A DNA stretch of 64,000 bases. It comes from Isurus oxyrinchus (Eukaryota). This document shows positions 1 through 64,000 of this stretch, one piece after another (position 1 is the first letter of the stretch; every line of letters starts with the position of its first letter). Location: NCBI GenBank assembly GCA_026770705.1, contig JANJGN010000153.1, positions 1,116,001 through 1,180,000 of the forward strand. Reading direction: 5' to 3'. The position numbers and the translations under genes were made by a program. The notes under the pieces are model-generated. The model was not told the DNA's origin. It saw nothing but the letters and a program-made list of their open reading frames with translations, and did not search any database.

Positions 1-400
1 GTTAGGAATGACACCCCACTGACAAAGACATCCTGACTATCCCAGATCAAACCTTGCATCTCCAAGTTGAGATAGATTCTTTACTTTGGAATTTTCTCCA
101 TTAGTTTCCCTACCACTGACATGAGACCCACTGGTCTGTCATTCCCTTGCTTAACACTAAAACCCTTCTAAAATAGTGGAACCACATTAGCTGTTCTCTG
201 GTCCTCTGGCAACTTCACCGTGGCAATATAGGAATTCATAATTTCGTGAAGACCGCCTGCGATTTCTTCCATTGTCTCCCTCAGCAGCCTGGGACATAAG
301 AATCCGTACCTTGAGTTTTGCCCACTTTTAGGCTGGCCAACACCTCCAATATCTCGCCACTCCCTACATCAATTTGCTTAAGAAACTCGCAGTCTATCTC
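1..400 (-). mobile_element. CR1 LINE ORF2 (RT) fragment
   Basis: Minus-strand PRLLRETMEEIAG, PEDQRTANVVPLF, RPVGLMSVVGKLMEKI. Confidence 0.75.
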
Positions 401-434
401 CCCAAATCCCATATTTTCATGCTAATTCCGTGCT

Positions 435-1100
435 AATTCCAGAACTCTAGGCCGCGCAGCTGAAGGCACGGCGGCCAAAACTGGATCAATTATAAAAGGC
501 GATGCACTCGTACCCTCATTTATCGGAGTGCATGCAGAGATTTAGTGAATTCTGAAGCTGGAGGAAATTAAGGAGATAGAAAAATAATAAGGCCTTGGAG
601 GGATTTGAAAACAAGGCTGAGCGTTTTAAAATCCAGACATTTATTAACTGTGAACAAACATATGTCAATGAGCATAAAATTCTTAACGAATAATCTTAAT
701 GTTTGGACTCAGGATATGGACCACAAAAAATTTATGGCCTTTAATTTATGGAGGTCTGTATGTGTGGGACCAGCAAACAATCCGTGGGAATATTCAATTC
801 CAAATTTAAATATTGCCTGATTGAGGATTTCAACAACTGAAGACTCAACACCGGTAGTCAGGGGATGTTAAAGACTGGAACAGCTTATTCATAAGAATGA
901 CAAATTTATGTGGCAGGAGTCATATCTTGGAAGGAATTACTTCACCAACGCTGAAACCAGTGTCACTTCACTTCACACATACAATTGGGACAGGGCAGTC
1001 ATTGGAAGCAAGGCAATAAACTATAGTCCGTTCTTTGGAAATCATGGCTTAAGTCTTCCCAGTATTAAACTGGGGGCACATGACTTCACGTTCGCTATTT
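435..1100 (-). mobile_element. L2 LINE 3' ORF2 fragment, decayed
   Basis: Minus-strand DFKTLSLVFKSLQG and GRRAFSCAA..LWN, typical of the L2 C-terminus. The right boundary is approximate. Confidence 0.55.
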
Positions 1101-1959
1101 GATGTCACATAAACAAGCTGAAGCAAGCAATCAAGAGGAAACCTAGGGAGCGCAGGAATATGTTGGTGAGACAGAACTTGTTGCTATAAAGGTTTAAAAA
1201 AGTAACCCTGTATTGTTAGGTGATTTAGCCGTGAAGCTCCATGCAGATGAGAATTGGGAATAGGTGCTGGCAAGTGCAGTTCATTGCAGGAGAAGTAAAA
1301 GCTGAAGTTATTGGGATAACTTAAAGATAAGCAAAGTCCTTTGTTTTACAAAAAAACGCATCACTGAGATTAATAGAGTTTTTCTCAGGTTAAAAAATAT
1401 ATTGAGAGTTGCAGTGCTAATGAACTTTGGTGAAGTTAGGGTGCTCATCAGCAATGAGCCAATTTTGGAAACAAATATGAGGGGGCAAATTACCTCATCC
1501 TGTTCTTATGAATGGTTCTAGATATTGACTACTGCGAAATATACTGGCCTTCGAAAACATGAGCAAAGCACATGGGTACAGTATTAAACGGATTCATCAG
1601 TATCAGGACACCAAGGAGCAAGAGCAGTGCTTTCCCCACGTTACACTCAGTTGCTCAGAGAAACAATCAAATGAATGGAGCATATAAGCCCTTTATATGA
1701 ATTCAGGGAGTATTCTGTGTTTACCAATCAAACACAAACGGTGGGTAGTGGCACAATTTTTCCTTGGTGAATGTACAGTTCATTAACTAAGTCCAACAGC
1801 CACTGGAATCAAAGATTACACGAGTCGCCAAACCAAGTCGCTTATTCATAAACAAAAGCTCCAATTTGAGTCATGTTTCCACTGGAGGCCATTTAGAGAA
1901 TTACTGTCCATGATTAACGAAGGAAACATACAGCAGAGCAGGCAATTGTACAACAGTGC

Positions 1960-2900
1960 CTGTAACATCTCTCTGATAGAACTGTCCGATCACACCTCTT
2001 TCCAACCTGCTCGACATGTACCACCCGACAAACCATTCACCTTCAAGTATTTTTACAGTTAAACTTTTTTAAAGGTGTTATTGAATCTGCTTCCACCTCC
2101 CATTAAATCTGTGCATTTCCGGTTACAACAACTTGTGGATAAAAAGGAAACTATCCTTTTTTTATATACAAGTCATTTTACAATAATATCCAGGTCTTTC
2201 TACCTACTCTACCTGTATGCTACCTCTTACAATTCGTGTTCCAGAACATCTAAAGCCCTTCTGCTGCAACAGACAGAACTCTTTATTCACCTTTAAATCT
2301 TCAGCCTCTATTATCCCTACCAAAGTGACAATGTGACATTCACCTCTGTTCCCCTGCAACCTGATTTTTATTATTTTTGCACAAGCACTTAACATTTTTT
2401 GCAGACTCTTCGCAATGGATTCAAAATTGTTTTGGAATGCACGTTCAAATCGTCAGTAAAGTTCACCACACTTTTCTCTATTTCTTTATCCAAGTCAACA
2501 TTGTAAAGCGGTTTGGGTAAACATGAGGCCATTGGACTGACCCCTATAGCACCCTCACCCCTATAGATAAAGTTTGCCAGCTTTGCCTCAGGCCAGTTAT
2601 GTCGACTCTTTTCACTGTTAAGCCACCCAATAGACATGATGCAATGTTCCACTAAAACCATGACTATGTAGCATGTGTAATAACCTTTATTTTTCTTGAA
2701 AACGTATCAGATACGTTTTAGTAATTCGAATTAAACCTGCATCCAATAGTCCTTCTTTTCTCATCCTGCTTGTTACATCCTGAAACAACAGGAATAAATT
2801 TGTGCACGATTGTGATTTCAGAAAATCATGTTTACTCTGTCTCACTGGATCATGAATTCCTACATCTTCTGCGATCAGTTCCTTAAAAATGCCTTCCTGC
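1960..2900 (-). mobile_element. CR1 LINE RT and 3' fragment, decayed
   Basis: RQSKHDFLK.QSC.TNL..FQDVTSRM, YNVDLD, NFTDD; accounts for ORFs 2389-2661 and 2687-2977. Confidence 0.6.
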
Positions 2901-4435
2901 TGGTGGTTAGAAGAAGAGAACAAACAGAAAAAGAATTCATCAGCCGCGGTAACTTGCTCAATCTCGTCGCGGAACAATTTCTGTGGGTACTATAAGTGGA
3001 CACCTTGCACTGAGAGAATAAAATGAAACGAAAAAAAGTCAAGATTAATGTTTAATTAACTGTAAATGTAACAAATAATATTTTATTTTAAAAGAACGTT
3101 AACGCTTAAGACATTTAGAACTTAATCAGTCGCAAAAATCATGAGTTCAGTAAATATTTTGTATATGTCTTTTCGGCTGTGCAGACCTCCGGACCAGTTT
3201 TCCAGCGGACAGTTAAATGTTAATTGCATTGTTGTGGGCCCTGTGTTATATGCCATCTAGTCCTGTTAAAGTCTTCCATAACAATCGCCAGGGAACTAGA
3301 TGGATTTAAATAATTCATGATTACTTTTTTAAAAAAAGAATTAACTTGCTACTTATTCCAGATATGTAACGTTAAAAACAAAGGCAGGTGGATTTTTCGG
3401 ATTCATTTCCTTTGTATTTCCACGTTGGACTCATCCAGGCCTGTGAAGGACACAATTCCATAACGTTCTGCGCAACGTCTATGGTCAGTGTTACTATTTA
3501 GGCAGTTTCAATGTGTAACTTTACCAGGTAGGTACATATTTATTAACTTTGTAAGATTGAACAAACTGGTATACAATTACGATCAGGATTTCTGTTTGTC
3601 CCCAAATGTAACTGAGTCTCGACTGGTTTAATTGTACTTTGCCCTCGTCATTCATCGTTGGTGACCATCACTGCCATGATCTGCTTTTGTTGCTGATCTA
3701 TAATTTTACCAGAGATTTGGGTGCTGAGCAGTCCCTCGGTTCAAGCTGGGTAGGCAGTTCCATTTCACCCTTATTCCACTTATCTGCAGCGTGTTTATAA
3801 AGCTGATTATTTGCTCGGCCATTTCAAAGGGCAGTTAAGAGTCAACCACATTACTCTGAGATTGGAATCACTTGTAGGCGAACAGTGTGAAGGCGAAATA
3901 TTTCTTCCCCTAAATGACATTATAGAACTGGATTTTTAAAGACAATCCAATAGATCCATTGTCACAATTGGTGGGAATATTATGCGAGGATTTATTTCCT
4001 GATTTCATAATTTTGGAAGCTTTCTGTGCTTATAAAAACTCTAATGTTTCTGAGAGTGTTCAAAAGTGTGAGTTCTCTCTGGGTCAACTCCAACGCTTCA
4101 GTTATGAATAGTTACATGAATTTCACTGCCTGGAGAACGGTAAGCCTGACACCATGCATCAGCTCCCTGTGCCTGCATACATTTCTGTGTTATGCACTCC
4201 AACCAGAGCCATAAGGCATCCCAATGTTTTCCACTTCTCTGTGTTTACAAACAGATCAGTTCCCTGCGTTAGAATTTGCTTTATCCAGTTTTTTTTGAAC
4301 TGACTACCATGTCCAGGTAACTTTCCCCTTTTTAATGCTCCAATCCCGGGAATACTGCGCAGGATAGATGGATGAGGTGGATTCGGCAACATGGAAAAAA
4401 TGTGAAGACGATGTTATTTCAGGGAAAACAAACGA

Positions 4436-4530
4436 GATAAGAGGAGAGAGAGAGATAAATGAACGCAAGAGAGAGATGAGAGGTCTGTGTGTGTGCGAGA
4501 GAGAAAGAAAGAGAGGCCGAGAGAGAGAAG
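4436..4530. repeat. Imperfect (GA)n/(GT)n microsatellite
   Basis: Directly visible. Confidence 0.7.
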
Positions 4531-5299
4531 CTGCTGATTTTTTAACAGACTGTAACTAAACTCATTAAGTCTCTGCTCGGCAAACATCTGAAGAGTTATT
4601 CCACCGCTTTGTAGCCACAGGTTCAAATCCCTCTCCTGCCCTTTCCATTTCACTCTCCTTTCACTGAGGGTATGTGTCGGCTGCAGTAAAAATAATAATG
4701 GAAGCAATACTGTCTACATAAATCCGTCCCCTCCTGGGTTTTTGATGCAGATTAATGTTCCCTTCCTCGCTCCTCCTCGCCCTATCACTTTGATCAGAGC
4801 AACAAGATTAAAACAATAAATAGGCTTAGAGAAAAATAAGCAGAGGGTAAAAAGCATCTGCTGATATAAAGCGCATCCTGTCAGTTTCCCTGGGGGAGGG
4901 GAAAGGGTGAAATAATCACTGTTACCACTAAAAGCTAAATAAAGCTTCAGCCCACAAAGGTGTTCACGTTAAACAAGATCGATGTAATAATGCACATTTT
5001 TTTTTACTTTTAAAGCAAAACCAAGCAAATTATTTCGGAAAGCTGTTTTTTTCTGTGTGTTTAGTGATCTATCCCATGTCTATTATCTCTGAAAGGCGAG
5101 CGTTCTTTTTAGAAAAACATAGTGTTCTAATTCGGACTTTCTGTACTTTGCACACTCACCTCGATCTGAGAACCTGTGACACCTCCAGTTCTTGCTTCAT
5201 TAAATGTCAATAATATTTGTGCTAATAAGCAGGAGGCGAGGGACATCTTCTAATCATTCCCTCCTTGGTCAGTTGCAAACAAAAAGTCACAATGACATC

Positions 5300-5570
5300 T
5301 GTGATGTCTCTTCATGGCTTTCCCTCCCCTATCGCTGTAATTTCTTCCTCCCTCACAAGTTACCGTGATAACTGTGGTCATCTAATTCTGGCTGCGTGAA
5401 CCTTCCCAACTGTGATTTTTCCACCACTGCTGAACTTGCCGTCAGTTGGTTACAGTCCATGCTTTGGAATCCCTCCCAGCACCGCTCCAGACCTCGGCCC
5501 GCCTTCCTCCTTTAAGATAATTCTTAAGGCCAACCACTTTGAAGAATACTTTGAACAGTTGTCAAGTTCT
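5300..5570 (+). mobile_element. L2 LINE 3' end
   Basis: SNSG..., LWNPS, SSFKIILKANHF pattern of the L2 ORF2 end. Confidence 0.5.
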
Positions 5571-6239
5571 GTTCTGTGGAGCTAAGCTGAAGCAACTTGG
5601 GCCATGGGATTGTGCTAAATGTGCCCTATGTATATGTCACTTTGTCATATAATGCTCTGTGCAGCATCTTTGGTTGTTTTACTATGTTTATATTCAATAC
5701 TAATGCGTGAGGGCTTCCATTGCTGCATTTCAGACTCTGTGTCATGTTACATGTGTGGTTGTCAGGATTACTGAATGAATCCCGTAATCCCCTGCCTCCA
5801 TCACTCATCGACAATGTGACAGGAGGTCTTGTGCCAATCTTGACAGAACTAAAACCATCATGGGTCCTGAGATCTCCCTGCTCCATGTTTGGTGCTCAGT
5901 GGGAATTATTTTGGCGGATTTCCATAAACAGTGAAACAGATGTTGCAGTTTCCTGAACACTTAGAGATTAAATAATAATCAAGGAGGTTTATAAAGTAAT
6001 TTCTCAGTTGAACTTAGCAAAATGCTGAAATGCAGAAACAATAACGATTAATATAGATATTTGACTGACTATTTAAGACGCTGAACTATCTTTATGAGAG
6101 AGATAGAATGAGAGGGAGCGAGAGAGAGAGAGGGAGAAAGGATTTACGATGTCTGTCACCCGACATGAACCTCCCCTCCCCCGAAAATCGGTTCATAGCC
6201 CTCCCTCCAGAGAGAAAATTGGTAATTCCCGATCGTCCG

Positions 6240-7320
6240 ATGTAAATCTCATACTTCCCCATTGTGGCCGGAATATATACCCCCCTCGCGGCTTTCATCG
6301 GATACGATCATCTAATAGAACCTCTAAAGTTGCTCCTCCCCCGGTGATCATGGTATATATCTACTCCTCCCCGCTTTTCCTGTAATATATCACCCAAGCC
6401 CCCAGTTGCAGCTGATAAACATCCTCCTCGCTGATTTACCTGCCATATTTCACCCATTCCCGAGTCAAGCCGAACAAATTACTCCCCGTCCATTGGAGTT
6501 AGCAAAACCCCACACTCCCCCACTCCCAGCCCCCGCAGCATACCTGGTATGCATCGCCTCATTCCCTGGAAAATCTTGTTTTTCGTTTCCTGCCCTGCAG
6601 CACGTATTATATATTTACCCCTCTGCCAGTTTACCTTTTATATCAACCTCATCTTCATTTGCTTCACTTATAGCTTTTTCCGCCACTTTGTGCACAAAAA
6701 AACGCCAGGCCCCGTGCCTAGTTTATCTCTCAATCTGTTCGGCAACCAGACTGGACCCACTGTACAGGAATATCTCCACATCCCTTTGTGTACTTTATAC
6801 CTCTCCCAGTGTACTTGGCTCTCCTCCCTATCCACACCTGAACCAATTCCTGGCACACCAACCTCCTCTCCTGGTGCTGCTGGTATATATCACGCTCCAC
6901 TGATTGTTCTCCAGTACCTCCTTCCTCAACTTCCATGTACTTTATATATCGCCCCAGCTCGCCAGGTTATGTGGCATATCAGTCCCTCTATATGTAGAAC
7001 TTCCTTATTTTGAGCATTCAAAGCAGCATAACTTGTATCTCATTCACCCCAACCTCGCTCCATTTGTGCATCACCACAATTCAACAAAGGCTTTCCCTCC
7101 ACCATTTTCCCTGCTATCTCATTCCCCAGTGAACCTGGCATGCCTCCCTAGACAAGATTCACATCTTTTGTATCCGCACTTTTCCACTCTACATTAGAAA
7201 TCGAAACCCTACTCTGGTCTATCAGGTATATCAGCCATCAGCCAGGTAAACATGAGGTATAATCCTATATTTGCTTGTCAACCTGATATATAACATCTGC
7301 ACCATTATACCATTACCACC
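6240..7320. repeat. Decayed ~30-bp minisatellite
   Basis: Recurring tggtatatatc-C-rich unit in 30-bp register at 6351, 6381, 6411, 6441 and again at 6881, 6941, 6971; strongly C/T-skewed. Confidence 0.55.
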
Positions 7321-7786
7321 CCCATGCTCATCGCTTGTTCCTGCTACATCAAATCCACCATTGTCGTCAATGTACGTTTTTCACATCCTGCAATGTACTT
7401 GGCGCAATACTCAACCACCCGAAACCCGGTGCGCCCGTTAGTCATGGAGACAGCTTGTGGGCAGGCAGGTGTTGTTGCAATGGGGCAGCAGGTTTGTGGC
7501 GGCCAGTGATGTTCACGAATCAGCCAGGGTTTTCGAAGCAAAAGGACACGTTAATGTTTGGTCACTGTAGTGCAGGTGTTGCCACCTGCTCTGTCATCAT
7601 AGTTACTAGACCAGATCCTCATCTGGTCTGCAAAAAGACTGTCCCGCTCCACTCTATCACCATTGCGAGGCAACAAACACCCAGTGCATCATCATTGTGA
7701 CAGGCGCCTCCGATGATCTTTTCCGAAAGTGCAAGAGCAAATTCCAAGCGAAAATATGGAATAAACTCAGAAAATCCTGGAAGCGC

Positions 7787-8703
7787 TCAGTGAGTAAGTT
7801 CTGTGCAGTGTGCTGTTCTGTTCAATTGTTTAGTGAACTGAACAATTAGAGGAAAGGGATGTTTGAATACATTCTTGACTGGGCTCTGAACCTGGTGATG
7901 GCAAGTTTCCGTGCAGCAACTAAGATGCTGCAGCATTAACACCAATTCCAGCACAAGCACATCTGTCATTAGAGATCGATACCCCAAATATTACATCCAG
8001 TCTATATAGAATAAAGCATTAACACTGACCATAACAAGATGGGATTCGCTGAAATTGCAAAGTATATAATAATGGTTTTCTTTCGACTTTACATTCCTGG
8101 GTCTCTGGGGATCTTCCCAGTGTTGTGAGGCCTGAGTCTCTTCCTGGCTCAGCTGCTCACTAAAATGTGTCTGACCGTGTATACAATGACCACCAGAATC
8201 AGGATAAATGGTACTACTGGATTTCGAATTTCATGTGTGAACACCATTGCTGCCCAGATCTGAGACAACCAAGAACCCCCGCATACCTAACAAAACCAGG
8301 GGACGTTCCTCAGCACAGGCCTGTTACCATAAAATACCACAACATATTCTTTGTGCAGCTCAGACCAGTCACTGTTCCCAGGGCGACAGTCGCAGTTTTT
8401 CTGGTGCGATATTTACATTTAAGTTTCCGGCAACAGATGGCTGTAAATCGATTAAAAGTGAACGTTACAGTGAACCAGACAGAACAGTTAGTGGCTGCAT
8501 AACTCAGAACGGTATGGACATTACACACAGTAATGAACTTCAGGAAATGAAGCTGCTTCTGGAAAACAATTGGAATGTGTGGTAATATCATGTCGAGGAT
8601 GATGACGAGTCGATGCACCCCTGTCATGGCCACCAGGTAGCGAGTGATACATTTCGATAGCCCCGACTTACGCCGCGACAGAATTCCGTCGTCACCAATT
8701 TAG
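7787..8703 (-). pseudogene. GPR139-like pseudogene A (exon 2, different subfamily from genes 1/2)
   Basis: Acceptor ctctgccttgcAG, then ILSRRKSGLSKCITRYLVAM, AATNCSVWFTVTFTFNRFTAICC, VVPFILILVV, HILVSS*ARKRLR, DPGM*SRKKTII, LSCCTET. Contains a frameshift, stops and deletions. Confidence 0.88.
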
Positions 8704-8949
8704 CTGCAAGGCAGAGAAACGGCAGAACAATTATAATTAGACAAGAAGCAAAGTTACCAGTTTGCTTGATGACTTCATTATGATTTCCAAATGTGCTATT
8801 ATATCTAGTAATACATTGGCAAATCATAAATAAATGTATCTGTTCCAACTTTATGTTTCTTAGGTAGCGATAACCTGACTATGAAATCGATTGGAAAACG
8901 GAAAATAATATTGAGGTGCAATACAAAATGTGTAGTCACAGGTTTTTGG

Positions 8950-10420
8950 GCGAATTGATAAATGCCAGCATTCCGCTGACAATTCATTTCCTGGCCACCT
9001 CAAAAGGGCAGCCTGGATGTGGGAACATAGTCATGGCAGAGTGGAGCAAGTCCAGCAGTGAAAGAACGGTACATTCTCGCCTTGATCCCAAAGACGGTCA
9101 CTCTCACTCTCACCTCAAGAGTTTACCTCATTTGCGCATATGTTCCCCCGGGTTTGAAACTAGGTCAGGAGCTGAGGGATTCTTGCAGATTCCAAACTGA
9201 GCATCAGCGAACAATTTATTGCTGAATTAATGTCAATTGGTAGCATTGTCAACTGCCTCCACCAGCATTTCCTTCAGATGATCGAGAGTACATTAATGGG
9301 GTCGCATTTTGTCGACTTGGATGGTTTTCTAAATTAGTGGACAGAACAAACCAGAGCACTTGTCTACATTTCCAGGTAAATTCGAGTGTTTTAGCCGCTG
9401 GGAAGCTAACGTCCTCGGTAATATGCCAGAGGTTTTTCAGGGTCCTTACTCTTAGGAGTATCCAGTGCCTTCAGCATTCTCTTGATAGCACGTAGAGTGA
9501 TTTTATCTGGCTGAAGACTGGCATTTGTGATACTGTGGACAAAACGTGTTGCCTATTTGGATCATCCATGCGCGCCCTATGGTTGGAATTTTTGCAAATA
9601 TTTCTGCCATGTCATATGCGGTCATGTGTTCAGCTCCCCCATTAATGAGGTTGGGAATGTTTGTGCAACCTCCACCTTCAGTTCGCTGTGTTTTTATTCA
9701 TACTCATTCATGTGGAAGAACTGATGATTTAACATCTGGTCCGTTTATTTTGGGATCATTTTGGTCTGCATATCACATGTTTCTTTGGATGTATGTAAAT
9801 TAAGTTTCAATTTGTTGCAGCTTTGCAGCGTATTTTTGAAAGTATTTCAATTCACTTTAAGGAATGTCTGGCAGTGTTCCCAAATGCCAGCACCCCACAT
9901 CACACCCTCACCCCTCACCGCCAACGCTCTTCTGATAACCAGTGTTTAGCTACAGTTTGATATTAATTGCAACGTGAGGTATATGCAGAGTCAAGGGGTT
10001 ACAGTTTGTGGTTATATACAATGCTGCTGCCGTTGTTCTCCCATGGCGAATAATGGATGCCCATTTTCCAGTTGGTAGAGTAGTATAACTATTCCATTTA
10101 ACACGCTCATAGAGTCACGTTATAGGATGGAGGATATCTCAGTGTGAGCATGGGAGTTAGTCCCCAATACAATTGTGAGGTGCTAACTCTTACTTATGCT
10201 TTCATGTTTACATGCATCTAAAACAGAAAAATTGGTGAGGAGAAGGTAACGTAGATTTGTGTTCCTTTTTGCTGGTTCCCACACCAACTGCTACTGAGCC
10301 AGTCCAGCAGCAAAGTGATTTATGAGCCGGCCAGTTTGGAAAGTAATAGTGCGACTGAGTCACGCTTGATGAAGTGCATTGAAGTTCCTCAAGCAGATTG
10401 CAGATCGTGTCCTTGACATC
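8950..10420 (-). mobile_element. Decayed CR1/L2-group LINE ORF2 fragment (copy at ~30700-32040)
   Basis: Minus-strand remnants such as SITNASLQP and VRVTVFGIKA. Confidence 0.55.
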
Positions 10421-10879
10421 CTCAAAGCTTCTTCCAATTGGTCCTGAACTTGATGGAGCTCTGACTCTTCAGGTAAACAGAGAACGTTTCAGGTTCTATT
10501 AATTTTCTCATTTTTTTCTGCCTTTTTTTCCAGATCCGAGCGATATTTCCTCTGTTTCTATCTCTCATTGCACGTGGTAGCCATTGGATTCGAAATACGA
10601 ATAGCGTCACTCATCTACCTCAGTTAGACAGACTCCTCCAATCTTACCCAGAAAGGAAAGGTCGCCACATTCAAAAGTCAGCACAGCACTTCCCACATCA
10701 CCCCCCCTCCCCCCACCGCCAAAGTGCGGTGCCAGTCGCCTTCGCCACGATGAGCCATACCCTCAGCATGGCTGTGTCCACCACATTCAGATATCGAAGC
10801 TTGTCCCCCTGCTCACCCTATTCAGCCACATTCTTTCTAACAGTGTCATTCTGCTTCCATTACCCCTCTCTACCCCATC

Positions 10880-11500
10880 AGCCAACATGTATTATTTTAC
10901 CCTGCAATGCATCTAATTGCATCTGCTAATTCCCTGCCAATTCTGCTTGTTTCTCCGTGTCCACTTGCAATAGATTCGTATCATCCTCACTGGTTAACAC
11001 CCAGCCCACTTTGTGTGTATAATTCACACGTTTTGAGACGTTGTGCTGTATTCTAAGATCCAACTGGTTTATTGACAGCAAAACGAACACCAGCCCAACA
11101 CAGTTTCTTGGGGAAAACCAGTGGCTAACTTCATCCAGACTGAAACAAAACGATTACCAACAGTTTATGTTTTCGGTGTGTTACCGAAATGTATCCAATT
11201 GGATAGAGACACCCCGCTTCTGCCCTCTTTCATGAGCCAAAATTTTCTTACCAGCTCTATCTGTAGTAGGTTGTCAATTAATACCTCAAAATCCAGTTAG
11301 CCAACCACTCCTGTATTGTCATCCTTAATTTTCCTACTTGTGACATTAGATTGCAAACTATGTTGTTCCAGGATGCACTTAGTCAAAGGGATGCCTTTTA
11401 CAAATCCGTAATCATTCTCAATTAATCTCAGCTGTCTCCAATTCCGGGCTGGACGCTTGGCTATAAAGTCATATTTAGTTATATTCTTGGTACTGCAGCT
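10880..11500 (-). mobile_element. Decayed CR1 RT fragment (copies ~32620-33230 and inverted ~61130-61720)
   Basis: LIENDYGFVKG..LTK, LDFE motif remnants. Confidence 0.55.
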
Positions 11501-11939
11501 GAACAGTGAGAGCACTGAATTATAGAGAGATGGAGGCTGAGCGGCAACAGGTGGTATTTTTAAAAAGAGCGGTGGGTTGAGACATCGGGACTTAAATTGA
11601 GCGGGAGCTGGGCTGTGAGAGGAGAGATTTAAAAAGAGCGGTATCTGAGCTGTCAGAGGAGAGAAGTAGAAAGATCGGGAGCGAGATAATCAAATCACAG
11701 ACTGAAAGGTAACTGGGGCTGTTCCCCCAGAGCAGAGATTTAATAAAAGAACGGGAGCTATGTAGCTAGAGCAGAGTGTCAGAGGAAGCTGGGACATTGA
11801 TGTGACTGTGGTAGAGCATGGTTCTCAGAGTGGAGAATAGGAAAGCGCAGAAGTTGTGCAGCCACAGTCATCTGCTTTATTATTCATATACGTTATTTTG
11901 GCTTCAATCGCTGGCACATCATTTCTTGCCGATAAATCG

Positions 11940-12845
11940 TTACGCTTGTGAAGATGGCGATGAGCTGCTTCATGAACCACAGCAGTCCCTGGTGTGCCCG
12001 TACACCCACAGTGCTGATAGGGATGGATTTCCAGGATTTTGACATATGATATTGAAGGCACAGCGATATATTTCCAAATCAGAGTTGCGAATAGCTTGAG
12101 GGTGATCTTCCAGGTATTGGTGTTCCCGGTAACCTGCTGCCCCGTATCCTGCTAGGTGGTACCGGTTGTGAGTTTGGAAAGTGCTGCCTAAGGAGCCTTC
12201 GTGTATCCCTGAATTGCTTCTTATAGATGGCACGGACTGCTGCCATTGTTCATCGGCGGTGGAGGAACAAAATGTGTGTTGGTGTAGTGTCCATCAAGCG
12301 GCTGCTTTGTCCTTGATGCTGTCAAGCTTCTTGGGTTTTGTTAGAGCTGCACGTATTTAGGCAAGTGGAGAATATAGCATCACAATCCTTTCTTTTCCCT
12401 TGAAGATTGTGGATAGGATTTCGGGAACCAGGAAGTGTGTTACTTGCCGCCTCTGAAGTGGATTATTAGACATCGTGTTTAGATGCCTAATCCAGTTCAC
12501 TTTCCGGTCAGTGATAACAGTTACAATGCTGATCGTGGGGCATTTGTCAATGCCATTGAGCGAAAACAGGTATTGTTTAGATTAACTCTTTTGGAGACGG
12601 TCATTGCCTGGCACTTGTCTGGTGTGAACGTTGTTTGCCAATTGTAAGCCAAAGACAGTACATTGTCCAGAATATGCTTCATTTGCCTATGGGCTGCCTC
12701 ATTATCTCAGGAATCTGGAAATGTGTTGAGCATTATGCATCATCAGCGAACATCCCCATTCCTGACTTTGCAATGGAGTGCTGATCCTTGATGATGGAGC
12801 TAAACATGGTTGGGCCTCGGTCACAATCCTGAGGAACTCAGGTTC
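11940..12845 (-). mobile_element. CR1/L2-group LINE RT-to-3' end (copies ~33650-34585 and + strand ~59740-60660)
   Basis: PQDC..GPTMFSSIIKD, GMFADD, LGILRRITHLLVPQILCTIFKA in the paralogue; tail ending in aagggcaa/gggcaataaatgctg. Confidence 0.7.
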
Positions 12846-12961
12846 CCCAAGGAACTAAAAGGACTGGGAGCTCAGCAGCTACGGTTGATAATTAGAAAGT
12901 GGCGGTGCAAAACAGTCAGAGCAACTATTTGGAAAAGAGTGCTAGCCTAGCTGTCGGTGTG

Positions 12962-15306
12962 TTAAATTTAAAGTTGGTCATCAAACCCGCTGACAAGGGT
13001 GGTGCTGTTGTTGTCTGGCGCACTGACCTCGACCTCGCGGAGGCTGAGCGTCAACTCACAGACACATCCTCCTACCTCTCCCTGGACCATGACCCCACCA
13101 CTGAACATCAAGCCATTGTTTCCAGGACTGTCACTGACCTCAACTCCTCTGGGGATCTCCCTCCCACAGCTTCCAACCTGATAGTCGCCCAACCTCGGAC
13201 AGCCCGCTTCTATCTCCTACCCAAAATCCACAAACGGAACTGCCCTGGTAAACCGATCGTCTCAGCTTGCTCCTGCCCCACAGAACTCATTTCTCGTTAT
13301 CTTGACTCCCTTCTCTCTCCCCTTGTCCAGTCCCTTCCCACCTACATCCATGATTCCTCTGATACTTTACGTCACATCAACAATTTCCAGTTCCCTGGCC
13401 CCAACCGCTTCCTCTTCACCATGGACATCCAATCCCTCTACACCTCCATCCCCCACCAGGATGGTCTGAGGGCCCTTAGCTTCTTCCTCGAACAGAGGCC
13501 CGAACAATTCCCATCCACCACTACTCTCCTCCATCTGGCTGAACTTGTTCTCACGTTGAACAATTTCTCCTTCAACTCCTCTCACTTCCTCCAAATAAAA
13601 GGTGTGGCTATGGGTACCCGCATGGGCCCCAGCTATGCCTGTCTCTTTATGGGGTATGTGGAACATTCCTTGTTGCAGTCCTACTCCGGCCCCCTTCCAC
13701 AACTTTTTCTCTGGTACATCGATGATTACTTCGGTGCCGCTTCATGCTCTCGTCAGGACTTGGAAAAATTTATTAATTTTGCTTCCAATCTCCACCCCTC
13801 CATCATTTTCACGTAGTCCATCTCTGACACTTCCCTTCCCTTCCTTGACCTCTCTGTCTCAACCTCTGGTGATAGATTGTCCACCAATATCCATTACAAA
13901 CCCACCGACTCCCACAGCTACCTCGACTACAGCTCCTCACACCCCGCTTCCTGTAAGGACTCCATCCCATTCTCCCAGTTCCTTCGCCTTTGTCGCATCT
14001 GTTCCGATGATGCTACCTTCAAAAATGGTTCCTCTGACATGTCCTCCTTCTTCCTTAACCGAGGTTTTCCACCGACGGTCGTAGACAGGGCCCTCAACCG
14101 TGTCCGGCCCATCTCCCGCGCATCCACCTTCATGCCTTCTCCTCCCTCCCAGAAACATGATAGGGTCCCCCTTGACCTCACTTATCACCCCACCAGCCTC
14201 TGCATTCAAAGGATCATCCTCCGCCATTTCCGCCCACTCCAGCATGATGCCACCACCAAACACATCTTCCCTTCACCCCCTTATCGGCATTCCGTAGGGA
14301 TCGCTCCCTCCGGGACACCCTGGTCCACTCCTCCATCACCCCCTACTCCTCAACCCCCTCCTATGGCACCACCCCATGCCCACGCAAAAGATGTAACACC
14401 TGCCCCTTCACTTCCTCTCTCCTCACCGTCCAAGGGCCCAAACACTCCTTTCAAGTGAAGCAGCATTTCACTCGCATTTCCCCCAACTTAGTCTACTGCA
14501 TTCGTTGCTCCCAATGTGGTCTCCTCTACATTGGAGAGACCAAACGTAAACTGGGCGACCACTTTGCAGAACACCTGCGGTCTGTCCGCAAGAATGACCC
14601 AAACCTCCCTGTCGCTTGCCATTTTAACACTCCACCCTGCTCTCTTGCCCACATGTCTGTCCTTGGCTTGCTGCATTGTTCCAGTGAAGCCCAACGCAAA
14701 CTGGAGGAACAACACCTCATCTTCCGACGAGGCACCTTACAACCTTCCGGTCTGAATATTGAATTGAACAACTTTAGGTCGTGAGCTCCCTCCCCCATCC
14801 TCACCCCCTTTCTGTTTCCCCCCTTTTTTTCCCCCAATAAATTATTTAGATTTTTCTTTTCCCACCTATTTCCATTATTTTTAAATATTTTAAAATCTTT
14901 TATGTTCCCTCCACCCCCACTAGAGCTGTACCTTGAGTGATCTACCATCCATTCTTAATTAGCACATTCGTTTAGATAATATCACCAACTTTAACTTTAA
15001 CACCTATGTGTTCTATTGTACCATTGTTGCTGACATCTTTTGATGATCTGCTTCTATCACTGCTTGTTTGTCCACACAACCACCTCTCTCCCTCTCTCTA
15101 TCTCTTCGCCTCCCACACACACACCCTAAACCAGCTTATATTTCAACTCTTTCTTGGACTAGAAATCAAGTTCTGTCGAAGGGTCATGAGGACTCGAAAC
15201 GTCAACTCTTTTCTTCTCCGCCGATGCTGCCAGACCTGCTGAGTTTTTCCAGGTAATTCTGTTTTTGTTTTGGATTTCCAGCATCCGCCGTTTTCTTTGT
15301 TTTCAT
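12962..15306 (+). mobile_element. Penelope-like retroelement (Neptune-type), 5'-truncated, disabled
   Basis: RT with IKPADKGG, FYLLPKIHK, GVAMGTRMGP, YIDD; Cys-rich linker CPRKRCNTC; GIY-YIG LVYCIRCSQCGLLYIGETKR. Stop at 13814-13816 and a frameshift near 14280. Absent from the paralogous sites at ~34705 and ~59615. Confidence 0.92.
15169..15207 (+). ncRNA. Minimal type I hammerhead ribozyme motif in the PLE 3' tail (A6U core variant)
   Basis: agtt-CTGTCGA-a-gggtc-atgag-gactc-GAAAC-GTC-aact: stem I agtt/aact, stem II gggtc/gactc, palindromic ACGT stem III, GUC cleavage triplet. PLE-associated minimal hammerheads are established. Confidence 0.7.
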
Positions 15307-16595
15307 GGGTATTTATTAATTCAGGTCCTAAGTATCCTGCTGGAATATATCACATTCACTGTAGCTGCTTAAAAAGGCGGTTCACGTTCACTTTGCTGTA
15401 AGAGCAATGAGAGGTTGTCGATAAATGGTTTTCTTGCTGTGCCCCTCATGCAATGAGCAAATCATTTTTTTAATGATAATTTATTCTGTGATGGCGGGTG
15501 CAAGTTTGTATCTAACGCCAGTGTACATTTGCCATTTTAATTGGCCGTTCTTTTGGCCAACCATTTTCCCGGATGATTAGGCTGGTCAACTAGGAAAGGT
15601 CAAGGCGATTTTGTGTTAGTATCTGAGAAAACCGAATGATCCAGACAGCATGCACAAGGAGGAGGCTGCATCTTCGCTTCAGAGACCCAATAAAGAAAGA
15701 GTAGGTCAAATTATCTGCTCTATGTTCCAAAAAGTATATGGTTGCATTCTACGAACTGTGTTTAAGTAAAGTAAATGAGAATAAACAAGAAGAATATGTG
15801 AAAAGAAGAATAAAATTTTTGTTCACATTCAAAATACATAGGAATACAAAGGAAGATGTTTAAGGTAGGGCCATGAGCGAGTGGATGTTTCATAGCCTGG
15901 AATTGGAGAGGATATCTGTTTGAAGCTTCACTCGTTATTTTGATGAGTGGATTTCAAGTTAATAATTTTCAATCGCCACAGCATCTGTGAATTGTGGTAA
16001 CACCATTTGCTGGCCGTGTGTGTGAAAGGACCAGAAAACGTGAAACACAGACTGTTGTGAATGAGCATGTGGAGAGGTGGCAGCTCCTATGTTCGTGAAT
16101 AATTAAGTTTGAGCTATGCAAGCTTTCAAAGAAATCGTCAGGAAATCCGAAGCCAAGATAGGGAACCGTCTCTAAGTCCTATTGATCTTGCGAATGAGTG
16201 ATAAAATGTACCATGTGACAATTGCGCCAATGCCCGGTCTTTTACAAAGCGCTTGATGGCCAGGCGTTACTTGTTTTAATCGTGTGAGGTATATGGAACT
16301 CTGAGCAGCAGCTCATTGTGCAACAGTCCGATATTTCGATGGTGACAGGTTTCCTGAAACCTGTTCTGAAAACCGCCCAATACATTATTCGACCCAGAAG
16401 AGACATTGAAGAGTATTCGTGATGTTTTTCTAAGTTACGCTTGTTCGAGTTATTGTGATACTTCTGGTGATGTTTGGAGTGTTCTCTTGCTGTTCAGAGC
16501 AACTGTTGCAATGAGCTCTATTGTTACAGAACCGGGCATCACAATTCATCCTCTCAAAGTCTGCAATAATAACACGGGCTGTTCAGTAATTTTCT

Positions 16596-16601
16596 TTTAT
16601 T
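16596..16601 (-). terminator. Candidate polyadenylation signal of gene 1
   Basis: AATAAA ~190 nt after the stop; also present at the homologous position in gene 2 (36002-36007) and pseudogene D (~58320). Confidence 0.4.
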
Positions 16602-16787
16602 ATGTCATCACACCTCATGTTCACCATTGTTTACAGTATACTGTGAAAAGGAGTTCAATTTGACTCCATACTATAAAGCAGTATTTTTAGGCGGGATATA
16701 ATTTTGTCCAGAGTGGCCATAAATTGCTTCAAGTATTTTGCTAATGTTAGTCCCTTCAGGCACAATGTTTATGTCCTCCTGCATATG

Positions 16788-17695
16788 TCAATGTGTTTTC
16801 AGCTGTAATTTGACTAATTTTACGTACCATTCCATAAGGCACAGCATTCCTTTCTTCAGCTCCTCCCTAAACTTAGACTGTGTCAGCACATAAATGAATG
16901 TATTTGTGCAGCAACTGAGGAGCCCAAGCATGAATCCCAATGACTCAAGTTCATTAGTGCCAGAATATGAAATGATTGCTGTACGCAGGGTGATAAAATA
17001 AAATACAACTGGCGTTGCCCAGAGCAATATAAAGCTGCCGGTTATACTGAACAGTAAAATGATGGACTTTCTTCGGCTTTCAATCTCTGGATCGTTGTGT
17101 TGCTCTCCATTGCAGCAACCGCGGAGACCCCTGCGAACTCTACTGGCGGCTAAAATACGTCTCACCGTCAAAATATTTATCAACAAAATTAAAATGAAGG
17201 GAACAAATGGGTTCAAAGTAAGGGTAAACCAATCAAATGCAGCCCATTCAGCATAAATGAAAAATGTCGGTTTTAGGAAGCAACCGCGAGATACATTGCC
17301 AATTATATATGCAGGTTCATACGCAAAATACCAGGGAATGTTTGTCAAAGAACTCAAAACACTCACTACTGATATGACAGCTGCGCCTGTTGTCTCTGTA
17401 CAATATTTTTTTTTCAGCTCCTGACAACATATCGCCACAAAACGATCGAAGGTGAACGCCACTGTTAACCATACAGCGGCTGATGTGAATATATAAATCA
17501 ACGTCTCAGTCAGATGGCACACCGTGCTCATTGTCAAGAATGAATCCGGAAAATAAACACCCAGCATCTCCTTCAGTATGACTTCAGTACAAATAAACAG
17601 GAAATCAGCCACTGCCATGGCCATCATATAGAGTGTAATGCACTTGGAAAGTCCACACTTTCTTCTGGAAAGGATCACAATCGCAACAACATTAG
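16788..17695 (-). CDS. GPR139/GPR142-like orphan class A GPCR, gene 1, coding exon 2 (TM1 end to C-terminus)
   Basis: Open frame with 7TM hallmarks: (A)NVVAIVIL, AMAVADFL (TM2), TVC...FTFDRFVAICC (TM3, DRF), IPWY (TM4), ECL2 Cys, PFILIL (TM5), FILLW (TM6), SCCTNTFIY (TM7), FREEL (helix 8). Acceptor ccctcacttacAG precedes 17695, so the ORF-track N-terminus (MQEKLPC...) is intronic. Confidence 0.93.
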
Positions 17696-19299
17696 CTGTA
17701 AGTGAGGGATAGAGAGAGAAGGAGATAGACGTCACAGATGAACAAGGCAACTTCTCTTGCAATTACAGAAAAGGCTCAAGCATTTTACCCAAACATGCAG
17801 GGCCTGCTTCCCGAGACGAGCATGTACTAAATGTGGATTGGACATAGTACATGTGGACAGGGAATTGTTCATTCCTCTTTTGATAGGAACATCGTCAATT
17901 TAAACTGGGGGCAACTACTTTGCAACAACGATCGAGCATTTGGAGGGAGAATCTGTTCTGGACAATTTTATGGTACAAGAACGGCTGGGAATGTTGAATT
18001 TTAAATATTAAATTGGGTTGTAAAGAGATAATTCATGTGTGAGGATGAAATATAAATTGGGAAATGAAGCTGCAAAATGGGCTAAGTAGAGTTATACTCT
18101 GCAAGAGGTAGTGCTGCAATGTGTGCTGCGTGGTTTATAGATGTGATAAGTTTTTGGAAGGGTTACTGTGCAACAAGCCTGACAGCTCGAAGTTAAAATC
18201 CTGGCCGGCAGCATGGATATACTCTGAAACGATTGGAGTGTAAAGATGGAATAGTAGTTGCACAGGGCCTGTTAGAATGGTCACTGAGCTACAAAGAAAC
18301 ACTCGCATAGACGAGGCCGTATAAAAGTTTACCCAGGAGTCCACACAGATGCCGTTTAATGACCATCAAAACAAGGTGACATATTTATGCAGATTCGTAG
18401 TGAAACGTTGTGGTAACGGATGAGGGCTGATGAGGCAGATGTTTTAAGGCAGACTCAGTAATGAAAGATTAATATGCAGGCTGGGCACTGTGAAGGTATA
18501 ATCAGGTGAATGCAGCACTAATTCATTGCAGACAAAGTGAAGCAAAATTGCTTTGCCGACTGGGTATAGTTGATGCTGATCAAGGCGGCAGTTGAATAGC
18601 CGAATGGGAACAGTGACATTGCTATCAGGTTAAGTGTTCAATATTTATTGGCCATCGGGAAGGCAGAGTAGTTATTGCGCAGTGCAACGCTTCTTTCTGG
18701 TATAATTAGTTTTAAAGTGTAATGAATGGATATCGCAAAATGCAGGTACAATAGGAATCACAGCGATGCAAGACACATTGTTGGTAATGTGTGGTGAGCT
18801 TGCGATTCGAAGATGTGATTCCAATAGTTAAAATCAACTATTTATTCTGAGGAGACAGGAGAACGTTCCCATTGATTGATCGGATGTTGATGGAGGCACT
18901 TAGTTTCCGAGAGGGTATAAGGGAGTCACTTGCGTTTCATTCACAGTAACCATGAGAAATGATTTGAAATGTGAAGCTGAACACCGACCCTCGTAGGACA
19001 CCAAGTGTAAAAGTTCCAGGTCGACATGGACTGTGATAGGCACATCGATTTGAGTAGATAGATTATTTTAGGTCTATTATATGATTAGAAGAGGAAAACA
19101 ACAAAGTGTGTATTACCCGATGATAAAGAGCTAAATCCTAACATATGCATGGTTAAATTAACATACCTTGCAGCTATTTTTATTTCAGATTGGTTTGCAT
19201 CATAACATCCTTGAATTTTAGCATTATTTGGTAAAATATATATTTCTTTTTCAAAATGCAAGAACATTTTTGTTAATTAGCCATGGAATTCAAAGTTGT

Positions 19300-20850
19300 G
19301 TTATCATATTGAAGATTAAATGAAGCATTTCTACTTACTAGTGATTAAATCCAATAATCTTTATAAATCATACGAAATTGACGTGAGCCTCGGATAATCA
19401 TGGCTGCAACAAGGTCTCTTTTGTTCAACTAAACTACTAAAACTCCATTGAATTTTGAAGAGTTTCTCAGTGAATTGCAATGAACCAATTTGTTCCTGCC
19501 ATACATTTAATAACTTAATTAACACGGTTATTTATTTTTAATCTGCATTTCAAAGCAATTTAAATAACTCTAGTCTTAATTAATATGAAACCTAATTGGT
19601 TGGCTTCTGAAATTTTGTTTGTACTTCTGGTACTTATCGTGTCGGATAGGATTTGCTGGCTCTTGCAATGGTGCAGAATAGCTTTTCGGCTGAAATTTCC
19701 GTTCAGACTCAGGATGCCCAGATTAAGGAATGGAAATGCACATTCTCACAATCGAGGTATGAGTGAACAGAGAGTTTACTGAAGTACCAAGTGCTTTCAA
19801 GGATTTGCAACCTGAAGCAGACTGAATGTGTAGTTTTTGCAAACTTGTATTTCGGAAAACATCAATGCAATGGAGCAATGTCTATAAAAGGGGTGGTGAA
19901 ATATCATTTTGGATCATAATTCCTGAAGATGTTGAGTAATTATTTGCATGAACTTTGAAAAAAGTAAGTTGTATTAGTCGGATAAAGTCAAACAGAATTT
20001 CCCATTCCTGTATCTGCTTGTAAGTTGCCAAGCTCTGACCACACAAAAATAATCTTTATAAGGTGACAAACACAGGCCAGTTGGCAGCTGCTGCCTCCCA
20101 TTCACAACGTTCTAATTCGAATGTAAGCGTCAAACTTTGATTGACTTGATGGGAACTGTCGGAGATAATCACAAACAGCCTTGAAAACGCTAGGTAATGT
20201 ATATAAGTTGAAGGTGGATTTTCTTTTGATCACATAGGCTGCACTAGAAAGCGAGGGAAACATTAGAAAGTCAAAGCGGTTTTGACTTATTTACAGCCCA
20301 AAAGAAACGTCAAAAATAAAGTTTCCCTTCATTAACCCTATACCTATTATTCCCTGAGCAAATCTAGTATTTATTTCACTACAATGTCATTAATTTTCAC
20401 TGAGAGTCCTAATTATCAATTCGCTTTATTGAGCTAAACAAAGATATTTAACGAAATTATCAGCACCTGAAGCTGTACTGGCCAGATCTGTAAATAAGGA
20501 AACTATTAAAACAGGAAAAAGAGAGTAATGTACGTAATTATATAATGAAGCCGCCAATGTTTGAGCAAATTAATTTTCAAAACTACTATCCAATACATTA
20601 TCAAGTTTCCAGAAATTTCCTCCAAATTAACCATTGAAATGCTCCACGAATGAACCACGCAATCCTCTACCGAATTTAATAGTGAACTATAGAAACCATT
20701 ATTCAGTATTTTATCTTTCAAATTAAATATACAAATATCAAGTATATTATCCATATAAACGCCTGATAAATTAAGTGGAGAAGTGAACATGTATATATGC
20801 TGAGGAATTGCTCTCTGCAAAAGCAATCTGCTTCTCACCTGTTACTGATT
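19300..20850 (+). mobile_element. Probable decayed hAT-type DNA transposon (copy ~38700-39950)
   Basis: AT-rich, with plus-strand remnants GAD...FGK...NVYK and QRWLTRLLALEPVLDR (39076-39429 and ~39550) resembling hAT transposase motifs; many stops. Confidence 0.3.
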
Positions 20851-22479
20851 TGCTGTTTGTGAAAAGAAACATAGAACAGGTTCAGTGCACTTTGATTAAT
20901 TTGCCTCTTGGTGTCGTTCCCGTAAATATTCCAGTCTGATGAACGACAGAGCGATGGAGATTCTGCCACTTTCCTAACTCCGTATCAGTTCAAGAGTCAT
21001 GTTTGCTTCGTAATGTCAGCACAAAATAACAATTTTCTGTGGCATCGTTTGTATGTAAAGCAGATTCTGAAGCTCCAATTCATTTCAGGGACGTTATGTA
21101 ACACAGAGTGAGATCCACTGAACAGTGTTTTTTGGTTATGACACATTGCTGCAGACTAGGTAGCAACAGTTACTGTAGAAATGCAGGAGAAGTTCCCCCG
21201 CTGCAGGTTAAAAACGCGAAAAGTGACTTAGGTACCTAAAGGAACATTACATTAAGTAGGCATCAGACTGGATTTTACATTTTGCGGAAACGTGAGATTG
21301 GCGAAATGCAAAATGAGTGGTCTGCTCCATCTTGTCCCACTCCCCCTCCCTTAGACGGCCTCTACCTCCTCAACTCATCCAATTCCGCGGAAGAGGCAAT
21401 GAGTGATGCAAAATGGTGTCCAAATCCAGTCGGCAGTGAATGCCTGGACCTCATGCGGCAGACTGTAATGCTATGAACAGAGAGTCGGTCTGGCTACAAG
21501 CTCAAGACAACCTACTCTCAGAATTTTTTTCGAAAAATATTTTTCATTGAAAGCCCAGGCAAGAAACAAAAAAGTGAGATAAAAACCATGAAGATGCTGC
21601 CATCCTCCCCAGCACAATCTGCTGTTTTATTCGATGATGCTGCTGGAGGCAGGAGTTCCTTTCCGACAATTTGCCGTCTCACAGTAGCTGCACTAAACAA
21701 ATTACTTTTCTCGCCTGAGCCACAGCAAATGCAATGCACCAAACAGGAGAACATACGATTGGTTCACTCACAAGCTCAATACCCTGTTAATTAGTAACCT
21801 GAGAAAGGTGGGCCCGCCCGTTCTCCATCTGTAAATGGGGAGAATTAAGAACGCAAAATCATTTTACCCGCTGCATGTAATTTATCTACGTTGGAACTTT
21901 AACTATTTTGAGGCGGGTGGGTGATGCGGTGGAGGGGGTTGTGGTGGCCGGGTGGGTGCGAGTGGTGATAGGAAGTGTGAGGGTGAGGGTTTGGCGTGCG
22001 ATTTGGTGATGAAAATTACAGCCAATCGTTTTGGCTGCAGATGTAGGCATTCAGACGTGAAATGATGACACATGTCCTCAGTTGATAAGCGGATTATTGC
22101 AAAGGATTTGAATTAAAACATGCACGTTATAGTTCACCTTAGTTTACTATCACAAAGTAAACACACAGGGACGTCCTTTCATTATCAAATGACAAAAAAA
22201 AAACATCCATAGATTCGGCATTATGCAGCACTTTCTTTTCGTGGGAATCATTGGCAACATTAGTATTTTTTTCCGATATCACATATTCTTCTTCTTGCTG
22301 TCCATGTGATGCGGGTGCACAAACAGTGTTTCGAGCGATGTGTTTACAGGAATTTGATTCACTGGCAGTCAGGGAATGCTGATGTATCTCCAAGTAAGGA
22401 TATGGTGTGACTTGGAAATGATTTTGCAATAATAGTATTCCCAGGCCACTTCTGCTCTTGCCGTTCCAGGCCTCCGATG

Positions 22480-24200
22480 TGAAGTGCTCGAACGGATGCC
22501 TTTTGCTCACATCTGTCATATATCAGGAGCAGCAGCAATCATACCTAACAACACGGCTTTGACCTGGTGAATTACAAGACAGGACACCTTGCATGCAAAG
22601 CAGCGGATGCAGCATGCAATTGACAGGTCTAATTAATCCCACCAGAAAATAACGTTAACTTAGCTCTGAAGTTCTGCTCATGTCATCTTCAATGTTGTTG
22701 GAAAATTCAATGACTCAATGGTGGCGGACAACACCAATAAACACATGGGCAATGATTGTGGAGCACAGCATATCAGTGCATATACATGGTTGAAGAACTT
22801 GCCACCATATTCAGACTGACGTGACTGGTGGATGCATCATCCCGGCCCCCTTCTGTGGATGAGAGCAACACAGAAGCCAGTTTTGAGCCAATGTGGTTCA
22901 CAACACTTGAGGTGAAGGAATGACTGAAGGAACTGCATGATGAAGAGACTATGGGTGCTGTCGGATACCAGCAATTGTACGGGAGATTAGTGCTCCTGAA
23001 TAAACCTTCCTAGAGAACCTGGTATAGTACAGCTAAAACACTGGCATGCACGTGAAAATGTGAGCAGTTGCATAGCTGGGCCTATCCACAAAAACAAAAC
23101 AGGTCAAATTCAAACAATCAAATTACCACCAAATGTGCCTAATGATCATCATGAACAAAGTGATGGAATGCGTCATGGGCATTGCTTTCAATCGCCACGT
23201 ATTCGGAAGTAACCTGCTCACTGGTGACCATTTTTTGCTTCATACGAGCTCCAGCTCTCGGTTCGGCCTTAAACCAAACATGGCCAAAAGTGCTGAATTC
23301 ATGAGGTGATTGGAGAGCGGCTCCTGTTTACATGAAGACAACAATTCACATAATGTTTTGTCAAGGAGATATATCAGGATTGGGGTCAATAAAAATAATG
23401 GGGGACCTACACATTGATTGCAGCCATACGTATCACAAAAGAAGGTTTATATTTTAAAAACAAAAAACTGCGGATGTTGGAAATACAAAACAAAAACATA
23501 ATTAGCTGGAAAAACTCAGCGCATCTGTCAGCATCGGCGGAGAAGAGAAGAGTTGACGTTTCGAGATTTATATTTTGTTTTGTTTTGAAGGTGAATCAAC
23601 TCATTCCGATGACATCACTGCACGAGATCCTATGGGCAATATCCTGAGCCAAACCAACCTGAGCTGCTTCATTAATTGACTTCTCTGCATCATATTCCCA
23701 GAGGAAGGTTTGCGGTGGGGGGCAGGGGTTGGGGTAGTGTCCGCTGACGATTGTTCAAAGTTCAACAACATTCGCAACTTAAAAGATACTGAAGGAATCT
23801 TGCCCGTGTGCATCACGTCCTGGGCAATATCCAGGCTTCTGATGAAAACTGACAAGTCATGTTAGCACCACACAACTGACAGGCATATATCACCTACAAA
23901 AACAGAGTATCCAACCAATTCTCCTAGACATTTAATGGTATTTCCATCGTTTAATTCCCGATTTTTACATCGATGGAAAAACCATCGTCTCGAAACTGTG
24001 AAAGGAAGGGCAGGTCGGAAGCTGACAATTCTGTCACGAGGACATCACCCCCTAAATATCCAAAACCTTCCCTCCATCTACAATGCACAATTCAGGAATG
24101 TAGTGGAAAACACAACAGTTTTCTGCATGAGTTCCGCTTCAATAACATTCAACAATATTGACCTAATCCAGGGCAAAGCCGGCTGCTTGATTGGCAACCA
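22480..24200 (+). mobile_element. Decayed CR1/L2-group LINE ORF2 in gene 1 intron (copies ~41620-43190, inverted ~55600-57200)
   Basis: Remnants of SRPP...TEASFEP.WFT..EVKE*LKEL, IPAIV, NYHQMCL, SADD. Confidence 0.65.
23456..23566 (-). mobile_element. Short PLE 3'-tail insertion with 10-bp TSD
   Basis: Reverse complement of the PLE tail (~15193-15305), flanked by tttatatttt at 23446-23455 and 23567-23576. Absent at the paralogous site ~42560. Confidence 0.85.
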
Positions 24201-24529
24201 GTCCTTAGCTTTAATGATTCAAGCTGTTTATATTTACCGAATAGTTATTCTTACTGATTTTAAAATCATATCAATCATCAACCAATAACTTAGCAAAATA
24301 ACTTCATCAAAAATGGCTTTTTAGGCTTCGCACAATTGCAATCTTGCTTTCCTAAATACCATTTTGCCACGCCCCTCCGTTCACTGTGCTCCATTTTCCA
24401 GAGCATTAAGAGCACATGGTACTTATGTGAAACCTCCTGGCACTATGTAACACATGGGCAATAAATATTCGTTTATGTTGACCACCTCCCCTTCCCCTAA
24501 GATCATGACTGAATGAGCATCCATGGACG

Positions 24530-24830
24530 AATCATAGAATCACAGAATCATAGTGCGGAAGAGTCTCTTTGGCCCAATGAGTCTTCACCGACAAGTGAGA
24601 AACACCTGAAATACATACGTAATAACATTGACAAGCACTTGGACCATAGCCATGAATGTTACGACAAGCCAAGTGCTTATACCGGCACTTTTTAAAGGAT
24701 GTGAGGCAACGCGCCTCCAACATCCTCCCAGGCAGCGCATTCCAGACAGTCACCTCTCCCTGGGTAAAAATGCTTTTTCTCAAATTCCTCCTAAACCTCT
24801 TGCTCCTCACATTTAACTTATGCACGCTTG
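24530..24830 (-). mobile_element. CR1 LINE 3' end (copy ~43515-43810)
   Basis: RFRRNLRKSIFTQGEVTVWNALPGRMLEARCLTSFKK, followed by ttctatgattc tail repeats. Confidence 0.75.
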
Positions 24831-25439
24831 TGGGGCAAAAAACACAGTTTTAGGGAGTGGCCAGAAACAAAAACTATTGTACGCAGAGGACGTCAATGTC
24901 TATGACCAAGACAGGATCGGTAGCACCACTAATGGCCGATCAGGCTGATTCCGACAGATAACTGCTAGACTGGCTCTTTTGCAGGTGATCAGGGAACCAA
25001 CAAGGTGCAAAGCCCGAAATGAACTAGCCTCGCCAACCTTCAAGCAGCATATGCACCTGCCCATTACAGGATTGATAGGATAGAACACCTCACGTTCCTT
25101 GTGCAGACTTAGACGGCCTTCACGTTGGAATGTTCCTCCATGGTATAGTGTGACACTACCGTTGTGCGATACGGGTAGATTTCAAGCAGATCAGCAACAC
25201 CAATGTGGGCATTCACCAGACACTTTGGGCCATCAGCTGGAGCAGGGATGTGCACAACCATAATTTGGAATTCCAAGCCCAACCTATCTCCAACTCCTCA
25301 ATTTCCATGCGGAATTATTATGGTGATGGTTGTGGTGCTGGACAAGAATTCCAATTTCTCCTTTTGGTGTTCGCTGTTGTCACTGTGCGACAGAGAATTA
25401 ACCAGAGAATTCCTTGGATTACTGGGAATTAGCTGCGAT

Positions 25440-25885
25440 TTTCCAATGTGGAGACATTGACGAGGCTGACTCTCTGCTCTCTGGAGCTTTGCCAAATGAG
25501 AATTGATCTCACTGAAACATACACCATTCTTACAGTGTTCGATGTTATCTATGATGGAGGGATGTTTCGCTGGCGGGTCTGTCTAATATCATGAAAAACA
25601 ATTTCAAAATAACAGATGTGCATTTACTGCAGATATTCCTTCACTCAGAGAGCAGCGAATGTTTGAAATTATCTCCCGCAACAGCGGCAGAGGCTCAGTC
25701 ATTGGGTACGTTGAAGGCAGTGCGATGAACCAATTTCTAAATATTAACTGGGCCCAGAGATATGAGATAGTACAAGGGAATGACATGAAGGCATGATTAC
25801 AGCCATAATATAGTTCAATAGTGGAGCAAGCGCGAGCGGCCACCTTTCTAACTTCTGCTCCCATTGCCTATGAATCTATGTCCTT
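25440..25885 (+). mobile_element. CR1 LINE 3' end (copy ~44435-44890)
   Basis: SLEL.QMRIDLTETYTILT, FTQRAANV*NYLPQ. Confidence 0.65.
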
Positions 25886-26095
25886 TTGTCACTTAGCAAT
25901 GCGAGATTCACAAAGAGACAGGGGAGTCCGAAAATCGTTTAAACCAATTCAATTCAATTCTCCCTGTAAATCAGTTAGATTTGGAAGTTTCATCTAGACC
26001 AGCAGGTAGTGGAGGGCGAGAAACTAAATGGGGCAGAATAATAAGAACCAGAAACTATTCGGGGTTCGTAGGTGTTTCAAAATCAGACCACTTAT

Positions 26096-26460
26096 GGCTC
26101 AGTCAGTTGAAATCTCCGTGCTGAGATAGATGTTTAACGATTTACTTCTGGCACCAGAAATTCAGAACAAAGTTCTCAGCTCATGGTCCAATCTCTTAGT
26201 GAAATAATTCTGCACTATCGCAAGTAGAACCTTTAAGAACAGATTCACGATTGACGAGGAAAATGTAGAAGATTCAATTTCACTTATTCGAGGAGCAACA
26301 TTGTCATAGCCAGTTATGTCCTGACCGATATTTCTACCTCTGCTAAAATCACCAAATAAAAAATCCGGTCATTGTCAACATGTTGTCAATGGAAGCTTCC
26401 CGAGCACAAATCGACGATCACGCTTACTTTAAGTAAATCCATCAATGTGGTCATGGACAA
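26096..26460 (+). mobile_element. tRNA-derived DeuSINE-like (SacSINE1-type) element (copy ~45117-45480)
   Basis: Head ggctcagtc..., internal tgtcctgaccgatatttctacctc and tccggtcattgtcaacatgttg...ggaagctt...gcacaaat resembling the Deu domain. Family assignment is from memory. Confidence 0.5.
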
Positions 26461-27005
26461 AGGCTGTTCAAATTCATGTCTATCAATATACAAGTGAGTC
26501 AGACATCGGAATGTCTTAAGCGCACACAACATTGTGTTTCAGCCAAGCTTACAGATATCATCATTTCACACTGATTTGCAAAACTATCGCTATGAAAAAT
26601 TAGGGGATTTGAAAGGGAATTTGTTGCTTGCGATATTGGAAAACAGGTGAAAACCGTGAGCAAACACTTTCAATAAGTGCAACCGAATTCTGCAGAATGC
26701 GAATTTGCCCCTGCAATGATTTCCATACCTCCAATTACCTCCAATTTTAAACACGGTCTGAACTTGGTTATTACAATTATTGCAGAACCCCACCCAAATT
26801 CACGAAATTCCCCAAAGAATGAAGACGGTCAACACTGTAGAAAGCTGCGTGACACATAAAGCAACCTTAAGAAGTCATTTAACGTGACACCTAACCTTTG
26901 ATAACTCTCCAACAGAAAACGAACTATTTCACGTTACCAGAAACGCCTTTTGAGTACAAAGTCAATATCCAGTTATACGTCCACTGATTGTATTTAGGCT
27001 CTTAC

Positions 27006-27075
27006 CTGGTACACCAACAGCTGCAAGAATAGGGTAGTAAATGGCCTTTATCTTGTGAATTATCAGTTCTCCCAT
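27006..27075 (-). CDS. GPR139-like gene 1, coding exon 1 (MGELIIHKIKAIYYPILAAVGVP)
   Basis: ATG at 27075 (aagATGG), 70 nt ending CCAG|GTAAG. Phase 1 joins exon 2 (G+CT=Ala); 70+908=978 nt = 325 aa + stop. YYP-x-LA-x-x-GVP-x-N matches the GPR139-type TM1 start. Confidence 0.9.
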
Positions 27076-27785
27076 CTTTATGAGAATCTGTCTTTCCTCC
27101 TGAGATGGGTAAACAGGATGGAATGGAACGATGTGAGCTGGAAACTACAAACCCCCGTCACCTTTGAATTAATTTCAGAAACATAAAATAAATAAAGTAA
27201 AATCACTGTCGATACTCAGAAGGAGATACCACATTAATTAAACCCAAAATATCAGGGTAAAACTGGCAGCAAAGCACTTGTAACATGGAAGAGAGATAAG
27301 CTGCTATATTTTACAGACATGAAGTCCTGTACATAAACTTCCAAACCCACTTCCGCTACTCCCTAGAAAGACAAGAGTAACATAGACTTGGGAACGCCAC
27401 CATCTAGTAGCTGCTCTTCAAACCACTCACCGCCCTGATTTGGAAAGATATCGCCGTTTCTTCACTGCTTCTGCGCCAAAGTACTGGACCTCCCCGTTAT
27501 AACACAGACTACAGCAGCTCAAAAATGCATCTCACTACCATCTTTTCAAGGGCAATTAGGGAAGGCAATAAATGCTGGCCTCGCCAGCGTCGCCCACATT
27601 CAATGAATGGGTAGAATAAGAGAGATTATCATTTTTAGCCTGAGAGTATGTAAATAAACATACATTAGACAACGATAACTTCGAGAATGGGTTTGTAAGG
27701 GTCCCATACCTGACAAAGTGAACAAACGCTATTCGCTGTGAGAAGCGCTAATTGAAGCAGAAACACTGAGTCTTTTGGAGAACAT

Positions 27786-27818
27786 GAAATGATCCGTTCA
27801 GAGAAACTCTTATTTATA
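27786..27818 (-). promoter_or_regulatory. Candidate TATA box + initiator of gene 1
   Basis: Minus-strand TATAAATA (27818-27811) with Inr-like TCATTTC 28 nt downstream, inside a block well conserved with 46760-47000. Confidence 0.5.
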
Positions 27819-29853
27819 CAACAGATAAATTCCCATTAGCACATTCATGTTCCCTGAAGAAATAAATCAGTTTCAGTCATTGAACAAACAGGTTATGTCA
27901 GTCACTCCCTTGTGAAAGCAACCACTACAAAGTGAAACATCAAATTTTGGACTGATGTCTGTGGTCAAACCAATTGAAGGGGCTGCATGATAGCGATCAA
28001 TGGATAAATATTATCGGAGATGGTCAGAGCGGGAAATGATTAAGCCACTAGGGGTTGTTGCGGGATTACTCGTCACTAATTTACACAAAATGAATCTTAG
28101 CAACACAATGGTTCTGAACCTCCCTAAGTAGGGGGCACATTTCTGATGTTCCCCACTGTTTTGTGTTTCTGGATCCATTCTATGTTCCAACAAGGCACGT
28201 GTGTGATCCTTGTCTTTGACATTCAAGCTCCCAGAGGGAAGACATACGCTGCCCAGATTGTACCTGGATTACACTGGCACTGATACCTCCGTCGGTGACT
28301 GGGCCTACATTCTATGGCGTTGCCCAGAAATTTGCACCATTCCGCCTGCAAATTAAAAATGCAACCAGAGGACATGGAGGGTTCGTGCTGGTGATTACGT
28401 GAGGTGTAACACGATCTGTATGGAGAAGGCATTTGTTTTCTCAATCAGAAAATTTCAAAATAATTCTTTCCAGACGTTTCCAAACCTATAAATGGTCAAT
28501 AACCATCCACCCCCAACCCCCCCCCCCCCCGCCCCCCGACAGCAAATCAGTCTATTCCACCCACTCACATATTATGTCCAGAAAGATGTTTGGACTGATT
28601 GAAAAACAATGTTTTGAATAAAATAATAGGTTAATTCGAGTACAAAGCTGGGGGAATATTCCAAGCTAAACATTTAACTCCTGACCCTCAGATGTCTTCT
28701 GCCAACAATCATTGGCCGATGGAATCACTCATTATAATGAAGCAGAATCTCCAGCTGTTGGTTTGCGCTGCATCTCATACAACACCAAAATCACAAGAAT
28801 TAAGGGCAGGGGTAGGTCATTCGGTCTCTTCAGTCCCTTCTGCAACTCGAAAAGAAAATGGTTTTACCTGATCGTGGCCTCAGCTCCATTTTCCTGCCTG
28901 TACTTCTCCAACCTGCGTCGCACACCCGCCCCTCCACACCCTCCACAAAACACACACATACGTCCTCATGACCTCAATATCCTTTATTGGTCAATGAACT
29001 ATCCAAACCAGTCTGGAATATGAAGCCGCCCTGAAAAAGATGAAAAAAATGATCAATGTTATTTGCTCTTTTGACGATGACCTGATAATCAGAGTGACGC
29101 AAGGCGGTTCGACAGTGTGGACCCCTTTCATGTGACTTGCGTTGCCAAGTAAGTCTCTGTCATTGCTTCAGCTCTATTTGTCATATACTTGCCGGCCATT
29201 ATCCAGTTTACACTCAAAGAGTTTGGCACAGGCTTACATAACCATTTCAGGACAAACAGCAACGTTGCCAAACGGCCAAGAGTAAAACCTTGCACATAGG
29301 TCACTGAACAGCGACTGAGTGAAGGCTTATTCGCTGACTACTGCGCTCGCATTGGGCAGAATCCGAACATATCCAGCTGCATGCTGAGCGCTTTGCTGTG
29401 GACTCAGAACACTTTCGATTAACAATATATCCACAGATAGAGGAGCTGTATCAAAAATATTTGTGTGTGGGAATCAGTCCTGCCACTTACCGTTGGAAAT
29501 GGATTACAGACAGTGAAATTGGAATATTTTCACAAGGTTTCAATGAGGCTGATCAATGTTGCATATCTCGCACTGACATAGAATTGAGATAAAAAAACAC
29601 GGCCTGACAGTCTTTGATCTTCCATCTGAGAGGAGCTCCATGTTTTTCTTTCAGAAGACAGTGAGTGCAGCCTGCTAAATGTCGAACTTGCTTTTGTCAG
29701 GCGATGTTTAATTTGCTCATTCAGTTAGTTCTCTTGGAGAACATGCTGCCAAGTTAGCAAACGTCTGCACTGAACTGTTGTGTTTTTCGTTCAGAGTGGC
29801 TGTGGCATCTTGGATCAGGTGACCAGCAGCGATTTGTTGAATGTACAATGAAC

Positions 29854-30436
29854 ATAATAATGGTTTTCTTTCAACTTTACATTCCTGGGTCTCTGGGTCT
29901 CTTCGTACTGTTGTGAGGCCTGAGTCTCTTCCTGGCTCAGCTGCTCACTAAAATGTGCCTGACAGTGTAAACAATGAGCACCAGAATCAGGATAAATGGT
30001 ACTCTACGGGGTTTAGAATTTCAGGTGTGAACTCAATTCCTCTTGGAACCGTCACAACCAAACACCCCCCGCGTACCTAACAAAACCAGGGGACGTTGCC
30101 CAGCACAGTCCTCTTACCATAAAATGCCACAACATGTTCTTTGTGCAGATCAGCACAGTCACTGTTTCCAGGACGACAGTCGCAGTTTTTCCGGTGCAAC
30201 ATTTACATTTCAGTTTCGGACACTGGCTGCATAAATCAGAACGGTATGGATATTGAACACAGGAATCGACTTCAGGAAAAGAAGCTGCTTCTGGAAAACA
30301 ATTGGAATGTGTGTTAATATCATGTCGAGGATGATGATGAGTCGATTCACCCCTGTCATGGCCACCAGTTAACGAGTGATACATTTCGAGAGCCCAGACT
30401 TACCCTGCGACAGAATTCCCATCGTCACCAAGTTAA
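29854..30436 (-). pseudogene. GPR139-like pseudogene B (duplicate of A, 3'-truncated at the duplication junction)
   Basis: NLVTMGILSQGKSGLSKCITR*LVAM, KCKCCTGKTATVVL, PFILILVL; carries the same two stops as pseudogene A plus an extra TM3 deletion. Homology stops at ~29854. Confidence 0.85.
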
Positions 30437-33400
30437 CTGCAAGGCAGAGAAACGGCAGAACAATTATAATCAGCCAGGAGGAAAGTCACCATTTTGCTTG
30501 ATGACTTCATTATGATTTCCAATTATGCTTCTGCATCCAGTAATACATTTGTAAATAACAAATGGTTGTTCCAGTTCCAACTTTATGTGTCTTAGGCAGC
30601 GATAACCTTACTATGAAATCGATTGTCAAATGGTAAATAATATTGAGGTGCAATAGAACATGAGGAGTGACAGTTTTTTAGGCGATTTGATAGATGCCAG
30701 CATTCTGTTGACAATTCATTTCTTAGCCACCTAGAAAGTGCAGCCTGGATGTTGGAGTATAGTCATGGCAGAGTGTGCCAAGCCCAGCAGTGAAAGAGCG
30801 GTATAATCTCCCCTTGATATCAAGGGCATTTACTCTTACCGCAGCTCTTGAGTTTACCGGATTTGCACATATGTGGCCCCGGTTTTAAAATTAGGTCAGG
30901 AGCTAAGGGATCCTTGCAGATTCCAAAGTGAGCATCATCCAACCATTTACTGCTGAAGGAAGGTCAATTAGCATTGCCAACGCCCCCCCCCCCCCCCCCC
31001 CCCCCCACAATTTTATTCTGATGATCGAGAGTACATTAATGGGGTCGCATTGTATCTACTTGGATTGTTTCCTAAGTTTCTGGACAGAAAAGGCCACTGC
31101 ACCTATCTACACTTCCAGGTAAATTCGCGTGTTTTAGCTGCTGGAAGCAGCTGGGCCAGCTCAGGAGCACACGAGCTCAGTAATACCCCAGCGTTTTTTC
31201 AGCGTCCTTACACTTAGCAGTATCCAATGCCTTCAGCATTCTCTTGGTAGCACATCGAGTGACTTTATTAGGCTAAAGATTGGTATTTGTGATACTGGGG
31301 ACAAAAGGTATTTCCTATTTGAATCATCGACGCACCACTTATAGTTGAAATTGTTGCAAATATTTCTGCCTTGTCGTAAGCCCTCGTGTGTTCAGCTCCC
31401 CCATCAATGAGGTTGTGGATGTTTGCACAGCCTCCGCCTTCAGTTACTTGTGTTTTGTTCACAGTCACTCATGTCTGGATGTGGAAAACATCTGATTTAA
31501 CATCTGGTCCGTTTGTGGTGGGATCATTCTGATCTGCATACCGCATATTTCTTTGGATGTTTGTAATGGAAGTTTCCATTTGGTGCAGCTTTGCAACATG
31601 TATATGAAAGTATTTCATCTCACTTTTAGTAATGACTGGCAGTGTTCCCTCATGCCAGCATCCCTCATCACACCCTCACCCCTCACCGCCAATGCTCTTC
31701 TGACAACCAGAGTTTAGCTACAATTCGATATTAATTGCAACGTGAGGTGTGTGCAGGGCCAAGGGGTTATAGATTGTGGTTATATACAGTGCTGCTGCCG
31801 TTGTTCTCCCACGGCTCCTCATGGATGCCTATGTTCCAGTTGGTAGCATAGTACAAGTCTATTCCATTTAACACGCTCATAGAGCCATATTATATGATGG
31901 AGGATATTGTATTGTGAACACGGGAGTTAATCCATAATGCAGTTGTGAGTTGCGCACTCTTACTCATGCTTTCATGTTTACATGCACCTAAAACAGATAG
32001 AATGGTGAGGAGGAGGTAACGTAGAATTGTCGTCCTCCTGTATCCTGGAAGTCCATCACTATGTGCACTGTGGGTGTACAAATACACCAGGGACTACTGC
32101 TGTACAAGAAGGCAACTCTTCACCATCTTCACAAGGGTAAGTACTGATTTCCAAGAAATGCTGTGCCAGCGATTGAAGCCAAAATCCCGTAATTGAATAA
32201 CAGAATCTGATGGGGGAGTTCTGATTCTTCAATAACCAGAGAACGGTTCAGTGTTTTCTCATTTTCTCGTTTTTTCCTGCCTTTTCTCCTCACCCGCGCA
32301 ATATTTCATCCACTTGTTTCTCTCACTGCACGTGCTACTGATTGCATTCTAAATATGAATTTGGCCGCAGATTTATGTTAACTAATCAGACGCCCCCAAT
32401 CTTACACAGAAAGGAAAGGTCACCCGCATTGAAAAGTCAGCACAGCGCTCCCCACAACCTGCCCCCAAAGTGCGGTGCCAAGCGTGTTTGCCAAAATTAT
32501 CCATAGCCTAGGCATGGCTGTGACAACCACATTCAAATATCGAAGAACCTACAGCCTGGTCACTCTTTTCAGCCACATTCTTTACAACATTGACATTCTG
32601 CTTCCTTTGACCCTCTCTACCCCCTTTTGCCAAAGTATATCATTTTGCCCTGCAATGCATTAAATTGCATCTGCTAATTCCTTGCCAATTCTGCTCTTTT
32701 CTCCATGTCCGATTGCAATGGATTCATATCATCCTGACTGATTATCACCCAACCCACCATATGTGTATCGTTAACATAGTTTGAGACGTTGTGCTATATT
32801 CCAAGATCCAGCTGTTTTATAGAGAGCAAAACCAACACCCGTCCAACACAGATTATTGGGGAAAGCTAATAGGTACAATCATCCAGACTGTAACAAAACG
32901 ATTACCAAAATTTTCCGATTTTGGTGCGTTACCGAATTGTATCCAATAGGATAGACACCCCCCGCTACTGCCTTCTATCATGAGCCTAAAGTTTCTTATC
33001 AGCGTTATCAGCGCTAAGTTGTCAATTAATACCTCAAATCTTTTTCAGCCAACAACCCCTGTATTATCTTCTTTAATTTTCCCTGCTATGATATCAGAAC
33101 GCAAACTGTGTTTTCCAAGTATGTTCTTAGCTAAAGGCATGCCTTTTACCAATCCGTTATCATTCTCAATTAAACTCAGCCGTGTCCAATTCCGGGTTGG
33201 ATGCTTTGCTGTAAGGTCAGATTTAGTTATATTTTTAGTACTGTAGCTGGACAGTGAGAGCATTGAATAGAGAGAGCGGGGAGTGCTGAGCACCAAAAGG
33301 TAGTATTTTTTTAAAAAAGAGGAGAGAGTTGCGATGCCGGGACTTAAATTGAGCGGGAGCTGAGCTGCCAGAATAGAGATTTAAAAATTGCTGGAGCTAG

Positions 33401-36194
33401 ATAATCAAAACAGAGACTGAAAAAGTAACTCTGGCTGTTCCCCCAGAGCAGAGATTTAATAAAAGAGCGGGAGCTAAGTAGCTAGAGCAGAGGTTTATAA
33501 GAAGCTGGAACATTGATGTGACTGTGGTAGAGCATCGTTCTCAGAGTGGACAACAGGAAAGTGCAGTAGTTGTGCAGCAACATAGACAACATTTTCGTTA
33601 TTCAATTACGGGATTTTGGCTTCAATCGCTGGCACAGAATTTCTTGCAAATCAGTACTTACCCTTGTGAAGATGGTGGAGAGCTGCCTTCTTGTACAGCA
33701 GTAGTCCCTCGTGTACTTGTACACCCACAGTGCTCTTAGGGATGGATTTCCAGGATTTAGACCCAGCGACAGAGAAGGAACAGCAATACATTTCGAAATC
33801 AGGGTTGCAAGTAGTTTGGGGGGGGGGGGGGTGGTGTGCGGTGGGAATCTTCGAGGTTTTTGTGCTGTCTGTCGCCTGCTGCCCCTTATCCTACTAGATT
33901 GTAGCGGTCGTGTGTTTGGAAAGTGTTGCCTAAAGAGCGTTGGGGAATTGCTGAAGTGCTTCCTGTAGATGGCACACACTGCTGCCATTGATCGTCAGCG
34001 GCGGAGTGACTCAATGTGTGTCGATGTGGTGTCAAACAACCAGTTGCTTTCTGCTTAATGCTGTCAAGCTTCTTGAGTTTTGTTGGAGCTGCAAGCATCT
34101 GGGCCTGTGGAGAGTAGAACATCACAATCCTATATTTTGCCTTGAAGATGGTGCATAGGATTTGGGGAACCAGAAGGTGTGTTATTCTCCGCAGGATTCC
34201 TAGCCTCTGAAGTGGATTTGTAGACATTGTGTTTATATGCCTAATCCAATTCAGTTTCCAGTCAATGATAATCGCTGCTCGTTGGAAATTCGTTAATGCC
34301 ATTGAACGTCAACAGGCGTTGGTTAAATTATCTGTTTTGTACACAGTGATTGCCTGGCACATGTATGGTCTGAATTATGTTTGCCAATTGTCAGCCAAAG
34401 CCTGTATATTGTCCAGAACATGCTGAGTTTGGCCTAGGCTGCCTCACTATATCAGGAGTTGGGAATGCTGTTGAGCATTGTGCATCATCAGCGAACATCT
34501 CCATTATTGACTTTGCAATGGAGGACAGATTTTTGAAGAGAGAACTAAACACTGTTGAGCGTCGGTCACTACCCTGAGAAAATCAGGTTCCCTCAGGAAC
34601 TAAAATGACTGGGAGCTCAGCAGCCGGGGTGTATATTTGGAAAGTGCAGGTGCCAAAAGGTCAGAGGAACTATTTAGAAAAGATTGCTAGCGTGGCCGCC
34701 TTGTGGTTATTTAGTAATTCAGGCCAAAGGCATCGTCTGCGATATATCACAATCACTGTAGCTGTTCGAAATGGTGGTTCACGTTCACTTTGCTGTAAGA
34801 ACAATGGGCGTTTGGCAATAAATGCTTTTCTTGCCAGCTATAACCCTCATGCCATGACCGAATCTTTTTTTTTAATGTTCATTTATTCCTTGACAGCAGG
34901 TGTAGGTTTCTATCTAACGGCACTGTCTATTTGCCATTTTAATTGGCCGTTCTTGTGGCCAAACATTTCCCTGGATGATTAGACTGGTCAACTAGGAAAG
35001 GTTAAGGCGATTTTGTGTTAGTATCTGAGAAAACTGAATGACCCCAGACAGCATGGTCAAGGAGTAGGAGTGGATGATCGATGCATATCCTCTTCAGGGA
35101 GCCAATAAGGAAAGGGCATGTCAAATTCTGTGTTCCGTGCTGTAACCTGTATATGGTTGCATCTACGATCTGTGTTTAAGTGAATGGGAATAAATGATGA
35201 GAATATGTGAAGAGAAGAATTACATTATGTCTGTTCATGCGCAAAATACAAAGGAATACAAAGGAAGATGTTTATGGTCGGGCCATGAGCGAGTGGACGT
35301 TTCATAGCTGGGAATTGGTGCGGATATCTGGTGGAAGCTTCACTCGTTGTTTTGATGAGTGGACTTCAAGTTAATAATTTTCAGACGCCACAGCATCTGT
35401 GAATTGTGATAACAAGCATTTGGTGGCCGTGTGTGTGAAAAGACCAGAAAACATGAAACATAGACTGTTGTGTATGAGCATGTGGGGAGGAGGCCGTCCC
35501 TGTCTTCGTGAATAATTAAGTTTGAGTTTTGCAAGCTTGCAAAGGAATTGTAGGGAAATCCGAAATCAATATATGGAACCGTCTCTAAGTCCGATAGATC
35601 GTGGGAATGAGTCTTGAATTTACCATATGATCAATTGCGCCAATGCCCAGTCTTTCACAAAGCACGTGATCACCAGGCAGTCTTTGTTTTAATCATGTGA
35701 TTTATATGGAACTCTGAGTAGCAGCTCATTGTGCAACAGTCGGATATTTGGGGGGAGCCAGGTTTCATGAAACCTGTTCTGAAAACTGTCCCATATATTA
35801 TTCGGCCCAGAAGAGACATTGAAGGGTATTTGTGCTGTTTTTCTATGTTACGCTTGTTCGAGTTATTTTGATCCAGCCTGTGATGTATGGGCTGTTGATC
35901 AGAGCATCTGCTCCAATGAGCTCTATGCGATCAGAGACTGGCATCACAATTCAAACTCTCAAACCCTGCAACTATAACCAGGGTTGTTCAGTAATTTGCT
36001 TTTTATTATTATCATCATGCCTCAAGTCCACCATTTATTATAGAATAAAGTGAAAAGGAGTTCAATTTGAGACTACACCATGAAAGAGTATTTTCACCTG
36101 GGATGTAATTTTATCCAGAGTCAGCATACATCACTTCAAGTATTTTGCTAATGTGACTCCCTTCAGGCACAGTTTTTAAGTCCTCCTGCATATG

Positions 36195-37099
36195 TCAATT
36201 GGTTTTCAGCTGTAATTTGACTAATTTTACGCACCGTTTCAAAGAGTATTGCATTCCGTTCCTCAGCTCCTCCCTAAACCTAGACTGTGTCAGCACATAA
36301 ATGAATGTATTTGTGCAGCAGCTGAGGGCCCCAAGCATGATTGCAACTGACCCAAGTTCATTAGTGCCAGAATATGAAATGATTGTTGTATGCAGAGAGA
36401 AAACATATGCGACTGGAGTTGTCCAGAGCAATATAAAGCTGCCGGTTATACTGAAGAGTAAAATTATGGACTTTCTTCGTCTTTCTATCTCTGGATCATT
36501 GTGATGCTCTCCATTGCAGCAACCGCGGAGACCCCTGCGAACTCTACTGGCAGCTAAAATACGTCTCACCGTCAAAACATTTAGCAACAAAATTAAAATG
36601 AATGGAACAAGTGGGGTCAAAGTTAGCACAAAGAAATCAAATGCAGCCCATTCAGCAGAACTGAAAAATGTCTGTTTTAGTTTGCAACCGCGAGGTACAT
36701 TGCCAAATATATATGCAGATTCATAAGCAAAATACCAGGGAATGTTTGTCAAACAACTCAAAACACTCACTACTGATATGACAGCTACACCTGTTTTCTC
36801 TGTGCAATATTTTTTTCTCAGTTCCAGACAACATATCGCCACAAAACGATCGAAGGTGAACACCAATGTCAACCAGACGGAGGCTGAAGTGACTACATAA
36901 ATCAATGTCTCCGTTAGATGGCATACCGTGCTCATGGTCAAGAATGAATCCGGAAAATAAATATTCAGCATTTCCTTCAGTATGACTTCAGTACAAATAA
37001 ACAGGAGATCAGCCGCTGCCATCGCAATCATATAACATGTAATGCATTTGGAGAGACCACACTTTCTTCTGGAAAGGATGACAATCGCAACAACATTAC
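36195..37099 (-). CDS. GPR139/GPR142-like orphan GPCR, gene 2, coding exon 2
   Basis: Intact paralogue of gene 1 exon 2 with the same motifs (DRF, IPWY, SCCTNTFIY). Acceptor ctcacttacAG precedes 37099. Confidence 0.93.
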
Positions 37100-40000
37100 C
37101 TGTAAGTGAGGAAGAGAGAGAAGGGAGATAGAAGTCACAGATGAACAAGGCAACTTCTCTTGCAGTTACAGCAAAGGCTCATGCATTTCACCCAAACATG
37201 CAGGACCTGCTTCCCGAGATGAGCATATACTAAATGTGGATTGGACTTAGTAAATGTGGACAGGGAAATGATCATTCCTCTTTTGATAGGAACATCATCA
37301 GTTTAAACTGGGCAACTAGTGTGCAATAACGAATGAGCTTCTTGAGCGAGAATGTGATGTGGACAATTTGAAGGTACAAAAACGGCTCGGCATGTTGAAC
37401 TTTAGATAGTAAGTAGGAGGTGTAAAGAAACAACTAATGTGTGAAGGTGCAATATCATTTGGGAAATAAAGACGCAAAATGGAATCTGGGGAAAGCAGAG
37501 TTAGACTCTGGAAGAGGTAGTCGTGCAATGTGCGCTGCGTGGTTTATGGATGCGGTAAGTATTTGAAAGGGTTGCTGTGACACAGGACTCACAGCTCGTA
37601 CGTAAATTGTTGCCCAGCAGCATTGGCATACTCTCAACGCTTGGGAGTGTAAAGATGGAATATTAACTGCACAGGATATGTTAGAATGGTCACTGGGCTA
37701 CAAAGAAACACTAGCATAGACGAGGCCGAACAAGGGTTTACCCAGGAGACTTGACAGATCCGGTCCAATGAGAATCAAAACATGGTGAAATTTTTATGCA
37801 GATTCTCATTGAAACGTTGTGGTAGGAGATGAGGGCAGATGAGTCAGGTTTTTTTTTTAAGGCAAACTCAGTAATGGAAGATTAATATGCAGGCTGGGCA
37901 TTGTGAAGGTTTAGGTCAGGTGAATGCATCGCAAATTCATTGCAGAAAAAAAGTGAAGCAACATTTCTTTGCCGACTGTGCATTTTTGGTGCTGATCAGG
38001 CGGGTAGTTTAATGGCCGAATGGGAACAGTGACATAGGTATCAGATTAAGTGTGAAATATTTATTGGCCAACGGGAAGGCAGAGTGCGAATTTTGCAGGA
38101 CCACGCTTCTTTCTGGACGGACTAGTTTAAAGTGCAGTGAATGGATATCGCAAAAAACAGGGACAAAAGGATTCGCAGCGATACAAGACACATTGTTAAA
38201 GTGTAGTAAGCAATTCGAAGATGGGATTCCAGTGTGTTTAAAATCAACTATCTATTCTGGGGAGACAGGGGTACGTTCCCATTGATTGATGAGCTGTATA
38301 TCAAAGGACTTTTTTTCCGGAAAGGCCATAAGGGAGTCACTTGCATGTCATTCACAATATCTGTGAGAAATGATTTGAAATGTGAAGCTGAACACTGACA
38401 CTTGCAGGACACCAAGGGCAAAAGTTCCAAGTCGACATGGACCGTGACGGGCCCATCGATTTGAATAGATAGATTTTTTTAGGTCTAATATATGATTAGA
38501 AGAGCAAAACAATGAAGTGTCGAAAAATTGATGATAATGATCTAACTCCTAACATATGCATGGTTAAATTATCATACGTTGCAGCTATTTTCATTTTAGA
38601 TTGTTTCGGATCATACCATCCTTCAATTTTAGCAATATTTGGTAAAATGCATATTTATTTTTCAAAATGCAAGAACATTTTTGTGAATTAGCTATCTAAA
38701 TCAATGATCTGTTATTATACAGAAGACTAAACTGAAAGATTTCTACTAATTACTGATTAAATCCAATAAGCTTTATAAATCAAGCGAAATTGACGTGAGC
38801 CTCAGATACTAGTGCCTGCATCAACGTTTCTGTTGTTTAACTAATAAAACTCCGTAGAATTTTTGAAGAATGGAGTTTCTCACTGAATCTCAATGAACCT
38901 ATTTGTTGCTGCCATACATTTACTAAGTTCATGCACATGTTCATTTATTTATTATCTGCATTTCAAAGCAAGTTAAATAACTCTAATAATTAATATCCAA
39001 AGTAAGTAATTGTTCGCTTCCTAAATTGTGTTTGTGGTTCGGATGCCTATGGTGTAGGATAGGATTTCATGGCTCTTGCAAGGGTACAGAATAGATTTTC
39101 GTATGAAATCTCTGGTTAGACTCAGGATGCCCAAATTCAGGAATATAAAATGCACATTCTCACAAGGAAGGGATGAGTTCAATGAAGTACTAAGTGCTTT
39201 GAAGGCTTTGCAACCTGGAGCAGACAGAAAGTGTAGCTTCCGCAAACTTGTATTTGGGAAAACATCAATGCAATGGAGCAATGTCTATAAACGGGGTGTT
39301 GAATTAACATTTTGGATCATATTAATTCCTGAGGATGTTCATTATTTTTTTACATGCGCTTTGGAAAAAGAAAGTGGTATTAGTCAGATAAAGATAAACA
39401 GAATTTTACATTTCTGTATCAGCTTGTAAGTTAGATTTATGTTCATTTATCATAAACAAATTATTCCCTGAACAAATCTAGTATTGATATCCTTACAATG
39501 GCATGAATTTTCACTCAGAGTCATAAATATCAATTCGCTTTTTTGAATTAAACAGAGATGGTTAACCAGATTATTAGCACTTGAACCTGTACTTGACAGA
39601 ACTGTAAATAAGGAAACAGTTAAAAATAGGAAAAAGACAGTAATTTTAACAATTATATACTGAAGCAGCAAATGTTGGAACAAATTAATTATCAAAACTA
39701 ATATCCAATAAATTATCCACATGTTTCTAGAAGTTTCTTCTACATTAAACATTGAAATACCCCAGGAATGAACCACAGAATTTTCTAACGAATTCAACGG
39801 TGAATTATCCAAACCATTATACATCATTTTATCTGTGAAATTAAGTGTACAGATATCAAGTATATTATCCACATAAGCCCCTGATCAAATAACTCGAGAA
39901 TTGAACATTTATATAGGCTGCACAATTGCTATCTGAAAATGCAATCTGCTTCTCTTATTGATTTGCTATTTGTGAAAAGAAACATAGAGCAGGTTCAATG

Positions 40001-43000
40001 CACATTGACCTATATGCCTCTTGGAGTGGTTTCTGTAAATACCCCAGTCTGATGAACTACAGAGCGATTTAGTTTCTGCCACTTTCCTAAGTCTATGTCA
40101 CTTCAAGAGCGTTGTTTGCTTCGTAATGTAAGCACAAATTAACATTTATCTGTGGCATCATGTGTATGCAATGCAGATCCTAAAGTTCAAATTCATTTTA
40201 GGGACGTTGTGAATGCTCTGGCTAAAGCAAAACAGAGTGAGATCCACTGAACAGTGTTTTTGGTTATGACACATTGCTGCAGACTCGGTAGCAACACTAA
40301 CAGTAGAAAGACAGGCCAAGACACCCAGTGCAGGTTAAAAACGCTGAACGTGATTTACGTTCATAAAGCAACGTTACATCAAGCAGGCATCAGACTGGAT
40401 TTCACGTTTTTCGGCATTGTGATATTGGGTAAATGCAAAATGAGTGGCCTACTCCCTCTTGTCCCACTCATCCTCCCTTAGGCGGCCTCCACCTCGTCAA
40501 TCCATCCAATTCCGGGGAAGAGGCAATGAAAGATGCAAAATGGTGTCCGCATCCAATCGGCAGTGAACGCCTGGACCTCATGCAGCAGAGTGTAATGCTG
40601 CGAACAGAGAGTTGCTATGGCTACAAGCTCAAAACAACCTATACTCAGACATTTTTTTGAAAAATACTTTTCATTCAATGCTCAGGCAAGAAACGAAAAA
40701 GTGAGAAAAAAAGCATGACGATGATGCATCTTCTCCAGCACAATCTGCTGCTACATTCGATCATGCTCCTGGAGGCAGGAGTTCCCTACCGCTCTTTGCC
40801 CGTCTCACAATAGCTGCACAAAAACACTTATTTTTCTCATCTGAGCCACAGCAAATGCAATGCACCAAACAGGACAACATACGATTGGTTCGCTGACAAG
40901 CTCAATAACCTGTTAATAAGTAACTTGAGAATGGTTGACCCGCCCATTCTCCATCTGCAATTGGGGAGAACTAAGTACACGACACCATTATACTCGATGC
41001 AGGTATCTGATATTTGTGCAGATTCAACATTTTCGATGGGGGTGGGTGATGCTGGGGAGTCGGGGTGGTAAGCGGGGTGGGTGCGAGGGGTGATGCGGAG
41101 TGTGAGTGTATAGGTTTGAGCTGCAATTTGAGGAGAAATGTCCAGCCCATCGTTTCGGCTACAGATTTAGGTATTCAGGAACGAATTGAAGATATACATC
41201 CTCAGTTGGGAACCAGACTACTGCGAAAGGATTTGAATTAAAACATGCATGTTGCAGTCTGTCTTAGTTTAGTGCTACAAAGTAAACATACAGGAACGTC
41301 CTTTCATATCAAATGACAAACACATTCATAGATCCGGCATTATGCAGCACTTTCTTTTTGGGAAATCATTGGTAGGATCAGCATTTTTCCGAGAGCAGAT
41401 ATTATTCTTCTTGCTGTCCATGCGATGCGGTTGCACACACAGTGTTACGAGTGTTGGATTTACAGGTGTTTGATCCAGTGGCATTCAGGGAACGCTGATG
41501 TGTCTCGGAGTCAGTATGGGGTGTGACTTGGAAACGATTTTGCAATAAGAGTGTTCCCATGCCACTTCTGCTCGTATCCTTCCAGGCTTTCGAAGTGAAG
41601 TGCTCGAAAGGATTACTTTTGCCGACACCTGTCATATATCAGGAGTTGCTGCAATCATACCTAACAACGGGGCTTTGACCTGGTGAATTGTGAGACAGGA
41701 CGACTTGCATGCAGAGCAGTGGATGCAGAATGTGATTGACAGGGTTAATTGATCCAACCAGCAAATAACGTTAACTTAGCTCTGAAGTTCTGCTCATGCC
41801 ATCTTGAATGATGTTGGACAGAGCAGCGAATCAAGGGTGGTGGACACCCCACCAACATCCACATCGACAATGATTGTGGGGCGCAGCACATCAGTGCATA
41901 TACATGGCTCAAGAACTTGCTGCCATATTCAGACTGACATGAAGGGAGGGTGAATCACCCCGTCCCCCTTCTGAGGATGAGAGCGTCACAGATGCCAATT
42001 TTGAGCTAATGTGATTCACTGCCCTTCATCTAAAGGAATGACTGAAGGAACGGGATGATGCAGAGACTATGGGTCCTGTCAGATACCGGCAATCGTCCGG
42101 GTGATCAGTGCTCTCGAATAAATCTTCCTAGATAACCTGGTATAGGACAGCTAAAACACTGGCATCTAAGCGAAAATGTAAGCAGTCACACAGCTGGGTC
42201 TATCCACAAAAACAAAACTCGTCAAATCGGACCAATAATTACCCCCTTATCCCCTATTCTTCATCATGAACATATTGATGGAATCGGTCACGGGCATTGC
42301 TTTCAAACGCCACGTACTAGCGAGCAACATGCTCACTGACGACCATTTTCTGCTTCGTGTGAGCTCCAACTCTCGGTTCGGCCTTAAACCAAACATGGTC
42401 AAAAGTGCTGAATTCACGAGGGGAGTGGAGAGCGGATGTTATTTACATCAAGACAACATTTGACATTCTGTGGTAAGAAGGAGATATCAGGATTCAGGTC
42501 AATAAACATAATGGGGAAGCATCTCCATTGATTGCTGTCATACCTATCACAAAGAAGACTTTTTTTGTTTTGTTTCTCAGGTGAATCATCTCATCCCGAT
42601 GAAAGCACTGCGCGAGATCCTATGGGCAGTGTCCTGAGTCAAACCACCTTAATCTGCTTCATCAATTAACTTCTTTGCAACATATGCCCAGAGGAAGTCT
42701 TATGGTAGCAGAGTGAGTGGCAGGAGTGCCCGCTGATGATTGTTTAAATTTCAAAACCATTCGCTACTCAACAGATGCTGAAGAAATCTTGCCCGTGTCC
42801 ACCAAGACCTGGGCAATATCCAGGATTCTGCTGAAAACTGACAAGTCATATTAGACACACAACCGACAGGAAATGACCACCTACGAAAAAAAAGTGTCCA
42901 ACAATTTCTCACAGATATTTAATGGTATCACCATCGTTTAATTCTCCATTTTGAAGATCCACGGAAAAACCATTGACTAGAAACTGTGACTAGAAGCGCA

Positions 43001-46000
43001 AGTCAGGACTGGGAATTCCGTGGCGAGGACATCCCCGCCTGACTCTGCAAAACCTTCACTCCATCTTTAATGCACAATTCAGGAAACTACTGGAATAAAC
43101 AACAGTTTTCTGGATGAGTTCTGCTTCCATTCAACAATATTGAACTAATCCACGGCAAATCAGGCTGCTTGTTTGACAACTAATGCTTAGCTTTAATGAT
43201 TCAAGCTGTTTATCTCTAGCGATTAGCTATTCTTACTGGTTTTAAAGTTCATCTAAACCATCAGCCAAAACCTGAGGAAAATAACGTCATCGAAAACGGG
43301 AATTTAGGCTTCTCCCAATTACATTGTTGCTTTCCTAAATATCATTTGGCCACGCCTCTCCCTTCAGTGAGCACCATTCCTCAGAGCACTAAGAGCACGG
43401 GAAACTTATATTCAACCTCATGGCATTATGTAAAACACGGGCACTGAATATTCCCTTATGTTGACCACCTCCCGTTCCCCTCAGATGATGAATGAATGAG
43501 CATCCATGGACGAATCATAGAATCACAGAATCACAGTGCACAAGAGGCACTTCAGCCCTTCGAGTCTGCACTGGCATGTGCAAAACACCTGTCCTGACTA
43601 CTTAATTACATTTACCAGAAATTGACACATAGCCTTGAAGGTATTGATGCGCCAAGTGCTCATCCAGTTACTTTTTAAAGGATGTGTGGCAATCTGTCTC
43701 TACCACCCTGCCAGGCAGCGCATTAGAGACATTCAACAAACTCAGGGGAAAAAGGTTTTTCCTCCGATCCCTCCTAAATTACCTGCACCTCACGCTTAAC
43801 CTATGCACTCTTGTGGGGCATAAAACGAAGTTTTGGTGAGTGGCAAGAAACAAAAACTATTGTATGCAGGTGCTGTCATCGTCTATGACCAAGACAGGTT
43901 CGGTAGCACCACTAATGGCCGATCAGGCCGAGTCAGACATATAACCGCTGGATTGGGTCTTTGGAAGGTGATCAGGGAACCAACAAGGTGCAAAGACCGA
44001 AATGAACACGCCTCACCAAACGTCAAGCAACATATGCACCTGCCCATTACAGGAATGATAGGATAGGCCACCGCATGCTCCTTGTGCAGACGTAGTCGGC
44101 CTTCACATTGGAAAGTTCCTCCATCGTATAATGTGACACCACCTTTGTGCGATATGGGGTAGTTTTCAATCTGATCAGCAACATAAAAGTGGGCATTCAT
44201 TAGGCAATTTGTGCCATATGCTAGACCAGGGATGTGCACAACCATAATTTGCAATTCCAAACCCAAACTATCTCCAACTCCTCAATTTTCATGTGGCATT
44301 ATTATGGTGATGGTTGTGGTGCAGGACAGGCATTCCAAATTCTCCTTTTGGCGTGAGATTTTGCGCTGTTGTTATAGCTGTGCTACAATGATTGTTAACC
44401 AGATAAGTCCTTGAATTACTGGGAGTTAGCTGGGATTTTCCAATGTGGTGACATTGACGAGACTGAACCTATGCTTTCTGGAGCTTTGCCAAATGAGAAA
44501 TGATCTCACTGAATCATAGACCGTTCTTACAGGGTTCGATGTTATAGATGTTGGAGGGATGTGCCCCTGGCTGATGTGTCTAATATCATGAGAATCAGTA
44601 TCAGAATAACAGGTGTGCATTTAGGGCCGATATGAGGGGGAATTTCTTTACTCAGAGAGCAGCGAATGTTTGAAATTATCTCTCCCAACAGCGGCAGAGG
44701 TTCAGTCATTGGGAATGTTGAAGGCAGAGCGATGAACCATTTTCTAAATGTTAAATGCGTCCAGAGATATGCGATAGTGCAAGGAAATGAATTGAATGCA
44801 TGTTTACAGCCATGATATAATTGAGTAGTTGAACAAGCTCAAGTGGCCAAATTGTTAACTTGTGCTCCCACTGCCTCTGCCTCTATGCTCTTTTGTCAGA
44901 ACCTGCATGTCACTTAGCAATGCGAGATTCAAAAAGAGACGGGGAGTCCGAAAATGCTTTAATCCAACTAATTTCAATCCTCAATACAAATCAATTGTAC
45001 TTGCAAGTTTGATTTACATCAGCAGGTAGTGGAGGGCGAGAAATTGAATGGAGCAGAATATGCAGAACCAAATAACTACTTGCGGTGTGTAGGTGTTTCA
45101 AAATCGGACCACTTATGGCTCAGTCAGTTGAAATCTCCGTGCTGAGATAGATGTTTAACGATTTGCTTCCGGCGCCAGGACTTCAGAACAAAGTTCTCGG
45201 CTAATGTTCCAATGTCTTAGTAAATTAATTCTGCACTTCCACAAGCAGAACCTTTAAGAAAAGATGTCAAATTGATTCACGAGGAAAACGTAAAAAGATT
45301 CAATTCCACTTTTTCCAGGAGCAACATTGTTGTAGCCCCCTGTGTCCTGAACGAAATTTATACCTCAGCTAAAATCCACAAAATAATGCAATCCCGTCAT
45401 TGTTAACATTATGTCTATGGAAGCTTATAGAGCACAAATCACGCTTACTTTAAGTAATTCCATCAATGTGGTCGTGAACAAAGGCTGTTGAAAATCATTT
45501 GTATCAATATACAAGTGAGTAAGACTTCGGAATGTCTTAATCACACACAGCAATGTGATTCAGCCAAGTTTTCAGATTTCGTAACTTCACACTGATCTGT
45601 AAAAATATCGCTGTTAAAAAGTACGTGATCTGACAGGGAATCTGTTGCTTGCGATATTGGAAAACAGGGGAAAACCGTGAGCAAACACTTTCAAATAGTT
45701 CAAGCTGAATTCTGCAGAATGCGAATTTGCCCTTGCATTGATTTTCATAGATACCTTTTATCTCCAAGTTTAAAGACGGTCTGCACTTGGTCATGACAAT
45801 TATTGCAGAGCGCACCCACATTCAAGAAATTCCCCAAAGAATAAATACGGTGTCAACACTCTAGAACGATGCATGAAAGATGAAGCAATAGTAAGAAATC
45901 AGTTAACATGACACCTAAACTTTGATAACTCTCCAACAGAAAAGGAACGGTTTCACGTTACCAGCAACACCATTTGAGAAGAAAGTCAATATTCATTTAT

Positions 46001-46029
46001 ACGTCCACTGATTGTGTTTAGGCTCTTAC

Positions 46030-46099
46030 CAGGTACACCAACAGCTGCGAGAATCGGGTAGTAAATGGCTTCGATCTTGAGAAGTATCAGTTCTGCCAT
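46030..46099 (-). CDS. GPR139-like gene 2, coding exon 1 (MAELILLKIEAIYYPILAAVGVP)
   Basis: ATG at 46099, 70 nt ending CCTG|GTAAG, phase 1 (G+GT=Gly); 70+905=975 nt = 324 aa + stop. Confidence 0.9.
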
Positions 46100-46813
46100 T
46101 TTTATGAGAAGCTGTCTTTCCTCCTGAGATGGGTAAAGAAGGATGGAATGGAACGATGTGAGCTGGAACTTACAAACATACCCTTCTCCTTTGAATTAAT
46201 ATCAGAAACTTAAAATAAACAATGCAAAATCACTGTCGAGACTCGGAAGGAGATACCACATTAATTAACCCCAGAATATAAGGGGAAAACTCTCACCAAA
46301 GCATTCGTAACAGGGAAGAGAGAAAACCTGCTACATTTTACAGACTTGAAGCCCTGTACATAAACATCCAAACCCACGTCCGCTTCCACCTAGAAAGACA
46401 AAGGTAACATAGACATGAGAAAGCCACCACCAGTAGCTCCTCTCCAAACCCCTCACCGTCCGGATTTGGAAATATATCACCGTTCCTTCACTGCCTCTGT
46501 GTCAAAGTACTGGAGCTCCCCCTTATAACACACACTACAGCAGCTCAAAAATGCATCTCACTACCATCTTTTCAAGGACAAATAGGGATGGACAATAAAT
46601 GCTGGCCTCGCCAGCTTCGCCCACATTCAATGAATGGATAGAATAAGAGAAATTCCTATTGTTAGCCTGAGTTTGTGAAAATAAACGTACATTAGACAAC
46701 GAGAACTTCGACAATTGGTTTGTAAATGCCCCGTATCTGACAAATTGCAATAAAGGCTATTTGCTGTGAGAAGCGCTAATTGAAGCAGAAACACTGAGTC
46801 TTTCGGAGAACAT

Positions 46814-46846
46814 GAAATGATCCGTTCAGAGAACCTCTTATTTATA
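46814..46846 (-). promoter_or_regulatory. Candidate TATA box + initiator of gene 2
   Basis: Identical TATAAATA (46846-46839) and TCATTTC spacing. Confidence 0.5.
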
Positions 46847-48089
46847 CAACAGTTAAATCCCCATTAGCTCATTCATGTTCCCTGAAGAAAGAAATCAACT
46901 TCAGTCATTGAACAAACAGGTTACGTCAGTCTCTCTCCTTGTGAAAGCAACCACTTCAAAGTGAAACGTCCAATATTGGACTGATGTCTGTGGTCAAACC
47001 AGTGGAAGGGGCTGCATGTTTTGATCAATGGGTAAATATTATCGGAGGTGGTCAGGGCAGGAAAAGATTAAACCACGAGTCGCTGTTGCGGGGAAAGTCA
47101 TCACTAATTTAAATCAAAATGAAGCTTAGCAACTCAATGTTCCTGATCCTCCAGACCTAATGGGGAAATTTCAGATTTTCCCCATTGTTTTGAGTTTCAC
47201 GTCTCATTCTATGTTCCAACAAGGCACTGTGTGATCTTTGTCATTGACTTTCAAGATCCCAGATGGAAGACGTACGCTGCACTGATCGTTCCATGGATTA
47301 CGCTGGCACTGACAACTCCATCGGTTACTAGGCCTACAATCCATGGCGTCGCATAGAAATTTGCGCCCTTCCACCTGGAAGTTATAAATACACGCGGAGG
47401 ACGTGGATGGTTTGTCTTGGTTAATTATGTGATGTGTAACACAAGCTGTATGGAGAAGGAGTTTCTTTTCTCAACCAGAATCCTTCAAAATAAAGTGTTC
47501 AAGATGATTCCGATCCCATAAACGCTCAATATCCATTCCTGCAGCAGCCAATCATCCTACAGCACCCACTCACATACTCCATCCAGAGAGATGTTTGGGC
47601 TGATTGAAAAACGATTTTTTCTATAAAATTGTATGATAACTAGAGTACAATGCTGGGAGAATATTCCACGTTGAACATTGAACCCTTGGCCCTCAAATGT
47701 CTTCTGCCGACTATCATTGTCCTATTGAGTCACTCATTATAATGAACCCGAATTGTCGTCGCCTCCAGCTGTTGGTTCATGCTGCTTTTCATACATGGCC
47801 AACAGGACACGAATTCAGGGCAGGAGTAGGGCATTCGCCCTCTTGAGTCTGTGCTGCAGCTCTGAAAGAAAATGGTTTTACCTGATCGTGGCCTCAGCTC
47901 CATTTTCCTGCCTGCACTCCTCCAACTAGCGTTACACACCCTACCCCTCTACTGCACCCTGAAAACACACACATACATCCTCATGACCCCAATAACCATT
48001 ATTCATCAATAAGCTATCCAAATCACTCTTGAATATGAGGCCTCCCTGAAAAGTTGAAAAAGAGGATCTGTGTCATTTCTGCTTTTGAT

Positions 48090-49430
48090 GATGACCTGAT
48101 AAACAGAGTGATGCAAAGTGGTTCATCAGTGTGGACCCCTTTCAAGTGACCTGCGGCGCTAAGTAAGACGCTGTTCATGGCTTCAGCTCTGTTTGTCATA
48201 TACTTGGAAGCCATTCTCCACTATGCACTCAAAGAGCTTGACATAGGTTTGCATTTTCATTTCAGGACAAACGCCAACGTTTGCAAAGAGCCAAGAGCAA
48301 AACCTTGTACATAGGTGACTGAACAGCGACTGAGTGAAGTCTTATTCGTGGACCACTGTGCTTTCATAGGGCAGAATACGGAGACATCCAGCTGCGTGCT
48401 GACTCAGAATACTTTCGATTAACAGTATATCTGCAGATAGAGAAGCTGTATCAAATCACCGCTGGTCACTTGATCCAAGAAGCCACAGCTGCTCTGAACA
48501 AAACACCCCTCTGTTCTGTGAGGTAGTTTGCTAACTCGGCAGCATGCTCGCCAAGAGAACTAACAATGAGCAAATAAAAAATCACCTGACATAAATGAGT
48601 TCGGCATTGGGCAGGCTGCACTCACTGACTTCTGGAAGAAAAACATGGAGCTTCCCTCAGATGGAAGATCAAAGCCTATCAAACGGTGTTTTTTTTTATT
48701 GTGTTTTTTTATCTGCAACACCATTGGACTCATGTGGAGAATGCCAACATTCCACAGGCCTCAATAGGTTAACACGGGAAGCTGCACGACAGGTTGTCTC
48801 AAATCTAAAAGCCAAACCCAGAGATTGGAAGCTGCGTCACAGTGAATGGGGTCATAATACTCCCTTGCTAACAGCCCTGTGGCTCACCTGCACCATATGA
48901 ACCGTCCGCCCGGCACACTGGAATCCTGATGCTAAACTACACGGTGCACAGGCCTCCTTCAGGCGACAGGCACTGTGCGGATGGAAGATTGTCGACAGGT
49001 GCAAGGCTGTGATATCTGGATACCTTTGATACCAGCTAAAATTCTGCATAAACGCGGCAGATGTATGGCGGTCGCCGGACACATGTTTCAGGAAAGGGGT
49101 ACCTACCGGCAGCTGCATCTGCCACTGAGCATTCCTTGACCAAAGGGCGAACAAATATAAAGTTAGCAGTGCACGCTCAATGTCGCCGTAAAGCACGGAG
49201 GCATTAACACCAGCGAGCAGGTTGAGAATGCTTGCGATCTCTCGGCCTGGCACCATCTGGTCCAGCAAGGCTAAAACCAGTTTGCAGCTCAGCGACTCGA
49301 CAGAGAATTGGAAGGGCATAGGCACAGGAAGCAGAAGAAACCCAAAATGGGCCAAAAGCGAGCCCTACGGCGGATGGACATATAGGTCCAGAATTGGGCT
49401 TCTCAGTCATCTGAATTCTCCATGAGCCTG
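48090..49430 (+). mobile_element. Decayed RTE-clade LINE (partial copy 29070-29836, partly inverted)
   Basis: DPFQVTC..K...MASALFVIYL, SSALGRL, DLSAWHHLVQQG, TYRSRIGLLSHLNS (RTE C-terminus). Confidence 0.7.
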
Positions 49431-49829
49431 AAGGAGCTGGATTACAAGGAACGGCCACTGACAACCTTCTCAAAGGCAACTTGGGAAGAGCAGTATCTTC
49501 TGGCCCATTTATACACAACCCCACCTCATGAAAATATGTATTTTAAAATATAATTGTGAACATAAAAAAAACCTTTGGCAACCCCAAACTGAGAATTCAT
49601 TCAGTGATTTCTACATTTGTGGAGAACAGGTTCAAGTGTGTTAAAGACAAGGAAAGGCGGGCAAAGTTAATTTATCCCGCCTGAACGGACGTTGTAAACA
49701 AAACATGGTAATCGATTGTCCAATTTAGACTTGGTATAACTTCACAAATGATATCACCTTGATTTTTTTTGAGTGCACACCTGTCGAAGCGCCGGGGGAA
49801 TCAATCATCAAGATAGTTCAATAGACAAA

Positions 49830-50005
49830 CTGATAGCCAGATAGACAGAGAGATAAGTGGAAAGAGATTGACATGTGGAAAGAGTGATAGGAAGAGAGAG
49901 ATAACATGCGAGAGAGAGAGAACAAGGCAGTGTGTGCTAGAAAGAGAGTGAGTGTGTGAAAGAGCAAGGTAGATACATACATTGATAGATATATAGATAG
50001 ATAAA
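49830..50005. repeat. Imperfect (GA)n/(GATA)n microsatellite
   Basis: Directly visible; it truncates pseudogene C. Confidence 0.7.
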
Positions 50006-50059
50006 AAGCAATATTATTTGATAAGAATATACTTCTGTAGCTATGAACATGATGGGGTG

Positions 50060-50354
50060 TAAGACATTTGCTTCGTGCAACAAATAGCCAATGAAGGATA
50101 GTAGGTATTTTCAACTGTGAGGCAGAAAGAGTCTTTTGTGATAATTTGAAAAAAAGAACAGTAACGAAATGAATTTCCACATGCGAGTATTGTGGTCGCA
50201 TAGAACTGGAAATCTCTCCTGACAAATCCTCTTTAATATGGGAACAGAGATAACGGCCTAGAATTCGGACCCTGACATTCGCTCCAGGTAGCAAATGATA
50301 CATTTGAGATGCAATAGTTTCCTCGCGACAGGAACAAAAACGTCACCAAGTTAC
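50060..50354 (-). pseudogene. GPR139-like pseudogene C (highly decayed 5' part of exon 2)
   Basis: Acceptor ttctctcttccAG, then (G)NLVTFLFLSRGN, KCIICYL, VISVPILKRI..FP, CLTVENTYYPSLAICCTK, collinear with TM1-TM3 of the family across frameshifts. Confidence 0.7.
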
Positions 50355-51014
50355 CTGGAAGAGAGAATAAAGAGGAAGAAACAGAAGTGTTTCACCAGAC
50401 GTGGAGGCAAGGGAACAGTTTGCCTTGAAATGTCCTAAAACCCTCCGTTCTTTGCGGCATTTAACATATAAACTGATAATTGGCCTGGGCAACACATTCA
50501 GTCACAAAAATGTATCTAAATCCCATTATCAAAAACTGCTCGGTGAATCACAAACATAAAGTGAACAATCTTTGCGCACAATCCACAGAAAGTTCTAAGT
50601 GAGGGAGCTGTGTTCAATAAACGCATTCAAGTGAAAGCGAATATATGGATGAAAATGAGACTTAGCTGTACACTCAGTATTTGTTTGCAACAAGGCAGTC
50701 GGAGGTGCAGGTCGTTTGTTCCTATGCGTCACAAGGATCAACATTGTGCTTTAGAAAACGGGAACAGCCTGAGAGCCACGGCTGGGAGCTTCAGTTTCTG
50801 GAAGGATTTCGATGTGGAAGCTGGAGGTCGAGCCTGTGAGAGATCGAAGCTAGGGGAAGGCAATGAACACTGCTTTCAAGACCTTGAGGCAGATGCACGT
50901 TTGGAACAGGAGGACATGGTTTAGGGACGAGGGGAAACTGAAGTAATGGTGGATTGAAAGAGCAAGTGATTTCCTCTTTCAATAGGAGATTAAGCTGCAC
51001 AGGGTAATGGAAAC

Positions 51015-51720
51015 ATATAAATAGGAATTTAGAGCAGAAGTAGAGAAACCTGCTCCTCGAGCCAGCCCCGCCATTCAATAAGATTATGGTTCATATGATT
51101 GTGGACGCAATTCCACATTCCCTCCACCTCCAATAACATTTGATACCCTTGGGACGCAAGAGAATATCTGTCTCTGCCTGAATAGATATCCAATCAGCCT
51201 CCCTACACAGTACTTGCGGGAAGAGAGTTCCAAAGCCCTTTAACACTATGAATGAAAAAAATCGCTTCCACCTCCCTTTTAGCGGGAGACCCACAACTTG
51301 AAAACTGTTCTCCCTTTGCTCCAAACTCCACGACAAGGGAAACTTTCTCTTTGCATCAAATATGGACGATGCCTTCAGGATCTAACCTATTTCAAAGCAC
51401 CTCTCATTTTCCAGACTCCAATCAACAAATGTTGACAAAGTTTCTGAGTAAGTTAACACCCAAACCACCAAAACCCTCCACCAAACCAGCATCACAAGTA
51501 TCTGCAGACTGAATGTTATATCAACTGATTCTAATTAGTTGATATCCTTTCTTAAATTTGGAGAACAAAACTGTGCACAGTACCTTAGATGTGATATCGG
51601 CAACGTTCGACACAACTGCAGTAAGTCATCACTACTTCAATAATCAATTTCCTTTGCAATTAACAATGTACAGAATTCTATTTGCCTTGCTGTACCTGCA
51701 TATTAACATCGTGTGTCATG
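51015..51720 (-). mobile_element. CR1 LINE 3' fragment
   Basis: Minus-strand RFFS..VLK..NSLP.V..EAD pattern; tail aggaatttagagcagaagtag...gccccgccattcaataagattatgg on the plus strand. Confidence 0.6.
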
Positions 51721-52564
51721 AGAAATCTATGAATTGCAATAACACAACTGATGTGACTTTGAACTGTGAGCCTGTGTGGCTCTTGTCCAGAGAGAGAGAA
51801 AAAATCTTCTGAATAAGTAATTTCCTAAAAATATATACATAGTATTTTGACAACATATCGATTAATGAAGATGACTGAAAAACACATTGTCCTTCATTGA
51901 ATTTTGCAGGGACATATTGCTAAGCCATTGTGCTAATAGTGAGACACCATCATTGAATATTGTTTCTATTTAATCCGTTCTAAAAAATAATGGCAAATGA
52001 GCATCCATTACAGCAAGTTTCGAATTCGAAAGTGATAAACACATATCGGGAATGATGAAACTCATCTGACCTGGAAGATCCGCACCATGTCTTCAAATCT
52101 CAATATTTCACGGTGTCTTCTTTTTCACTGGTGATGGTGCCGTCCCTGGAAATTTCGGAAGCGAGTTACAGAATTTCATCTGTAGTTGAGAGAACGGCGA
52201 GACTTGTATTCTACAAACACGTTGAATTTATTTAATACGTTCGCAGATGGATGTGTTTTCGAGTATTCAGTGAATTTAGGAATATGGTCACAGTATGGGA
52301 AGATCGATTTGAGATAGAAGATCACTTGATTGGCGGAGGAGACTCGAAAGGCCAATGCCTTTCTCCAGCTCATGTTTTATATGTTCTCCCAATGTACATG
52401 CCGTACTGGTTCTTATCCGTCGTGAAGATTGCTCGTTTGGAATGTTCTATCAAGCTTTTAGCCACCAGTGTATTGCATCCTGTTGATCGTAGAGACGAGC
52501 AGCTATGTGCCCCGATTTTGCAGAGGGTCGTTTTTATTGCTGGTGGTTTGGGTGCCAGATGAAT

Positions 52565-54745
52565 CTCCTCTGGGGATCTCCCTCCCACAGCTTCCAACCT
52601 GATAGTCGCCCAACCTGGGATGGCCCGCTTCTATCTCCTACCCAAAATCCACAAACAGAACTGCCCAGGTAGACCGATCGTCTCAGCTTGCTCCTGCCCC
52701 ACAGAACTCATTTCTCGTTATCTTGACTCCCTTCTCTCTCACCTTGTCCAGTCCCTTCCCACCTACATCCGTCATTCCTCTGACACCTTACGTGACATCA
52801 ACAATTTTCAGTTCCCTGGCTCCAACCGCGTCCTCTTCACCATGGACATCCAATCCCTCTACACCTCCATCCCCCACCAGGATGGTCTGAGGGCCCTTAG
52901 CTTCTTCCTCGAACAGAGGCCTGAACAATCCCCATCCACCACTACTCTCCTCCGTCTGGCTGAACTTGTTCTCACGCTGAACAATTTCTCCTTCAACTCC
53001 TCCCACTTGCTGCAAATGAAAGGTGTGGCTATGGGTACCCGCATGTGCCCCAGCTATGCCTGTCTCTTTATGGGGTATGTGGAACATTCCTTGTTCCAGT
53101 CCTACTCCGGCCCCCTTCCACAACTCTTTTTCCGGTACATCGATGATTACTTCGGTGCCGCTTCATGCTCTCGTCGGGACTTGGAAAAATTTATTAATTT
53201 TGCTTCCAATCTCCACCCCTCCATCATTTTCACGTCGTCCATCTCTTTCACTTCCCTTCCCTTCCTTGAGCTCTCTACCTCAATCTCTGGTGATAGACTG
53301 TCCATCAATATCCATTACAAACCCACCGACTCCCACAGCTATCTTGACTACAGCTCCTCAAACCCAGCTTCCTGTAAGGACTCCATCCCATTCTCTCAGT
53401 TCCTTCGCCTCCGTGGCATCTGTTCCAATGATGCTACCTTCAAAAACAGTTCCTCTGACATGTCCTCCTTCTTCCTTAACCGAGGTTTTCCACCCACAAT
53501 CGTTGACAGGGCCCTCAACTGTGTCCAGCCCATCTCCCGCACATCTGCCCTCACGCCTTCTCCTCCCTCCCAGAAACATGATAGGGTCCCCGTTGTCGTC
53601 ACTTATCACCCCATCAGCCTCCGCATTCAAAGGATCATCCTCCGCCATTTCGGCCAACTCCAGCATGATGACACCGCCAAACACGACTTCCCTTCACCCC
53701 CCCTTTCGGCATTTCATAGGGATCGCTCCCTTTGGGACACCCTGTTCCACTCCTCCATCACCTGCTACTCCTCAACTCCCTCCTATGGCACCACCACTTG
53801 CCCACGCAAAAGATGTAACACCTGCCCCTTCACTTCCTCTCTTCTCACTGTCCAAGGATCCAAACCCTCCTTTCAAGTGAAGCAGCATTTCACTTGCATT
53901 TCCCCCAACTTAGTCTACTGCATCCGTTGCTCCCAATGTGGTCTCCTCTACATTGGAGAGACCAAACGTAAACTGGGCGACCGCTTTGCAGAACACCTGC
54001 GGTCAGTCCGCAAGAATGACCCAAACCTCCCTGTCGCTTGCCATTTTAAGACTCCACCCTGCTCTCTTGCCCACATGTCTCTCCTTGGCTTGCTGCATTG
54101 TTCCAGTGAAGCCCAACGCAAACTGGAGGAACAGCACCTCATCTTCTGACTAGGCACCTTACAGCCATCCGGTCTGACTATTGAATTCAACAACTTTAGG
54201 TCGTGCGCTCCCTCCCCCATCCCCACCCCCTTTCTGTTTCCCCCTTCCTTTTCTTTTTTTTCCAATAAATTATATAGATTTTCCTTTTCCCAGCTGTTTC
54301 CATTATGAAAAAAATATATATTTTTTTACATCTTTTATGCTCTCCCCACCCCAACTAGAGCTATACCTTGAGTGCCCTACCATCCATTCTTAATTAGCAC
54401 ATTCGTTTACATAATATCACCATCTTTAACTTTAACACCTATGTGTTCTTTTGTACTATTGTTGTTGACATCTTTTGATGATCTGCTTCTATCACTGCTT
54501 GTTTGTCCATACAACCACACTCCCACCCAACCTCTCTCTCTCTCTCCGCCCCCCACACACACACCTTAAACCAGCTTATATTTCAACTCTTTCTTGGACT
54601 CGAACTCAAGTTCTGTCAAAGGGTCATGAGGTCTCTAACAGTCAACTCTTTTCTTCTCCGCCGATGCTGCCAGACCTGCTGAGTTTTTCCAGGTAATTCT
54701 GTTTTTGTTTTGGATTCCCAGCATCCGCAGTTTTTCTGTTTTTAT
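52565..54745 (+). mobile_element. Penelope-like retroelement (same family), 5'-truncated, ORF largely open
   Basis: 509-aa RT + GIY-YIG frame (52620-54149) closely similar to the 12962 copy. Premature TGA at 54147 where the other copy has CGA. Same 3' tail. Confidence 0.92.
54609..54647 (+). ncRNA. Degenerate hammerhead motif in second PLE
   Basis: agtt-ctgtcaaa-gggtc-atgag-gtctc-taaca-gtc-aact; the core boxes are mutated relative to 15169-15207. Confidence 0.45.
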
Positions 54746-57700
54746 ATTAAAGTAGAATGCTTGACTGGCATCAGAAACATCACCATAAACAGTCCAGATG
54801 AAAATTGCAGATTTGGGGATAGACTGGGCTTGGGGTTACAAATTATGGTTCTGCACAAATCAGCTGCAGCTAATGGTCCACAATGCCTCATGAATGCCCA
54901 CTTTTGATTTGTTAATCAAGGTGAAACCTACCCCATTTAGGACAATGGTTGTCTCACACAATACGATGGAGAGAAGCCCTAATGTGAAGGCGGAATTCAT
55001 CTGTACAAGGACGTGCAGTGGTCTATCCTATCAATTCTTAAATGGACAGCTGCACCTGTGGTGGTTAGGTTTGTGGAGCGAATTCACTTAGAGGTTTGCA
55101 CCTGATTGGTTCCCTGACCATCTGCCAAAGACCTAATCTAGCATATATCTTTATGACTCTGCCAGCTCGGACATTATTGATGCTTTTGATCTGCTCTTGC
55201 TCACAGACTTCAAGGTGTCCGATGGAAAGCATTTTTTTCTTTTCTCTCCCTAAAACTTCTGCCATTGATGATCATTGATTCATCTGCTGAGGTGAACGGG
55301 AGCTGGTCAGCAGAAGGGGACATTCATTGCCCATGTGTTACATGATGTCATGAGATGTCACTTAAGTGCCACGTGTACTGAAGGATATGAAAAATGGTGC
55401 ACGCTGGAAGTGTTGCAAAATGGTATTTAGGAAAGCAGTAATAGAGTTGAGCATACCGACTAATTCGGTGGATATATTACGTTTTGGATAAGATAATTTC
55501 ACTCAGATGTTTGCTCATGATTCGTATGAACTTTCAAAGCAGGAAGATGAATTATTCAGTTAAGGGTAAACAGCTTGAATCATTAAATTTATGGAATGAT
55601 TGCAAATCAAGCAATCAGCTTTGTCCTGGGTAAAGTCAATATCCTTGAATTCTACTGGAGCATACATCATCTAGACAGGTGTAACGTATCTCATCACATT
55701 CCTGATTTGTGCATTTTAGATGGAGGTAATGTTTTGGAGAGTCAGGGGGTGTGTTGCTCACCACAACATTTTCAGATTCTGACCTGCCCTTCGAGTCACA
55801 GATTCCAGTCAATGGTTTGTCCAAGGATGTTGAAAACGGGGGCTTAAGCGATGGTAATGCCAGTAAATGTCAAGGCTAATTTGTTGGATGTTCATTTGGT
55901 GCAGATGGACATTTCTTGTCAATTTTGCGGCTCGAATATTACTGATCATTCTTCAGCACAAGTCTGGCTGTTGCCCAGGACTTGATGCACATGGGCACAG
56001 ATTTCATCAGCATCTGTTGAATCGTGAATGGTGCGGAACTTTTAACAATTCTCAGCGGATATAACGTCCCCCCACTTTCCCACAGCCTCCCCACCACACC
56101 AGCGTCCTACTGTGTTTCAAATGGAGAGAGCATAATTGATTCAGCAGCTAAAGATGGGTGGGCTCAGGACACTGCCCTCAGTCTGTCGTCCAGTTATGTC
56201 ATGGGGCTAAGATGATGCACCTGCAAAAGAAAATAAAAATGAAAAAATAAATTATTTTTGCTTTGTATGAGTTCACTCAGTAGGGACGTTTCCCCTTATT
56301 CTTATTGACCACAATTCTTATACCCCTCCTTGATACCACATTGTGATAACTGATGCATTGATATAGTTCACATCCACTCTCTGCTCATCTTATAAGTATG
56401 GCACCTGTGTCCATGCTTCGAGGAAGGCCGAACCAGGAGTTCAGCTCGCACGAAGCAAAAAGTGAGCGTCAGTGAACAGTTTGCTGCCGAGTATTTGGCG
56501 ATTGAAAGCATTTTCTATGATACTTTTCATCACATTGATCTTGATTAAATGTAGGCTGATGGGGCTGTACTTAGATTGGTTGGATTTGTCGTGATTATTT
56601 GTGGATAGGCATACCTGTGAAAATTCTCAAAGTTTCTCATAGATGCCAAAGGTTCAGATGCGCCATACCAGCATCGATAGGAAGGCTGATTCAGGAGCAG
56701 TGATCTCCCGTACTATTGGCATTATCTAAATGGACCCATAACCTCTTCATCATCCAGTTCCTTCAGTCATTCCTGAAATCCGAGTGCTGAGAATCACATT
56801 GTATGAAGACTGGCATCTGTGATGCTTGTCATCCATAGGTGGAGGCCGGATGGTTCATCTACCCGTCAGTTCAGGGTGAATGTGGCTGCAAATTCTTCTG
56901 CCATGTATATGCACGGGTGTGCTGCGCTCCACAGTCATTGCTGATGCGGATATTGCTGGAGAGCAAGTGAGGTGCAGAATTTGACATCACCATTAAAGGT
57001 GACTGTGACAGGACTTCAGAGCTGAGCTATCGTTATTTGGTTGGGGGATCAATGAGCCCTGTCTTTCTCATGCTGAATAAGCTTTTCTGCTTGCAAGTAG
57101 CCCGGGCTTGAAATTCACCAGGTTAAGCCGTGTTGTTAGCTTCAATTGCTGCTGTATTGGACATGGGGCAGGTGTCGGCAACGTTCCTTCGTTTGTGCAT
57201 TTGACCTCAAAATCGTGGAAGGGAAACAGCAGAAGAGTGATGGGAACACTCTTAATTACAAAATCCTTTCTGAGTCACGCATCAAGCTGACTTGCAGATA
57301 CATCAACGTTCAATTACTGTCATTGGATCAAAAACCTGGAAATCAATCGCTCCCAGCAAATAATGCTAAGAGTCATGGGTTTTACGAGTCTGGCCAATTT
57401 GTAGTGAATTAAGCTGTAGAGGATATTAATTTAAACATCGGTGTATTAGGAGTTAGATCTTTATCGTCAGGTAATTGGCAATTCGTAATTTTACTTTTCT
57501 GAACACAGATTAGTCTACAGACTCAAATCTTTTTGCCCAACATGGACAACCTTTATCGCAATTTTATGCACTTGGTACCCAGAAAAAAAAAAATCAATTT
57601 TAAGCTTCACCTTCAAATCACAGATGTTGTCATTGAGACACAAGCGATTGTGTCCTAAAACATACATTTTTCATTTCTGCTGAGTGGGCCGCACTTGAAT

Positions 57701-60700
57701 TTATTACCCTTACCTTGACCCCATGTGTTCCATTCATTCTAATCTTGTTGCTAAATGTTTTGACAGCTAGGCATATTTTGGCAGCCAGTAACGTTCGCAG
57801 GGGTCTCCATAGTTGCAGTCATGGAGAACATCACAAGGACGCTGAAATAAAAAGCCAAAAAAAGTCCATTATTTTACTCTTCAGTATTACCGGCAGCTAT
57901 ATATTGCTCTGGACAACACCTGTTATATATATTATCTCTCTGCATGTAACAATCACGTCAAATTCTGAGGCAAATGAGCTTAAGTCAGTTGGATTCATGC
58001 TAGGGGACCTCAGTTGCTGCACAAATGCATTCATTTATGTGCTGACACAGGCTAGGTTTAGGGAGGAGCTGAAGAGTGGAATGCAGTACCTTGTGAAACT
58101 GAGCGCAAAACTATGCAAATTACAGTGGATAACCCATTGACCTGTACAGGCGGACATAAACATTATGCCCTGAAACAACTCATGTTAGAATAACCCTTGT
58201 ACCAACATTTAATATTCTACTAAAAAAGGTTTCCTACTTAACATGCTCTGTTATAATATAATGAACTATTATTCACAGTATACAGTAATCAATGGTGAAT
58301 TGTAAGTTGTGATAATAATAATAAATAAGAATAATAATAATACTGAACAGCTCCTGTTAGCGTTGCAGAGTTTGAAAAAAATGAATTATGATGCCAGGTT
58401 TTGACAGCCTTGTGTTCATTGGAACAGTTGTTCTGATCAAAAAGAGAAGACCCAAACATCACCAGCTGGATCATGACAACTCGACAAATGTAACATAGAC
58501 AAACATGGCAATTTTCCTAGGACGTCTATTCTGGGGCAATTAGTACATAGGGGGATTTTTCAGAACATGTTTCACGAAGTCTGGCACCTTTCAAATATCG
58601 AACAGTTGCGCAATGAGCTTCTTCTCAGATTTCCATTTTCCGCACATGATTAAAACAAGGAAGGCCTGGTCATCACGTGTTTTGTGAAAGGATGGGCAGT
58701 GGCGCAACTGATCACTCATTACCATGATTTATCGGACTGCGAGTCGACTCCATATATTGGATTCTGTACATTTAAATCCGATTTCCCTCCGATTCATTTG
58801 AATACGCAAATGGCTCATTCTTGTTTTTTTCACGATTACTGAGGCTACTTCCTCTCCACATGCTCATTCACAACACTCTCTGTTTCGTGTTATCCGGTCC
58901 TTTCACATACGCACAGCCACCAAATGGCTGTTATCATAATTCTCGAATATTTTCATATGTATGACTTGAAATCCACTCATCAATATAGCGAGTGACGCTT
59001 CAGCCAGGTATCTGCACGAATTCCCAGCCAAGAAACGTCTGATCCCACATGGCCCTACCATTAATTTCTTTTCCTGTATACCTACGCATATTGAATGTGA
59101 AAAATTGTAATGTAATTCTTCTCGTCGCATATTCTTATAATTTACTTAACTTAAATGCTATTCGAAGAATGCAACCATAGAAGGTCTACAGCACAGAAGC
59201 AGATCATTTGGCCCCTCATTTCCTTATTGTCTCACTTAAGGAAGATGCAGCCGGCAGTCACTCTGCCGGCTTCTCCCTGTTATGTGGGTCATTCGCTTTT
59301 CTCAGATATTAATCCAAAATTGTCTTGACGATTCCTGATTAACCACCCTAATCACCCGGGAAAATGATTGTCCAGAACAACTGCCAATTAACGTTGCATT
59401 AAATAGAAAACTAGAACCGCTTTCCTTGAATAAATGAACAGTAAAAACACGACAAGTTCGGTCATGGCATGAGGGGCATAGTTGGCAAGAAAAACAATTA
59501 TTGTCAATCTTTAACTGCTCTTACAGAAAAGCATACTTGATCCGTCTTTTCGAGCAGCTACATGTGTTTCTGACATCTTCACACTGGCTGCTTAGGGCCT
59601 GAATTACTAAATGCCCACACCGCCGGCTCAGCTACCACTCTTTTCTAAATGTTAGCTCTGGCTTTTCGCCATGTACACTTTCTAAATATACATCTCGACT
59701 GCTCAGCTCCCAGTCATTTTAGTTCCTGAGAGAACATCAGTTCTTCAGGGTCCAAGGCTCAACGATGTTTAGCTCCATCATCAATGACCTTCTCTCCATC
59801 TTAAGGTCGGAATTGGGGATGTTCGCTGATGATTACGCAATGCTCAACACAATACGTGACTCCTGAAATCATGAGGTTGTCCATGGCCAAATGCAGCATG
59901 TTCAGACTTTGGCTGAGGAGTGGCAAAGGACATTGAAGCCATACAAGTACCAGGCAATGAATATCTCCAAAGAGAAAATCAAACCATCGACAGCCAACAT
60001 TCAATGGCATTACCATCGCTGAAAGTCGCACTATCAGCATTGTAATGCTTATCATTGACCAGAAACAGAACTGGATTGGCCATATAAACAGAACGTCCAC
60101 AATTGCAGTTCAGAGGCATGGAATCCTGCGGCGACTCCCCAATTCCATTCCACCATCTACACGCCAAACGATAGTACTGTGATGATATACTCCCCACTTG
60201 CTTGGGTGTGTACAGCTCCAAAACAGCCAAGAAGCACGACAGCATCTGGGACAAATCAGTCGTAGATTGACACCACATCAATAAACGTTGACTCCCTCCA
60301 CAACCGACGAAAAATAGCAGCAGTGTGTACTATCTGAAAGGTGCCATTGCCTGAATTTCCGAAGTCACCTTTGACATTACAGTCCAAACCCACGACCGGA
60401 GCATCTAGAAGAATAATGGGCAGCAGATTCATGGGAGCTTAACGATTTGGATGTTCCCCTCCAAGCTACTCACCAGTCTGTTTGCAAAGATATCCCTGTT
60501 CCATCATTGTAATTGGTTCAAATTCCAGGAACTCCCTCCCTAAGAGCACTATGGCTGCGATTCAAGAAGGGAGCTCACCACCATATTCTCAAGGGTACCT
60601 ACGTCTGGGCAATAAATGCTGTGCGAGTGATTGACGCCAAAACCCCCTTGTTCAATAATAATAAATTATCATTGTCTCCGTGGCTGCACAGCTACTGCGC

Positions 60701-62095
60701 TTCCTGTTTCTCCAGTCTGACAGCTCTCTTCTACTATAGCAAAATCAATGTCCTAGACAATACTTCCTGCTTCTTATAAAACTATGCTCTACCTCTTTAG
60801 CTTCCTTACTTTTATTAACTTCTGCTTTGGGAGAAGAGTGTCTTTTACTTTCCTATCTGTGTTTTGATTATCTAGCTCCAATTATTTTTAAATCTGTTTT
60901 GGGGGGGTGGGGCAGCCACTTTCTAATCCTTGCTTTGAATACCTCGCTGTCGCTCTTTTTAAAACTCTCCTCTGGCAGCTCAGCTACCGCTCTTTTACCT
61001 TTCTGCCCTGGCAACTCATCTACTTCTCTTTTTAAAAAATGTCACCTGTTCGTGATCAGCTCCCCACTCTCTCTAAATCACTGCTCTGACTGTTGAACTG
61101 CCGCATTAGACGAATAATTTAACCTGCCCTGACTGCCAAGAGTCTAGCCAGCAATTGGAGACGGTTGAGTTTAATTAAGAATGGTCATTGGTTTGTAACA
61201 CCATGACTTAAAATAAGAATATGCTTGTATAACCTACTAGCATTTTGATATCACAACAGAGAAAATTAATGAATTAATACATGGCAAAGTGGATTTTGAG
61301 ATATTAATTGACAACTAATCGCAGATAAGGCTGCTTAAGAACATTTACGCTCATTAAAAAGGACAGAGGCGCGGATTGTGGGAGAGGGAGGAGTCGCTTT
61401 CCAATTGCATCAATTGTGGTAATGCACAGAAAACAGAAACTATTTATTATCGTTTTCATTTAGTCTGGATGATGGTAGCCGGTGGCGTTCCCCAGGAATC
61501 CGGGTTTGATTTATTTTTGGTCGACATAGACCAGTTGAACCTTGGATTACAGCACAGCGTCTCAAAAAGTGTTAGTGATGCAGACATGGTGGGAGTTTAC
61601 CAGTGAGGATGATACGAATCGGAAATCGAGAGACGAGCAGAATATGCAGGGCATTAGCAGATGCAATTTATTGTATTGCTATGTAAAATAATACAATTTG
61701 GCAGAAGGGGTAATGAAGGGAAATAGAGACGGACTGTCACTGTCCTAAAGAATGTGATAGAATGGAGGGACCAAGGTGCATGTGCTTCGATTTTAGAGTA
61801 TGGCAGACAGAGCCATGCCTCGGGTATGGAAAATTGTGGCGACCGGGCCTGGCACCGCACATTGAGGGTGGATGTGGACTGCGCTGCGGTGACCTGTGAA
61901 TGCGGGCGACAATTCCTACCTGGGTAAGTTGAAGGTGACTGTTTAAGTGACACAAATGTGCCGGCCTATTCGTATTTAGGATTCAATGGCTAGCATGTGC
62001 AGAGACAAAGGAAATGGGGACAATATTGCTTGGAAGCAAAGAAAAGTCAGAGAAAATAACGAGAGAATGATAAGACCTTGAAATATTCTCTGGAA
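54745..62095. repeat. Third, inverted and internally deleted copy of the unit
   Basis: Reverse-complement matches: ~54800 to ~25300, ~57100-57350 to ~22340-22560, ~57420-57620 to ~18950-19160, 57649-58140 to gene 1 exon 2, ~59700 to ~12800-12880, ~61960-62095 to ~10480-10620. Confidence 0.88.
57649..58140 (+). pseudogene. GPR139-like pseudogene D (C-terminal half; inverted paralogue of genes 1/2)
   Basis: CVLKHTFFISAEWAALEFITLTLTPCVPFILILLLNVLT...SCCTNAFIYVLTQARFREELK to stop at 58140. TM1-TM4 are deleted: upstream sequence jumps straight to intron-homologous DNA. Confidence 0.88.
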
Positions 62096-62129
62096 AATAT
62101 CTGACATGTTCTGTGATTTCTGCTCTGGC

Positions 62130-63260
62130 TAGCACGTGACAAAAGTAGTAATCCTGAGATCAATCATTTGAGGTCCTACTTTTCAACATACTTCCTAACT
62201 CCTTGCATCCTGCTTTTAGAAGCTAATCCCGGCATTGACCTATGTCGTTTGTAAGAACGAGTACCACGGCCATTGTATGTTCACCCTCTCCCTTCAGGAT
62301 GTCTTTTAGCCGCTCTGAGACATCCTTCACCCCAGCATCAGGGAGGCTACATAGCATCCTAGAGCCTCGTTTGCAACCACATAAACGTCTATCTATTCCC
62401 CTTACAATTGAATCACCTTTTACAAGTTCATCCCTATAATGTTCACTCATCCCCTGTGCAACAAAACCAACCGTGGGGCAACGAATTTGGCTGCTGCTGC
62501 TTTCCCCTGAGACGCCACTACCTCCAAATGTTTCCATAGCAGCATATCTGTTTTGCAGTGGAATAGCCACAGGAGATTCCTGCAATCTCTGTCTAGTCTT
62601 CTTGCTCTGACTGGTGGTTATCCCTTCCCTTCCTGTCTGAGGACTCTAATCCTGTGGTGTGACCACGTGCCATCCAAGATATTCTGCGCCTTGCAGATGC
62701 ACCACAGTGTCCCTACACCCCACTCCAGCTCCGAAACCCGGGCTTCTAGTATATGCAGCTGGCGACACTTTGTGCACACATGCTGGACCCGGGCTTTGGA
62801 AGTGTTCCAGGCTTCCCACACAGAGCAGGAGGAAGACACCATGGCTTTGAGCCCTCCTTCCAGGCTTACCCATTTAATATAAATTAAACCTTTAGGAATA
62901 TATTTAATATCACATAAAATCAATTAATTTAAGTCTCCTCTTTGTTATAGAGTAACACCCTGACAATCGATGAGCAAAAAAATAAAACTTCAATAAGTAT
63001 ATGCTTTAAAAGAAGCAAATCGTTGCCCTTACCATACTCACAGGAAGATCTCGTTCCCTCGTCGCTGAACTCCATTAGTCGCTACTGCTCTCCCAACTCT
63101 TTTACAACCCATGACTCCTCTCGGGCTTCTCTTCAACTCCCAGCTCCTCTCGTGCTTCTTCTCAACTCCCGAATACTGCCGCGCTTCTCTCCTCTTAGTT
63201 AAGCCCTTGGTTAAACACTTTTTAGTAGTGGAGCACGCACACAAACCATATTTAACATTA
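62130..63260 (-). mobile_element. CR1 LINE 5' part: ORF1 (zinc finger/leucine zipper + SGNH esterase) and 5' UTR
   Basis: SCSVWE...HVCTKCRQLHILEARVSELE (62618-62923); IPLQNRY...GDSIVRGIDRR...CSLPDAGVKDV...TNDIG (62223-62585); frameshifted. Confidence 0.85.
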
Positions 63261-63519
63261 AAAAATCAGCTTTCAAACCACTTTTTAAAATCAGCTTCTC
63301 TGGATGTGCCAGATGCGACAGTGATATTTGTTCCGAAATGATTTTGCATTAATCAGGAGGATTTTGACTGATTGTGCTTAACCTCCCCCTCAGATCTGCC
63401 TCCACGTCTAATCAACCATCTCTCCCAAAATCATTTTAAAAAATGTGATCTTGCACGAATTCATCTGCTGGCTGGATAATTGAGAATTTGTAGTCGCAGA
63501 ATAACTGACACCAAATTAG

Positions 63520-63790
63520 GTGCAACAGATATTGAAATTTCTTCAGTTAAAAGGTTGCGAATCTTTGACATTCTCAACCACAGAGAGCTACTGATGCTCG
63601 GACGTTGAGTTTTTACAATATAAAAATGATAGACGTTTTTGATACAAACTGGATTAAAGGTGTTGGGATTTTTTATTACAATTGGAGCGAAGTTAAATGA
63701 TCAGGCATGTTGAATGTGAGTGGGAAAGTAAGCTGCAAGGAACAAGTAGCCTTCGCTTCTCCAGAATTGAAGTTCATATGACCACATGTC
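63520..63790 (+). mobile_element. CR1 LINE 3' end
   Basis: NFFS*KVANL*HSQPQRATDA pattern. Confidence 0.55.
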
Positions 63791-64000
63791 TGCAGTGAGA
63801 TTCGGCCTTTATCCTTCTCGCTCTTTTTACCTAATTCTATCAAAGCCTGTCATTCTCTACATGAAGCTGTCTGGACTGTGTTGTGACACGGGAAATCGTA
63901 ACACACAAGAGCAGAGTTGAAGTAGTCAGGATATTATTAATGGAGAAATTGGAATAGGGAAGCAGCAGGGAGATGGAACAGGTGGGGTATTTTCAACTTG

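Follow-up and report, generated by a model that had tools for sequence, protein, structure and literature searches.

Gene content of the locus

A cluster of GPR139-like receptor genes, some intact and some decaying, lies in the DNA of Isurus oxyrinchus analysed here (contig JANJGN010000153.1, positions 1,116,001 to 1,180,000; 64,000 nucleotides, hereafter the window), and it raises the question of what a shark would do with such a set of receptors. Six family members were identified between positions 7787 and 58140 by tBLASTn and profile search in all six frames, two being intact two-exon class A GPCR genes and four being broken, which confirms the inventory made by an earlier sequence-only reading (two intact members and four pseudogenes). 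Their positions in the window are as follows.

27075-27006, minus strand: gene A exon 1, with start codon, short N-terminus, first half of TM1 and GT donor (exon-1 profile 41 bits)
17695-16788, minus strand: gene A exon 2, from the second half of TM1 to the stop, intact (7tm_1 E-value 1.7e-19)
46099-46030, minus strand: gene B exon 1, with GT donor (exon-1 profile 36.9 bits)
37099-36195, minus strand: gene B exon 2, intact (7tm_1 E-value 2.6e-23)
8703-7787, minus strand: C1, pseudogene exon 2 of the C subfamily, with several frameshifts and in-frame stops
30436 to about 29831, minus strand: C2, broken copy of the already dead C1, truncated after ICL3 at the duplication junction
57640-58140, plus strand: D, inverted A-type copy with only ECL2 to the stop (the TM5-TM7 half), still open
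50354 to about 50070, minus strand: E, heavily decayed fragment from the acceptor to TM3, splice acceptor intact

Genes A and B code for 325 and 324 amino acids respectively with no stops, and their phase 1, GT..AG introns are 9310 and 8930 bp long. ORFs within these introns (20506-20841, 39450-39884) were considered as exon 1 and dropped after the true exon 1 had been found. When the window was searched for a first exon belonging to C1, C2, D or E, the only matches were the exons of A and B. The 5′ half of exon 2 has been deleted in D, while E is the weakest of the six members, with a best tBLASTn E-value of approximately 3e-6 to 1e-5 (4 kb target) and a blastn identity of 65% (E-values 1e-7 to 2e-10). 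The presence of two subfamilies, also proposed earlier, is borne out by trees, which place A, B and D in a different well-supported clade from C1 and C2, and by the best 120 listed homologs of the A type and of the C type, which have zero overlap. Rfam and tRNA scans of the window gave 0 matches, and the 19 other ORFs of the window had a single Pfam match, a Penelope GIY-YIG piece.

Duplication and gene death

The family turns over at this locus, gaining copies through tandem and inverted duplication and losing them through pseudogenisation. Three units can be delimited.

8043-29836 (unstranded): tandem duplication unit 1, with part of C and gene A
29831-48695 (unstranded): tandem duplication unit 2, with C2 and gene B
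54749-62093 (unstranded): inverted third unit, older and partly deleted, carrying D

The tandem units, approximately 21 kb in length, are 77-83% identical to each other where 8043-29455 aligns with 29831-48455, and the inverted partial third unit shows 68-73% identity, so that both modes of duplication described from the sequence alone are present. An intron divergence of approximately 0.19 between A and B, and of 0.36-0.37 in the case of the D unit, marks the duplications as old. The window also has Penelope-type insertions and a junction inversion.

C1 and C2 have three in-frame stops and one frameshift in common, and C2 is cut at the duplication breakpoint; these two pseudogenes thus represent a single gene death, copied passively by the ~21 kb tandem duplication. 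Private to C2 are one further stop, a 58-nt deletion and a 2-nt insertion. The independent deaths are therefore three (C, D and E) and not four: the earlier count of four pseudogenes stands as a count of broken copies, but as a measure of local turnover it was too high by one.

Receptor class and relation to GPR139

Genes A and B encode class A (rhodopsin-like) GPCRs, scoring 70.8 and 83.2 bits with the 7tm_1 profile (cut-off 30.5). Structure prediction folds gene A exon 2 into a bundle of helices (mean pLDDT 77.7), and a fold search with this model returned class A receptors at a TM-score of approximately 0.7, GPR139 being at rank 35 and unseparated from other peptide receptors, a result uninformative for ligand. 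The activation motifs are retained among 120 A-type relatives, with D2.50, R3.50, N7.49 and Y7.53 in all 120 and W6.48 in 119, while positions 6.50 and 7.50 are mostly Thr instead of Pro.

Human GPR139 is the best solved-structure match of the family profile (76.5 bits; chemokine receptors 38-45), with an identity of approximately 25% (about 68 identities in 277 residues, counted by eye). With the same profile, proteins from salamander, coelacanth, teleosts and amphioxus reach 135-222 bits. R6.51 is described in excerpts of PMC8807744 as unique, within the human class A receptors, to GPR139 and GPR142, its positive charge being critical. A basic residue at this position is kept in GPR139, amphioxus, the salamander sister gene and the low-copy vertebrate lineage (both described below); A and B have Pro, and Arg is found in 12 of the 120 A-type relatives. 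The Trp/Phe site common to GPR139 and GPR142 is given as F3.33, H5.43, W6.48 and N7.38 in the available part of PMC5430874. The aligned residues are Y/T/W/F in A and Y/V/W/I in B, with only W kept and F replaced conservatively; His occurs at the H187-aligned site in 48 of the 120 A-type relatives.

The family members are, on this evidence, not GPR139 orthologs, in agreement with the sequence-only reading: identity is low, the profile scores point elsewhere, and R6.51, H5.43 and N7.38 are absent from A and B. Examined through relatives, the family likewise proved to be in no one-to-one relationship with GPR139. As these three residues of the Trp/Phe receptor are absent, the parallel suggestion of an amino-acid receptor is weakened at this locus. 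It is very improbable that these are plain GPR139 co-orthologs still sensing Trp/Phe, as their database names imply. The top solved-structure match, the name itself, the nearly invariant W6.48 and the His and Arg residues retained by some relatives are all consistent with this; however, the identity to human GPR139 is small, the profile favours the salamander, coelacanth, teleost and amphioxus proteins over it, and the Pro at 6.51 in A and B replaces a charge reported to be critical (PMC8807744, in excerpt).

Family size and lineage

The A-type query matched 2591 proteins at E-value ≤1e-10 among 4578 candidates and the C-type query 227 among 314; the best 120 of each, as listed, are all elasmobranch. 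Horn shark contributes 133 of these 240 listed matches, which form 112 groups at 90% and 129 groups at 99% core identity; 130 of the 133 have a near-complete TM2-TM7 core. It accounts for 90 of the 120 matches listed for the C type, which shows the greatest expansion within the horn-shark lists. A chimaera member was also found, and in the trees the subfamilies are common to sharks and rays. Nearly all 240 listed matches bear the database name 'probable GPR139'. To judge from these matches, the family is a large cartilaginous-fish clade that has been mislabelled. A lineage-specific system had been suggested, and a large, lineage-specific family is supported by the wholly elasmobranch lists and the at least 112-133 horn-shark members; examined through relatives, the family is not one of only a few copies genome-wide.

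A quick 90-row tree was followed by a 55-row tree, built once 35 rows (long branches and redundant members) had been removed. Both are without true GPR139 or GPR142, none having been found by motif scan among 528 proteins, and profile scores served as a substitute. In the 55-row tree the expansion has a salamander gene as its sister, with 100/100 support. The next-best relatives belong to a low-copy lineage present in sharks, bony fish, coelacanth, amphibians and reptiles, which sharks carry separately from the expansion. Repertoires of 6-13 OR, 3-5 TAAR, 2-4 ORA and 8-43 V2R genes per species are given in the accessible part of PMC10116579; the at least 112-133 family members of horn shark exceed even its V2R figures.

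Selection and the binding pocket

Between A and B, dN/dS is 0.47 (95% CI 0.31-0.72) and dS is 0.21, in line with the intron divergence of 0.19, and both genes have been under purifying selection since their old duplication. The inner TM segments and intracellular loops have a dN/dS of 0.28 (0.15-0.44) with 15 of 126 residues differing, against 1.19 (0.62-1.97) and 14 of 38 for outer TM5/6/7 (Fisher p=0.001 for the differences). As the latter interval includes 1, relaxed constraint fits as well as positive selection.

The same split between a variable outer half and a conserved cytoplasmic side was found across the A-type relatives, using 22 pocket positions placed by counting from motif anchors, not from a structure. 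Among the 120 relatives the pocket has a mean entropy of 2.34 bits, compared with 1.47 for the remaining outer-TM positions (p=0.0003) and 0.57 for the inner TM. The control was the low-copy lineage (n=119), whose members are presumed orthologs, whereas the A-type set is a mix of paralogs; overall identity is similar in the two (0.61 vs 0.64). Pocket entropy in the control is 0.74, with R6.51 in 118 proteins, and six-site pocket combinations number 11 among 117 control proteins as against 100 among the 120 A-type relatives. For pairs at 60-70% non-pocket identity, which are non-independent, pocket identity is 0.28 in the A type and 0.79 in the control. In the A set, then, variability in the pocket exceeds that of adjacent outer-TM positions, which is not so in the control, and the A-type part of the family is, as far as aligned residues can tell, hypervariable in its ligand pocket and nearly fixed on its cytoplasmic face. 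In the C subfamily, whose N-terminus is long, pocket entropy is 0.65, with 31 combinations among 119 proteins and a matched pocket identity of 0.76. The repertoire signature is seen in the A type but is not family-wide, the pocket of the C subfamily being conserved.

Proposed function

A single ancestor in the GPR139/GPR142/FMRFamide-receptor-related group may have given rise to this class A GPCR family of cartilaginous fish. With the cytoplasmic face almost fixed (ICL1, ICL2, inner TM3/6/7 and helix 8), its members probably drive one common G-protein pathway. In the A-type subfamilies the orthosteric-pocket residues are reshuffled, basic 6.51 included, and individual receptors would differ in the water-soluble small molecules or short peptides that they recognise, while feeding the same cascade. 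Reshuffled pockets on a fixed cytoplasmic face would most likely make up a many-ligand detector array, and a many-ligand receptor repertoire, most likely chemosensory, is the reading preferred here, with a probability of roughly 45%. By analogy with srw receptors, from the same broad peptide-receptor stock, the likeliest site would be chemosensory cells that monitor the external environment, whether in the nose, oral/gill epithelium, skin or gut. Fast-evolving GPCR clusters also occur in immunity, examples being MRGPR and FPR. In catshark, most OR genes are reported in sections of PMC11979771 to be highest outside the nose, in organs such as the spleen. Given both, the sequence pattern alone cannot fix the organ.

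Immune or tissue surveillance, with the pockets detecting microbial, parasite or damage-derived peptides or metabolites on leukocytes or barrier cells, is a serious alternative although an unlikely one. Mammalian FPRs and MRGPRs carry out surveillance-type detection of this kind, all the sequence evidence for the chemosensory reading fits equally, and the spleen-rich expression of catshark ORs (PMC11979771, in part) would also suit it. However, the family shows no standout kinship to chemoattractant receptors (chemokine receptors 38-45 bits, GPR139 76.5), and the 19 further ORFs scanned in the window included none recognisable as an immune gene. Distinctly less probable are receptors for diversified endogenous or conspecific signals, such as neuropeptides, reproductive peptides or pheromones and gamete signals. 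These would fit the peptide-receptor ancestry of the clade, a phylogenetic link of GPR139 with the MIP/sex-peptide, proctolin and FMRFamide receptors being reported in PMC12208981 (sections available). The fold search, which returned peptide GPCRs with little separation, and the conserved C-subfamily pocket, which would suit one ligand class, are also consistent with them. On the other hand, over a hundred receptors in one genome would call for an equally diverse family of ligands, and we know of none. Moreover, nematode peptide receptors are one-to-one while srw genes turn over, according to the part of PMC2576165 available.

Genomic drift would make the cluster a small two-exon gene amplified by segmental duplication in repeat-rich, duplication-prone DNA: an ancestral role would persist in a few copies, the others would be tolerated or in decay, and the outer half would simply be under less constraint. 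Of the six local copies four are dead, two of them through duplication of a gene that was already dead; the Penelope-type insertions and junction inversion, the highly multiplied C subfamily with its conserved pocket and an outer-TM dN/dS close to 1 agree with drift as well. It is nevertheless judged improbable: A and B have both been under purifying selection since their old duplication, the A-set pocket varies more than its surroundings when that of the control does not, 130 of the 133 listed horn-shark proteins have a near-complete core, and subfamilies are common to sharks and rays.

Returning to the chemosensory repertoire, a more far-reaching version is put forward only tentatively, being rather doubtful: an unrecognised major cartilaginous-fish chemoreceptor family, in some species larger than OR, TAAR, V1R and V2R together, sparse in olfactory/chemosensory neurons and derived from GPR139/peptide-receptor stock independently of srw. 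If this were so, sharks could no longer be held to rely for smell on just some dozens of receptors.

Literature and significance

No description of a GPR139-like expansion in cartilaginous fish was found among the papers listed from the mainly open-access literature, and an earlier description is possible. The term 'GPR139' is absent from the main text of PMC11979771, PMC8455134, PMC10116579 and PMC5818035, as is 'GPR' from bioRxiv 2022.10.17.512540, and 24 whale-shark supplements gave one GPR142 orthogroup label only. Sharks are described, in the portions of PMC8455134 and PMC10116579 available, as poor in GPCRs and as possessing a very small set of olfactory receptors although their olfactory organs are large. 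The receptor count changes, whichever organ proves to use the family, once over a hundred receptors concealed by the label 'probable GPR139' are recognised in at least one shark. Many copies with differently lined pockets suggest an overlooked system for detecting many chemicals in sharks, rays and chimaeras. If chemosensory, it would add another family to the vertebrate chemoreceptors, and existing RNA-seq would allow the puzzle of shark smell to be tested directly; if immune, it would represent a novel repertoire for innate sensing in the oldest lineage that has adaptive immunity. The GPR139 fold is also a drug target, and the family supplies naturally occurring variants of its pocket.

Comparison with known receptor systems

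With GPR139 and GPR142 the shark family has in common the class A fold, W6.48 and a similar TM1-TM3 and TM7 pattern. It differs from GPR139 in having over a hundred copies instead of one, in its TM7 motif NTxxY, Thr at 6.50 and five conserved cytoplasmic cysteines, and in Cys 3.25 (116 of 120; ECL2 Cys 118 of 120), which is absent from the aligned human GPR139 chain.

OR, TAAR, V1R, V2R and T2R repertoires are characterised by tandem clusters, pseudogenes, a conserved cytoplasmic side and a variable pocket, and the shark family resembles them in its tandem duplication, its pseudogenes and the pocket variability measured in the A type. OR genes have a single coding exon, unlike A and B with two, and with the OR profile 7tm_4 A reaches 17.2 bits (cut-off 27) and B has no match. 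The aminergic D3.32 of TAARs is Ile in A and B, and Asp is outside the seven commonest residues there among the 120 relatives. The V1R/ORA, T2R and srw Pfam profiles gave no match to A or B at E-value ≤0.01. By these profiles and motifs, the family is not a member of the OR, TAAR, V1R/ORA, V2R/OlfC or T2R families.

Non-mammalian GPR139-related orphans, among them GPR210A/B (PMC6504862, where sharks are not mentioned) and the low-copy lineage, are alike in their short N-terminus and Cys 3.25; the low-copy lineage differs in being mostly one per named species listed and in its conserved charged pocket (D3.29, R6.51, D7.36). Nematode srw genes, related to FMRFamide/myosuppressin receptors, have fast turnover and are proposed environmental-peptide sensors in the accessible part of PMC2576165. 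They offer a parallel as a large birth-and-death family from the same type of receptor stock, and Srw-bearing clusters are among the Atlas neighbours of the shark family. However, neither A nor B matches PF10324 at E-value ≤0.01, and the simplest reading is a vertebrate expansion independent of srw.

Receptor Genes in the Window

The window is rich in repeats, with a GC content of 42-43% and zero N. The sequence-only reading had claimed six family members from at least two subfamilies, spread by tandem and inverted duplication, and all of this was recovered, the six GPCR copies by tBLASTn and profile searches in six frames and the duplications by self-comparison of the window:

27075-27006 and 17695-16788, minus strand: gene A, exons 1 and 2, intact
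46099-46030 and 37099-36195, minus strand: gene B, exons 1 and 2, intact
8703-7787, minus strand: C1, pseudogene
30436 to ~29831, minus strand: C2, pseudogene
57640-58140, plus strand: D, inverted 3′ half of an A-type copy
50354 to ~50070, minus strand: E, decayed fragment
8043-29836: unit 1 (part of C, gene A)
29831-48695: unit 2 (C2, gene B)
54749-62093: inverted third unit (D)

Genes A and B encode proteins of 325 and 324 residues respectively (82% identity), each having an exon 1 of 70 bases, a phase-1 GT..AG intron (9310 bases in A, 8930 in B) and a large exon 2. C1 and C2 belong to a subfamily different from that of A, B and D, while E, the copy with the weakest evidence among the six, still has an intact splice acceptor.

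The tandem duplication is of approximately 21 kb, with 77-83% identity between its units, and the inverted partial unit is older (68-73%). At the duplication junction, 246 bases (29591-29836) repeat the distal end of unit 2 (48452-48695) in inverted orientation, suggesting a junction of the template-switch type. As C1 and C2 have three stops and one frameshift in common, the C gene died once and was copied afterwards. Thus, with regard to the two intact genes and four pseudogenes originally counted, four broken copies are present but these represent three independent deaths. With a dN/dS of 0.46-0.49, D was under purifying selection until deletions took its 5′ half.

Two retroelements with reverse transcriptase and GIY-YIG domains (12947-15306 and 52563-54745, both plus strand), which we take from this pairing to be of the Penelope class, are 92% identical, one of them possessing an open frame of 528 codons. 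An end fragment of this type (111 bases, 23455-23566) lies within the intron of gene A. Both this fragment and element 12947-15306 are missing from the sister unit, so their insertion postdates the duplication. Fragments at 62223-62645 (minus), 33886-34308 (minus) and 6328-7013 resemble decayed LINEs (CR1/L2-type); no Pfam match was found in the two scanned.

Selection on Genes A and B

Comparison of A with B gave a dN/dS of 0.47 (bootstrap 0.31-0.72) with a dS of 0.21, in line with intron divergence (0.185-0.196), and both genes have stayed conserved ever since their duplication. By region, dN/dS is 0.28 for the inner face and 1.19 for outer TM5-7, where the interval of 0.62-1.97 does not demonstrate positive selection. 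Upstream of A exon 1 (~27470-28060), several 150-base windows have 92-93% identity to the matching B stretch against a background of ~82%, possibly marking a promoter or non-coding exon.

Relation to GPR139

Among solved structures, human GPR139 matches best, though weakly (~68 identities in 277 residues, counted by eye). Its family-profile score is 76.5 bits, with 222 for salamander, 203 for coelacanth, 185 for silverside, 141 for amphioxus and 135 for anchovy proteins. The Trp/Phe site of GPR139 is described as F3.33, H5.43, W6.48 and N7.38 (PMC5430874), with R6.51 reported as critical (PMC8807744). The residues at these five positions are Y, T, W, F and Pro in A, and Y, V, W, I and Pro in B. 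In agreement with the sequence-only reading, A and B are, judged from sequence, not GPR139 orthologues. A basic residue occupies position 6.51 in the salamander protein (K) and in those of amphioxus and the low-copy lineage (both R); the ancestor therefore probably had a GPR139-like charged pocket, which the expansion would have released.

Family Size and Distribution

Searching with A exon 2 brought up 4578 candidates, of which 2591 proteins passed E<=1e-10, the best 120 all being from sharks and rays (48-71% identity) and nearly all named "probable GPR139". The C1 fragment gave 227 among 314 candidates, the best 120 being all elasmobranch, with zero overlap with the 120 listed for A. Among these 240, at least 133 are from horn shark and at least 52 from sharpnose sevengill, these being lower bounds from the top of each list, with hand-transcribed species labels, that count protein models and not verified loci. 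Clustering of the 133 by core identity yields 112 groups at 90% and 129 at 99%, and their contigs are of many differing sizes, so that they are not a single cluster. One member was found in chimaera.

The family members carry a misleading name in public annotation. No description of a GPR139-like expansion in cartilaginous fish was found in the literature covered, most subscription journals lying outside it. One survey gives 6-13 OR, 3-5 TAAR, 2-4 ORA and 8-43 V2R genes for eleven cartilaginous fishes (PMC10116579), and a whale-shark genome paper describes GPCRs as relatively scarce in cartilaginous fishes (PMC8455134). This is a real and apparently undescribed large receptor family.

Phylogeny and the Low-Copy Lineage

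In a tree of 55 rows (35 of 90 having been removed), from which true GPR139 and GPR142 are absent, the 37 cartilaginous-fish members are separated from the other rows by a branch present in 100% of 200 bootstrap trees (drawn node 90/91; inner 35 rows 98/99), and a salamander gene is sister to this expansion (100/100). This receptor is strongly conserved in three salamanders (P0337, P0390, P0393), with Lys at 6.51; homolog searches found no further bony-vertebrate members of its branch.

A separate GPR139-related low-copy lineage occurs in sharks, bony fish, coelacanth, amphibians and reptiles, mostly with one entry per named species among the matches listed; no mammal or bird was among the best 120 of 159. 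Its members (P0346, P0423, P0476, P0467 and others) retain R6.51, D3.29 and D7.36, and the product may be a deorphanisable amino-acid-type sensor. Two records are named as TMEM183A isoforms, a hint that the gene lies beside or inside TMEM183A. Additional GPR139/142-related subtypes, GPR210A/B, are reported in fishes and coelacanth (PMC6504862); these were not matched to the present sequences.

Ligand Pocket and Signaling Face

Mean entropy over 22 pocket positions, with generic numbers assigned by counting from motif anchors, is 2.34 bits in 120 A-type relatives, compared to 1.47 for other outer-TM and 0.57 for inner TM positions, the same pattern as in the regional dN/dS of A and B. Six key sites show 100 combinations in the 120 proteins. 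The low-copy lineage, whose overall identity is similar (0.61 vs 0.64), served as the control: its pocket entropy is 0.74, the six sites show 11 combinations among 117 proteins, and R6.51 is kept in 118 of 119; one control position (5.39) was lost through an alignment gap. When randomly drawn pairs, which are not independent, are matched at 60-70% non-pocket identity, pocket identity is 0.28 in the A type (2331 pairs) vs 0.79 in the control (738 pairs).

The C-subfamily pocket is conserved (entropy 0.65, matched pocket identity 0.76; horn shark supplies 90 of the 120 members listed), its variation sitting in the extracellular loops, and the repertoire-like signature is therefore not uniform but confined to part of the family. 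The C-subfamily proteins (P0121-P0240) have, unlike the A type, a longer N-terminus, which in several of them has repeated short motifs bearing glycosylation sequons. On the cytoplasmic side, both subfamilies share five cysteines of ICL1 and ICL2 (residues 37, 42, 113, 114 and 122 in gene A), each conserved in 112-120 of 120 proteins; these are a possible acylation or metal site.

Possible Function

This is a chondrichthyan birth-and-death family with a fixed signaling face, its pockets diversified in the A-type part. Its members would share a single G-protein route serving many ligands, and by analogy their site of action might be chemosensory cells. External chemosensation is the favored reading, at a probability of roughly 0.45. 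Immune surveillance by so varied a set of pockets is unlikely, though it deserves consideration, and the detection of endogenous or conspecific signals is more doubtful. Genomic drift receives slightly less credit again. Plain GPR139 function, with W6.48 the only residue of the Trp/Phe site kept in A and B, is very improbable.

The nearest precedent for external chemosensation is offered by the srw receptors of nematodes, a rapidly evolving family that arose from FMRFamide/myosuppressin receptor stock, with fast gene turnover and a proposed role in detecting peptides from the environment (PMC2576165). GPR139 has been linked to the same stock (PMC12208981), and the Atlas neighbors of the present family include clusters bearing Srw.
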